From: Rhynchopus sp. YZ270_cl-10
Lineage: Eukaryota
Direction of reading: 5' to 3'
DNA length: 64,000 nucleotides
Assembly: GCA_964035575.1 (NCBI GenBank)
Contig: OZ037838.1
Coordinates: 1,178,001 to 1,242,000, forward strand
Positions 1 to 64,000 of the stretch are shown here, in pieces (the first letter of the stretch is position 1; every line of letters begins with the position of its first letter). A program made the position numbers and the translations under genes. Below the pieces are notes generated by a model, which worked only from the letters and a program-made list of their open reading frames with translations, was not told the origin of the DNA and ran no database searches.

Positions 1-642
1 TTTTTTGGTAATGTTTTATTCTCCCCCCTTACCACACACTTCGCAGAAAAAACTCTTTTTTCGATCGCGAGTTTGTTTTGCGTCTTCCGCAGTTTAAGCT
101 TTTCCCCCCGGTATTATTTGTGATACAATTTTCATGGATAGACATGAAAAGGGACAGCACACAGGTGGTTCCGCGTCATGTTTTTCCACAGAACCGACAC
201 GTGTTGCGTGTCTCCCAAACAACAAAAAAGCAAATGAATAAAAGGTGTTGAAAGGAAAAAGGAAGAACAAAACAGTGTGGTTCACAACAGGGACTATAAA
301 TTTTTTTTTGCGGGGTGTGTGCGTTTCACCACAACCTCTCCTTTTGTCTTTCTTGTTTTTGTTGTCTTTACAGTTTTGTGGGGGGTCCGTGTTCAATGTT
401 GTGAGTAGTGTTTATCTAAAGCTGTGTGCCCTGTGTTGTTATTGCTAACCACTTGCGTGTCAAGGTTGGTTGCTCAAAGCTGTAGGGGGGTAAATATAAA
501 TGGAAAAGTGGGAGTGATATTTCAATTTTATCAAGAACTTCCACCCAACCCAAAACAACGACCCCCATCCCTCATCTCCTCTTTCCACGTGTCCACCAAA
601 CAGAACATGCAATTGCATTCCACCAACACAGCTCTTGAAACA

Positions 643-1773
643 ATGATGGATGTGACCTTTGTGCTGGAAGAGTCAGGCGTGACTGCGACAGTGGAGGTGC
701 CGTGCGAGGCGGACGTTGCAGCGGCAAAGGAGGTTGCGTGCACGGCGCTTGCTGTCTCGCCTGCGTCTGTCGAGATGCGCATCGGCACGCAGGTGCTGGA
801 GGGGACGTGCCGTCTGCAGGACACTGCGTTTGATGCAGGGGTGCAGGTTGTGCTTGCCTGCCCTCGCTTTGCCGACATCAAGTGTCCTGCTGAATACAGT
901 GTGGATGGGGGAGTGACGAATTTGTCGCTGTCGCGTTGTGGCACGCTCTGCCTTTATAGTAGAAGTACATGTGTTGGTGGCTTCGATACAGAAACCTTCG
1001 AAACTGCCTTCGTTTTTACTGTTGAGAGTGACTGTTTCATAAGCGGTGCTCCTGCCATCTCACGGTGCAAGACACGTTGCTACCTGGCGTGTGTGGATCG
1101 CCTTCTCGAGCTTGCGCTTCCGGGTGGGGAGGTGCTCCGCAAAGTCGACGGCCCCTCGAAGTTAGTATCCGCCTGTGGCAGTGTTGTTGTCTCCCAAGGT
1201 GACGCCGGTGTCTCTGTGTATGACGAAGACCTGACGTTGCTCCGCTCTCTCTCGCACAAGGTGTGTAGACACACGGCAGTGTCGGACTGTGGTGGGTGGG
1301 TGATGACCTCCTCCGTCAAGGAGAAGAACGCACGTCTGTGGGATGTGAACACAGGTGAAGCTGTGGCATGTGTGCCTATGTCATGGTGTGATGTAGCGCT
1401 TTCAATTTCAAGGTCGGCCTCTGTCTTTGCTGTGGGGGGCTGTGTGGATGAGGCAGAGCGAGTGCAGCTCTACGACTGGTGTGGTGCGGCTCTTCAGAAC
1501 GCCACTATCTCTGGAAGTGTCGTTAGCGTGCAGTTCACCCCGTGTGGGAAGTACCTTGTGGTCTATGTACATAAGTTTACTGACGATGGAGAACTACATC
1601 AAGAGCTGCACCAGTATGATATGGTGACCATGTCTTGTGTGCTTGTGATCCCTGATGTCACCGATCAGTCATTTGTGGTATCACCATGTTCGCGTGTGGT
1701 TGTGTTTCTATCATATGTGTCTTTCGATTGCACCAACGTTGTGACAAGACGTCTGTACCCCCACAACGAGTGA
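643..1773 (+). CDS. Ubl-WD40 propeller family, copy 1
   Basis: Starts at the family-conserved ATGATGGATGTGACC (MMDVTFVLEESG). ~71-aa ubiquitin-like beta-grasp pattern, then WD-like blades (ARLWDVNTGE, VQFTPCGKYL). Confidence 0.85.
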   Translation: MMDVTFVLEESGVTATVEVPCEADVAAAKEVACTALAVSPASVEMRIGTQVLEGTCRLQDTAFDAGVQVVLACPRFADIKCPAEYSVDGGVTNLSLSRCGTLCLYSRSTCVGGFDTETFETAFVFTVESDCFISGAPAISRCKTRCYLACVDRLLELALPGGEVLRKVDGPSKLVSACGSVVVSQGDAGVSVYDEDLTLLRSLSHKVCRHTAVSDCGGWVMTSSVKEKNARLWDVNTGEAVACVPMSWCDVALSISRSASVFAVGGCVDEAERVQLYDWCGAALQNATISGSVVSVQFTPCGKYLVVYVHKFTDDGELHQELHQYDMVTMSCVLVIPDVTDQSFVVSPCSRVVVFLSYVSFDCTNVVTRRLYPHNE

Positions 1774-2193
1774 TGTTCATGCTTTGGCACCATGTGAAAT
1801 GGGTGTGGTGACTTGCCCCCTTGTATTCCGTGGAGGCGGAAGAACTGGTGTCGTCAACAGAAGCCTGCGTCTTGCCACCACACACCTATCCAGTGATGGC
1901 AGATCTGCATCCACGAGCAAGACACCGCAGACCACCTTGTCGCAGCCGAACACCACATCGCCTCCCGCCAGGCCGCCCTCGTCGCCCTCCACACAGAGAT
2001 GTGCGCCATGGTGAGACCTATCCATGTCCTTACTGCTGTTCATTTTTGTCCTGTACCGCAGAACTTCTACCCAACCAAAAACAACGACCCCCATCCCTCG
2101 TCCCCTCTTTCCACGTGTCCACCCTCTCAGCTCCTTCAACTGTCCACCAAACAGAACATTCAATTGCATCACACCAACACAGCTCTTGAAACA
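1774..2193 (+). repeat. Conserved ~420-bp intergenic spacer of the Ubl-WD40 arrays
   Basis: Near-identical copies start at 1774, 9194, 52474, 54074, 57740 and 61403. Partial copies at ~535-642, 13788-13829 and 38580-38920. Confidence 0.9.
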
Positions 2194-3282
2194 ATGATGG
2201 ATGTGACCTTTGTGCTTGAAGAGTCAGGCGTGACTGCGACAGTGGAGGTGCCGTGCGAGGCGGACGTTGCAGCGGCAAAGGAGGTTGCGTGCACGGCGCT
2301 TGCTGTCTCGCCTGCGTCTGTCGAGATGCGCATCGGCACGCAGGTGCTGGAGGGGACGTGCCGTCTGCAGGACACTGCGTTTGGTGAAGGGGTGCAGGTT
2401 GTGCTTGCCTGCCCTCGCTTTGCCGACATCAAGTGTCCTGCTGAGTACACTTCTCAAGGTGCGTATTCGTTCTCGTTGCTGTCGCGTTGTGGTATGTTGT
2501 GCGTCTTTTTACAGTGGAATGGGGAGTACGTCGGCTTTGACACAGAAACCTTCGACACAGTCTTCTCGTTTCGTGTGGACGCTGCGCTGCGATTGCTCCC
2601 TTCCCTCTCGCAGTGCAAGACACGCTGCTACCTCGCGTGTGTGGATCACTTTTGCGAAGTTGCACTTCCGGGTGGGGAGGTGCTCCGCAAATTTGAAGAA
2701 GACTCCAGAGAAGTGTTCGCGTGTGGCGGTGTTGTTGTCTCGAAGGGCACGAACGGTGTATCTGTGTATGACAAACACCTGACGTTGCTCCGCTCTCTCT
2801 CACACGAGGATTGCAACCGTGTGGCAGTATCGGACTGTGGTGGGTGGGTGATGACCTCCTCCAACAAGGAGAACAATGTACGTCTGTGGGATGTGACCAC
2901 AGGTGCAGTTGTGGCATGTGTGCCTGCGGGGACGTACGTGGCGCTTTCACGGTCTGCCTCTGTCTTTGCTGTGGAGTGCTCTGAAAAAGTGCAGCTCTAT
3001 GACTGGAGTGGTGCGGCTCTTGGCAGCTTAGAAAATAAGCAGAGTCTCGTCTCTGCTGTGCAGTTCACTCCGTGTGGGAAGTATGTTGCTGTTTCTTTTG
3101 TGGCTCGTGGAGTACGTGCTAACAAAGCTGCACTCCACCAGTATGATGTGGCCACTATGTCCTGTGTGCGTGTGTTCCGGAATGTTGGCAAATCATTTAC
3201 GATATCGCCGTGTTCGCGTGTGGTTGTGTTTCGGTCATCAGAAAGGGACGCCTTTGTGACTAGGCATCTGTACCCCTACTGA
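2194..3282 (+). CDS. Ubl-WD40 propeller family, copy 2
   Basis: Intact ORF with the conserved Ubl start, ends VTRHLYPY*. Confidence 0.85.
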   Translation: MMDVTFVLEESGVTATVEVPCEADVAAAKEVACTALAVSPASVEMRIGTQVLEGTCRLQDTAFGEGVQVVLACPRFADIKCPAEYTSQGAYSFSLLSRCGMLCVFLQWNGEYVGFDTETFDTVFSFRVDAALRLLPSLSQCKTRCYLACVDHFCEVALPGGEVLRKFEEDSREVFACGGVVVSKGTNGVSVYDKHLTLLRSLSHEDCNRVAVSDCGGWVMTSSNKENNVRLWDVTTGAVVACVPAGTYVALSRSASVFAVECSEKVQLYDWSGAALGSLENKQSLVSAVQFTPCGKYVAVSFVARGVRANKAALHQYDVATMSCVRVFRNVGKSFTISPCSRVVVFRSSERDAFVTRHLYPY

Positions 3283-3518
3283 GTGCTGCGGTGTGTTGCT
3301 ATCGTGCGTTGCATCAGTATTTGCGTTGTACCAGCCAGTGAGAACATACATTTTGACATATTTTGAGGATAACGACCACACCACCCTTTAACTTTTGCTT
3401 TGTTAAAACCCTCTCCTGTTGGTGGAAACTACAGACACAACGAAAATGTCTAAATACCCAAAACAACCCACACCTCATCTCCTTCCTAACAGAGGTGGAA
3501 CAAGAAGAAGACAAAACA

Positions 3519-4643
3519 ATGGATGTGACCTTTGTGCTGGAAGAGTCAGGCGTGACTGCGACAGTGGAGGTGCCGTGCGAGGCGGACGTTGCAGCGGCAA
3601 AGGGGGTTGCGTGCACGGCGCTTGCTGTCTCGCCTGCGTCTGTCGAGATGCGCATCGGCACGCAGGTGCTGGAGGGGACGTGCCGTCTGCAGGACACTGC
3701 GTTTGATGCAGGGGTGCAGGTTGTGCTTGCCTGCCCTCGCTTTGCCGACATCAAGTGTCCTGCTGAGTACAGCGCGGATGGGGGCGTGACGTATATGTCG
3801 CTGTCACGTTGTGGCACGCTCTGCCTCTATAGCGATAGTAAGCATATTCGTGTCTTTGACACAGAAACCTTCGAAACTGCCTTCGTTTTTGATGTGGTCA
3901 GCGACTGGTTTGTTTACGGCACACCTGCCATATCGACATGCAAGACACACTGCTACGTGCCGTGTGGGGAAGACTTTCGCAAGCTTGCGCTTCCGGGTGG
4001 GGAGGTGCTCCGCAAAGTCGACGGCACCTCGATGTCAATGTTCGCGTGTGGCGGTGTTGTTGTCTCGAAGGGCACCGACAGCGTCTCTGTGTATGATGAA
4101 GACCTAACGTTGCTCCGCTCTCTCTCGCATACGGGATGCATGGACATGGCAGTATCGGACTGTGGTGGGTGGGTGCTCACCTCCTCCTGGCAGAAGGGGA
4201 ACGGACGTTTGTGGGATGTGAACACAGGTGAAACTGTTGCATGTGTTCCGACAGATGGGTGGCATGTGGCGCTTTCAAGGTCTGCCTCTGTCTTTGCTGT
4301 GGTGGACAGTGTGGACGAGACACAGAGAGTGCAACTCTACGACCGGAGTGGTGCGGCTCTTCAGAACGCCATCATCTCTGGAGAAGTCCTTCGCGTGCAG
4401 TTCACCCCGTGTGGGAAGTACCTTGTGGTACATGTACAAGAGGATCATGCCGATGTACACGCAACGCTGCACCAGTATGATGTGGCGACCATGTCATGTG
4501 TACTTGCGATCCCGGACGTCACCGGTACGCCATTTGCGATATCACCGTGTTCGCGGGTGGTTGTGTTTCTATTATCCGAAAGCGACAACATTGTCACAAG
4601 ATATCTGCACCCCCACAACGAGCTCGTACAGGACCGTGTCTAG
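3519..4643 (+). CDS. Ubl-WD40 propeller family, copy 3
   Basis: Intact ORF with a short C-terminal extension (PHNELVQDRV*). Confidence 0.85.
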   Translation: MDVTFVLEESGVTATVEVPCEADVAAAKGVACTALAVSPASVEMRIGTQVLEGTCRLQDTAFDAGVQVVLACPRFADIKCPAEYSADGGVTYMSLSRCGTLCLYSDSKHIRVFDTETFETAFVFDVVSDWFVYGTPAISTCKTHCYVPCGEDFRKLALPGGEVLRKVDGTSMSMFACGGVVVSKGTDSVSVYDEDLTLLRSLSHTGCMDMAVSDCGGWVLTSSWQKGNGRLWDVNTGETVACVPTDGWHVALSRSASVFAVVDSVDETQRVQLYDRSGAALQNAIISGEVLRVQFTPCGKYLVVHVQEDHADVHATLHQYDVATMSCVLAIPDVTGTPFAISPCSRVVVFLLSESDNIVTRYLHPHNELVQDRV

Positions 4644-5213
4644 GTGCGTTGCTCTGCTTATTTCTGCAGCTCATGCATGACGCTCTCACTGTGCGACCCT
4701 TCATCTCCGACACAACCATACCCTAGGCAGTGAGACGTCATGTTGTCGGTAGGAACAGCCTCATGCAGTGCCGTGGAGTTGGAGAAGTCGCCGAGCATTG
4801 CGCAGTCACGATGCTGGAAGGCGTCGGTGGGCTGCTCGAAGGACGCCCTGTTCAGGGATGCAGCACTTCCATGGCCTCGTTGCTGGGTGCGTGTGTTTGA
4901 GAGCAGGTGTGGGTTATGCCTAGCGCTCGGAATGTAGCCCATAGAGCGAGCGTTGTGTGTGAGGAGGGGGTTCGCTGACCAGAAGTCCGACCTTGTGTAC
5001 TTCTGCAAGGGTGTGAAGGGATAGGGGTGTACCAATGCGGAACCGTGTCTGTGTTGTGTGTTTGCTTCGTTGAAACTTCTTTTTGCTCACGTGACATTCA
5101 TCTAGGTGGAGGGTTTTACTGTTTTCCCGTATTCCTGTATTCACCACAACGGTGCGGAGGGTAACCAGGGTTCTTTGTGGGGTGCTCTTTCGCACTTCTT
5201 CGCGATTTTTGTG

Positions 5214-5733
5214 TTTTCAACTTACCTTCCTTCTGTAAGGGCAACCGTAGGTGAAGTAAGGTATAGTATTGAAATCGATGTGGGGGGGGAGTAAAGGGTC
5301 AATTTTACAAAACCAGATTTTGAGGAAAATTTTAGCCGAAAATGGGCCCCACGTATAAGGAACCGGGCTCATATTTCTCAAAATTTAAGTGGTCAAAAAA
5401 ATTGTCCAATTTTCGAGATTGACCCCACCACTGCACGGGCGGAGCCCAAAAATGCAAATAAGGACCCTTTTCAACTTACCTTCCTTCACCCCCCCCTGTA
5501 AGGGTAACCGTAGGTGAAGTAAGGTATAGTATTGAAATCGATGTGGGGGGGGAGTAAAGGGTCAATTTTACAAAACCAGGTTTTGAGGAAAATTTTAGCC
5601 GAAAATGGGCCCCACGTATAAGCAACCGGGCTCATATTTCTCAAAATTTAAGTGGTCAAAAAATTGTCCAATTTTCGAGATTGACCCCACCACTGCACGG
5701 GCGGAGCCCAAAAATGCAAATAAGGACCCTTTT
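5214..5733. repeat. Two-copy tandem repeat, ~255-265 bp unit
   Basis: TTTTCAACTTACCTTCCTTC...AAATAAGGACCCTTTT occurs at 5214 and again at 5468, nearly identical. Confidence 0.9.
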
Positions 5734-5834
5734 TAATTTGTTCTCTTGAAATGTGTAATTTCAAGTTTTCGCGAAAAAAATAAGAACTGATCCTACAAGG
5801 GTTGAAGGAAGGTGGTTGAAAATTACAATAACAA

Positions 5835-6279
5835 CAAGAACAAGTAATTGCTAAGAAAAAAACGGGGTGTGCTGTGGAAAACCCCGCGTGATTTCGAAAG
5901 CACCGTAGCATCCAAACGATTTGCTGGAGGTGCTGATGTGCCTGGTGTGATCGACGTGTTGTCGTCTGAGCATTCTGTGTTCCTCCCGCACTGCCCCAAC
6001 GACGACGACACTGCGTGGGACCCTGTGGACAAAAACGAGCTGAAACACGCCGAGCCTGCCGAGACTACGTCCAACAACGCTATCGATCAGATGGTGCTGG
6101 ATGAAGAGGACAGCCCCCTTCTTGAACGTTTCATCAGATGCAGGCGTCCAGTGGGTACGAAGAGCGTTATCATACCTGCAGAAGAGCAGAGTGCTGGGTG
6201 TGTTGTAGGTTACTTCTACAGGGTGGAGTTCCACAGCACACGCCGTTTTTTTTCCGATAGCAATTACTTGTTTTTCTTG
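5835..6279. mobile_element. Non-autonomous TIR element with coding-like interior
   Basis: ~50-bp imperfect inverted repeats: AACAAGTAATTGCTA..AAAAAAACGGGGTGTGCTGTGGAA and TTCCACAGCACACGCCGTTTTTTTT..TAGCAATTACTTGTT. Confidence 0.6.
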
Positions 6280-6409
6280 CGTGCACTCCTAGCCCTATAT
6301 GAATATGTGATAAAAAAGATCGAGTGCATGTCGTGTTTTTCTCCCACACCCTCCACATCAACATCACCGTACAACAAAAAGGAAAACCTTGTGAAAACAA
6401 AACCAACAA

Positions 6410-7341
6410 ATGGATTTGACTATCAAAGGGTTGAACGGAGTACAACATACGGTCGAGCTGGGTGAGGATGATACACCTGCGGTACTGCGTCGGAAGGTGG
6501 CGACTGCAGTAGGGTTGCCTGAAGACAGCTTTGTGATGAGTTTTGGAGGGGAGGCGATGGACGAAGGATACGACATGACGCAGCTGAGTGCCGAGGACAC
6601 GGTTGCGTTGACGACGAAAAAGAAGTTCGAGGCCATTGCAGCACTTCATGCGTTGGGTGAGACTGACATCACGGCTGAGAGGCTGAAGCGTGTGGGAATC
6701 CTGAGGTTGCGTGTTTGCTTCTGCAGGCGGAGGTTGCGACAGTGATTCCTGAGAACTTCCTCTATACCAGGGTACGTCCCCCAGGGGCTCGCCGTAAACG
6801 TCATAGCGTCGAGATCTCGAGTCTTGACCTGAGCGCTGTATCTGTTGTGACTCAAATTGAGGGCGGCTTTCTTATGAACTGCCGTCCATTGACAAGCATC
6901 GACCTCTCTGGGTTGATCCATGTTACACAAATCGGCCACAGCTTCCTTTCTGGGTGCAGTTCTTTGTGTACACTGGACTTATCTCCACTGAGCAGGGTTA
7001 CGCAGGTTGGGTGCGGCTTTGTTCAGTACTGCTGTTCATTGACAAGCATCGACCTCTCTGGGTTGATCCAGGTTACACAAATCGACCACAGCTTCCTTGC
7101 TGAATGTAGTTCTTTGTGTACACTGGACTTATCCCCACTGAGCCGTGTCACCGAACTAGACAACAGCTTCTTTCTTGCTGAATGCACCATGTTGGAGCGC
7201 ATCTACCTCTCAGGCTGCAGCGATGTTGTGTCGAGCGCAGTGAGGGACGAACAGCTGGGGCATTTGGTGGTAGAATCCCGTCCGAAGCGCAGCAGAGACG
7301 AATCACCGGAGCAATTCAAGCGACGCAGGCACGCAGAGTGA
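6410..7341 (+). pseudogene. Ubl + leucine-rich repeat (BspA/LRR_5-like) protein with one frameshift
   Basis: MDLTIKGLNGVQHTVEL... is ubiquitin-like. After a frame change near 6697-6715 come 24-aa repeats (LTSIDLSGLIHVTQIGHSFLSGCSS, LCTLDLSPLSRVTQVGCGFVQYCCS). The frameshift could be a sequencing error. Confidence 0.75.
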
Positions 7342-8080
7342 CGCCGCCAGCGTTTTCGGACATATGCACATGCCACAGTTCAGGTGATATACTACAGTGT
7401 ACAGCGGCAAAACCCCATCCCGAGCTTTCGGTCCGGTACGTTGGCGGGGCATCTCCCTTCATATGTGTATATGTCCGGAAATTATTCAGAAAGTGCCGGA
7501 CATATACACGGGGGAGGGTAGGTAATGTTTTATTCTCCCCCACAAAATATCACGAGCAGAGAAACACTCGTTTTTTCACACAGTTCGTTGTTTGTTTTTC
7601 TCAATACCTTTTTTCAAAAAAAAAAAAAAAATATTACGCCCTTCGCAGCCAAAAACAAGTACTTTAAATAACAAAGAGTTGTGATTGAGCGTATCTGATC
7701 CTAATAGCAACCAAAACAAAAGAAAGTACAAAGAAGAATTTTTCTCCGTCAAACATAAGAAATGAAAAATAGACACGAAAGCAAAGAGATTTTGACAAAA
7801 AAGGGACAATAAAAACGGCGAGAAAAAGTACACTTTTTTGTTTCAACGAGCGAAGCGAGGGTACTGCTACTTGGCGTGGTCAAGGCATTTTCAAAGGATG
7901 CGCTTCCTTGCGTCTGAAAGGTTATCCTGACGAAAGCGTTTTTGCGTAACAAAACCTACCCTGCCCCTGCTCTTCATTTTGTCATGATGAAGCAGCTGGA
8001 ATCCCTGCGGACAAACAGCGCAAAACAATACAACCCACACCTCATGTCCTAATAGGGTGGAACAAGAAGAAGTCAAAACA

Positions 8081-9193
8081 ATGGATGTGACCTTTGTGCT
8101 GGAAGAGTCAGGCGTGACTGCGACAGTGGAGGTGCCGTGCGAGGCGGACGTTGCAGCGGCAAAGGAGGTTGCGTGCACGGCGCTTGCTGTCTCGCCTGCG
8201 TCTGTCGAGATGCGCATCGGCACGCAGGTGCTGGAGGGGACGTGCCGTCTGCAGGACACTGCGTTTGATGCAGGGGTGCAGGTTGTGCTTGCCCGCCGCT
8301 TTGCCGACATCAAGTGTCCTGCTAAGAACAGTGAACTTAAGTCTGTACAATACTTGACACTGTCGCGTTGTGGAACGCTTTGCCTCTACAGTCTGTACTT
8401 CGCTGGGGTTGGCGGTTTCGACACAGAAACCTTTGACACTGTCTTCTGGATTCAATTGGGTGGTATTCTGATGAGCAGTCCGCCTGCCATCTCACGGTGC
8501 AAGACGCGTTGCTACCTGGCGTGTACGGATCACCTTCTCGAGCTTGCGCTTCCGGGTGGGGAGGTGCTCCGCAAAGTCGACGGCCCCTCGAATGCAGTGT
8601 TCACGTGTGGCGGTGTTGTTGTCTCCCGAGGCAAAGACGGCGTCTCTGTGTATGACGAAGACCTGACGTTGCTCCGCTCTCTCTCGCACGTGGGGTGCTG
8701 GCACATGGCAGTATCGGACTGTGGTAGGTGGGTGATCACCTCCTCCGAAGATGACAGCAACACACGTCTGTGGGATGTGAACACAGGTGAAGCTGTGGCA
8801 TGTGTGCCTGCGGAGGGGTGGTGTGTGGCTCTTTCAAGGTCTGCCTCTGTCTCTGCTGTGGTGGGCGATGTTGAGCAACGGAGAGTGCAGCTCTACGACT
8901 GGAGTGGTGCGGCTCTCCAGAGCGCCACTGTCTCTGGAGATGTCTGTGACGTGCAATTCACCCCGTGTGGGAAGTACTTTGTGGTCCGTGTAGAAGAGTT
9001 TGCTCATGGAGTGCGTAATGTAGAGCTGCACCAGTATGATGTGGCGACCATGTCCTGTGTACTTGTGATCCGAGGCGTCACGGGTCACTCATTTGCGATA
9101 TCACCGTGTTCGCGAGTGGTTGTGCTGGTTGTGTTTGCGTCGTCCGGCAGCACCAACGTCGTGACAAAACATCTGTACCCCCACAACGAGTGA
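8081..9193 (+). CDS. Ubl-WD40 propeller family, copy 4
   Basis: Intact ORF from MDVTFVLEESG to HLYPHNE*. Confidence 0.85.
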   Translation: MDVTFVLEESGVTATVEVPCEADVAAAKEVACTALAVSPASVEMRIGTQVLEGTCRLQDTAFDAGVQVVLARRFADIKCPAKNSELKSVQYLTLSRCGTLCLYSLYFAGVGGFDTETFDTVFWIQLGGILMSSPPAISRCKTRCYLACTDHLLELALPGGEVLRKVDGPSNAVFTCGGVVVSRGKDGVSVYDEDLTLLRSLSHVGCWHMAVSDCGRWVITSSEDDSNTRLWDVNTGEAVACVPAEGWCVALSRSASVSAVVGDVEQRRVQLYDWSGAALQSATVSGDVCDVQFTPCGKYFVVRVEEFAHGVRNVELHQYDVATMSCVLVIRGVTGHSFAISPCSRVVVLVVFASSGSTNVVTKHLYPHNE

Positions 9194-9614
9194 TGTTTAT
9201 GCTTTGGCACCATGTGAAATGGGTGTGGTGACTTGCCCCCTTGTATTCCGTGGAGGCGGAAGAACTGGTGTCGTCAACAGAAGCCTGCGTCTTGCCACCA
9301 CACACCTATCCAGTGATGGCAGATCTGCATCCACGAGCAAGACACCGCAGACCACCTTGTCGCAGCCGAACACCACATCGCCTCCCGCCAGGCCGCCCCC
9401 GTCGCCCTCCACACAGAGATGTGCGCCATGGTGAGACCTATTCATGTGCTCACTGCCGTTCATTTTTGTCCTGTACCCCAGAACTTCTACCCCAACCAAA
9501 AACAACGACCCCCATCCCTCGTCCCCTCTTTCCACGTGTCCACCCTCTCAGCTCCTTCAACTGTCCACCAAACAGAACATTCCATTGTATCACACCAACA
9601 CAACTCTTGAAACA

Positions 9615-10721
9615 ATGATGGATGTGACCTTTGTGCTGGAAGAGTCAGGCGTGACTGCGACAGTGGAGGTGCCGTGCGAGGCGGACGTTGCAGCGGCAAA
9701 GGGGGTTGCGTGCACGGCGCTTGCTGTCTCGCCTGCGTCTGTCGAGATGCGCATCGGCACGCAGGTGCTGGAGGGTACGTGCCGTCTGCAGGACACTGCG
9801 TTTGATGCAGGGGTGCAGGTTGTGCTTGCCCGCCCTCGCTTGGCCGACGTCAAGTGTCCTGCTGAGTACAACGCCAGTTTGGGAGCAGGCTTGTCGCTGT
9901 CTCCTTGTGGAACGCTCTGTGTGTTTGCACAGAACACTGGAGAGTACGTCGGCTTCGACACAGAAACCTTCGACACAGTCTTCTCGTTCAAAGTGGACGA
10001 TGCTGCGAAAGGGGGCCACCCTGCCGTCTCGCAGTGCAAGACACGTTGCTACCTGGCGTGTGTGGATTGCCTTCTCGAGGTTGCGCTTCCGGATGGGGAG
10101 GTGCTCCGCAAAGTCGACGGCACCTCGTACTCAGTGTTCGCGTGTGGCGGTGTTGTTGTCTCGAAGGGCAAAGACGGCGTCTCTGTGTATGACGAAGACC
10201 TGACGTTGCTCCGCACTCTCTCGCACGAAGGGTCTGTGGACTTGGCGGTGTCTGACTGTGGTGGGTGGGTGATCACCTCTTCCCTGAGTGAGAAGAAGGC
10301 ACGTCTGTGGGATGTGAACACAGGTGAAGCTGTGGCATGTGTGCCTACGTATGGGTGGCATATGGCGATCTCGCGGGCTGCCTCTGTCTTTGCTGTGGGA
10401 GTGTGCCCTGACAAAGTGCAGCTCTACGGCTGGAGTGGTGTGGCTCTTACAATCTTGGAAAAGGAGCACTATTGCATCCGTGCCGTGCAGTTCACTCCAT
10501 GTGGGAAGTACGTCGTAGTTGCGTTCATCCTGAATGATGCCATTGATGGTATTTATAATGAGATATGTTCACTGCACCAGTATGATGTGGCGACCATGTC
10601 CTGTGTGCGTGTAATACAGGACACCAAAGGCGAATTTACGATATCGCCGTGTTCACGTGTGGTTATGTTTGAGTCATCAAACAGTGCCGCCCTTGAGACG
10701 AGACATTTGTACCCCAACTGA
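9615..10721 (+). CDS. Ubl-WD40 propeller family, copy 5
   Basis: Intact ORF with the conserved Ubl start. Confidence 0.85.
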   Translation: MMDVTFVLEESGVTATVEVPCEADVAAAKGVACTALAVSPASVEMRIGTQVLEGTCRLQDTAFDAGVQVVLARPRLADVKCPAEYNASLGAGLSLSPCGTLCVFAQNTGEYVGFDTETFDTVFSFKVDDAAKGGHPAVSQCKTRCYLACVDCLLEVALPDGEVLRKVDGTSYSVFACGGVVVSKGKDGVSVYDEDLTLLRTLSHEGSVDLAVSDCGGWVITSSLSEKKARLWDVNTGEAVACVPTYGWHMAISRAASVFAVGVCPDKVQLYGWSGVALTILEKEHYCIRAVQFTPCGKYVVVAFILNDAIDGIYNEICSLHQYDVATMSCVRVIQDTKGEFTISPCSRVVMFESSNSAALETRHLYPN

Positions 10722-11129
10722 GTGATGATTTTTTTTGCATGAGGACAACCAGAGAAGAGTAGCCTCATGAGCACGACAGCGTGCTTGCAGTGCGGCTCTT
10801 GGCAGCTTTTATACGTATGGGCAGGTCAGGGTGTGCAGTCCACCCTGTGTGGGAAGTACCTCCTCGCTGTCGCTGAGTACTGCGGTGTGTTGCTATCGTG
10901 CGTTGCATCAGTATTTGCGTTGCACCCTCGACCTACTAACCTGTGCGAAGATACATTTTCAGATATTTTTACGATAATGTTACATCTCTTTTTCACGTTT
11001 GCTTTGTTAAAACCCTCTCCTCTTGGTGGAAACTACAGACACAACGAAAATATCACAAACACACAAAACAAAACAACCCACACCTCATCTCCTTCCCAAC
11101 AGAGGTGGAACAAGAAGAAGACAAAACAA

Positions 11130-12275
11130 ATGATGGATGTGACCTTTGTGCTGGAAGAGTCAGGCGTGACTGCGACAGTGGAGGTGCCGTGCGAGGCGGA
11201 CGTTGCAGCGGCAAAGGGGGTTGCGTGCACGGCGCTTGCTGTCTGGCCTGCGTCTGTCGAGATGCGCATCGGCACGCAGGTGCTGGAGGGGACGTGCCGT
11301 CTGCAGGACACTGCGTTTGATTCAGGGGTGCAGGTTGTGCTTGCCTGCCGCTTTGCTGACATCAAGTGTCCTGCTGAGTGCAGTATTGAGGTGCCACCTG
11401 GAACGCAGCGGATGTATCTACATCGCTTTTCGCTGTCTCCTTGTGGAGCACTCTGCCTCTGTACACATCAGCAAGGATATGTCACCGGCCTCGATACAGA
11501 AACCTTCAGCCCTGCCTTCAAGTTCAAAGTAGACTTTGAGGTGATCGGTGCGCCTGCCATCTCACGGTGCAAGACACGCTGCTACCTGCCGTGCAAGGAA
11601 GTCCTTCTCGATGTTGCACTTCCGGGTGGGGAGGTGCTCCGCAAAGTCGACGGCCCCTCGTTCAAAGTGTTCGCGCGTGGTGGTGTCGTTGTCTCCAAAG
11701 GCAAAGACGGCGTCTCTGTGTATGACGAAGACCTTACGTTGCTCCGCTCTCTCTCACACCAAATGTGTGGCAAAGCAGCAGTGTCGGACTGTGGTGGGTG
11801 GGTGATCACCTCCTCCAACAGTGAGGATAACGCACGTCTGTGGGATGTGAACACAGGTGAAGCTGTGGCATGTGTGCCTGCGGACGGGTGGGCGTGTCGC
11901 TTAGCGATTTCACGGTCTGCCTCTGTCTTTGCAGTGGTGCAGGACGAAGCCCAGCTCTATGACTGGAGTGGTGCGGCTCTTCGCAGTATTGATGTGTGTG
12001 TGGATGAGATCGTGTCTGTACAGTTCACCCCGTGTGGGAAGTACCTTGTGGTATACGGAGAGGTTCTGGTTCCTGATGACGACGAAGACGGAGATGAGGA
12101 TGGTTACGATGGTTTCCTGCACCAGTACGATGTGGCGACCATGTCCTGTGTGCGTGTGATATCTCAAGAGTCATATGTGTCCTTTGCGATATCGCCGTGT
12201 TCACGCGTTGTTGTGGGCATGCAGCCAGATGGCGTCATTGTGACGAGACATCTGTACCCACACAACAGTGAGTGA
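11130..12275 (+). CDS. Ubl-WD40 propeller family, copy 6
   Basis: Intact ORF with an acidic loop insertion (PDDDEDGDEDGYDG) in blade 6. Confidence 0.85.
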   Translation: MMDVTFVLEESGVTATVEVPCEADVAAAKGVACTALAVWPASVEMRIGTQVLEGTCRLQDTAFDSGVQVVLACRFADIKCPAECSIEVPPGTQRMYLHRFSLSPCGALCLCTHQQGYVTGLDTETFSPAFKFKVDFEVIGAPAISRCKTRCYLPCKEVLLDVALPGGEVLRKVDGPSFKVFARGGVVVSKGKDGVSVYDEDLTLLRSLSHQMCGKAAVSDCGGWVITSSNSEDNARLWDVNTGEAVACVPADGWACRLAISRSASVFAVVQDEAQLYDWSGAALRSIDVCVDEIVSVQFTPCGKYLVVYGEVLVPDDDEDGDEDGYDGFLHQYDVATMSCVRVISQESYVSFAISPCSRVVVGMQPDGVIVTRHLYPHNSE

Positions 12276-12653
12276 TGTGGGAACAGGGGAGGGGGAGGGT
12301 GTAACCCAGGGTACCAACAAAAAACCCAGACCCTCAAAACACCCAAGAAACTCCCCTTCAGCCTTGTTGCTGCTTTTCACTTGTTTGCCTGCCACAGGTC
12401 GCCCACCTCACACGCTGCCCATGCGCTCGTGTGGGTGACAGATCACGATGCTGAGTATCATTTTCCATTCGTCACCTCTCACAACGAGAACCACCACAAA
12501 CATGCAACACAGAACAACACCTCTCCCCCACCCACCTCGTCACTCCCTCCGTTTGTGGTGGAGCAAACGTGCTGATTTGCACCTTCTCACGCAACACAAT
12601 GGATGTGACCTTTTGCAATAGAATTGCATTCCACCAACACAGCTCTTGAAACA

Positions 12654-13787
12654 ATGATGGATGTGACCTTTGTGCTGGAAGAGTCAGGCGTGACTGCGAC
12701 AGTGGAGGTGCCGTGCGAGGCGGACGTTGCAGCGGCAAAGGAGGTTGCGTGCACGGCGCTTGCTGTCTCGCCTGCGTCTGTCGAGATGCGCATCGGCACG
12801 CAGGTGCTGGAGGGGACGTGCCGTCTGCAGGACACTGCGTTTGATTCAGGGGTGCAGGTTGTGCTTGCCTGTCCTCGCTTGGCCGACATCAAGTGTCCTG
12901 CTGAGTACAGTAGGAAAACTACACAGAATCGTGTGCAACACGTGTCGCTGTCGCGTTGTGGAACACTCTGCCTCTATAGTTATGGGCAGCATGTTGATGG
13001 ATTCAACGCAGAAACTTTCAACACTGCCTTCGCTTTTACTCTAGTCCGCGGTTGGATGTACGGTCCTCCTGCCATCTCGCGGTGCAAGACACGCTGCTAC
13101 CTGCCGTGTATGTGGCACCTTCTCGAGGTTGCCATTCCTGGTGGGGAGGTGCTCCGCAAAGTCGATGGAACTTCGTACGCAGTGTTCGCGTGTGGTTGTT
13201 GTCTCGAAGGGCAAAGACGGCGTCTCTGTGTATGACGAAGACCTGACGTTGCTCCGCTCTATCTCGCACGAAGGGTGTGTGGACTTGGCGGTGTCTGACT
13301 GTCACTGTGGTGGGTGGGTGATCGCCTCCTCCGAAGAGAACAACGCACGTCTGTGGGATGTGAACACAGGTGAAGCTGTGGCATGTGTGCCGACAGATGG
13401 GTGGTTCATGGCGCTTTCAAGGTCTGCCTCTGTCTTTGCTGTGGTGGACAATGTGGACGAAGTACAGAGAGTGCAACTCTACGACTGGAGTGGTGCGGCT
13501 CTTCAGAACGCCACTATCTCTGGACGTGTGGTTGGCGTGCAATTCGCCCCGTGTGGGAAGTACCTTGTGGTGCAGGTACAAGAGCTTAGTTACAATAATC
13601 GCCTACGTCAGATCGCAAAGTTGCACCAGTATGATGTGGCGACCATGTCCTGTGTACTTGTGATCCGAGACGTCACCGTCAGTCATTTGTGATATCACCG
13701 TGTTCGCGTGTGGTTGTGTTTTTATCATATGTGTCTTTCGATTGCACCAACGTTGTGACAAGACGTCTGTACCCCCACAACGAGTGA
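12654..13787 (+). pseudogene. Ubl-WD40 propeller family, copy 7 (two frameshifts)
   Basis: 5-nt deletion near 13195 (GCGTGTGGTTGTTGTC versus GCGTGTGGCGGTGTTGTTGTC in paralogs). 1-nt deletion near 13678 relative to copy 1. Confidence 0.8.
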
Positions 13788-14617
13788 TGTTCATGCTTTG
13801 GCACCATGTGAAATGGGTGTGGTGACTTGCACGAATTGAAAAAAGAAAAAAGAAAAAAGAAATAATTTTGGTGCTCTGGATTCTGTGCGTACTGTGGGGT
13901 CACCTTGCGCTGAGAAATGAGTATTTTTGACCTAAAATGCATGTCTAAATGCATCAGTTTTTACACGATGGCTATTTTCAGGTTTTGTGTGGAAAATATG
14001 GTTAGACTACTAAGTGCTTGACTTCTGAAGGAATGGAAACGTGCAAAGTGAACGTGGCAATTCGCGTCGCTGCGTACTTGTGCTGCGACCCCACTATTTG
14101 ACGCCCCAAAGACATATCCCGAGGGGTACCCAGGTTTCGGGGTATTTAGAGGGACTTGCGGAACTTAGAGCCATGTTTCAAAAAGGGTACCAGGACCTTA
14201 CCAGCCCAAGTTACCAAGTCCTTTGACACTTTTTCAGTGGGGCCAAAAAAGGTCGGTTGGTGTCAACAGGGCGGGTTAAGGGGGTACTTTTTTGGGTGGT
14301 GTGGGGGGAATATGTGGTCAAAAAAAAAACGCTTTGAATTGCAACAATGAAATGCATTTTTGTGAATAAGAAAAAAACGTGACAGCTTTTGATACCCCCT
14401 CCCCCCAAAAAAACAAACGGACTAGCAAAAAGACAAAACCAAACAAGCTTTACCCACTCCACCCTACCCCCCTTTACCCTCCCTCCCCCACACACACACA
14501 CACACACCCACAAAACCAGAAGCGGTTCGAACCCATATCCGCTCTCGCCCCTTCCCCTTACTCCCCTATAGCACCCTCCCCTTTCTCAGGGGGACAGAAA
14601 CACAAACAGAAAGCAAA

Positions 14618-17600
14618 ATGCTTGAAGAAGAGAGTGCGGGTCCGACCGAGTCGCCGGAGTGCGGGCGGGAGACGGAAATGCAGCATTCTCAGCAGCGCGC
14701 TGTGTTGGAGGCGACAGCTGCGAATACGGGGCAGGTACCTGCGAAGGCGCAGAAGACACGGCGAAAGGAGAAGAAGAAGCCTGGGACGCAAGCGGGGAAG
14801 TGTGCGGCAGATGGGCCTCATGGACAACAGCCTGGCATCTCCTCTGCGCAGAACGCCCTCGAGGTGAACTGCACCGGCTGCGGGATCCCCTGCGAGAAGA
14901 AACACCGCTGCCCACGCTGCTCCGAACTGCACCTCAACCCCTCATACTTTTGTAGCCAGGACTGCTTCAAACGCAGCTGGCGCACCCACAAATCCTCCCA
15001 CGATGCTGCCCCGGTCCCCAACGAAAAAAAGGAGGACCGCCTCAAAAGCTTCAAAAACTGGCCCTACAAATACCAATACACTACCCCAGAAACCCTCAGC
15101 GATGCTGGATACTACTACGGCCCGACTCTCGAATATCCTGACCGTTGTGTCTGTTATAAATGCCGTGGTGATATAAGGAATTGGTCGTGTCGGTCGATTC
15201 CATGGTTGTTGCATAAGAAGTTCCGCAAGGACTGTCCGTTGGTGAAGCAGAAGTTTGCGATCCCCTCTGACTACAATCCTAAGTACGACACCATGGTGCT
15301 CGCGCAGCAGCAGCTCCGCCAGCAGCAGCTTCCGCTTCCGATGACGGAGCTGAAGAACGACGTGCTTGCAGGGGTCGAGCCGATCTCAGAGGTGTCCTTG
15401 AGGAAGAAGCGGAAGAAGAGGCAGGGCGCGTCGACGCTCTCGCTTTCGTTGTCGCCATCGCCGTCTTCGGCTGTGAGCACGCGGGCAGGGGAGGAGGAGG
15501 AGGAAGAAGAAGAGGAGGATGAGGAGGACGAGCAGTCCGTCTCGAGTGGCGCCTCGGAGGGGAGGAAGCGGAAGCGTGCGAATCATTCACCGTGCTCGTC
15601 GGTGAGCTGCCAGACCCATACACCACCTTCGTCGTCATCGCCGTCCACACCGACCGGGAAGAAGAAGGAGATCGCGAAGACACGCCCAGCAGCTGCTGCC
15701 GCATTTCCACTTCCCCCGATGAACCTCTGGCGCTGCACCAACGAGCAGTGTCGTTACGTCAACAAGATCGACACCGCGTCACTCCCGTTCTTATCTGCAA
15801 CGCAGTCCGGTGTGATTGCGTCTGGCGGGAACTTTGGTGGCCTGCACCTGCAGTGCACAGTGTGCTATCAGAAGCGAGGCCGCAGTGCGCCTGGCAGTGC
15901 CGTCGCTGCCTCCGGAGCTGCCGGGTCGACCTGCTCTTCCTTCTCCCTAGAAGGGGTTGATGCGAATGCGGCGGGACTCACCCCTTCCACACCTGCAGTC
16001 GCACTGCACCGCCGTGTCCGTCAATCCACCCATACGACACTCAAACAATCGCAAATGTCGCTCACGGAGATGCATCCGCAAAAGCCGGTCTCAATCCGTC
16101 AGATTGCGACTGCACCTTCTGCACGCATGCAAGCTGTGCCCACCGGCGACCCTTTTGCTATTCCAACAAAGAGAAAGACACGGAGACGTGATGTTGGGTC
16201 GGCAGGTCAGGCGCAGACCAATGCAGGCGCAGGGGTGCCTGCAGCGAACCAACACCGTGACAGCGACGAGGACTACGGTGGGGTGCGCGCGGAGGAAGGC
16301 TCGCAACGGGACTACCGCGGGGGGAGGTTCGCGTGCGCGTCGTGCAACTCATCGCCTCTTGACTCCTCTTCACCTGCATCATGCCCTGTCTCGCCGACAT
16401 CGACCCTCTCTTCACGACGGTCCTCCGTCAGTTCCGGACCTCTTTCATCACGCTCCTCAGGCCTCGCAAATGCTGCAGAAGAAGCACTCAAAAAAGCCGG
16501 AGACATGCAACGACGGGAATCACGACGGTACCAACGCAGAGACAGACGACGGAGACGGTCCGAGGGGGCAGGGGTAGGGGGGGACCCTGGTGTCCCAGAA
16601 CCGTTTCAGCATTATTCCCCCGAGGCGATGGGGGTGGCTGCACTTGCGTCTGCGTACCCCCCTTTGACACAGGCAACAACAAAGAAGGGGTTCACCTCGG
16701 CGTACTCTTCTGCACGACAGGCACTGCAGGACGGAGGGTTTGTGGAGGAAGAAGAAAAGGCTAAGGTACAGCCCCGCCCTGAGATCTCCGGGAGGAAGCT
16801 GGAGGTGTCTCTCTGCGACGCTGGAGGGCGGACCATTATGTTTAAGGTGCCCGCTTCTGCGCAGCTCAAATCTTTGGCGGAAGCGTACGCAGCTGAAGCA
16901 GAGATCGGACCAAGCAGGCTGCGACTACTCTATGACGGGGAAGTATTGGACCAGAACAAATCGGCCGCCGAAGTCGGCATCGAAAACGAAGACGTCATAA
17001 ACGTCATGGACGCGGAATACCCAGACGACAGCCACTGCTGGCACGTCATCCCCAAAACCACCCTCACCATTCTTGACGACTCCTCCCGCCGCCTCCCTGT
17101 AGACCTTCGACGGCAAAAATTCAAAGACCGTTCAACTCTGTTAGGCATCTGGCCCTCTGGGGCGTTCTCAAATCACCCACAAATGCTTTTATCCCGCAAA
17201 AAAACGACAGTAACGTTCATTCAACCGATCACCGGGAGGGGCCTGCAAATTAAGCTGCAACTACCTCGCCCAGAAAATGTTTATATTCCTCAGGTCCGCG
17301 TCGAATCGCAATACACCGAGGTGTTAGTTCAGCAGGTCTTCCAATGTTTGGCGGGCATTATGAAACGCGCGTATGAAGTTGCCTTTAATGTTGCAGAAGA
17401 CGTGGTGGTGGATCCGAACGACGTGGAATACGCAATTCTGACACAACAAGAGCAGGGTGCAGATACCCCCAAACGGTTCATGGTTTCTCCGGTCAACATG
17501 CTTCAGGCGGTTGGATTCACAGAAGGGAAGGACACACGCATTGGCTGCTATGTCTTCGAGAAATCCAAATCCTGCGTGGATGAGGACCGCGAGCTTTGTT

Positions 17601-20600
17601 ATGACTTCATGACCGCCCTTGAGGATGAGGTGCGTGCCCTTCGTGCAACCGGGGGAGACCCATCTGCGACGGTCGTCAAATACCCTTGGGAACCGGGCTC
17701 GCTTCAGTCCAAAATATCAAGCTATGCCCCCACCGTGCTAGAGGAGGTCGGAAAGCTGAAGGACGCTCTAGAAGAAGACCCACCGTCTCCCGATCTTCTC
17801 GACCGCTGCAAGCTTGCCTGGTCCTCCGCAGCGTCTTATTGGTACTTTGAAAGTTATTGCATCATAAATTCGCAGCACCGTGTGCTTTCTTCTCAAATTC
17901 TTGAAGCGGCTACACAGCTACTATGCGCGGTGCATGACTTTCTTTCAACAGATTTTGAGGAATCTCCGCCAAAAAAGCGGAAAAAGGGGAAGAAAAGGAG
18001 GAACAACAATAACACCGCGAAACGCGATAACAACGACGACAACGCGCTTTCTTCAGAGCACGACACCCAAGCCACCCCAGTCAAGCAGTGCATTCTGTCG
18101 TACCTTCATCAGTACTTCCACGAAGGTGCTGAGCCCCCTGCCGATTTGTACTGCTCAAGAGATGGTATGTTGCCACAGCAGATCCCGCCTCCTGCATATG
18201 GCGAAGATGAGAGCACCAGCTCTGCGGAGGATTTTGAGCATGAGCCAAATGCATGGGGGTTGTGTTCAGAGTGTATTGACACTGGTGGGGAGTACTTAGG
18301 TAAGCAGCATCAACAGCAACACATGAACGTCGCGAAGGTCCATCAGCTCGCAAAGCAGGTTCAAAGGCTCCCCAAAGCGGAACACAGTGCTTTAACCTGC
18401 CCGCTCCAGGTTCACCACCCACATACCCACCATGACATCCCACACAACCGACGTATTCAGTATGACTCCGTTGTGGACCCGCATTTGCAGCGATACTTCC
18501 CAGCGTACAATGAGGATAGCCTTGAGCATGGATTTCTGCGGAGCACCGAGCTCATTGATGTTGAAGAAGAGGAAGACCTGGAGGAGGAAGAAGAGGAGGA
18601 GGAGGAGGAGGAAGAGGAGGAGGAGGAGGAGGAGGAAGAGGAGTGCGAGGAGGAGGTGGAGATGGCGGTGCAGCTGCGCGAGGAGGACTATGGGGCGGCG
18701 GTGGGGCTGGTGGTGGCGGGGGCGGTTGCCGCGGTGCTGGCAGGAGAAAGACGGAAACAGAGAAGAGAAGTCGACCGCTTTGTCGCCCGCGAGATCAAAG
18801 AACGCCGAGCACTCCGAGAAAACGAAGCCCACGCCTACATCGAGAAGGAATCCACCTTCCACACCGCAGTCCGCGAACAAAAGAAAAAGGTCCGCGACGA
18901 ACTCAAAGCACGTCAACGATGTGTCCAAGAAGAGCAGGAAGGCCGTGCCACCATCTCTGGCGATGAAAAGAAGAAGCATGCTTCCCTCCTCGCGCAGGTC
19001 CACGATGCGAAGGTGCGTTACGACGTCTTCCTCGACCTTCTGAGCAAACTCGAAACCAAACGCAACAGCCTCCCCGGAGAGGAAAGCGGGCAACGCCAGA
19101 ACATCGTTGGCAACGAACGCCGCCAATTTGGCATCATCTTCTTTGACTTGGAGCGGGTTGTTCGGCGTGCCTTGGTTGCGGAAAACAATGCGTTAACAGC
19201 GCGGTTCACCGCAGAAAAACGTCTTCTCGTCCGTCTCGGAAAAATCTGGGCAGCAGAGGTACCCGCCAGAGAGCTTATTCGCAACAGAGCGCAGGAGTCC
19301 TTTTTATCCAACATCGCAGTCCCTCACGTTACCTTCCTTGAGTCCGCTTTGCGCAAAGAGATTGAAGACGCGCAGTGCCAGGCAGAAGGTAGTCTCTCCA
19401 TTGCCCGCAAATCTGTGACAAAACAGATGGAGCAGCGTTTGCACACACATTTGACGGAGTTGCTCACGACTGATGAACCCTCGGCACGCAGTCTCATCTC
19501 TGAATCTGAAGACACAGAGCGTACGGCGCGTAGTATCGCTGAATATGACCAACGTTACACGATTCTCATTAACCTCTGTGAAGAAGAAGAAAGCGCGGCC
19601 CGCTCTGAAGCGATCTGCAGTGAAGAAGTATCGCGCAGCAAAATTGGAACGGTGTGTCCAACCCCACCTCCGCGGAGCGTCACCCCCCCGGTTCCTGCAT
19701 TAGTAGAAGACGAAGAAGGGCGCGCACCACAAGCCCCACCAACCGCCCCTCAACCGCCCCAAGAGAATTCACCTGAATCCACTACGGTGTTTGGCAGTGC
19801 TACCATGCCGCTTCTCCTCCCACGCAACGATACCAACGGATACGACCTGGTAGAAGCGATGGATGCTTTAGGGAGAAATATGGCTCCAGAGCGTCCGTCA
19901 CCTTCGCCCCCGATGCCGTCGCTCACCCAGCCGGTCCCGGCGCTGCTTCGTGCGCATCCGGAAGAGAACGGAAAGAAGGAAGAGGAGGAGGAGGAGGGGG
20001 AGGAGGAGCGGGAGGCTGTAGTGGGGGAAGGCGGCGACCTCCAGATTTTGTCAATTCTGAACACCTTGGCACAGCATGTGACCAATGGGAATGGGGCCGT
20101 GGAGGAGGGGTGGATCACAGCGAACTCGGCGTTGACATCGTTGAACATCCCGTTGGGGGACGACTTCGGAAGTATTGGAGATAGAGGTGTGCGTGGAGGC
20201 AGCCCGCCTGCGTTGCCCACGAAGGCGGGTGGGGGTGTGCACGGAGACCTGCAGGACTCTCTGCTCGGGATTTCGACGCTGACGCTCTCGAATAGTACCG
20301 GGGCGGATCTGGACTTCAGAGAAAAATGGGAGGCAGAATGCAAGCGGGCAGATGCCTTGGAGGTACTGTTTATTCAAAAAAAAAAAAAATCCTTTTTGAA
20401 ATTCTCGTGGAAGCGAACAACAAACAACCTCAATTTTTCCTCTCCCCTTCATCCTTTTAAGCAACAAGCAAAGAGTAAAGAGTCGAGCATTTTTACCCCC
20501 CTTTAGAATCAACAGAGAATGTGCATTCAGATCAACACCCCCCTCTTCACCTCCCTTCACCTTCTACAGACCCGCTGCAGCAGCCAAGCCTCCGAGCTCT

Positions 20601-20944
20601 CCACCCTCCGCTCCGAGAACTCCCAGCTGCACCGCGAGGTCCAGGACCTGAAGATGTGTCTGTCCTCCATAGGCGGAGGCACTCCGCTGTCTCCGGGAGC
20701 TGTGATCCCGAGGGGCGGGCTGATCCACCCCCCGAAGGTGCCCTCTGGCAAAGGCAACGCGCATGCCGCCAACGGAAGCAACCACCGCTCGCCCAATGCA
20801 TCTGGATACCACATCCACCACCCGGGCCTTCAGGGCCCGCATGCACATCACGCTATGGCAAGTGCTCCATTCGGACCACATGGTTACGCAAACCCTCTTC
20901 CCCGTGACCTACCAGCCTATCCCGTACCAAAACCAGGGTTTTGA
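14618..20944 (+). CDS. Large multidomain protein: zf-C6H2 (MYND-like), BIR, zinc ribbon, SUMO-like domain, coiled coils. Exons 14618-20362 and 20570-20944
   Basis: zf-C6H2: CTGC..CPRC..YFCSQDCFKRSWRTHKSSH. BIR: RLKSFKNWP..LSDAGYYY..CYKC..W..H..C. SUMO-like: IMFKV..LRLLYDGEVLD..GIENEDVINV. A phase-0 GT..AG intron at 20363-20569 joins ADALE to TRCSSQASEL in frame. Confidence 0.85.
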
Positions 20945-21172
20945 AAAAAGTATGATTTACTAAAAAAATGGAAAATTTCTTGGAGATATTTTGAAAAAAA
21001 AAAAGATGTGGGGGAGGGGAAGAGGGATGGGGGGTTGGTTTGATTATCAAAAGAAAAAAGGGGTGGGGGGGTTTTGAAAAAAAAATGCGAATTTTATTGG
21101 AGGGAAGGGAGAGAGGTAACCACTAAAGGAGGCACCGTGATTTTTTTTAAAAAGAGTGCGTTTTTAAAAAAA

Positions 21173-24145
21173 CACGGGTTGCCTACGATCGTAGTACGAT
21201 CGTTTACGATCGTACCAAAAAACGATCGTAACGATCGTAAAATATCGTACTACGATCAACTACGATCGTACTACGATCGTAAACGATCGTAGTACGATCG
21301 TAGTACGATCATTACGATCGTAGTACGATCGTAGTACGTTTGCCAAACGAAATAACGAATATCGCTTGAAATACCGTTCGATATTCCTTGCATGGTGTGC
21401 ATGAAGCACACACAAGGTATATCAAACGATAATCAATCAGATAAAACGTTACATCATTGGAAAATTGTTGGCACCGCCGCCCTGTCTTCGTATTTATTAC
21501 GTCGACAGGCCAAACAACGTTGGGCTCAGAAGAAGCAGTGCTAGACAGTCACTGGGGATCAACATGAGAACCAACTCCCAACAACACAGGCTACCGAAGT
21601 AGCAGGTGGGGTGTTGCGGGTGTTTGGGGTGAAAGAAAATCGATTTTGGTAAGTTACAGCAGAAAATTCTTAAGTTTGCAATAGCGAGAAGGGTTACATT
21701 GCTCTTGCGAGCTGTGAACCGGTAAGGTTGAGAAGGGTGACACGGCATACAAGTACAAGTACAAGTAAGACGTACCTTCTGCAAAGGCTGAATTCGCAAT
21801 TCTAAGGGATATGAATTCAGCCCCCACTGTTTTTTTGAGATGATCATTCCATGGTATACTAAGCGTTCCCGAAGAATGAATCACCCCCTCCTCGTTCATG
21901 CAAACTCAAGAAAATTCTGAAGTAACTACAACCTGGCGTGCGGGTACAGATGCATTGCTTTGTTCTTTCCTCAAAGTCATGTGTGATCTCTCGGGTCTGT
22001 ACTAAAGTCAGTGTTTAGATAAGCATCCACTTGACTCGTTCTAACAACCGTTGAAATCTAGAACAAAACAACACACTGCCCCTTCTCACACCAAGCCGCC
22101 ATGCTTCAAGAGCATGCCCTGGGCAAAAATTACTGTGACAAAAATTAGTATTCTGGGGGAACGCAATATTTTCTTGTGTCTAGTCCTCCGCAAGCAGAGG
22201 ACAGACTTTCCGGATCCCGAAGTCGAATTTCTTGCACTAGCTATGCTCCCTGGGTTAAATGGCTATAGCAGTGACTGACTAAGAGTTTCATAATAATTAG
22301 GGTGGTCTGGGGTGGGTTAATGGAAAAGTTGGTATATAAACCCGACTTTTACGATCGCCACCTGGTTTTGAAATAATTGCACCAGCTCTTCCGTGGGCAC
22401 TGCTTCGCTGTCACGATGAAGGGTCGTCGGTTCGGGTACCTGATAAGAGAAATTGAATGTAAAAGTAGAGACTACAACAAAAAAACAAACAAACAAGAAG
22501 CCGCCCCGTACCCCACGTAAAAGTGACATTTTTGTTGACAAAAAAAAAAAAAAAAACGTGCCCGTCTAGGTGTCGATAGCATCGCTGTTATCAGGTCACA
22601 GCTGTCAAGGTCCGTCCGATGGCTCGCTGACGCGGCATGGGGAACTGCACCACTCGATGCCTACGGCCCTAGCATATCAGCTAGAGCATCTAGGTGGTCT
22701 TCACCTCCAACCTCCTCTGCTGGCACATCGGAGGGTGACATGATCGACGACGTCCTCGCAGCGGGAGATCGGCCTGCCGCGAATGACGTGCCGCCTGCTG
22801 AGGGTGACCCTGAGCCCAACCGTATTTTAAAACTAAAGCGTTCTGTTTCTCCCCCCTCCCGTAAACAGAATCCATCAACACGTTCTTCAAAAAGAAAACG
22901 CTCGTCTTCCCCCAGAGCATGCGACAAAACTGCCAAAAAACGGAAGAAATCCGTCATCAATGCCCCCCCCTCCGCCCCGCCACCCCCATCTGATGATGGC
23001 CCGGTGGGTAGTAGTATCAGCGACATCAGTGTGACATCTGCCACACAAGAGAGATCATCGCGCTCGTCTGCGGTGACATAAAAATGTTTAGTATAGTGGA
23101 GCACACTCTAGGGTGGCTACACTAATACAACCAAGTTTTCAAAAAAAAAAAAAAATAGCGGACATGTCGAAAAGGGAGAAAACCGGGGGGTTAAAAACAT
23201 ACCTTGCACTCGGCCCACTCTCCAGGTACAAAGAACATCACTGCACGACAAACCCACTACTACAATAGAAAATAACTATTTTTTACCGAACAGAAAGGTC
23301 GTTTTATTGATGAGTGTTTTCTGAGTGCACACTCAGTGGGGACAAAATGCAACACTTCAAGGCATGCAATACTCCAAGGAATTTGCTAAGGAAAAGTCGA
23401 TATTGTGGGCCCCTGTAGTAGTGCATATAGTTACCCCCAGATCGTCAAAACACCCGATTTTTGCGTTTTTTTGCACTTTTTGGTGCCCAAAAACCCAACT
23501 CAGGGGTCGAAATTTTCCCGAAAAAAAAAATTTTTTTTTTGAGATTTTTTGATTTTTTGACAAGGCGCTGGCCCATACAAAATGCACTGGTGGTACAGAA
23601 AATGACTGGGGAATTAACTCTAGATGCTCAAAACAGCCCAATTCTTGCTTTTTTTGACTTTTTGGTCCCAGAAGGGTACCTAGGGTGTAGTGAGCAGGCC
23701 TCAAAAACACTTGTGAAAAAAAAAAATTGGGATTTTTTTTTTTGAGATTTTTTCAAAAATCGACTTGTTTTTGGTAAAAATCACGAAATTTTGGGTTCGC
23801 GGAACCGCGTTTTAGACCCCCCTAGATGCTCAAAAGTGCCAAATTTTGCTTTTAATGGCCTCAAATCGTCGAAATTAGCCCAATATAGGGGCAAAAAAAA
23901 AAATTCGAGGGTCTAGGTATGGAGAGCGAGCACCTTAGAAGGAAGATCGTACGATCGTACTACGATCGTACTACGATCATTACGATCGTACTACGATCGT
24001 TACGATCGTAGTACGATCGTACGATCATAATACGATCGTAAGTACGATCGTACTACGATCGTACTTTGATCGTAGTACGATCGTAGTGCGATCAAAAAAG
24101 AGCTGCGATCGTAAGAGATCGTACTACGATCGTAGGCAACCCGTG
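21173..24145. mobile_element. TIR element with CAC...GTG termini and subterminal TACGATCGTA arrays
   Basis: Ends are CACGGGTTGCCTACGATCGTAGTACGATC and GATCGTACTACGATCGTAGGCAACCCGTG. Both ends carry ~170-200 bp of palindromic TACGATCGTA repeats, and both flanks are A-runs. Confidence 0.85.
22557..23155 (+). mobile_element. Putative 5'-truncated non-LTR retroposon insertion
   Basis: ORF tail ending at 23081, then a conserved 3' stem-loop motif and an A15 tail. The same tail recurs at 39895 and 50487. Confidence 0.5.
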
Positions 24146-24637
24146 AAAAAAGGGCGTGTTTTTTTCTAACTTTCACTTTAAAAAATAGCCCAAATCGTTA
24201 TTGAAAAAGGCAGAATGTTATGAAAGTTGCAAGGTTTATTTATTTTTTGTTTGCGTATGACGTGGGCAGCGTACCAACTAAACAAAAGATGAAAGGGGTT
24301 TTTATTATTTTTTTTTGCTGTTCCCCATTTCCCTCCCCTCCCAGAGCTAACAAAGCGCAAAACAAAAACAAAAACAAAAAAAGGAAAAACGGATTGATTT
24401 TATTTTATGAACTTAATTTTTATCATTTTTTAAAAAGCAAGGCTGCCAGCGTGAGATACTTTAACAATATTATATGAAATGCCTTTTGAGTGACGTTTAA
24501 TTGTGTTACAGGCACAGAAGAGCGAAGACTGTGAATGGCGGCTTCGCTATTCCAATAATTTATCAAAAAAAAGAGAAGTTAAAAAAGAAAAAGGTGGAAC
24601 TCCACGAAGCGAGAAAAAACACAAAACAAGCAACATA

Positions 24638-24820
24638 CTTTGTAGTCCGCCGGAGTTGATACTGAAATCCCGCCTCAAAAGTCCACCGACTCAGCCTGAG
24701 TCCGCCTAAGTTGGGGTACGGACTTTTGGCTGAGTTGGCGGACTCAGGCAGTAGTCCGCCTCAACTCGGGTGGGTCTTGGTGGGATTTTTTTTTTTGGCG
24801 GACTCAGGCAGACTACAAAG
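24638..24820. mobile_element. Small MITE flanked by TA (Tc1/mariner-like)
   Basis: TA|CTTTGTAGTC ... GACTACAAAG|TA, with internal GAGTCCGCC/GGCGGACTC repeats. Confidence 0.7.
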
Positions 24821-25314
24821 TAATGAAACAAAATGGAAAAAAAAAAGCAAACAAATATACCCTTCAGGGGTGGGGTGGCAAAGTTGTCATAACAACAACT
24901 TTATCACCTCTCTGAACAGGCGCGCTCTACTCCCCATTCCTCCTTCCCCCCTCCCAACAACAGCAAAAAAAAGCAAAAACAAAACAAATCGAGAAAAATA
25001 ATCAAAGACCCCTTTTCTCCCTCTTCGGCATCTTCTTCTCCGAAGATGTGTATAAAAATTGAAGGAGGGGGGAAGGGGGATTTTTCCCCCTATTGCTGCT
25101 TAGGTTCATCTTATAAAAAAAAAATTTCCATTCGGGTGACTAAGCATCATGGCTGTGTAACTTAAGCTAAAAAAAAAACTTAAGTTTTCTCCGAAATCCT
25201 CCGGAAAATTTAGGCGACTTAAGCTACTGAAAAAAAAAACTTAAATTAAAAAACTTAAGTTTTCGAGAAAAAAACTTAAGTTTTTCTAGAAAAAAAACGT
25301 AACTTAAGTTTTTT

Positions 25315-26765
25315 GGGAAAACCTTTATTCGGCTCACAAAAAGTAATTTTTCCATCATTCGGCTCACAAAATAAAATTTTTCCATCATTCTATCAAAGTT
25401 ACTATAATTTTTCCTTCATTCGGCTCACAAAAGTTAATTTTTCCACCATTCTATCAATATTTTGCCAATTTTTCCATCATTCTATCAAAGTTTTTTTTTT
25501 CACTTTTTCGAAGAAATTTTTGCCGCTGGAAAAAAAAAATTGGGTGGTTTTTTGAGGAAAAATGGGGTCATTTTTTTTGCATTTTTCGAAAAATTTATAG
25601 TTCTAGGGTCACAAATTACACACTGTTTGCTAAACATGCAAAGACAAGTGGTCACTGGTGCCGAGTTTAACAGCTTGGATGACCTAAAGGAGACGGTAAC
25701 GTGGCAGTCCTTCATCCTCCACATTTTTCCTTCCGCGTCTCGAACCGCACAGGCACCCGAATGACCCTTGTGTGCCGGTTCCTTATGTGCATGGAGGGTG
25801 TGTGCGGTGCAAGACGGTGATGGTTGTCGCATCACCCAGCACGAGCGCACCTGCACCTCTGACGATCACCCTGTTGCCAACACAGGAATCGTCGGCGCCG
25901 TCGCCTCCCGGACCTGCGATAACGTGAGAAGTGTATCAAACTATGGTGCACATAGTGTGATTGCTGACATGCGTGACCTTCGCCGCAATAAGTCACCTAC
26001 GAATTTTCCCTCCCACAACCTATAAAAACGGGCAAAAAATCCTACCCAAAAATTTTTTCCAGCGGAAATATTTCCTCGAAAAAGTGAAAAAAAAAACTTT
26101 GATAGAATGATGGAAAAATTGGCAAAATATTGATAGAATTGGTGCTTCCCGGGGGGTGTGCATTTCACAAATTTTCACAAAATGTGACAAGTTTTCACAA
26201 ATTTTCACAACACGAAAACCGCTACAAAATTGTGAAGGCTGGTGAAAAGTGGTGAAAAATTGTGAAAAAATGTGAAAAGTTGTGAATAGTTGTGAAAAGT
26301 TGTGAATTGATTTTTTTTTTTTGTGTGCTTTTTTTTTGGGCGGGGTGGTGACCCACCCATTGAGGGGTACGCTGGGATTCACAAGATAGAACGTGATGTG
26401 GTGTACCTGTGTACCTGTGTACTGTGTGATGTGCGGAAATGACGAGAACTTGTCCATTTCGGCAAATTGACCCCACCACTGGCCGTACGGATTCCGGAAA
26501 TGCAAATGCCGGCGTTTAAGAGCTTCACCAACGAGAGAAAAAAGGGTAGTGAAAAGTTGTGAATAGTTGTGAAAAGTTGTGAATTGAATTGAAAATTTGT
26601 GAAATGCATACCCCCCGGGAAGCACCAAGAATGGTGGAAAAATTAACTTTTGTGAGCCGAATGAAGGAAAAATTATAGTAACTTTGATAGAATGATGGAA
26701 AAATTTTATTTTGTGAGCCGAATGATGGAAAAATTACTTTTTGTGAGCCGAATAAAGGTTTTCCC
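25315..26765 (+). mobile_element. Mutator-like (MULE) non-autonomous element with a transposase N-terminal remnant
   Basis: Long TIRs beginning GGGAAAACCTTTATTCGGCTCAC and a 9-bp TSD AAGTTTTTT. The interior (~25636-26020) encodes a decayed GAEFNSLDDLKETV...CAWRVCA...CRITQHERTC, resembling the MuDR DNA-binding domain. Confidence 0.8.
26140..26627. mobile_element. MITE with TG...CA termini and a 5-bp TSD, inserted in the right TIR of the MULE
   Basis: AGAAT|TGGTGCTTCCCGGGGGGT...ACCCCCCGGGAAGCACCA|AGAAT. Removing it restores the MULE TIR. Confidence 0.85.
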
Positions 26766-26854
26766 AAGTTTTTTTTATTAAAAAACAGCTTAAGTTACCA
26801 ACTTAAGTCACTTAAGTTAGCTTAAGTTACCGTTTTTTTTTGTTTTATTCCACA

Positions 26855-27934
26855 GTTAAATAAAGTATACGAAGGATTTGGCACTTTTAGCGTGATTCTT
26901 TTTAATGATAATTTCACGCCGTGTTTTTTTCGCAAATAAAAACCACGCTAATTGAACTTTATTTCACGCATTTTCACTTTTTTTCACTGCAATTCCTTAG
27001 GAGCGTGATTTTATTTTTGTTTTTTTCACGCTAAAACAGGGGTTTTTTTTGGCGATAACTTCACGCTAAATTTTGGTACATCCTGCACCACCACCCGCCT
27101 AAAAATTGAAAATTGCGATTTTTTTTTGCACTTTTCCCATTTTTTTTTGACACACGCAACATGCCGAAGGATCTAAGACGCAAACGGTCCTCCGACAAGA
27201 GATGGACGAGCACTACAGTGGTTTTGTTGAACGACTAGCATCGTCGACACCGTACATCCGTGAATGGGACCGCTTTTTAAGGGAAGCCCAACGGTCAGCC
27301 CACGGAAGCCGACTTTGTTTTGTGCATAGTGCATCAAATTGTCGTCGTAATGGACAGCGTTCAGTAAGCTGAGCAGCATATTGGTGAGGAAGTATGGGTG
27401 CAACTGCAAGACCAGTTTCCGCAGACTCGTGTGTCTCTTGAAGCAACACGAGACCGGCTACCGACACGACAGTCCAAGACACTCCTCACTTACGAAACAA
27501 GAAATCGACTCCTTCATTACCTATGAAGGCGAAGGACACACCACCCCCTTACTTCATTGTGAGGAAGGCGGTGCTGACATGATATTCTGCGATGGGCGGG
27601 GATCTTCTGAATGTCTCTCGCTCTTGCACGACAGCCATTTCCCGACCTCCCGCTAGCACCCGGGCCCAGTTTACCGGGTTTTTGCAGGTTCCCCCGCGGG
27701 AGGGTAACGGGGCTGGAGGGACCCTCCAGCCTTTTTTAGCCTCCCTCCAGCCCCTCAGGTACGCCAGCCCCCCCAGCGGGAGTCCCGCTAGCCTAGCTAG
27801 GGGTCCCGTGGGATTCCCGGTAGCGCTGGCGGGAGGGTAATGAGGGCTGCCCGGAGGGACACATACTCGTTAGTTATTGCACAATAAATGAGTCACGCTA
27901 AAAGTGCCAAATCCTTTCGTATACTTTATTTAAC
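26855..27934. mobile_element. Nested TIR element
   Basis: GTTAAATAAAGTATACGAAGGATTTGGCACTTTTAGCGTGA and its reverse complement ending near 27934. Confidence 0.75.
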
Positions 27935-27950
27935 GTGAAATAAAATTACG

Positions 27951-28103
27951 TATTCAACGCCTTTTAGCGAATTTTTTTGCGATACTTCACTTATTTTTTT
28001 CCCAGGCTCGTGGATTCAATTTGCCTCGCTTCGCTCGGCAAATTAACTACCACTCGCCTGGGAAAAAAATGCGTGAAGTTATCGCAAAAAAAAACCACGC
28101 TAA
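27951..28103. repeat. Palindromic hairpin element centred on CTCGCTTCGCTCG
   Basis: TATTCAACGCCTTTTAGCG ... CGCTAAAAGGCGTTGAATA, followed by AATAGTTA. Confidence 0.7.
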
Positions 28104-29258
28104 AAGGCGTTGAATAAATAGTTATTTTTTTTTTTTTGTTTTTGCTTGGACGATGAACTTCACTGAAGGGGCCGGATACCCGTAGTTTCCTGATGCAGCA
28201 TCCCTACTGAAAATTCCAAATGAGGGTGACCACCCAATCAAACGGACTTATCACTGCACCCGCGTGCGGTCAAGTGCACACGTGAGGGGCGATTATTCGG
28301 AGTAGACATGACAGTGAAATATCGACGGTAAAATGGCTGGTACATGCCAGTCATTTTCCACTTTCCGAAACGTAAATATTTTGCAACGAAATATTATGCT
28401 TGGCGTGGCTGCATAACCGATTACCCGTGTTTCTACCAGTTGTCACCCTCATAGGGGATACACGTGTTGGGGGAAAAAAAATTCGTTGGTGAAGCTTTTA
28501 AACGGCGGCATTTGCATTTCTGGAATCCGTCCGGCCAGTGGTGGGGTCAATTTGCCGAAACGTACAAGTTCTCATTTTTGGTCAATTTCCGCACAGTACA
28601 CAGGTACACAGGTACACAGGTACATAATCTGTGGTGGTCAAAAGTGCAAAATTCTTTCGTCAATGCATTTTTTGAGGACTGTTATACCTAGAGAATATGG
28701 TCAGATCACTCTTCAGAGCACCTGAAGCTTCACACCCAAGCCAAGCAAAAGGGGAAAAAAAAAAAAAAAAAAAAAAAAAACGATGACTTAAGGTAACTTA
28801 AGCGACTTAAGTTTTTTTTAAAAAAAAAACTTAAGTCGCTTAAGTTACACAGCCATGAAGCATGTACAGAGGTAAGTTTATTTCCCCCCCTTTTTTTTTT
28901 CCAACACTCCGGGGGTTCGATAACCCGCGGAGGTGTCAGTGCCTGCGTCCCAGAGGCGTTTTTGCACTATCAACCTTTTCTTTTTTGCGCATCATTCAGG
29001 AACGATGCAGTGATAAAAAAAGATTTGCAGGCTTGGATTTATATTTAGCTTCCCCTCCTCCCCCCCCCCTAGGGGCAGCGACTCCTAACGATTTTTTGTC
29101 ACTTTTTCGATTTTTGGTATATTGGGCCATTTCCAGGCCACCACCGGGTGAAAAACACCCCAGAACTGGGTCAGAAACGCCCTGTGGCCCGAAAATTCAT
29201 GCTAAGGGCGACTCAGAATATGATAAAATGCAAAAAAATAGTGAAAAAGTGGCTTTTT

Positions 29259-29596
29259 CTCATATGAAAAAAAGTACTCTGAGAGATTCGTTAAGGATTC
29301 GTATGACATAATATTAACTTTTTGTCAGCGGTGTGGCAAAAAGTGAAATTGTGTTTTTAGCCTAAAAATGGGTGGGGGAGATGTAAAAAGTACTTTTTTT
29401 TTTACTTTTTGTCACACTTGATCTGCCTTTGTTTTTGGTGGGATTTTGGGTTGGTGTGGCATAATGTTGTGGTCTTCATGCCCAGGTCATATCCTGCTAC
29501 TTATTTCTCGGCATTGTGTTGGGATTTGTGTATTCAATATAATTTATGCCTTACGAACACTTATCGATCTCTCAGAGTACTTTTTTTTATATAGAG
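29259..29596. mobile_element. MITE nested in the foldback arm
   Basis: TIRs AAAAAAAGTACTCTGAGAGAT / ATCTCTCAGAGTACTTTTTTT. Confidence 0.65.
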
Positions 29597-29607
29597 AAAA
29601 AATTATA

Positions 29608-29803
29608 TATTGAGTAAAAAGCGGACTTGTCACACTCGTGTGGTTCTCACAAATCAGTTGGTTTTTTGTATCACTCGCTTCGCTCGTGATACAAAATTCT
29701 ATGTCACACTCGCTTCGCTCGTGACGTAAAAGAACCAACTGATTTGTGAGAACCACACTCGTGTGACAAAAAGTCCACTTTTTTTCACCTCAATAAATAG
29801 CTA
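29608..29803. repeat. Palindromic element with two CACTCGCTTCGCTCGTGA hairpins
   Basis: TGTCACACTCGTGTGGTTCTCACAAATCAGTTGG is mirrored by CCAACTGATTTGTGAGAACCACACTCGTGTGACA. The element ends AATAAATAGCTA. Confidence 0.7.
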
Positions 29804-32800
29804 TTTTGACGGTTTTGGCCATGTTGGCTAAAATGGCCATTTTTGGTGAAAAAAATCAAAAAAATAGCAAAATTTTGATATCATGACAGCTGCTTGGGCA
29901 CAAAACTACCCCTGGGAGGTCCTGTGAGTCCATTCCGACCTGTTTTGGACACTTTAGGTGCTTTTTTTGGCCGTTTTTTGGTGTTTTTGTGGTAAAAATC
30001 ATGCCCTATCCATGCCCTATCCATGCCCTATCCAAGACGTACGCCCTGCTTTTAGACCCACTCTGGGCCAAAAAATGGGCAAAAAACCCCGAAAAAGCAC
30101 TCCGGGAACCCAGATAGTTCCAAATATCCACCAGACACCCACCCAAACACCTTAAGAACATGCCAGGAAAACATTTTTAAAAACACACTTTTTTCAAAAC
30201 GGTCATTATAGGACCTGCCCAGATGACCGTTTTGAAAAAAGTGTGTTTTTAAAAATGTTTTCCTGGCATATTCTTGAGGTGTTTTTGTGGGGATGTGGTG
30301 GACATTTGGAACTATCTGGGTTCCCGGAGTGCTTTTTCGGGGGTTTTTGCCCATTTTTTGGCCCAGAGTGGGTCTAAAAGCAGGGCGTACGTCTTGGATA
30401 GGGCATGGATAGGGCATGATTTTTACCACAAAAACACCAAAAAACGGCCAAAAAAAGCACCTAAAGTGTCCAAAACAGGTCGGAATGGACTCACAGGACC
30501 TCCCAGGGGTAGTTTTGTGCCCAAGCAGCTGTCATGATATCAAAATTTTGCTATTTTTTTGATTTTTTTCACCAAAAATGGCCATTTTAGCCAACATGGC
30601 CAAAACCGTCAAAAAGCCACTTTTTCACTATTTTTTTGCATTTTATCATATTCTGAGTCGCCCTTATCATGAATTTTTGGGTCATAGGGTGTTTCTGACC
30701 CAGTTCTGGGGTGTTTTCCGACCGGTGGTGGCCTGGAAATGGCCCAATATACCAAAAATCGAAAAAGTGACAAAAATCCTTAAGGATTCTTAAGGGAGTC
30801 GCTGCCCCTATCCCCCCCCCCCACTTTATTGTTTTTTTTTTGACGTGCCCAATGGAGTCATGCATAGTGTTTCCTCTCTTTTTACTGCCTGCGTCTGCCT
30901 ATGAACGAGGCCTTTTGCACTTTCAAGTTCTCTCTAAGGTGTCTAAGCTCGTTGAGGCTTAGGTTCATCTTATAAACTTTCTTTTTTTCCCTCCAGACAG
31001 AAAATTTTAAAGCATATCCCGAAGCAAAATGGATATAAAAAAAGCGCATTTGAGTACCGAGTAGTCAAATGGGCTTTAGTTAACCTGTGGTGTGACAGCG
31101 TATACTGGGGGGGGGGGGGTAAACCGGTAGAAACACGGGGAATCGGTTAAGGCGCCACACCAACCTGTCTTTTTTTTTTCTTCTGTTTGCCTCGTTTGCG
31201 TCTTCATGCGGATGACTGGCATCGTCCAGTGGGTCAGTTGGAGGTGCCTGCATCAATAACTACCATTTTTTTGGGGGGGTGGAAGCGTGCAATGCAGCTA
31301 CAGCCGATCTAATCAAAGAGGAACGGATTATATTTTTTGGTTTTTGTGCTTTCATCCAATTGGCTCGTACAGTGGGTCAGTTGGAGGTGCCTGCATTAGT
31401 AACTTCACTTTTATTGGCAACAGTGATTAACTGTGGTCTACTGAAGGTAAACCAGAGAAACGGTACGCAAAAAAAAAAGTTGACGGGGAAAAGGGAGATG
31501 TGGTGGGTGGGAAAATCCACGTGGTCAATTGTTCATAAATATAAAAAAAAAACAAAAAATACGAAAGCAAGGAAGAAAACCAGTGAAAAAAAAAAAAAAA
31601 AAAAAACGGACAGTGCAAGACTGCCTGAGTGGCAGTTTACAGATTGGCAATAAAATCTTTTTTTTGTGGCGTTCCTGTCTAAGAGCAAAGTAATATTTTT
31701 CAAACAAAAACAAAAAAAAATGTGGGGTGGCTGTGAGGGGGTGTGGGTGGGTGTATCTGATCATAATTAAAAAAAGCAAAAAAAAAACAAAGAAAAGACA
31801 AAAAGGGGGAAAATAAATGCAACAAAAAGCAACGCAAACGATAAGGAAGAAACATCTATTTTAAAAAAAAGGGGGGGGTACAAAATTAAATGAGTGAGAA
31901 GAAATTAAGAAAAGCTGTGTCGGTTTGTTCCCTTTTGGCTGCTATTCTGAGCTATGTTCCTTTCCCCCCCCTTTGGGAGCCATCGTGCCTGAAATAATAG
32001 AATTTCACTTCTATTTGATCAAAAAAATAAAATAACCCCCCTTTGGGAGCGATGATAGGTTGTGAAGGTGAAGTCCAGCTAGCAAGACAGGTGTCTAACC
32101 CAAGCAAAACAAAAAATTATCAAAAAAAAAGACTAAAAAAAAATCGATATTTATTTTTATAACCCCAATCCCTCCCATCCCAAAAAAAGGCCAAACGAAT
32201 TTTATTTAAAAAAAAAACCTCAAAAAAAAATCAAAAAAAACATCAAAAAAACAACAAAAAAACACTACAAAAACAAAAAAAATGGACCACAGTTGTTTTT
32301 TTTTGAGATACGTCATACGACAGACGACGAATATTCTTCTGACACCATTTTCTGACAACTCGCCTTTCTCTCTGCTTCAACTCTGCGATACATGCACGCG
32401 TCACATTCATGCACTTCTTCTTCGTCTTGCCACTGCTTCTTCCCGCCCTGCGACCCTCCTGGGAGATCTGAGAGAAAAAGCACACTCACCTCTGGAGAGG
32501 TCAGTTCAGCCCGCATCAGCTGTCTCGTTGCATCCACCATGATCTGCAAAGGGATTCGTTGTTGATAGCATCCGAGGTTGAATGCTTTATAATTAAAAAA
32601 CGCATGAAGATGCAGCTTTTCGTTGCGTCCTTACTTCCTCCTTTGGGGTGGTTGTGTGTACAGCGCTCTTGGACGTCATGCATGACATCAGATTCAACAT
32701 CTTGAGCGTTCATACAGCAGATCAGCTAGGTGTTCTTCCTTTATGAGACGATAGAGTTTTTGATGAACAAACTAAAAGAAAACCGACGCAAGACAACTTT

Positions 32801-33019
32801 CGCTTTATTCACTCTTCACCCATATTCCTAAACGTTTTCAGACATAGGATGGAACGCCCCGAGGAATGTAGCCCCCTACCGTTCACCCACATTCCTATCA
32901 TCCCCATCCAGGCTGCACCACACAGAGCATCCCCTCTTTCTGCAAAGTGAGAGCGGCGACAGACAATATAACGGCAAGGAGCCTGACGTGACAAAAGAGG
33001 CACACACAAGCAGCCGCGC

Positions 33020-34400
33020 ATGGGATGTGGGTCCAGTGTGACGGTAGACGGTGATGGTGCGAACACAGCCCCGTCGGGGCAAGCCTCAGACGGTCTCACA
33101 CCCGTTCCCAACGCTGGGTTAAAGTATGTTTTGCAAAGTGTCTTTAAAGTGTAGTTGTTTTCATCCAATATTTGTTTTATCTAGCACTCTACAACAGAAA
33201 CAACCTAGTGAAGCTCATCCTCGGGTGTCTCGCTACAACCAGCATTTCAAAAAAAAACCCCTGAACAGCACCTTTGAGAGCTTTTTTGGGGCTTATCTCT
33301 CTTATAAAATGTTTCTCTTTTTTCTTTCTTTCTGCACAGAGTGCTTCCGAACATGAATGAGCTGCTACAGGGTGCCCGCGTGCCTCAGGCAGACTGCATT
33401 ATACCCCTGCTCTACCTCGGCAACGTCTCGCACGCACGCGACAAGGAAAAGCTCCAGGCGCTTGGCATTCAACGAGTATGTGTCAAAAAGGGGGGATAAT
33501 CATACACGACCCTTTGAAATGGTCAGATGTACCCGAAAAATAAGTTCGTTATTGGTCCATATTATAACCATATAATAGGCCAGTTGACGTCAGGGGTCAG
33601 TTTAGGAAATTTGTCTATTTTTTCTGGGAAATCGTGTCCCATACCCTCTCATACCCTCCCACACCGCGACGTCAGCTGGCCTATTATAACACAACTCGAA
33701 TAACACATACCACTCCCCATCATCACAGATAGTTAATGTAACAAGCCAGCCTGCTTCGTTTCCTTCGCTGTTTAAGTACGAGAACTGCCCGGTGGAGGAC
33801 TTGCAGGGTGCGAACATTGCACAGCACCTGAAAGAGGCGGGGCAGTTCATCGCGGATGGGATCGATGCGGGGGAGACCGTCTTCGTACACTGCGAGATGG
33901 GCATGAGCCGAAGCACCACCATCGTTGCCGCATACTTGATGGTGCATAAAGGGTGGAGCCTCCGCCGCGCCATCCTGCAGACCAAGCTTGCCCGCCCTAT
34001 TGTTCGCGTCACTAAATCGTTTTTGCATGAACTCATGGAGATCGAGGCACAGCTGGTACGATCAAAGTCATTGGACCTTGCGCTTCTCATCGAAGAAGGG
34101 ATGGAGGACGTTGCAACGGGGGCGGATGAATTCAGCCTCACCTCAAACGTGCTTCAGCTGCTCTTCTTTCCCACCCCAGAGGTTGTTGAGGGACAGCTGC
34201 GGGCCATCGGGCTATACACACCAGAGTGGAGTACGTTCAAGGAAAAGTTCTTCTGTGGTGTCGACATGGCGACTCTCGAATCGCAACGGCCGGCGCCCCT
34301 CAACGAAATCACCGAGGCTCTAGAAGCAGGCTCACGCACCAAGGCGGTGTGCAAAAACCTTCTTCAGAAGTACCCCTCAGTTTCACCCTTTGTCAAATAG
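33020..34400 (+). CDS. Dual-specificity protein phosphatase. Exons 33020-33123, 33340-33475, 33729-34400
   Basis: Spliced frame reads MGCGSSVTVD...GLK|VLPNM...LYLGNVSHARDKEKLQALGIQR|IVNVT...VHCEMGMSRSTTIVAAYLM, with an intact HCxxGxSRS. Both introns are GTATGT..CAG with matching phases. Confidence 0.85.
33576..33683. mobile_element. Mini-MITE in phosphatase intron 2, a deletion derivative of the 35948-36908 family
   Basis: TIRs TAGGCCAGTTGACGTC / GACGTCAGCTGGCCTA. Shares TTTTCTGGGAAATC and CCCATACCCT units with the larger element. Confidence 0.7.
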
Positions 34401-35947
34401 TAGCACGGCGGTCATGCGTGAAAAAAGTGATGTGTTTATATGTTATCAATTATTCAATTTATTCAAAGAAAAGAACGAAAAAAAAAAAGTAGTGGCACCC
34501 TCATGTGTGGTGGTGATTTTGATGTATTTTATTCAGCGTTTTCCCCTCTTTTTCATTTTTGTATTTCTGATGGCCAAAAAAAAAATACACAAAGGCATGA
34601 CCACCATAAGAAAGAAGGGGATGAGGGGGTAGAGGGGGGGTCAAAGGGGGGATCTTGCACTTTTCTTCAGGGTTCGCATATCTACGCACAGCGCAGTGTC
34701 CTACCCCTCAAGACACTACCCAAAAAACCCACCCGGAAAACGTCCGGTTTTCGGGACTTCTGTGGTTCTGAGAATTTAAATGGAAAAAATGGGATTTGTT
34801 GGTTGAGTTTTTTTGGGTGCAGTGACCCTCCCCTCCCTAAGCCCATGGGCCTAAGGGGGGATGGGGTATGAGCCCTTTTTATCTGTTATGGTATTAGTAT
34901 TTGGTTGTGCGTTCATTTTTTTTTTAGTCACATGAGTGGTCATAGGAGTACTATGTCACATCCAGTAGTCACATGTGTGCCGTATTTTTCCATACTTACA
35001 CTTTTCAAACCTCTCATTTTAGCTCTTTTTTTTTACGCACACTACTTTGTGAGCGGAAAGTGTCACGTCGTTCACTCACCCAACCGTGCTCCGCAACACC
35101 ACCACCCAACAGGTGATTTTTAGTGTGTGTGGAAGCGTCAACGCATCAAACAACCACAAGAAGGGGGGTGAGGGAACGACAAGTGACACTTTTGGGGGCA
35201 GTTCTGTGTTCAGATTAGTATCGGGCATGCCCCAATTTGTTAGGCAAACATTAGTACAAGGGGTTGGTGTGGCTGAAGGGTGATTCGCACTTTTTCCCGC
35301 ACTTTTGCGCCTCCTCATTCAGCCACACCAAAGGTTCAACCTATTTATTTTGCTTTCTGGGGGTTTCCATAACCCGCGAAGAACGTGCCTGCGTCCATTG
35401 TGCGGTGAGGTGTTTTGCTCTTTGACTTCTTTCCTTTGGACCTCTGATTCGAGTCGTCTGAGAAGCGCCTCTTTCGTAAATGGGAAGAGCTTAGTCTGTT
35501 TTCACACCATTTTTTTTTTTTTTGATCATTTATGCAAGGAAACAGTTTATTTTTCCCCTTTCACATTTTTACAACAAGAAATATTTAAAAAAAAGATGGG
35601 TTGTTGTTGTTTTTTATACACTTCCCTAATGCTTTCAAATTTTATTTGAAAGTATATGAATTTGTTTGATCATCACTGCATCATAGGCATCAAAAGGTCT
35701 TGCAGGAGTTATGTGTCGAGTGCATTACAACGAGGCCTCGCTAGGGCCGGCTCAGGCGTGGCTGAGGGGTACTTAAACGCAAGTAGTCCCCAGCACTCCT
35801 CAGCCACGCCTGAAGAAAGTGGTAGCCACGAAGCGAGAATGGAAGGGGCGGCTGCGTGCAGATCACACGAAATAAGCGAGGTGACGACACGACTGTCAAT
35901 TTATCAAAGAAGAAGAAATGTTGTGAAAAATGCCTCAACTCCTGAGT

Positions 35948-36908
35948 TAGGCTAGTTGACGCCACGGGTCGGTTTAGGAATTTTCTGGGAAATCCTGTTC
36001 CGTACCATCCCGTACCGCCCTCGAACGCTCCCGAATCCCCCCATACCGTCCCATACCCTCCCATACCCTCCCGTACCCTCCCATACTGTCCCATACCGTC
36101 CCATACCGTCCCGTACCGTCCCCCTAATCGGTGTGGGAGTTGCTCTCTTTTGCGTGCGAATTGTACACGAGAACTGCAAACCGGGCCGGTCTGGGTTTGA
36201 GGTATACGGAAAGGCCATAATTTGTGAATTTGCAGCTGGACGACGGCAAATTGACCCCACCACAGCGCGGACAGATTCCAGAAATGCCAATCGCGGTATG
36301 TTTTGGGGCTGAAAAATTTTCACCTGAAAATTTTTTTCAGCAGCATTTTTTGGCCGAAAATGGGCCCCAGTTATTAGTGACTGGGCTCATATTTTCAAAA
36401 ATTTAAGTGGTAAAAAAATTGTCCAATTTTCGACATCGACCCCACCACTTTCTGGACGGATTCCGGAAATGCCAAAAAACTGTGTTTTGGGTCACCCGTT
36501 TTTGGGGCCCCTGAGGCGATTTTATATAAAAAACCCACAGGATCACCCTGTTCCCACAACTTTTTTGTCAACTTTTTTTCAGGAAAAACTTTTTTTTTTG
36601 CGCGCGCGCACATTTTTTTTTCAGGGTCAGCGAGCGGGAAACGAAAAAAAAGTCGAGCTACCCTAAGTGCATGCACGACCCCCAAACCACTCCCAAACCT
36701 CCAAAAATCCTCCCATACCACTCCCATACCCTCCCATACCACTCCCATACCGTCCCATACTGTCCCATACCCACCCAAATCCTCCCACACTGTCCCATAC
36801 CGTCCCATACCGTCCCATACAGTCCCATACTGTCCCATACCCTCCCATACCGTCCCATACTGTCCCATACCCTCCCATACCCGAATGTCCGTGACGTCAA
36901 CTAGCCTA
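35948..36908. mobile_element. Non-autonomous TIR element with 10-bp CCCATACCGT/CCCATACCCT subterminal arrays
   Basis: TGAGT|TAGGCTAGTTGACG...CGTCAACTAGCCTA|TGAGT, a 5-bp TSD. Confidence 0.85.
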
Positions 36909-37313
36909 TGAGTTAGGTATTTTTTGAGGTACAGTCACGACAAAAGTAAATGACTTGGGTTGTGATTTTACTTGCAAACCTGCCCATTCTCGACCAACAA
37001 TTTTATTTGTGAAAGGGTTTGCTTATGTATCCTCAAACATGGACGTATATCGCAAAGAAATGCTAGCGTCGTAACGTTTTCTGCTGAGCAACTACCCGCC
37101 TCAATGCTCTCTTTTGTAGTGTGTTCAGTGTCGCATAGCCTCGTGGTGGGGATGTTCCACAACAGTCAAACAAACCTAAGCCCCTCCCAGACCCCAAGGT
37201 TACCTTAATTTTTACCACCTGTGCCCACCTCACCGCTTTGTTGATCGCATCCATCCTCGCCGTACTTCAGGAATAAACACTTTTTTGGGTGGGTTGCAGT
37301 GCAAAATAAAACA

Positions 37314-38378
37314 ATGGATGTGACCTTTGTGCTGGAAGAGTCAGGCGTGACTGCGACAGTGGAGGTGTCGTGCGAGGCGGACGCTGCAGCGGCAAAGGAG
37401 GTTGCGTGCACGGCGCTTGCTGTCTCGCCTGCGTCTGTCGAGATGCGCATCGGCACGCAGGTGCTGGAGGGGACGTGCCGTCTGCAGGACACTGCGTTTG
37501 ATTCAGGGGTGCAGGTTGTGCTTGCCCGCCGCTTTGCCGATATCAAGTGTCCTGCTGAGTGCACTCAGTATGTACAACTCTTGTCACTCTCGCGTTGTGG
37601 AACACTCTGTCTCGCAATTTATGGTAGGGACGTTGTTGGATTCGACACAGAAACATTGCTCACTGTCTTCGCGTTCACAGACCGACATGTTTCCGGCCCG
37701 CCAGCGATCTTGGATTGCAAGACACGTTGCTACCTGGCGTGTGGGGATCACTTACGCAAGGTTGCGCTTCCGGGTGGGGAGGTGCTCCGCAAAGTCGATG
37801 GAACTTCGTACTCGGTGTCCGCATGTGGCGGTGTTGTTGTCTCCAAAGGCAACGACGGTGTCTCTGTGTATGACGAAGACCTGACGTTGCTCCGCACTAT
37901 CTCGTACAAAGGGTGTGTGAGTGTGGCAGTGTCGGACTGTGGTGGGTGGGTGATCACTGGCTCCTACAGTGAGAAGAAGGCACGTCTGTGGGATGTGAAC
38001 ACAGGTGAAGCTGTTGTATGTGTGCCTGTGGCGGGAGACTGCGAAGTGGCGCTTTCACGGTCTGCCTCTGCCTTTGCTGTGGGGGGCGGAAGAAGCGTAC
38101 AGCTCTATGATTGGAGTGGTAATGCTCTTCGCACTGTTGATGTGGGTGGACATGTCGACGACATGCACTTCACACCATGTGGGAAGTACCTTGTGGTTAA
38201 TATGTTCAATCGCTCAAGTGCAATGCTGCAACAGTACGATGTGGCGACCCTTTCCTGTGTGCATGTACTCACGGAAATAGGACGTAACAAGTTTGTGATA
38301 TCGCCCTGTTCTCGTGTCGTTGTGTTTCCGTCCGAAAACTGCAAAAACATTGTGACACGCCACCTGTACCCAGAATAG
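37314..38378 (+). CDS. Ubl-WD40 propeller family, copy 8 (orphan)
   Basis: Intact ORF from MDVTFVLEESG to VTRHLYPE*, the shortest member. Confidence 0.85.
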   Translation: MDVTFVLEESGVTATVEVSCEADAAAAKEVACTALAVSPASVEMRIGTQVLEGTCRLQDTAFDSGVQVVLARRFADIKCPAECTQYVQLLSLSRCGTLCLAIYGRDVVGFDTETLLTVFAFTDRHVSGPPAILDCKTRCYLACGDHLRKVALPGGEVLRKVDGTSYSVSACGGVVVSKGNDGVSVYDEDLTLLRTISYKGCVSVAVSDCGGWVITGSYSEKKARLWDVNTGEAVVCVPVAGDCEVALSRSASAFAVGGGRSVQLYDWSGNALRTVDVGGHVDDMHFTPCGKYLVVNMFNRSSAMLQQYDVATLSCVHVLTEIGRNKFVISPCSRVVVFPSENCKNIVTRHLYPE

Positions 38379-39243
38379 TTGGTGCCTGCGTGTGACGCTA
38401 GCCCTGCGCCACCAGAGTCGTCCACACCAGGAGCTCTTCTTCGTCTTTGCGGAGCAAGAGAACGACGTCCAGCTCCATGATTGCTGCTAGTTGGACAAGC
38501 TAGGAATGCAGCTGCAAAATGTAGTTCACGCCGAGTAAGAAGCACGTTGAGGATACTTTTGCGAAGAGCTATTGAGAGCTTGGCACCATGTGAAATGGGT
38601 GTGGTGACTTGCCCGTGGAGACGGAAGAACTGGTATCGTCAACAGAAGCCTGCGTCTTGCCACCACACCTATCCAGTGATGGCAGATCTGCATCCACGAG
38701 CAAGACACCGCAGACCACCTTGTCGCAGCCGAACACCACATCGCCTCCCGCCAGGCCGCCCTCGTCGCCCTCCACACAGAGATGTGCGCCATGGTGAGAC
38801 CCATTCATGTCCTCACTGCCGTTCATTTTTATCTCGTACCCCAGAACTTCGACCCCAACCCAAAACAACTACCCCCAGCCCTCATCCCCTCTTTCCACGT
38901 GTCTATCCTCTCACTCCTTCAGCTAGCTGGACACATCACTTGTACACATGGGCATGTTCGTGAAGAAGTTTTGCTCCCTCACTCGACCGTGGATTTCCAA
39001 GGGAAGAACTAGTCCTTGATTGATCTTCTCAGTAACTAGCGCAATGCTACCTGAGTTAAAGGTGAAACTCCAACAGTTCCGCTCAGGTTTATTGAAGGCA
39101 TGTGCTGAAATGCTTTGCACCTCTTCATGGACGGCACCCTCTTCGCCTGAAACGTATCGTGCATAGCGTCATTGGCTTAAGGTCGTAGCACTCAATACTT
39201 AGCCTCTTTACCCCTCTCAAAAAACCTTTTTATTTTGCAGAAA

Positions 39244-39789
39244 ATGGAGACATTTACCTCGAAATGTTACAGCATTCTGACGTATGAGGGTGGTGTGCAG
39301 GATAGCGTCATTAACTATGCTGTGCTTGTGGTGACGTTGCTGCCTAGTGTACAGTACACGGCGTTGCTGCGCGGGAGGAGACAAATGCTTCCGCGTGGTG
39401 CGGTGTATGGGTGGCTGCCTGCGTGGTGGTGTGGTGTGGTGGTGTTTCTGTTTGTGTTCCAGGTGGCGCTGTGCTTTGCGGAAGACTGCTCCGGCATTAG
39501 TGTTGTCTGGAATGCACTGTGCGCGCATAACATTGTAGACCACCTGTGGGGCGGCGCGTTCGCACACCCCACTACCCGTAACCTGCTCCTCTTCAGCACC
39601 GCCACCACTGTTGCGACCAATCTTTACTACCTAAAAGTCGCGGAGCCAATCACAACTGTCGCGCATGTTTGTGCATTAGCCCTAGGCGGAGTTTGTGCTC
39701 TTACCGGTTGGGGAATATTTGGAAGGCGTCTTGTGGAGGAGGAGGAGGAGGAGGAGGAGGTAGAGGAGAAAAAGAAGAAGATCGCCTGA
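39244..39789 (+). CDS. Small multi-pass membrane protein of unknown function
   Basis: Several hydrophobic segments and an acidic tail ending KKKKIA* (KKxx-like ER retrieval motif). Confidence 0.6.
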   Translation: METFTSKCYSILTYEGGVQDSVINYAVLVVTLLPSVQYTALLRGRRQMLPRGAVYGWLPAWWCGVVVFLFVFQVALCFAEDCSGISVVWNALCAHNIVDHLWGGAFAHPTTRNLLLFSTATTVATNLYYLKVAEPITTVAHVCALALGGVCALTGWGIFGRRLVEEEEEEEEVEEKKKKIA

Positions 39790-40290
39790 TGACTCAGAGG
39801 GAAATGGAAAATAAAAAGCCTCACGAATATTCTGAAGGATTTTTTTTGTAGGGCGTGAAATTCATTTCTGGGTGGAGATGAAATAATAAAAAATATAGTG
39901 GGGCACACTCTAGGGTGGCTACACTAATACAACCAAGTTTTCAAAAAAATTAACGTTTAAAAGCAGACGGCGTAGATCTTTACCTTAAGTTTGGTGACAA
40001 CATTAAGGATCGTTGTCGGCATTTTTAAAAAAGCGGAGCTCATCCTCGGGATGTCTACACCAATACACACAAAAAAAAAAGCATTTTTTCCATAAACGCG
40101 ATACGAAATGGCACATCCTCTCTTGAAAGCTTTGTCAAAATAGTACAGCATAATATAGTTCTTTTCAACTCACGAAACCCTTTTGAAGCAGCAGGCCTGT
40201 TTTTCTTAAAGCTCCTCCTAAAAAGATTTTTCTCCTTTTCAATCTTACCCCTTTCCAGATTTTTTTTTCTTTTTGTTTTTTTTTGACAAC

Positions 40291-43200
40291 ATGGCGGAAC
40301 CTGCCGTGGACCAGAGAGGTCATTCCAATTCCAATACCAACGCGATGCTCGGCTTCTTAGAGCGAGGCGCTGTGGACACATCATCTTCCTCCTGCTCTTC
40401 TTCTTCTGTGCTTCGACAACGAAGGGCGCGAGCAACAAAACAGTACTGTGTTCGCTCGACACGCGACCGCCATTTGGTTCGCGAATTCTTTGAAGGACGA
40501 CTTCTCGGTGCTGGGGGAGCCGACGCGAAGCTGGAGGTTGGTAGCGGATACCTTCTCCTTCACCTGCTGGACCCCTCTGCAACGGACCCAACCCCTCGCT
40601 CCCCTCCTTGGTCCCCTACTAATGAATCTGTCATTTCACCGGTTGCTGGAAGCACGATGCGAGCCGCAATGTTCCCAGAAGCATCTCCCGAACCACCGCT
40701 CACCCCTCGATACAGCAGCCTGCTTACGAATGAGGACGCGGAGACTATTGCGAGGTTCAATGCGAAGTCGAGTGTTACGACCTCGAAATTGCTTTCTGAG
40801 GCGCAAAGGGTTTCGGATCAGTATTCTGCAGCGTTGCAGGAACGCAATGAAATGCGAAGGATCGAAGCTGCGTCGTCACCGTGCCGTTATGAAGTTGCAA
40901 ACAAACTGAGTCTTGCCAAAGAGGATCTATCCAATACACAAGCATTAACCCGACAGAAACAAATGGAAATCGCTGGAGGATACACCACAGCAAAGTTCAA
41001 ATCCTCCCTTTCCGCAGTAAAAAAGGTTATTGCTAATGAAGCTCCGACAGAAAATAACAACTTAACCATTCAAAATGACCCTCCCCCCGTTGAAAAGCGT
41101 GAAAGCAGTGTGGGAGAAAAGCAAAATATGCGGTCAATTTTTCATGCGGCGTCGCAGTTTAAGTATGCAGCATCTGAGACGATATGGAAGTTGCGTATTG
41201 AAAAGGCGGTGTTGGATGCAGTTGAGAAGACACGATCGGAGGAGGCAAAACGGAGTGCAGAAAATCCACATAATCAAGGAAAAGTCGATGCGCTTCGAAT
41301 CAAACTGCAAGACGCCTTGAACAACAATGCAGCGCAGGAGCAAACAATTCTTGACCACAAACGTCTGCATATTGCGTTACAAAGCAAGGTAGAAGCACTC
41401 CGCCAGGAGCTTTGGCCATTACAAGAACGCTGGCGTGCACAGCAACTCCACGATGTAGACGAAATGCAAAAACTCATCGCATTTTACGAAAGCGAGCGGG
41501 CCTACCTATATACAAAGGTTTTCAACCTCGAAGTCCCTCTTCAGGTCCCAGAACGGCGGATTAACCAACCAGAAACCGCTCTTAGCACCTCATCTGCCCC
41601 AGAGGCGAACCCTTCCTCAGAAGGGATTAGCAAGCAGATTCAGGCCTTAGCAAACAAATCTACCTTTGAAAAGCAGATAAAACGCGAAAAGCTTCGGTCC
41701 TCAAAGCTTACGATAAAGGTGATCACCAAGCTGCATTATATCACCACCCTTGAGATTCAGGGCATGAAAATGCATGATTTTGATGGCGGCGGGAAGAAAA
41801 AACCGAATACCAAGAATACTCTTAAGAAGGCTGTCACCCCCATCGAAGAACCTCCTCTCCTCAGTGAACCCCAAGCAGCCTTAGTTGAAGCAGAGCTGCA
41901 AGTAGTCGACGACGTCTGCGTGCAAAATATGCTAAAAGAAACTTCCTGGGAAGACGCTCCCACTACAACTCATAAAAAAGCTGTAAAAATGATGGTTCAA
42001 AAATGTATCAGTCTCCTCCCCAAGCCAGGAATGTACGGGCTTACCCCAGAATTTCGCAAAGACCGTGAAGATTGTATTGAAGGCCTCCGAAGCCCCCTCA
42101 AAATGCTGCATTCCGCAACCTCCCGCATCCAAGCCCAACTTGAGCAATCAAAAAAGGCGCTTCTTGAGAAGGAAGAAACCATCGTTGCGCTTCCCCCTAT
42201 TTCACAGCTACTACCTTCGGATATCGCCTTTTTTGCTTTATCTCGTGGAGATGAAAGCAATGCAACAGGGCTTCTATCTCAAGAGGAATATGACTCTGCA
42301 CAGATCGCAAAGAAAGCATTGACAGAGCTCTTACAAACTCGCCCTACAATCGAGAATTTGCGTGAGTACGTAGACCATCTGATCGCATGGAACACTGCAA
42401 CCACTACGGTAACCTCGCGCGCAGACTGCCCACGATGCAATGCTGCAAACGAACCGTCTGAATGCGTATCCTCAAAGGAAGAGGACATTCCACAACAGGA
42501 CCCTTCCCCGGCCACCCCAGCGACACCAGCGCCGGTAACTCCATCCCCTCGCCCACGGAGTATTAGCACAAGCAAACAACGCAAAAAATTTGACGAAAAG
42601 GTTGAAAAATGTGAAGACAATTCTGAACCCGAAATCGACTCCGATGACGATGATAACTACAATGATGATGACGACAGCCCGACCCCTCTCGACGAAGAAG
42701 TTGAGGATAACGACGATAACAACAATACCAAAGACACCAAACCACGCTCTTCTAAAGCAAAAAAGCGCCTCCAAGCGATGTTCGAAGAAGGCAAACCAGA
42801 CGACAAAAAATGGAAGAAATTGATGTCTGACATGAAACGCGAGGTGTCCGAAGCGATCTCTGCTGTCGAGCAACCTGGTCTGCAACTTCACCACACTGTC
42901 TTCGCTTTGACAAAAGCGCTGCGTAATATGCTCGAAATACCCGATTCCGCAGTCTTCGTTCCACGCACAAAGGTCAACCCAAAAGACAAAGAAAAACGCC
43001 TTGCCGTTCTCTTCAAACACGACAACGACACCCTCAAGGCGTATCTCAACTTCCTCACACGAGGTGACATCAAAACGTCCGTTCTCGCCTCCGCTCGCAA
43101 AGACGTCTTCGCCAAAACCCAAACCGCAGCCACTTCAGAACGCTTCGACACTGTCCTCCAAACCATGACCACCGTTCAACGCTACCTCCAACGTCAAGAA

Positions 43201-43905
43201 GACACCGTCGGGTCCGCCCTTCTCAAGGAGCTAGGAGCGCACCCGGAAACGCTCTTAGAACAGCTAACCAAAGGGGAGGACGACGAACGAATTAAACGCT
43301 GGGCGGAGAGGTTTGTGGAAGGACTCAAAGCATCCGAAAAAGCAGATGAGGAGCGAGAGCGGGAGCTCTCTCTCGGCGACAGACAGCAAGACAGCAAAGG
43401 GACAGAGGGGCAGGCATATCTCGAGATGGTCCAACGGCATGCAAAGCGATTCCACGAACGTCGTGGAAAAGGCAGTGCCAAAGAGAGTGTCGCACCCGAC
43501 GAGCCCACAACCGACCCCCCCGAGAAAGCACTACCGGAAAGCCCTAAGACCGAAACCACCATTCAGGAACAAACAACGCGCCTCAATATGCTGGCAAAGA
43601 AGGCAATGAGCATGTTCAAAGCGCAGTCGGACCCAAAAGATTTGACCCTGGGAGGTGCAGGGCTTGGGGGAGAACTGCCGCAGATTCGGAACCCTCCCGC
43701 TGAAGCTGCGCCTGCTCCGGCACCAAGCAGCAGTCTTGCGCGTGCCGTGAACGCATTGGGTAAAGGTGCGTTCAGTGCGGAAGAATCAATCAAACGACGT
43801 ACAAGAATCAACCAAATGCTGAAGCTCCCACGTCTTGATCACAAACCTTCGCGTGAAGACATCCAGAAGCTTACGATTGGAGGTTGTTCTGCTAATGGAA
43901 TGTAA
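40291..43905 (+). CDS. Hypothetical ~1200-aa coiled-coil protein
   Basis: Long uninterrupted ORF with charged heptad-rich segments and no recognised catalytic motif. Confidence 0.8.
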   Translation: MAEPAVDQRGHSNSNTNAMLGFLERGAVDTSSSSCSSSSVLRQRRARATKQYCVRSTRDRHLVREFFEGRLLGAGGADAKLEVGSGYLLLHLLDPSATDPTPRSPPWSPTNESVISPVAGSTMRAAMFPEASPEPPLTPRYSSLLTNEDAETIARFNAKSSVTTSKLLSEAQRVSDQYSAALQERNEMRRIEAASSPCRYEVANKLSLAKEDLSNTQALTRQKQMEIAGGYTTAKFKSSLSAVKKVIANEAPTENNNLTIQNDPPPVEKRESSVGEKQNMRSIFHAASQFKYAASETIWKLRIEKAVLDAVEKTRSEEAKRSAENPHNQGKVDALRIKLQDALNNNAAQEQTILDHKRLHIALQSKVEALRQELWPLQERWRAQQLHDVDEMQKLIAFYESERAYLYTKVFNLEVPLQVPERRINQPETALSTSSAPEANPSSEGISKQIQALANKSTFEKQIKREKLRSSKLTIKVITKLHYITTLEIQGMKMHDFDGGGKKKPNTKNTLKKAVTPIEEPPLLSEPQAALVEAELQVVDDVCVQNMLKETSWEDAPTTTHKKAVKMMVQKCISLLPKPGMYGLTPEFRKDREDCIEGLRSPLKMLHSATSRIQAQLEQSKKALLEKEETIVALPPISQLLPSDIAFFALSRGDESNATGLLSQEEYDSAQIAKKALTELLQTRPTIENLREYVDHLIAWNTATTTVTSRADCPRCNAANEPSECVSSKEEDIPQQDPSPATPATPAPVTPSPRPRSISTSKQRKKFDEKVEKCEDNSEPEIDSDDDDNYNDDDDSPTPLDEEVEDNDDNNNTKDTKPRSSKAKKRLQAMFEEGKPDDKKWKKLMSDMKREVSEAISAVEQPGLQLHHTVFALTKALRNMLEIPDSAVFVPRTKVNPKDKEKRLAVLFKHDNDTLKAYLNFLTRGDIKTSVLASARKDVFAKTQTAATSERFDTVLQTMTTVQRYLQRQEDTVGSALLKELGAHPETLLEQLTKGEDDERIKRWAERFVEGLKASEKADEERERELSLGDRQQDSKGTEGQAYLEMVQRHAKRFHERRGKGSAKESVAPDEPTTDPPEKALPESPKTETTIQEQTTRLNMLAKKAMSMFKAQSDPKDLTLGGAGLGGELPQIRNPPAEAAPAPAPSSSLARAVNALGKGAFSAEESIKRRTRINQMLKLPRLDHKPSREDIQKLTIGGCSANGM

Positions 43906-45069
43906 ACAAGGGGGAGGGGGGAGGTGTGGGAGGTGGGGGTTATGTGCATTGATGTCTTTAAATTCGATGGAAGGAAAAATAGAAGCGTTTTTCCGCGATT
44001 TTGTCTTACTCTCTGCTTTGTCGTGACAGAGCAGACGTCAACCGCGACCGCATGGGTTGGGGTTCAACCACATTGATACACTGAAAATACACGGTTCACG
44101 AGAGGGCTGTTGTATATTTCAAGTCAATTTTTTTGTCCAGGCACTTTACAGTGCATTTTTCTGCCTTTTCCCCCAATATTCCCTCTTTTCAGAGGAGAAA
44201 TTGGGTTGCGTTTTTTTGTATGCCTTATTGATTGATTGCTTATTTTGCCTGCCCTTTTTTTGTTTTTGTTTTTGTTTTTGTTTTTCTTTCAATTGACTGT
44301 TTCTGTTATTTGCGCCAACATCCTGCAAAGACGTCTGCACCCACATGTCCAGCAGCTTTATTACTCAAAATCTTTTGTAACTCACTACTTAGCTGTTATA
44401 GAGTTAGTACACCGCGCAATACACACGCCACGTTTTTTTTTTTTCTTTCTGCAATGGCCCCCTGCCATGGGTCATGACGAATTTAAAATTTTTTGGGATT
44501 TTTTGAGCTTTGTTCCCCCCCTTGGGAAATCCTCTTGACAAACTATCGGAATGTTTGCCAACGACTTGGTGCAGGCTCCGTTCTTGTCATATCACCACAG
44601 AACCCTTTTTTCTTCTTTGATGATTACACAACAAGAGGCCTAGGTTCAGATACTTCCCCCTTTTTTGTTCCCTCTCTCTCCTCTCTTTTGTACAAGACCA
44701 TCGGTTTCAAGACTTCGAAGAAAAAAAATTTCACCCCACCTCAATGTCTTCTTTTAAATTAACACCAACCTTTTCTCCAACTCTCCCAACCTCCACAGGA
44801 ATACCCCAACCCTAGCCCCCCCCTTTTATTTTGTTACAAAGAATGACTCAATCCTAACAAAAAGGACGCATTTTTTTCTCTCTTTTTCCTCATCTTTATT
44901 TTCTCTCTCCTCCCCTCAAGACAAAAACCTACCCTGCATTTTGTGTTAGTTTCTAGGTTGTTTAGTGTATCTTAACTATTCTTTTAGAGGTGACTACTAA
45001 GCACGAGAGGCCTAGGTTCATCTTATCAACTTTTCTTTTCTTTTTGTTTTCTCCTCATATTCCTCTTCA

Positions 45070-48000
45070 ATGAGCAGTGTGTTTGTCAGCCGTGGAAGAG
45101 AGGTGCACGAAGCAGCCCGCATCATCCAAGCACGCTACCGCTTGGACGACCGCTTCATCGAGGGCCACGCCTGCAGATGTCAGATCGACCGCGCTCGTCC
45201 ACTGGAAGGTCACATCTATCTCTTTGAGGGCCATTTCGTGTTCAGCAGCGAGGACTACCAATCCCTGCCTCTCATCCGCGAATACGAGGATGTAACACTA
45301 GGCACCGTAACTCCGCTCTCTTTCGAATGCTTTGTCGTGGATCCGGACATTATTGGAACCAAAAAAATTCATTTGAAATTTTCTGATATGGATCGACCTG
45401 ATGAAGCTGGCCGTGTACTTCACTTTTTAAAACACAAAAAGGCAGGAAAAATCGACGAACGCATCGCCACCGCCTTAGAAGGCATTCCCATGAACGGACT
45501 CTACGCCCGCGCCCTCGCACGCTACCCTCAACACCACCACGACATTTTCAATTTGTTTGAGCTCTACTCCGTTCTTCATCTCCCCGAAGGCCGTCCTCCT
45601 CCGGTCCCTGACATGCCAGGAGACAATGCTCTTGAAGTCGGCGATATCGAAGCAGTTATCGGACATCACATCTTTTGGGGCTGCGAGGTGCACTCATTAT
45701 CTGCGGAAGGCGTTCAAACCGGAAAGTTCGAGCACGGCATCATCGCTGACATGGTTGACGAATTAACCTGCTACGTCTGTCTCTCATGCATCTGCATCAT
45801 GGGATCTTCCGACCCAAATTTTCCGGTAAAATTGGATTTCCAAGGAATCCTCTCGATTGTCGAAGTGGTTGTCGACACCGAGCAGCAACCCCTCCTCCCT
45901 GCTGTCCGAATTTCCTATATTTCTGATGAGCACATCTTCAACAGCTTTGTACTTTACCATTTCACCAATGAGTTGGCCTTTGAGACTTGCCTTCATGATT
46001 TAACTATGGCGTGGGCGTTTCATCACAACCGTTTGTACAACGTTGGCGAAGTGTTTCCATTATTGGATGTCCAGGATTTGTCGACAATTGTGTTTCATTT
46101 TCGGCAGCTCGATAGAGAAGGCTACGGTATCATCCCGAAGGACATCTTTCTGCAGTCCTTCGCCCCGCTGAACATCCACCTCGACGTTGCAGACTTGCTC
46201 TATGGAATGTTCGACCACATCGTGTCCCCAGAAGAAAGCCCCGAGGTCGTTCAGTTCTCTCGCTACCTCCTCGCAATGCGTACCCTCCTCAGCGGTCCGC
46301 TTGAAGATAAAAGCGATCTTCTTTTCCGCGCATTTGATTATCAAAGGCAAGGTTGGGTTGTGAAGAAAGAACAGCTCTACGCTTTAGCCGTTATGACCCA
46401 CGGAATGAGCCCAGAAATTCGCGAGACCTATACATTTCCAGATTTTAACCGCTGGCTTTTCGAGCAGTTTGACAAAAATCGGGATGGGTTTTTGACGCAT
46501 CAGGACTTTGTGGATGGGATTTGCGAGGATCCAAAAATTCGCCGCGCATGGTCGTCAATGCAGCTCTCCCCTTCTCCACAAATCGAGACAAAACACCCGC
46601 GGAGGATTGGGCAGCGTTTTATTCATGCAGGACACCCAAGGTTTCCTTTGATCTGCGCAATACAGCATGGCATTGAGACTTCTATCGTACGGTACCCTAC
46701 ACGCAACCCCGATCCAAACCAAGGACCCTTCGAGGAAATGCAGTCCTACTCCATGCTAAGAGACCAGCCTATGTCTGAAGGAGACATCGATTACACCTCG
46801 TCTCTGCCGACCCCGGATTGGGCGCTTCCGCTTGAATCTCGCGTTATCATCAAAAACATGGAAAGGGAAACTCTTTTCAATGGAAAAAGCGGGTCCGTAA
46901 TAGGATACAACCCAGAATCCTACTCCGTTGTCGTAAACGTTCACGAAACCGGACAACCGGTGTCCGTATCGCCAGAGAATTTGACGATCATTCGGACCTC
47001 CCTCTCGAAGGATATTGGATTCCGTCTGCACCCTGGTCAAGACCCCGGAATCTGTTTCCAAACGAAGCCTAATGGTCTGCCCTTTGTCGCAGGTTTGACC
47101 GTAGGGGGTCCGTCGGAGAGAGCGGGGATGTATCCAGGGTTTGTGATTGATCGGATTGATGGGTATAGGATGCCGTCCAAGCGAGCAATAGAGTCGTATA
47201 TGGAAGCATGGTCGCAAAGCGGGGCTGATCAATTGGTTTACTCCGTGATTCTGCCGTTGGATGATGAGCATGGTTTGGAGGTGGGGTCCAGAGTAGAAAT
47301 TTCGGGTCTACACAACGCACCACAATACAACAAACGGCGTGGGGTGATTCAGCTGAAAGATGACCTCGAGGCGATTGAAGTTCTACTAGACGGAGACGAC
47401 GAGCCGGTGGTCCTCCAGGCACGCAACATCCTCCCAATCGGAAACAGTATTCACAAAAAATTTCGGTTTGACATTCCCCCTGGGGGCGAGCTAGGGATGG
47501 ATCTCGATGTTACACGCGATGAAGGTCCGATCTTTGTGAAAAGCGTTGTGCCACATGGTCCTGCAGACCGTTGTGGCCTTCCGGTTAAATCGATTATTGA
47601 GTCGGTGAACGGAATAAAAACACATTCTCCAGCAGACCTCGTTGCGGCTATCCAAGAGTTTGTACGATCAAGCTCTCCATCCGCAATCATTGGAGCAATC
47701 ATTCCCGTTGGAGGCCGCACCTTACCCGGAGAGGATACAGACCAGGAGTTGCACATCACAGACTATGCCCCGGAGGTCTTCGCCGATTTGCGGTCAATGC
47801 TGAACATCACCGACGAGGATTATTTACATTCCATTTCGCTTTCCTCCGCGCGAGCTGGGCTCATGACATGCCACCTTCGTACGCTCCTAGAACTACGTCC
47901 CGGGGCCTTCTTCTATGGTACACATGATGAGCGTTTTGTCATTTCAGGTCTCAGCAAAGAGCGGGCGGACGCTCTGTTCAAAATGCTCTATGATTATCGT

Positions 48001-50289
48001 GAGCACCTCAAAAAGCATAAAGACAGTTTGCTTCCACGGTATGTAGGGCTCTATTGCCTGGAGTGGCATGGTGCTGATATGTACTTTGCGGTGACGCTCA
48101 ATGCCTTCTCGATACCCCACAAAGACATTCCGTTGGTGATAAACATTACCCCAGATGAACCCATCGAAAAGCACATCCAGCTTGCCCCAAAGGCGTTGAA
48201 ATGCCTTTTGATTCAGCTTGAAAACGATACCAGGCTGCTCAGAGGGAAACGTTCTATAGGCTACTCTCTCGTAGTGGGGGTGCATTCCGTTCGCAATGAG
48301 GTGGACGGAAGACCTATCTGGGGTGCAGATAAAAGAGTCCAAGCGGCTTCGACGATGCTGTTGGGGAATCCTTGCTTTTCTTTGCATGAGGTGCTGCACT
48401 CATATAACATTAGCAGACATATGGAGCCGGTGTTTTCGAGGAAGCATCACACCCCATTACCAATGATCGGAGATCGGCATGAATCGGCGAAAAGAAAGAT
48501 TTCTGCAAGACGGCGGTTCTTCCCTCCGGAGGAAGGGGAGAAGAAGAAGAAGGGGATGAAATACATCAAGAAGGTGATGGATGCGGAGGAGCGGTGGTTG
48601 CAGTACACCTACCATCAAAAGAAGAAACAAAGGTCACCCCCGATTGACCCTTCAGCAGCACCGAAGGATGGCGAAGAGAAGGAAAAGGAGAAGGATTGGG
48701 AGGAGCAAGAGGCCAAAGAAGAGAAGGAGAAAGGGGAGAAGGAGGAGGACAACAAAGACGACGCAGCGGCCCCGCTCATCCCTGGAGGCAAGAAGGATAC
48801 GGAAAAGGAAAAGGACGAGGTAAATGAGTTCCCCGGGCGTGTCAACCTCCCTACCGTAGCGCAGGAAGAGCCGCACCTCGACAGCGAGTGGAAGTGCAAA
48901 GGGTGCGGGGCAGTGAACGCCTGGAGGTATGTTTTATTGTGAGGAGAAATTGCCAAATGCCTAGTCGCATACTGCGAGTTTTCCTGGATGCGCAGGAAAA
49001 ATGACTGGGGAGTGTTGGTGACGCCACAGAGCCGGAACACTCGTTGAGTGCCTCACAAAACCTAAAATTACTTCTTCTTTTGCTTTTATTTATTGTCTTC
49101 ACGCTTTATCGTTGTTGGGTTGGGAAATAAAAGTATCACTTCTGATACAGTTTCCATGGATAGACATGAAAAGGGGCACACAGGTGGTTCAATAACAAAA
49201 CAAGGGATTGTGTCCAATGAAAATTACGGCAGAAAAGTTCGAGAATGTAGGTTTTATTATTTCCCTTTTAACCCCCCAAAACTCCCAAAAAAAAAAAACA
49301 TTTCAATACCCCTCCTCCATTTCCACGTCTCTATCTCAGATGCACACCGAAGACCTGGCGAGCCCCTGCCTGCAGAACATGCTTCAGGGAGTATGAACAG
49401 GCAACTGGCGATTCTACATATGGACCTGAGACGGAAGTAACGTCACACATCTCCAGGCGTAGACGTATTGCTGGGGCTCGTGAGCGCCGCGCCGCACCTG
49501 ATATGTTCCAGCTCTATAGAAAGACGGCGAAGCCTGTAGAAGTGGTCAATGAGGAGCTAGTTGCTGCAGCAGACCCAGACAAACAGTTTGAGGAGGTAGC
49601 CAGCGAAAGTAGTGATGAAGACGAGAAGGGCGATGTGCCTGGCGAGGCGGTCATCCCGGACGACTATCACCACAGTGTGGGGCGTGTGCGGCGCGGTGCG
49701 GGTAAAGGTGGTAAAGAACGTATGGGTCCGCCCAAGATGCACCGTAAGTACGACGCGGAGTCGCGTGACGACCCGTTCCACGACCCGCACAACCCAGGTC
49801 CACCCATAGCACAACACCTCTGCGAGTCAGAGAAGGGGGTCCCGTTTGAAACAGTATGGTTTTTTTTTTTGAAATACCTTGGGGATCAATCGCGTTGTTG
49901 TACTGTTTTTTGATGTCTTTCGGATGCTGAAGGTCTGAAAAATGCTTTCCCGAGACAGCATTTTTTTTTTAAGTTGTGTTTTGGTTTTTTTTGGTTTTTT
50001 GGTTTTCTAACACAGTGAATGATACACTCCACAACCCCAACCCACCGTACAGCAAGGCGGAGTACGCAGAACTGTGTTCCAAAAGTTCTTCGGGGGCACG
50101 CCAGGGAACCTGATCTACCCAGGCGATCCAGGCACGTCAAGCGGCACGCTGCAGACAGAGATCCTCTACTTTGGGATCGTCGACATGCTGAACCCAGCCC
50201 CTTTCGTGCAGACGGGGATAGAAAGCGAGTACCAAGCTGCTTTCATGGCGACAGCGAAGGCGTCCTGTGTTGGGGGCGGGCAAGGATGA
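45070..50289 (+). CDS. GRAM/PH-like + EF-hand + KOW/SH3-like + PDZ + PIP-kinase-like protein. Exons 45070-48926, 49340-49853, 50053-50289
   Basis: EF-hand loops (DREGYGII, DYQRQGWV, DKNRDGFLTHQDF) and two PDZ-like segments (GGPSERAGM, HGPADRCGL). PIPK motifs DYAPEVFADLR, SLLPRYVGLY, YSLVVGVH and YFGIVDML. GT-AG introns with consistent phases. A zinc ribbon WKCKGC..CRTC spans intron 1. Confidence 0.85.
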
Positions 50290-51324
50290 AAAGGGGGAGG
50301 GGAGGTTTTGTTTTTCAATTTAGAAAGAGTGTGTGTGTGGTTTTTTAACAAAGCAGTGAAATGAATAATTCGAAGAATATTGGAATTATTACTCTCTTTG
50401 CTGTGATTTTCATGGGCTGGTGCATTTCAAAGTCTTTTTTATTTGTGTTTTTGCGACCATATTTTAGATATCCAAAATAAAATAAAATAGTGGAGCTCAT
50501 CTTTGGGTGACACTAATACAACCAAGTTTATGTTTATATAGAAAACCTTTTGCATTCCAAGTGGAGTTGGTCGAGTCGGCTTTGTGTGTCATAGACACTT
50601 GTATTCCACTATTTTCTTTTCTTCATGTGACAAATCACTTACTACTAGGAGACTTTAGTCACATGAACACAAGGTAATAGTCTCTTACCAACTCTCCTTT
50701 CGTATAGATTTATACTTCTAAATTGGTGCTAAATTGGTGTAGGACTGCATGTTTGGGGGTACACCCGGTGCACCGGTTATGTACCAAGTAACACTGTCAC
50801 GAGAGGGCTTTGTATGGCAGTCTTTGTTTTGTCTGGGGGCGCGACTCTGGCTAACGAAGGGCTATCTACGTTGTTCCAAGCCCCCTTCCGTTGTTCCTAT
50901 CCCCCCAAAAGAGTCCCCATTTTAGCATAGAACTCTCACATATTCCCGTGGTGGTTCAAACCCCCCCCCACCACCAAACCTCCACCACATTTCTGCCGCG
51001 ATCGCCGTGGCCAGAAATATAGTAATAATAACTGATGTTTTGTTTGTTTCTCCCTTTTGTTCGAACACTGTATTTCATCTGCATTCCGTAACCACACACC
51101 ACTTCGAGTCAGAGACGCCTGCAAGGTGCTTGCCTGGTCTGTTGGTCGGGAGGGTCAGGGAACAGAGGTGTGTCTGGGTTGCTTTGTTGGCGTCTATCAA
51201 GGCTTCCATATCAATGTGAGCACAGTGTTGCCTTCCCATTCTTTTGCATGTCGTTGACCTGAACACTCGAGTTGCGAAGTCATACAATACATCACATCAA
51301 ACACAACAGACCCCGAAGAAAACA

Positions 51325-52473
51325 ATGGATGTGACCTTTGTGCTGGAAGAGTCAGGCGTGACTGCGACAGTGGAGGTGCCGTGCGAGGCGGACGTTGCAG
51401 CGGCAAAGGAGGTTGCGTGCACGGCGCTTGCTGTCTCGCCTGCGTCTGTCGAGATGCGCATCGGCACGCAGGTGCTGGAGGGGACGTGCCGTCTGCAGGA
51501 CACTGCGTTTGATGCAGGGGTGCAGGTTGTGCTTGCCCGCCCTCGCATTGCCGACATCAAGTGTCCTGCTGAGTACAGTGTAAAGCGAACAGGAAAGCAG
51601 GATATGAAAATAAATAGTATATCGCTGTTATCGCTGTCTCCTTGTGGAGCACTCTGCCTCTTTACACAGGATTACTATGTGACCGGACTCGATACAGAAA
51701 CCTTCAGCCCTGCCTTCAAGTTCAAAGTAGACATTAAGGTGTGCGGTGCGCCTGCCATCTCACGGTGCAAGACACGCTGCTACCTGGCCTGTTCGAGGGA
51801 AGGACTTCGCGAGGTTTCGCTTCCGGGTGGGGAGGTGCTCCGCAAAGTTGACGGCTCCTCGTTTGAAGTGTTTGCGTGTGGCAGTGTTGTTGTCTCCCGT
51901 GGCCGAGGTCGCATCTCTGTGTATGACGAAGACCTGACGTTGCTCCGCACTCTCTCGCACGAAGGGTGCGACCAGTGGGGCGGGAACATGGAAGTGTCGC
52001 CCTGTGGTGGGTGGGTGATCACCGCCTCCTTCAGGGAGAAAAACGCACGTCTGTGGGATGTGAACACAGGTGAAGCTGTGGCATGTATGCCTATGTCAAG
52101 GTGCGCTGTAGCGCTGTCAAGGTATACCTCTGTCTTTGCTGTGGGGGTAGATGAGAATGGGGCACGGAGTGTGCAGCTCTACGACTGGAGTGGTGCGGCT
52201 CTTCAGAACGCCACTATGTCTCGAAGTGCCGGTGAACTGCAATTCACCCCGTGTGGGAAGTACCTTGTGGCCTGTGTCCAAATGCGCACTGACAATGGAG
52301 CATTAGACGCAGAGCTGCACCAGTATGATGTGGCGACCATGTCCTGTGTGCTTGTGATCCCAAAAGTCAAACGTACGTCATTTGCGATATCACCGTGTTC
52401 GCGTGTGGTTGTGTTTGTATCATCCGACAGCACTAACGTTGTAACAAAACATCTGCACCCCCACAACGAGTGA
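51325..52473 (+). CDS. Ubl-WD40 propeller family, copy 9
   Basis: Intact ORF with the conserved Ubl start. Confidence 0.85.
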   Translation: MDVTFVLEESGVTATVEVPCEADVAAAKEVACTALAVSPASVEMRIGTQVLEGTCRLQDTAFDAGVQVVLARPRIADIKCPAEYSVKRTGKQDMKINSISLLSLSPCGALCLFTQDYYVTGLDTETFSPAFKFKVDIKVCGAPAISRCKTRCYLACSREGLREVSLPGGEVLRKVDGSSFEVFACGSVVVSRGRGRISVYDEDLTLLRTLSHEGCDQWGGNMEVSPCGGWVITASFREKNARLWDVNTGEAVACMPMSRCAVALSRYTSVFAVGVDENGARSVQLYDWSGAALQNATMSRSAGELQFTPCGKYLVACVQMRTDNGALDAELHQYDVATMSCVLVIPKVKRTSFAISPCSRVVVFVSSDSTNVVTKHLHPHNE

Positions 52474-52886
52474 TGTTTATGCTTTGGCACCATGTGAAAT
52501 GGGTGTGGTGACTTGCCCCCTTGTATTCCGTGAAGGCGGAAGAACTGGTGTCGTCAACAGAAGCCTGCGTCTTGCCACCACACACCTATCCAGTGATGGC
52601 ATCCACGAGCAAGACACCGCAGACCACCTTGTCGCAGCCGAACACCACATCGCCTCCCGCCAGGCCGCCCTCGTCGCCCTCCACACAGAGATGTGCGCCA
52701 TGGTGAGACCTATTCATGTGCTCACTGCCGTTCATTTTTGTCCTGTACCCCAGAACTTCTACCCCAACCCAAAACAACGACCCCCATCCCTCGTCCCCTC
52801 TTTCCACGTGTGCACCCTCTCAGCTCCTTCAACTGTCCACCCAACACAACAGAAAATTGCATTCCACCAACACAGCTCTTGAAACA

Positions 52887-54073
52887 ATGATGGATGTGAC
52901 CTTTGTGCTGGAAGAGTCAGGCGTGACTGCGACAGTGGAGGTGCCGTGCGAGGCGGACGTTGCAGCGGCAAAGGAGGTTGCGTGCACGGCGCTTGCTGTC
53001 TCGCCTGCGTCTGTCGAGATGCGCATCGGCATGCAGGTGCTGGAGGGGACGTGCCGTCTGCAGGACACTGCGTTTGGTGCAGGGGTGCAGATTGTGCTTG
53101 CCTGCCCTCGCTTTGCCGATATCAAGTGTCCTGCTGAGTGCAGTGTAGAGGTGCTAACTGATGGGCAGCGGCCAAATATAGTTCACGTATCGTTGTCTCC
53201 TTGTGGAGCACTCTGCCTCTTTACACAGAATGAAGGTTATGTGAACGGCCTCGATACAGAAACCTTCAGCCCTGCCTTCAAGTTCAAAGTAGACATTAAG
53301 GTGTGCGGTGCGCCTGCCATCTCACGGTGCAAGACACGCTGCTACCTGGCCTGTTCGAGGGAAGGACTTCTCGAGGTTATACTTCCGGGTGGGGAGATGC
53401 TCCGCAAAGTTGACGGACCCTCGTTCGAAGTGTTCGCGTGTGGCGGCGTTGTTGTCTCCCGTGGCCAAGGTAGCGTCTCTGTGTATGACGAAGACCTGAC
53501 GTTGCTCCGCACTATGTCGCACAAAGGGTGCAACCAGTGGGGCGGGAACATCGAAGTGTCGCGCTGTGGTGGGTGGGTGATCACCTCCTCCCTGTGGGAG
53601 AAAAACGCACTTCTGTGGGATGTAAACACAGGTGAAGCTGTGTTCACATGTGTGTCACAGCTTTATATGCCTATGTCAAGGTGCGTTGTAGCCCTGTCAA
53701 GGTATACCTCTGTCTTTGCTGTGGGGGTAGATGAGAATGGGGCACGGAGTGTGCAGCTCTACGACTGGAGTGGTGCGGCTCTTCAGAACGCCACTATCTC
53801 TGGAAGTGGCCTTGGCCTGCAATTCACCCCGTGTGGGAAGTACCTTGTGGTCCAGGTACAAAGCGCACTGACGATGGAGCAGATTATGCAGAGCTGCACC
53901 AGTATGATGTGGCGACCATGTCCTGTGTACTTGTGATTCCAGACGTTGCTGCCTCCTTTGATGAATCATTTGCGATATCACCGTGTTCGCGTGTGGTTGT
54001 GTTTGTATCATCCGACAGCACCACAGTAGTGACTACCATTGCGACAAGACATCTGTACCCCCACAACGAGTGA
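52887..54073 (+). pseudogene. Ubl-WD40 propeller family, copy 10 (one frameshift)
   Basis: 1-nt deletion near 53862 (CAAAGCGCACTGAC versus CAAATGCGCACTGAC in copy 9). The C-terminus continues in ORF 53831-54073. Could be a sequencing error. Confidence 0.75.
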
Positions 54074-54494
54074 TGTTTATGCTTTGCCACCATGTGAAAT
54101 GGGTGTGGTGACTTGCCCCCCTGTATTCCGTGGAGGCGGAAGAACTGGTGTCGTCAACAGAAGCCTGCGTCTTGCCACCACACACCTATCCAGTGATGGC
54201 AGATCTGCATCCACGAGCAAGACACCGCAGACCACCTTGTCGCAGCCGAACACCACATCGCCTCCCGCCAGGCCGCCCTCGTCGCCCTCCACACAGAGAT
54301 GTGCGCCATGGTGAGACCTATTCATGTGCTCACTGCCGTTCATTTTTGTCCTGTACCCCAGAACTTCTACCCCAACCCAAAACAACGACCCCCATCCCTC
54401 GTCCCCTCTTTCCACGGGTGCACCCTCTCAGCTCCTTCAACTGTCCACCCAACACAACAGATAATTGCATCACATCAACACAGCTCTTGAAACA

Positions 54495-55607
54495 ATGATG
54501 GATGTGACCTTTGTGCTGGAAGAGTCAGGCGTGACTGCGACAGTGGAGGTGCCGTGCGAGGCGGACGTTGCAGCGGCAAAGGAGGTTGCGTGCACGGCGC
54601 TTGCTGTCTCGCCTGCGTCTGTCGAGATGCGCATCGGCACGCAGGTGCTGGAGGGGACGTGCCGTCTGCAGGATACTGCGTTTGATGCAGGGGTGCAGAT
54701 CGTGCTTGCCTGTCCTCGCTTTGCCGACATCAAGTGTCCTGCTGAGTACAGTGTAAAGGTTCCAACAGGAACGCAGGATATGAAAATAAATAGTATATCA
54801 CTGTCTCCTTGTGGAGCACTCTGCCTCTTTACACATAAGGCAGGCTATGTCACCGGCCTCGAGACAGAAACCTTCAGCCCTGCCTTCAAGTTCAAAGTAG
54901 ACATTGTGGTGTGCGGTGTGCCTGCCATCTCACGGTGCAAGACACGCTGCTACCTAGCCTGGAGCGAACGTATACACGAGGTTGCGCTTCCGGGTGGGGA
55001 GGTGCTCCGCAAAGTCGACGACCCCTCGTACGCAGTATACGCGCGTGGCGGTGTTGTTGTCTCCCGTAGCCCAGGAGGTGTCTCTGTGTATGACGAAGAC
55101 CTGACGTTGCTCCGCTCTATTTCACACGAAAGGTGCAGTGAGGCAGTGGTGTCGAACTGTGGTGAGTGGGTGATCACCTCCTCACTCAGTGAGAGCAACG
55201 CACGTCTGTGGGATGTGAACACAGGTGAAGCTGTGGCATGCGTGCCTACGGATGGGAGGTACGTCGCGCTTTCGCGGTCTGCCTCTGTCTTTGCTGCGGT
55301 GCACTCTCACGAAGTGCAGCTCTATGACTGGAGTGGTGCGGCTCTTGACAGCTTTGATAAACCGGGGTATCTCTTTGTCTGTTCCATGCAGTTCACTCAG
55401 TGTGGGAAGTACCTTTTACTTGAGTTGGTCGCTGATTATGCCGAAAAATATTGGCTACAACAGTATGATGTTTCGACTATGTCCTGTGTGCGTGAATTCT
55501 CAGACTTCGCTGTGTTTTCATTCACGATATCGCCGTGTTCACGCGTGGTACTTTTTGCGAAGCCGGGACGAGACACCATTGTGACGAGACATCTGTACCC
55601 CTACTGA
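54495..55607 (+). CDS. Ubl-WD40 propeller family, copy 11
   Basis: Intact ORF with the same protein sequence as copy 13. Confidence 0.85.
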   Translation: MMDVTFVLEESGVTATVEVPCEADVAAAKEVACTALAVSPASVEMRIGTQVLEGTCRLQDTAFDAGVQIVLACPRFADIKCPAEYSVKVPTGTQDMKINSISLSPCGALCLFTHKAGYVTGLETETFSPAFKFKVDIVVCGVPAISRCKTRCYLAWSERIHEVALPGGEVLRKVDDPSYAVYARGGVVVSRSPGGVSVYDEDLTLLRSISHERCSEAVVSNCGEWVITSSLSESNARLWDVNTGEAVACVPTDGRYVALSRSASVFAAVHSHEVQLYDWSGAALDSFDKPGYLFVCSMQFTQCGKYLLLELVADYAEKYWLQQYDVSTMSCVREFSDFAVFSFTISPCSRVVLFAKPGRDTIVTRHLYPY

Positions 55608-56629
55608 GTTGTGCAGCTTTCTCGCAGGCAGTCCACCCCCAGAACGCACCTCCTCGCTGTCGCCGTATCAGTGTTCGTTTTCGCTGTCCCCCTGAATGCG
55701 TATCCTTCTTCAGCGTGAAGACATCTGCCCCTCCGCATTACCGCACACCACTCCGCTACTCCGAGCCAACGACTGCAAGGTGATGGTTCCTGCGGGCATT
55801 ATAAAAAGAAGTATAAACATGCCAACCTAACTTTGGTGTTACACTCCACCCCCTTCCCAACACAGCTAACTGATTATTTTTAATCCCACCACCGACCCCC
55901 ATTTTACCCAAAACACATCCCTCCACAGGGAAACCCGAGCAAAAATAAATCAGAACAAAACCCCCCGCACACATCGGGAGGGGCGGAGGATCCAGGGTGA
56001 TTTCAGTGAGGGGGGGATTCCCCCTCTTGCCTTTCACCCCCATCCTCCACTGTTTTTTTCCCTCACCCCTTTATTTCTTCTTCTCCCACACAATGCGGAC
56101 TGCGAGGCTCCCTGCAGAGAAATCCCGGAGTGCTATAGAGAGTTCGGAGGTGCCGCTGTTTAGCTCTTTTAATACGAGTTTTCAGTTTTTGGGTGCGGAT
56201 CCTGTATTATATAGAAGGCAAAGCTTCGTACAGGGACCCTACACCACAGGATTCGTGTCCCTGTGTTTGCAATGATCCCCGTTCATCTGGCTGATGAGTG
56301 GAAGCGGGAGCAGCACATATCAGATGTAAACCACGAAATGGATGTAGCACTGCATGGTTGGGTGTCCACCCCCGGTACATCGGTCATTATGTACAGCCGG
56401 TCATGTACAAGGTACACTGTCACGAGAGTGCTTTTGTATTTCAGCCCTATTTTGATTTGGGGCCACATACGAGGTGCTTCCGTCTGTTCACGCTGTTCTC
56501 CTTCATGGTTACCGTCCTCTGCAGTCTTTTGTGTCTATGATTAGAGCCAGCCAGACTTTCACAGAGTGTACATGCAATACAAACAACCCACACCTCCCAA
56601 CAGAGGTGGAACAAGAAAAAGACAAAACA

Positions 56630-57739
56630 ATGGATGTGACCTTTGTGCTGGAAGAGTCAGGCGTGACTGCGACAGTGGAGGTGCCGTGCGAGGCGGACGT
56701 TGCAGCGGCAAAGGAGGTTGCGTGCACGGCGCTTGCTGTCTCGCCTGCGTCTGTCGAGATGCGCATCGGCACACAGGTGCTGGAGGGGACGTGCCGTCTG
56801 CAGGACACTGCGTTTGATGCAGGGGTGCAGGTTGTGCTTGCCCGCCGCTTTGCCGACATCAAGTGTCCTGCTGAGTACAATGCGCAAGAGGGGGCAGGAT
56901 TGTTGCTGTCGCGTTGTGGAACGCTCTGTGTTTTTTCACAGCCCACTGGAGAGTACGTAGGCTTTGACACAGAAACCTTCGACACAGTCTTCTCGTTCAA
57001 AGTAGACGATGCTACGAAAGGCATCCTCCCTACCATCTCGCAGTGCAAGACACGCTGCTACCTGGTTTGTGGGGGTCACTTAACAGATTGCCTTCTCGAG
57101 GTTGCGCTTCCGGGTGGGGAGGTGCTCCGCAAAGTCGACGGCTCCTCGCACTCAGTGTTCGCGTGTGGCAGTGTGGTTGTCTCAAAGGGAAAATACGGCG
57201 TCTCTGTGTATGACGAAGACCTGACGTTGCTCCGCTCTCTCTCGCATGAAGGGTGCAGGAACATGGCAGCGTCGGACTGTGGTGGGTGGGTGATCACCTC
57301 CTCCCACAAGGAGAAGAACGCACGTCTGTGGGATGTGAACACAGGTGAAGCTGTTACATGTGTGCCTATGGATGGATGGTGTGTGGGTCTTTCCCGGTCT
57401 GCCTCTGTCTTTGCCGTCGTGGACAATGTGGACGAAGTACAGAGAGTGCAGCTCTACGACTGGAGTGGTGCGGCTCTTCAGAACGCCACTATCTCTGGAC
57501 GTGTCTTTGGCGTGCAATTCACCCAGTGTGGGAAGTACCTTGTAGTTCATGCACACAAACCTCACCTACGTCACTCAGAGCTGCAACAGTATGACGTGGC
57601 GACTATGTCCTGTGTGCGTGTGATTCCAGGCGTCACAGGTCCGTCATTTGCGATATCACCGTGTTCGCGTGTGGTTGTGTTTCTATTATCCATAAATGTC
57701 AGCGTTGTGACACGGCATCTGTACCCCCACAACGAGTGA
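56630..57739 (+). CDS. Ubl-WD40 propeller family, copy 12
   Basis: Intact ORF with the same protein sequence as copy 14. Confidence 0.85.
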   Translation: MDVTFVLEESGVTATVEVPCEADVAAAKEVACTALAVSPASVEMRIGTQVLEGTCRLQDTAFDAGVQVVLARRFADIKCPAEYNAQEGAGLLLSRCGTLCVFSQPTGEYVGFDTETFDTVFSFKVDDATKGILPTISQCKTRCYLVCGGHLTDCLLEVALPGGEVLRKVDGSSHSVFACGSVVVSKGKYGVSVYDEDLTLLRSLSHEGCRNMAASDCGGWVITSSHKEKNARLWDVNTGEAVTCVPMDGWCVGLSRSASVFAVVDNVDEVQRVQLYDWSGAALQNATISGRVFGVQFTQCGKYLVVHAHKPHLRHSELQQYDVATMSCVRVIPGVTGPSFAISPCSRVVVFLLSINVSVVTRHLYPHNE

Positions 57740-58157
57740 TGTTCATGCTTTGGCACCATGTGAAATGGGTGTGGTGACTTGCCCCCTTGTATTCCGTGGA
57801 GGCGGAAGAACTGGTGTCGTCAACAGAAGCCTGCGTCTTGCCACCACACACCTATCCAGTGATGGCAGATCTGCATCCACGAGCAAGACACCGCAGACCA
57901 CCTTGTCGCAGCCGAACACCACATCGCCTCCCGCCAGGCCGCCCTCGTCGCCCTCCACACAGAGATGTGCGCCATGGTGTGACCTTCATGTGCTCACTGC
58001 GGCTCATTTTTGTCCTGTACCCCAGAACTTCTACCCCAACCCAAAACAACGACCCCCATCCCTCGTCCCCTCTTTCCACGTGTCCACCCTCTCAGCTCCT
58101 TCAACTGTCCACAAACAGAACATTACATTGTATCACACCAACACAGCTCTTGAAACA

Positions 58158-59270
58158 ATGATGGATGTGACCTTTGTGCTGGAAGAGTCAGGCGTGACTG
58201 CGACAGTGGAGGTGCCGTGCGAGGCGGACGTTGCAGCGGCAAAGGAGGTTGCGTGCACGGCGCTTGCTGTCTCGCCTGCGTCTGTCGAGATGCGCATCGG
58301 CACGCAGGTGCTGGAGGGGACGTGCCGTCTGCAGGATACTGCGTTTGATGCAGGGGTGCAGATCGTGCTTGCCTGTCCTCGCTTTGCCGACATCAAGTGT
58401 CCTGCTGAGTACAGTGTAAAGGTTCCAACAGGAACGCAGGATATGAAAATAAATAGTATATCACTGTCTCCTTGTGGAGCACTCTGCCTCTTTACACATA
58501 AGGCAGGCTATGTCACCGGCCTCGAGACAGAAACCTTCAGCCCTGCCTTCAAGTTCAAAGTAGACATTGTGGTGTGCGGTGTGCCTGCCATCTCACGGTG
58601 CAAGACACGCTGCTACCTAGCCTGGAGCGAACGTATACACGAGGTTGCGCTTCCGGGTGGGGAGGTGCTCCGCAAAGTCGACGACCCCTCGTACGCAGTA
58701 TACGCGCGTGGCGGTGTTGTTGTCTCCCGTAGCCCAGGAGGTGTCTCTGTGTATGACGAAGACCTGACGTTGCTCCGCTCTATTTCACACGAAAGGTGCA
58801 GTGAGGCAGTGGTGTCGAACTGTGGTGAGTGGGTGATCACCTCCTCACTCAGTGAGAGCAACGCACGTCTGTGGGATGTGAACACAGGTGAAGCTGTGGC
58901 ATGCGTGCCTACGGATGGGAGGTACGTCGCGCTTTCGCGGTCTGCCTCTGTCTTTGCTGCGGTGCACTCTCACGAAGTGCAGCTCTATGACTGGAGTGGT
59001 GCGGCTCTTGACAGCTTTGATAAACCGGGGTATCTCTTTGTCTGTTCCATGCAGTTCACTCAGTGTGGGAAGTACCTTTTACTTGAGTTGGTCGCTGATT
59101 ATGCCGAAAAATATTGGCTACAACAGTATGATGTTTCGACTATGTCCTGTGTGCGTGAATTCTCAGACTTCGCTGTGTTTTCATTCACGATATCGCCGTG
59201 TTCACGCGTGGTACTTTTTGCGAAGCCGGGACGAGACACCATTGTGACGAGACATCTGTACCCCTACTGA
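58158..59270 (+). CDS. Ubl-WD40 propeller family, copy 13
   Basis: Intact ORF, duplicate of copy 11. Confidence 0.85.
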   Translation: MMDVTFVLEESGVTATVEVPCEADVAAAKEVACTALAVSPASVEMRIGTQVLEGTCRLQDTAFDAGVQIVLACPRFADIKCPAEYSVKVPTGTQDMKINSISLSPCGALCLFTHKAGYVTGLETETFSPAFKFKVDIVVCGVPAISRCKTRCYLAWSERIHEVALPGGEVLRKVDDPSYAVYARGGVVVSRSPGGVSVYDEDLTLLRSISHERCSEAVVSNCGEWVITSSLSESNARLWDVNTGEAVACVPTDGRYVALSRSASVFAAVHSHEVQLYDWSGAALDSFDKPGYLFVCSMQFTQCGKYLLLELVADYAEKYWLQQYDVSTMSCVREFSDFAVFSFTISPCSRVVLFAKPGRDTIVTRHLYPY

Positions 59271-60292
59271 GTTGTGCAGCTTTCTCGCAGGCAGTCCACC
59301 CCCAGAACGCACCTCCTCGCTGTCGCCGTATCAGTGTTCGTTTTCGCTGTCCCCCTGAATGCGTATCCTTCTTCAGCGTGAAGACATCTGCCCCTCCGCA
59401 TTACCGCACACCACTCCGCTACTCCGAGCCAACGACTGCAAGGTGATGGTTCCTGCGGGCATTATAAAAAGAAGTATAAACATGCCAACCTAACTTTGGT
59501 GTTACACTCCACCCCCTTCCCAACACAGCTAACTGATTATTTTTAATCCCACCACCGACCCCCATTTTACCCAAAACACATCCCTCCACAGGGAAACCCG
59601 AGCAAAAATAAATCAGAACAAAACCCCCCGCACACATCGGGAGGGGCGGAGGATCCAGGGTGATTTCAGTGAGGGGGGGATTCCCCCTCTTGCCTTTCAC
59701 CCCCATCCTCCACTGTTTTTTTCCCTCACCCCTTTATTTCTTCTTCTCCCACACAATGCGGACTGCGAGGCTCCCTGCAGAGAAATCCCGGAGTGCTATA
59801 GAGAGTTCGGAGGTGCCGCTGTTTAGCTCTTTTAATACGAGTTTTCAGTTTTTGGGTGCGGATCCTGTATTATATAGAAGGCAAAGCTTCGTACAGGGAC
59901 CCTACACCACAGGATTCGTGTCCCTGTGTTTGCAATGATCCCCGTTCATCTGGCTGATGAGTGGAAGCGGGAGCAGCACATATCAGATGTAAACCACGAA
60001 ATGGATGTAGCACTGCATGGTTGGGTGTCCACCCCCGGTACATCGGTCATTATGTACAGCCGGTCATGTACAAGGTACACTGTCACGAGAGTGCTTTTGT
60101 ATTTCAGCCCTATTTTGATTTGGGGCCACATACGAGGTGCTTCCGTCTGTTCACGCTGTTCTCCTTCATGGTTACCGTCCTCTGCAGTCTTTTGTGTCTA
60201 TGATTAGAGCCAGCCAGACTTTCACAGAGTGTACATGCAATACAAACAACCCACACCTCCCAACAGAGGTGGAACAAGAAAAAGACAAAACA

Positions 60293-61402
60293 ATGGATGT
60301 GACCTTTGTGCTGGAAGAGTCAGGCGTGACTGCGACAGTGGAGGTGCCGTGCGAGGCGGACGTTGCAGCGGCAAAGGAGGTTGCGTGCACGGCGCTTGCT
60401 GTCTCGCCTGCGTCTGTCGAGATGCGCATCGGCACACAGGTGCTGGAGGGGACGTGCCGTCTGCAGGACACTGCGTTTGATGCAGGGGTGCAGGTTGTGC
60501 TTGCCCGCCGCTTTGCCGACATCAAGTGTCCTGCTGAGTACAATGCGCAAGAGGGGGCAGGATTGTTGCTGTCGCGTTGTGGAACGCTCTGTGTTTTTTC
60601 ACAGCCCACTGGAGAGTACGTAGGCTTTGACACAGAAACCTTCGACACAGTCTTCTCGTTCAAAGTAGACGATGCTACGAAAGGCATCCTCCCTACCATC
60701 TCGCAGTGCAAGACACGCTGCTACCTGGTTTGTGGGGGTCACTTAACAGATTGCCTTCTCGAGGTTGCGCTTCCGGGTGGGGAGGTGCTCCGCAAAGTCG
60801 ACGGCTCCTCGCACTCAGTGTTCGCGTGTGGCAGTGTGGTTGTCTCAAAGGGAAAATACGGCGTCTCTGTGTATGACGAAGACCTGACGTTGCTCCGCTC
60901 TCTCTCGCATGAAGGGTGCAGGAACATGGCAGCGTCGGACTGTGGTGGGTGGGTGATCACCTCCTCCCACAAGGAGAAGAACGCACGTCTGTGGGATGTG
61001 AACACAGGTGAAGCTGTTACATGTGTGCCTATGGATGGATGGTGTGTGGGTCTTTCCCGGTCTGCCTCTGTCTTTGCCGTCGTGGACAATGTGGACGAAG
61101 TACAGAGAGTGCAGCTCTACGACTGGAGTGGTGCGGCTCTTCAGAACGCCACTATCTCTGGACGTGTCTTTGGCGTGCAATTCACCCAGTGTGGGAAGTA
61201 CCTTGTAGTTCATGCACACAAACCTCACCTACGTCACTCAGAGCTGCAACAGTATGACGTGGCGACTATGTCCTGTGTGCGTGTGATTCCAGGCGTCACA
61301 GGTCCGTCATTTGCGATATCACCGTGTTCGCGTGTGGTTGTGTTTCTATTATCCATAAATGTCAGCGTTGTGACACGGCATCTGTACCCCCACAACGAGT
61401 GA
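60293..61402 (+). CDS. Ubl-WD40 propeller family, copy 14
   Basis: Intact ORF, duplicate of copy 12. Confidence 0.85.
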   Translation: MDVTFVLEESGVTATVEVPCEADVAAAKEVACTALAVSPASVEMRIGTQVLEGTCRLQDTAFDAGVQVVLARRFADIKCPAEYNAQEGAGLLLSRCGTLCVFSQPTGEYVGFDTETFDTVFSFKVDDATKGILPTISQCKTRCYLVCGGHLTDCLLEVALPGGEVLRKVDGSSHSVFACGSVVVSKGKYGVSVYDEDLTLLRSLSHEGCRNMAASDCGGWVITSSHKEKNARLWDVNTGEAVTCVPMDGWCVGLSRSASVFAVVDNVDEVQRVQLYDWSGAALQNATISGRVFGVQFTQCGKYLVVHAHKPHLRHSELQQYDVATMSCVRVIPGVTGPSFAISPCSRVVVFLLSINVSVVTRHLYPHNE

Positions 61403-61820
61403 TGTTCATGCTTTGGCACCATGTGAAATGGGTGTGGTGACTTGCCCCCTTGTATTCCGTGGAGGCGGAAGAACTGGTGTCGTCAACAGAAGCCTGCGTC
61501 TTGCCACCACACACCTATCCAGTGATGGCAGATCTGCATCCACGAGCAAGACACCGCAGACCACCTTGTCGCAGCCGAACACCACATCGCCTCCCGCCAG
61601 GCCGCCCTCGTCGCCCTCCACACAGAGATGTGCGCCATGGTGTGACCTTCATGTGCTCACTGCGGCTCATTTTTGTCCTGTACCCCAGAACTTCTACCCC
61701 AACCCAAAACAACGACCCCCATCCCTCGTCCCCTCTTTCCACGTGTCCACCCTCTCAGCTCCTTCAACTGTCCACAAACAGAACATTACATTGTATCACA
61801 CCAACACAGCTCTTGAAACA

Positions 61821-62960
61821 ATGATGGATGTGACCTTTGTGCTGGAAGAGTCAGGCGTGACTGCGACAGTGGAGGTGCCGTGCGAGGCGGACGTTGCAGC
61901 GGCAAAGGAGGTTGCGTGCACGGCGCTTGCTGTCTCGCCTGCGTCTGTCGAGATGCGCATCGGCACGCAGGTGCTGGAGGGGACGTGCCGTCTGCAGGAC
62001 ACTGCGTTTGATGCAGGGGTGCAGGTTGTGCTTGCCTGTCGCTTTGCCGACATCAAGTGTCCTGCTGAGTACAGTGTGCAGGAGCAAACACACGGCTTGT
62101 CGCTGTCGCGTTGTGGGGAGCTCTGCGTCCATAGTGACTGGGTGGGGCATGTTGGCGGTTTCGACACAGAAACCTTTGGCACTGCCTTCACGTTCAAGGT
62201 GGATGCTCAAGCAATCTTGGCGCCTGCCATCTCACGGTGCAAGACACGCTGCTACCTGGCGTGTGTGGATCACCTTCTCGAGGTTGCGCTTCCGGGTGGG
62301 GAGGTGCTCCACAGAGTCGATGGCCACTCGTACTCAGTGTTCGCATGTGGCAGTGTTGTTGTCGCATCATGTGCAGACGGCGTCTCTGTGTATGACGAAG
62401 ACCTGACGTTGCTCCGCTCTCTCTCGCATAAAGGGTGCGCCCAGGAGTACGGGAACATAGCAGTGTCGGACTGTGGTGGGTGGGTGATCACCTCCTCCGA
62501 TGTCGAGAGCAACGCGCGTCTGTGGGATGTGAACACAGGTGAAGCTGTGGCATGTGTAGACTGTGTGCCTGTGTCAAGGTGCGCTGTCGAGCTTTCACGG
62601 TCTGCCTCTGTCTTTGCTGTGGTGGGCTCTGGCAACGTGCAGCTCTTTGATTGGAGTGGTGCGGCTCTTCGCAGTGTTGATGTGGATGGGGATGTCGAGG
62701 GCATGCAGTTCACCCCGTGTGGGAAATACCTTGTGATCGAGACGGCTGTGCAATGCATAGATGATGAAGATTACGGTTATGTACGCCAGTATGATGTGGC
62801 GACCATGTCCTGTGTGCGTGTGATATCGCAAACTTCTGGTAGGTCCTTTGCGATATCACCGTGTTCACGTGTGGTTGTGTTAGGGTTTGAGGAAGAAAGG
62901 GAAAGCAACACAAGAAGCGGTATTGTAACAAGGCATCTGTACCCACACAACAGTGAGTGA
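61821..62960 (+). CDS. Ubl-WD40 propeller family, copy 15
   Basis: Intact ORF ending IVTRHLYPHNSE*, like copy 6. Confidence 0.85.
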   Translation: MMDVTFVLEESGVTATVEVPCEADVAAAKEVACTALAVSPASVEMRIGTQVLEGTCRLQDTAFDAGVQVVLACRFADIKCPAEYSVQEQTHGLSLSRCGELCVHSDWVGHVGGFDTETFGTAFTFKVDAQAILAPAISRCKTRCYLACVDHLLEVALPGGEVLHRVDGHSYSVFACGSVVVASCADGVSVYDEDLTLLRSLSHKGCAQEYGNIAVSDCGGWVITSSDVESNARLWDVNTGEAVACVDCVPVSRCAVELSRSASVFAVVGSGNVQLFDWSGAALRSVDVDGDVEGMQFTPCGKYLVIETAVQCIDDEDYGYVRQYDVATMSCVRVISQTSGRSFAISPCSRVVVLGFEEERESNTRSGIVTRHLYPHNSE

Positions 62961-63277
62961 TGTTTCGCGAGGGGTGGGAGGCAAGGGTGTAAATAAGGTC
63001 CGAGAGTGGGGAGCCGGGAGTCGGTTATTTACAGTTGCTAAGAAGGGGATGTATGCACTGTGCACTGTGCTCGAACAGGATTTTTTTGGATCTCCTTGTT
63101 TCCATGATGCGGTAACCTTTGGAAATGGCCAGTTATTCGGCCACAGGGGGGAAGGAGGAGACAATGAGGAATGAGGTGCGGACTGAAACATGAAAGGGTC
63201 GCGGGAGGGGCAAATGATAACATATACTAAAGGAGATGCTGATGCGCACCTGAGGGAGGAACGATTGGGGGTGTCAG

Positions 63278-63372
<95 letters not shown>

Positions 63373-63375
63373 TCG
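63278..63375 (+). repeat. (GGGGTC)n microsatellite, about 16 units
   Basis: Direct reading of the sequence. Confidence 0.95.
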
Positions 63376-64000
63376 GCTTATTTACACCCTTGGTGGGAGG
63401 GTGGTGACTGTAATTCTAACAGAAGGGGACAGTGCAAGTGTCTGCAGAGTGTTTACTACCAACTGCAGAGGCCACACCGTGAATCTAGCTCAAGCGGACG
63501 GCTTACTCACACATGACACACAAAGACTTCGTTGTTGTTGTGTATTTTTTCATTTCGTTTCTTGTTTACTCTTTATTTGTGAAGATGTACGTGCACGAGA
63601 GTCATATTCATGTTTCGTGTTTTCTTTGTACCAAAAAGAAAACCGACGCAGGAGCTTTTCTTGGAACTGTTTTATCCTCACCCCAACAACAACATCACAT
63701 TCAGAAAAACATTGTTTTTTCGTTTTTATGCAACCGACGCATGACGTCGATCAGAGGAGGGTGAGACGCGTTTCTCCGCCTTTCTCGAAGTACGCTGTAA
63801 TCCGGGATAACCCCCTGCACATAGGAGCTGGTACAGTACAACAAAGGGCAACGTATAGGAGCTAGGCTTCCTACGTTGAATAAGGGTCGTGCGCACTGCC
63901 GTGCGCACGCGTGCGCCGCAAATTTTCAAAAAGTGCTCACGGCGTACGTGCGGCGTACGCGTACGTACGGCCGTGCGCGTGCAGCATAGCCCTAGTAGGA

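Follow-up and report, generated by a model that had tools for sequence, protein, structure and literature searches.

Diversifying family with a uniform head

The window, the whole stretch of 64,000 nucleotides analysed here, carries 15 copies of a gene that joins a predicted ubiquitin-like head to a predicted beta-propeller. Together with their paralogues these copies form a real diversifying binder repertoire, which works like the fungal HNWD and the F-box/BTB expansions and belongs to neither. Judging from sequence matches, the genome, that of a marine flagellate and probably a diplonemid, holds well over a hundred near-copies of this one gene. The best 120 of 415 matches in a protein search were all family members, 93 of them on a single 2.7-Mb contig; the remaining 295 may include unrelated WD40 proteins, and the count is not a genome-wide total. 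The family proposed in the original prediction is confirmed, with a membership exceeding the count given there. In runs X2, X3 and X5 the summed contig depth of the head exceeded that of the neighbouring gene by about three orders of magnitude, a ratio that is not a copy number. A gene next to the family has its best relatives among diplonemids.

The original prediction did not recognise the family as a described one, and we found no description of it in print. Exact short head patterns, a search blind to distant relatives, found none in viral, JGI metagenome or prokaryote genome contigs; a profile search with eight divergent paralogues returned only two members of the family itself and generic WD40 proteins, and the ESM Atlas gave nothing beyond leads under 0.9. 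As expected, no conserved housekeeping family was matched, and none of the outcomes that the original prediction named as counting against it (a head of another fold, variable sites free of selection and clustering, untranscribed copies, a housekeeping match) was found.

A seed scan of the window recovered the 15 predicted intronless copies, all on the plus strand (Table 1), and tblastn of the window revealed no further family locus. There are 13 distinct sequences because of an exact tandem duplication of 3,861 nt (54476-58336 = 58139-61999), which contains both identical pairs (54498 and 58161; 56630 and 60293). Open frames are kept in 11 of the 13 despite many indels, and two (12657 and 52890) are frameshifted, a feature absent from the original prediction. 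An Rfam search gave no matches, and none of 41 tandem-repeat rows falls inside any family gene. A signal peptide or transmembrane segment had been predicted to be absent, and none was clear by hydropathy, a crude proxy (11 copies; highest 19-residue mean 1.16-1.81, N-terminus <=0.82). The window also contains a second Ubl-headed gene, bearing LRR, which had no match in viral contigs.

Table 1. Features of the Ubl-propeller family in the window.
Feature	Position	Strand	Length (aa)	Evidence or remark
In-frame ATG of copy 1	643	+		
Copy 1	646..1773	+	375	seed scan, structure models
Head of copy 1	646-858	+		codons 1-71
Propeller of copy 1	within 646..1773	+		about codons 82-372
Homogenised ~420-nt intergenic spacer	1774..2196	+		
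Copy 2	2197..3282	+	361	seed scan
Copy 3	3519..4643	+	374	seed scan
Copy 4	8081..9193	+	370	seed scan
Same ~420-nt spacer	9194-9617, 52474-52889, 54074-54497, 57740-58160, 61403-61823			0-4% apart
Copy 5	9618..10721	+	367	seed scan
AG, likely trans-splice acceptor	11100..11101	+		where related X1 contig joins spliced-leader-like 5' end
Copy 6	11133..12275	+	380	seed scan
Copy 7	12657..13787	+		seed scan + tblastn; two frameshifts, likely pseudogene
Copy 8	37314..38378	+	354	seed scan; isolated
Same spacer, more diverged	38560-38990			
Copy 9	51325..52473	+	382	seed scan
Copy 10	52890..54073	+		seed scan + tblastn; frameshift near 3' end, likely pseudogene
Copy 11	54498..55607	+	369	seed scan
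Copy 12	56630..57739	+	369	seed scan
Copy 13	58161..59270	+		seed scan + tblastn; identical to copy 11
Copy 14	60293..61402	+		seed scan + tblastn; identical to copy 12
Copy 15	61824..62960	+	378	seed scan

One related contig of run X1 carries a spliced-leader-like 5' end, a hint of transcription from a single contig of a run that is only guessed to be RNA and comes from a different coded organism.

Ubiquitin-like head

The ubiquitin beta-grasp proposed for the head was recovered by structure prediction, structural matches and profile alignment. In a first structure model the head pLDDT was below 50, because the alignment was without diversity there, and it rose to 83 once a divergent alignment was supplied. 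Foldseek superposed the head on ubiquitin with a TM of 0.85 and an rmsd of 1.3 over 73 columns, and structural comparison with ubiquitin gave Z 12.9 (rmsd 1.6, 75 aligned). By itself the window head had no ubiquitin match in Pfam; PF00240 was matched by five of eight older-paralogue heads at E<=10, and profile A5, one that contains the other Ubl of the window, aligned to mono-ubiquitin at E about 4e-6, as profile A6 still does to ubiquitin without it. The C-terminal diglycine of a conjugatable Ubl is absent from all 15 heads, each of which has one lysine, exactly as had been read from the sequence.

Two roles had been suggested for such a head, and neither was upheld. As a canonical UBL shuttle it would dock on Rpn1, Rpn10 or Rpn13 like Rad23 or Dsk2, which would be consistent with its ubiquitin-type fold and with the Dsk2 (Z 12.3) and Rad23 (Z 11.3) UBLs among its structural matches, although many non-proteasomal Ubls score almost the same as these. 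The Rpn1, Rpn10 and Rpn13 receptors engage the L8/I44/V70 hydrophobic patch of the Rad23/Dsk2 UBLs. In 15 of 15 heads, however, these positions are E/R/A (E8 or E9, R45, A71; register from profile alignments A5/A6, residues read across the 15 copies), and Rad23-type proteasome docking is therefore unlikely. The head carries 11 acidic and three basic residues, and Pfam scans of seven copies found no UBA domain, the propeller occupying the rest of the chain. Midnolin offers a precedent, in that a Ubl together with a binding domain can bring about degradation independently of ubiquitin (PMC12088389); even so, we regard a shuttle role as very unlikely.

The other role, that of a Crinkler-like delivered effector, would have the Ubl head direct the protein into cells of prey or host, whose proteins the variable propeller would bind. 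The headers of CRN proteins have a Ubl fold and lack true signal peptides, and some also lack LxLFLAK (PMC5289972); the Ubl-LRR gene provides a second Ubl head in the window. Nevertheless, LxLFLAK occurs in none of the 15 heads, Crinkler Pfam matched none of ten, and the C-terminal part has a binding fold, with no enzymatic toxin domain in Pfam scans or the structure model, so that delivery as an effector appears quite unlikely.

The first 213 nt are 0-6 nt apart among the 15 copies (mean 2.95), in agreement with the nearly invariant 5' part of about 215 nt noted originally. The explanation offered for it, a conserved docking module, was not supported: the omega of the head is 0.57, and among older paralogues head divergence keeps pace with that of the propeller bottom face. 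Head constancy is mostly a matter of concerted evolution, since the non-coding spacer shows the same uniformity (0-4%) and the heads of older paralogues have diverged.

One-sided variation and selection in the propeller

The propeller model has seven four-stranded blades with velcro closure (block pLDDT 85-97); its best structural matches are G-beta and WDR5 (E about 1e-14), and Pfam gave weak WD40 matches in the seven copies scanned. No STAND or death domain was found in Pfam scans, and no F-box or BTB domain was matched in scans of copies or heads. This part differs by 11-33% between copies. The variable blocks originally described are real, but the segments called unalignable do align and correspond to the top-face loops. 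Among 119 paralogues, entropy exceeded 2.5 bits in 50 of 108 top-face and 11 of 74 mid-strand columns, and in none of 109 bottom-face or 71 head columns, with 59-113 variants per top loop (14 loops) and 12-37 per bottom turn (13 turns). The clustering of variable sites was thereby borne out, on one face of the predicted propeller.

Omega is 0.98 on the top face versus 0.28 on the bottom face. Positive selection, a further part of the original prediction, withstood codon tests with per-blade trees (11 copies, 262 ungapped codons): the LRT was 26.3 with site-rate variation and 21.1 once multi-nucleotide changes were also allowed, with an omega of about 2.4 for 27% of codons, and it reached at most 7.2 in 19 null simulations. 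Seventeen sites had a posterior > 0.8, 13 on the top face, four mid-strand and none on the bottom face. Top-face single-nucleotide differences between close pairs gave a pN/pS of 0.56-0.59, a measure that excludes the many codons differing at 2-3 nt. Since omega on the top face is about 1 on average and the synonymous sites there have diverged as well (pS 0.50 top versus 0.22 bottom), much of the contrast between the faces is homogenisation of the framework.

This average would be consistent with a largely neutral expansion, in which conversion keeps the conserved blocks alike and surface loops that tolerate change drift, as would the spacer that is as uniform as the head, the two broken copies in 13 and the third codon positions, variable in 104 of the 108 top codons. 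However, omega > 1 remains significant once three corrections are made and none of the 19 null runs came up to it, the bottom-face loops are exposed too and yet have an omega of 0.28, and open frames persist in most distinct copies despite their indels. Neutral expansion is on these grounds highly improbable.

The copies are also mosaics. Each of four segments rejected the trees of the other three in AU tests (p<0.05 in 12 of 12); such tests on short segments favour their own tree, and weight was placed on the well-supported conflicts. A run-length conversion test was set aside as confounded by rate variation and gaps. Targets of diversity-generating retroelements show adenine-specific variation and spare third codon positions. 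Here variable top-face columns were spread over all majority bases (A 71/78, C 56/65, G 95/109, T 50/72), and this, with the variable third positions, rules out DGR-type mutagenesis.

Proposed role

We see about an even chance that these proteins are intracellular adaptors, in which selected, swapped top loops catch fast-evolving foreign proteins and the uniform head and bottom face pass them to a shared host partner. The absence of a signal peptide suggests a cytosolic or nuclear location. The foreign proteins caught by the top face could come from endosymbionts, viruses or prey; diplonemids host endosymbionts with secretion and toxin systems (PMC8061765). The one host partner to which head and bottom face would hand them would most likely be a protein-disposal or AAA-ATPase machine, engaged via another surface than the I44 patch. 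The link to disposal is weak because that patch is lost and the head has diverged in older paralogues. The uniform spacer, the head and the bottom-face turns may serve as anchors for unequal crossover and gene conversion; such anchored exchange would keep the copies recombinable and move loops between them, and selection would retain new top-face variants. The broken state of two of the 13 distinct copies counts against the adaptor reading.

From this pattern we infer an immune role, although every sequence result would fit equally well with an internal conflict, that is, self/non-self or mating recognition, or restraint of the cell's own selfish elements, instead of defence against microbes. 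HNWD, the best-studied family with the same selection pattern, acts in fungal allorecognition (PMC1805685). Against this stand the lack of a STAND or death domain, the lack of a signal peptide or transmembrane segment for cell contact, and the more than 100 paralogues in one assembly, which would exceed the need of allelic recognition; we consider internal conflict unlikely.

The adaptor reading has a bolder form, possible though doubtful: a germline antibody-like library that would number hundreds of seven-bladed propellers, each with 14 hypervariable loops that recombine. The ubiquitin-fold handle would carry bound proteins of endosymbionts or viruses to a single host disposal machine, with no need of a ubiquitin ligase, and the Ubl-LRR gene would be a second library on a like handle. 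On either form, a cell with this family would own a large binder library, likely against foreign proteins. The family is a natural library of propeller binders and a concrete, testable candidate, with one scaffold, a mapped variable face and named selected positions, in addition to a uniform handle and a putative loop-shuffling mechanism. If the role in defence is true, this would be repertoire-based non-self recognition in a protist, with a head unlike F-box, BTB or NLR.

Comparison with known systems

Rsa4/NLE1 and Ytm1/WDR12 carry a WD40 propeller after the UBL, the domain order found here. They were absent among the 60 PDB matches listed, however, and the NLE Pfam (PF08154) matched none of ten heads at E<=10. 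In these conserved ribosome-assembly factors the UBL serves an AAA-ATPase, Rea1, as a handle at its MIDAS (PMC6920918); in Ytm1 the MIDAS-binding glutamate is E80.

Midnolin and Rad23/Dsk2 similarly join an integral Ubl to a substrate-binding module, but are single conserved genes (PMC12088389), whereas the family here has lost the I44 patch and shows no evident C-terminal Rpn1 helix or UBA. The Crinkler/CR proteins share a Ubl header (by fold) without a signal peptide and a multicopy, recombining organisation; they swap unrelated enzymatic toxin domains (PMC5289972), whereas in this family a single propeller scaffold is kept, one of its faces varies, and LxLFLAK is absent.

Nematode F-box/MATH-BTB genes, proposed to detect foreign proteins, are reported to have the same asymmetry of variation, a small constant N-terminal module with a positively selected binding domain, in a large birth-and-death family (original study cited in PMC4334554). 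Selection is confined to the substrate-binding domain in both, but the head here is a beta-grasp and not cullin-binding, and a ligase link would be hypothetical. The fungal HNWD/NWD NLRs (HET-E and HET-D of Podospora anserina) differ in their NACHT/STAND and HET domains, which are lacking here, and in their near-identical blades; here the blades of any one gene are not near-identical to each other, different genes exchange sequence at homologous positions, and members far exceed 10. They nonetheless share the WD40 propeller, positive selection in the same d-a and b-c top-face loops and concerted evolution elsewhere (PMC1805685).

Results

Scanning both strands of the window with a seed revealed 15 family copies, every one of them on the + strand, and no further locus emerged there from tblastn. 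Two of the 13 distinct sequences are frameshifted (12657 and 52890; copies are named by start coordinate), and two copy pairs are identical because a 3,861-nt stretch is exactly duplicated in tandem (period 3,663 nt), reflecting either a very recent event or an assembly artefact. Across the 15 copies the first 213 nt, encoding the ubiquitin-like head, differ pairwise by 0–6 nt and the propeller parts by 11–33%, in agreement with the original description of 15 copies, 13 of them distinct, with a near-uniform 5' part and a variable downstream part.

With copy 646 as protein query, 415 matches were obtained among proteins clustered at 90% identity. In the best 120 of these, 95–100% of the query was aligned and 119 had at least 65% identity; counted from the table of matches, the 2,712,987-nt contig shared with the neighbouring PIP5K-like gene carries 93 of these 120, and a 456,684-nt contig carries 22. 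Searching 1.84 billion representatives with a profile brought in diverged older paralogues, five at 47–57% identity and six at 27–30% that keep the two-domain layout. Of the family representatives, 18 were looked up and all proved to be ENA-only (0 from EukProt or NCBI). One older paralogue, P0152, is on a contig equal in length to that of two close members, so some or more of the old paralogues seem to come from the same assembly as the close ones.

All 17 stop-to-stop frames of at least 300 aa in the window are also on the + strand; polycistronic euglenozoan gene clusters show such a one-strand arrangement. The PIP5K-like neighbour, which served solely for lineage placement, has two full-length relatives, at 46% in Rhynchopus humris and at 41% in Lacrimia lanifica, and this makes a diplonemid host most likely. 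The domain combination of the BIR-containing gene is unusual, and this gene probably extends across an intron to about 20944. The arrays and inverted pair are possibly mobile-element ends. In a second Ubl-headed gene, the ubiquitin and LRR_5 parts sit in different frames; the very high summed contig depth over 6072–7005 in three runs hints at membership of another multicopy Ubl-plus-binder family.

Features of the window in addition to the family copies
Feature	Position	Strand
Part of spacer with short open stretch, pyrimidine tract and AG (also in spacer copies)	1900-2051	
Second Ubl-headed gene, Pfam ubiquitin	6410-6625	+
Second Ubl-headed gene, BspA-type LRR_5	6874-7341	+
Long gene with zf-C6H2, BIR and SUMO-like domains	14618-20506	+
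Gene-poor region	21184-36882	
Degenerate 10-11-nt arrays	21184-21338, 23950-24093	
30-nt arrays resembling inverted arms	25327-25492, 26629-26753	
Inverted pair	29070-29258/30611-30810	
Orphan spacer copy	38560-38990	
Neighbour gene, EF-hand, PDZ, PIP5K-like protein	45070-48942	+
Exact tandem duplication	54476-58336 = 58139-61999	
6-nt G-rich array near window end	63278-63376	

Structure prediction supported the proposed architecture for both domains. AlphaFold2 modelled the propeller confidently (98 close paralogues in the alignment; block pLDDT 85–97, residues 81–370), with strands consistent with seven blades closed by strand 82–87 and with G-beta and WDR5 as best structural matches. The head was unresolved in this first model and reached pLDDT 83 with a ubiquitin pattern after 15 sequences including divergent paralogues were added; this model compares with ubiquitin at TM 0.85 and Z 12.9, in agreement with sequence profiles. 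The head is acidic (11 D/E vs 3 K/R), lacks the diglycine, as originally noted, and has an invariant cysteine, C32 (32/32 aligned paralogues). With head numbering equal to ubiquitin + 1, the positions of L8, I44, H68 and V70 hold E8 or E9, R45, V69 and A71 in 15/15 copies, and this loss of the I44 patch argues against the Rad23-type docking originally suggested.

Propeller faces were assigned by blade topology, not coordinates, with strand a2 placed by hand from the DSSP string; the top face comprised the d-a and b-c loops, by the convention of PMC1805685, and two flanking residues on each side. The set analysed was 119 of the best 120 listed paralogues (P0083, without the start motif, was left out), and its ranking against copy 646 introduces a bias. 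In this set, entropy exceeded 2.5 bits in 50/108 top, 11/74 mid-strand, 0/109 bottom and 0/71 head columns. The 14 top loops had 59–113 variants each, vs 12–37 for each of the 13 bottom turns. Variable sites therefore cluster on one propeller face, and the hypervariable columns are rich in N, H, K, Y, D and E. Family proteins contain 17–23 cysteines; S-x-C-G-like a-b turns were observed on the conserved bottom face in most blades.

Codon models, in our own implementation, were applied to the 11 intact distinct window copies. Omega was 0.57, 0.98, 1.01 and 0.28 in the head, top, mid and bottom partitions, respectively, and pS was 0.016, 0.50, 0.31 and 0.22; since synonymous divergence varies in parallel with omega, ordinary site tests would exaggerate selection. 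When each blade was given its own tree (262 ungapped codons), the LRT for a class with omega > 1 was 204.6 without site-rate variation and 26.3 with it (omega 2.5, 25% of codons), and of the 17 sites with posterior > 0.8, 13 were top, 4 mid and 0 bottom. The LRT was still 21.1 (p = 2.6e-5) with instantaneous double and triple changes permitted, and null simulations for the site-rate-variation model reached at most 7.2 (n = 9), or 6.4 with within-blade recombination (n = 10). Counting against selection, top-face pN/pS for single-nucleotide differences in the closest blade-wise pairs was 0.33 with the smallest of three thresholds and 0.56–0.59 with the other two, a count that leaves out codons with 2–3 nt differences (71 top vs 8 bottom, widest threshold). 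The codon-level check initially proposed thus supports an omega > 1 class, and we read positive selection as real but moderate, superimposed on whole-loop exchange.

Trees of four propeller segments were mutually rejected in 12/12 AU tests; copy 54498, for example, groups with 11133, 51325 and 52890 in segment 1 (100% support) and with 2197 and 9618 in segment 3 (95%). Blade-wise distances among the 119 paralogues correlated at just -0.08 to 0.38. DGR-type mutagenesis was excluded as a source of variation.

Six non-coding spacers of ~420 nt between tandem copies are 0–4% apart; a seventh, orphan copy is about 13% diverged, with no family gene after it. In older paralogues, head/bottom-face identities were 0.83/0.77, 0.65/0.59, 0.41/0.38 and 0.27/0.40, with the top face lowest every time. 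Spacer uniformity, and head divergence in step with the bottom face, indicate that the near-identity of heads in the young clade of close paralogues comes from homogenisation. The head is a conserved domain, and the constancy originally noted holds within this clade but is no proof of an invariant docking surface.

The spacer contains a short open stretch resembling a helical coding remnant, followed by GT, a pyrimidine tract and AG, which may be the trans-splice acceptor for downstream copies. X1, a run guessed to be RNA (coded organism A, 9% of words), yielded a 325-nt contig that shows 7 differences from the head in a 212-nt stretch. The 29 letters of its loose 5' end include the euglenozoan spliced-leader core given in PMC7859406, and the junction coincides in position with the AG at 11100–11101. 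This single contig suggests trans-spliced mRNA from a family member, either in a relative or from a divergent paralogue, and does not imply expression of the window copies.

Discussion

It is established that the family is large, varies on one side, is under selection, and is both mosaic and homogenised; the ubiquitin-like and propeller folds are predicted. That the family is a repertoire of binders is, taken alone, highly probable. Each protein would bind a different fast-evolving ligand through its top face, and the uniform head and bottom face would be presented to a common intracellular partner. We favour foreign ligands, because sustained diversification across many paralogues is usually a sign of conflict. 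They are also favoured because endosymbionts equipped with secretion and toxin systems live in diplonemids, according to the review PMC8061765, which gives viral infection of diplonemids as unverified. The weakest step is the output, and we give the whole chain an even chance. Integral Ubl domains have uses beyond Rad23-type docking, as in Ytm1/Rsa4, where the UBL serves as AAA-ATPase handle (PMC6920918), and midnolin, where it sits on Rpn11 (PMC12088389).

No published description of the family was found, although subscription papers, primary Crinkler and F-box studies and other diplonemid supplements could mention it. The main text of PMC10161547 has no mention of ubiquitin, WD40 or propeller, the matches listed from its 7 supplementary files (2/6 WD40 places) were just unrelated genes, and these terms are absent from PMC7052976. 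The family works like HNWD sensors (PMC1805685) and F-box/BTB expansions (PMC4334554), yet is without a defining feature of each; it has the domain order of Rsa4/Ytm1 but misses a defining feature of theirs (PMC6920918), and lacks a defining feature of Crinklers (PMC5289972). It likewise lacks one of UBL-UBA shuttles. The family itself is real.
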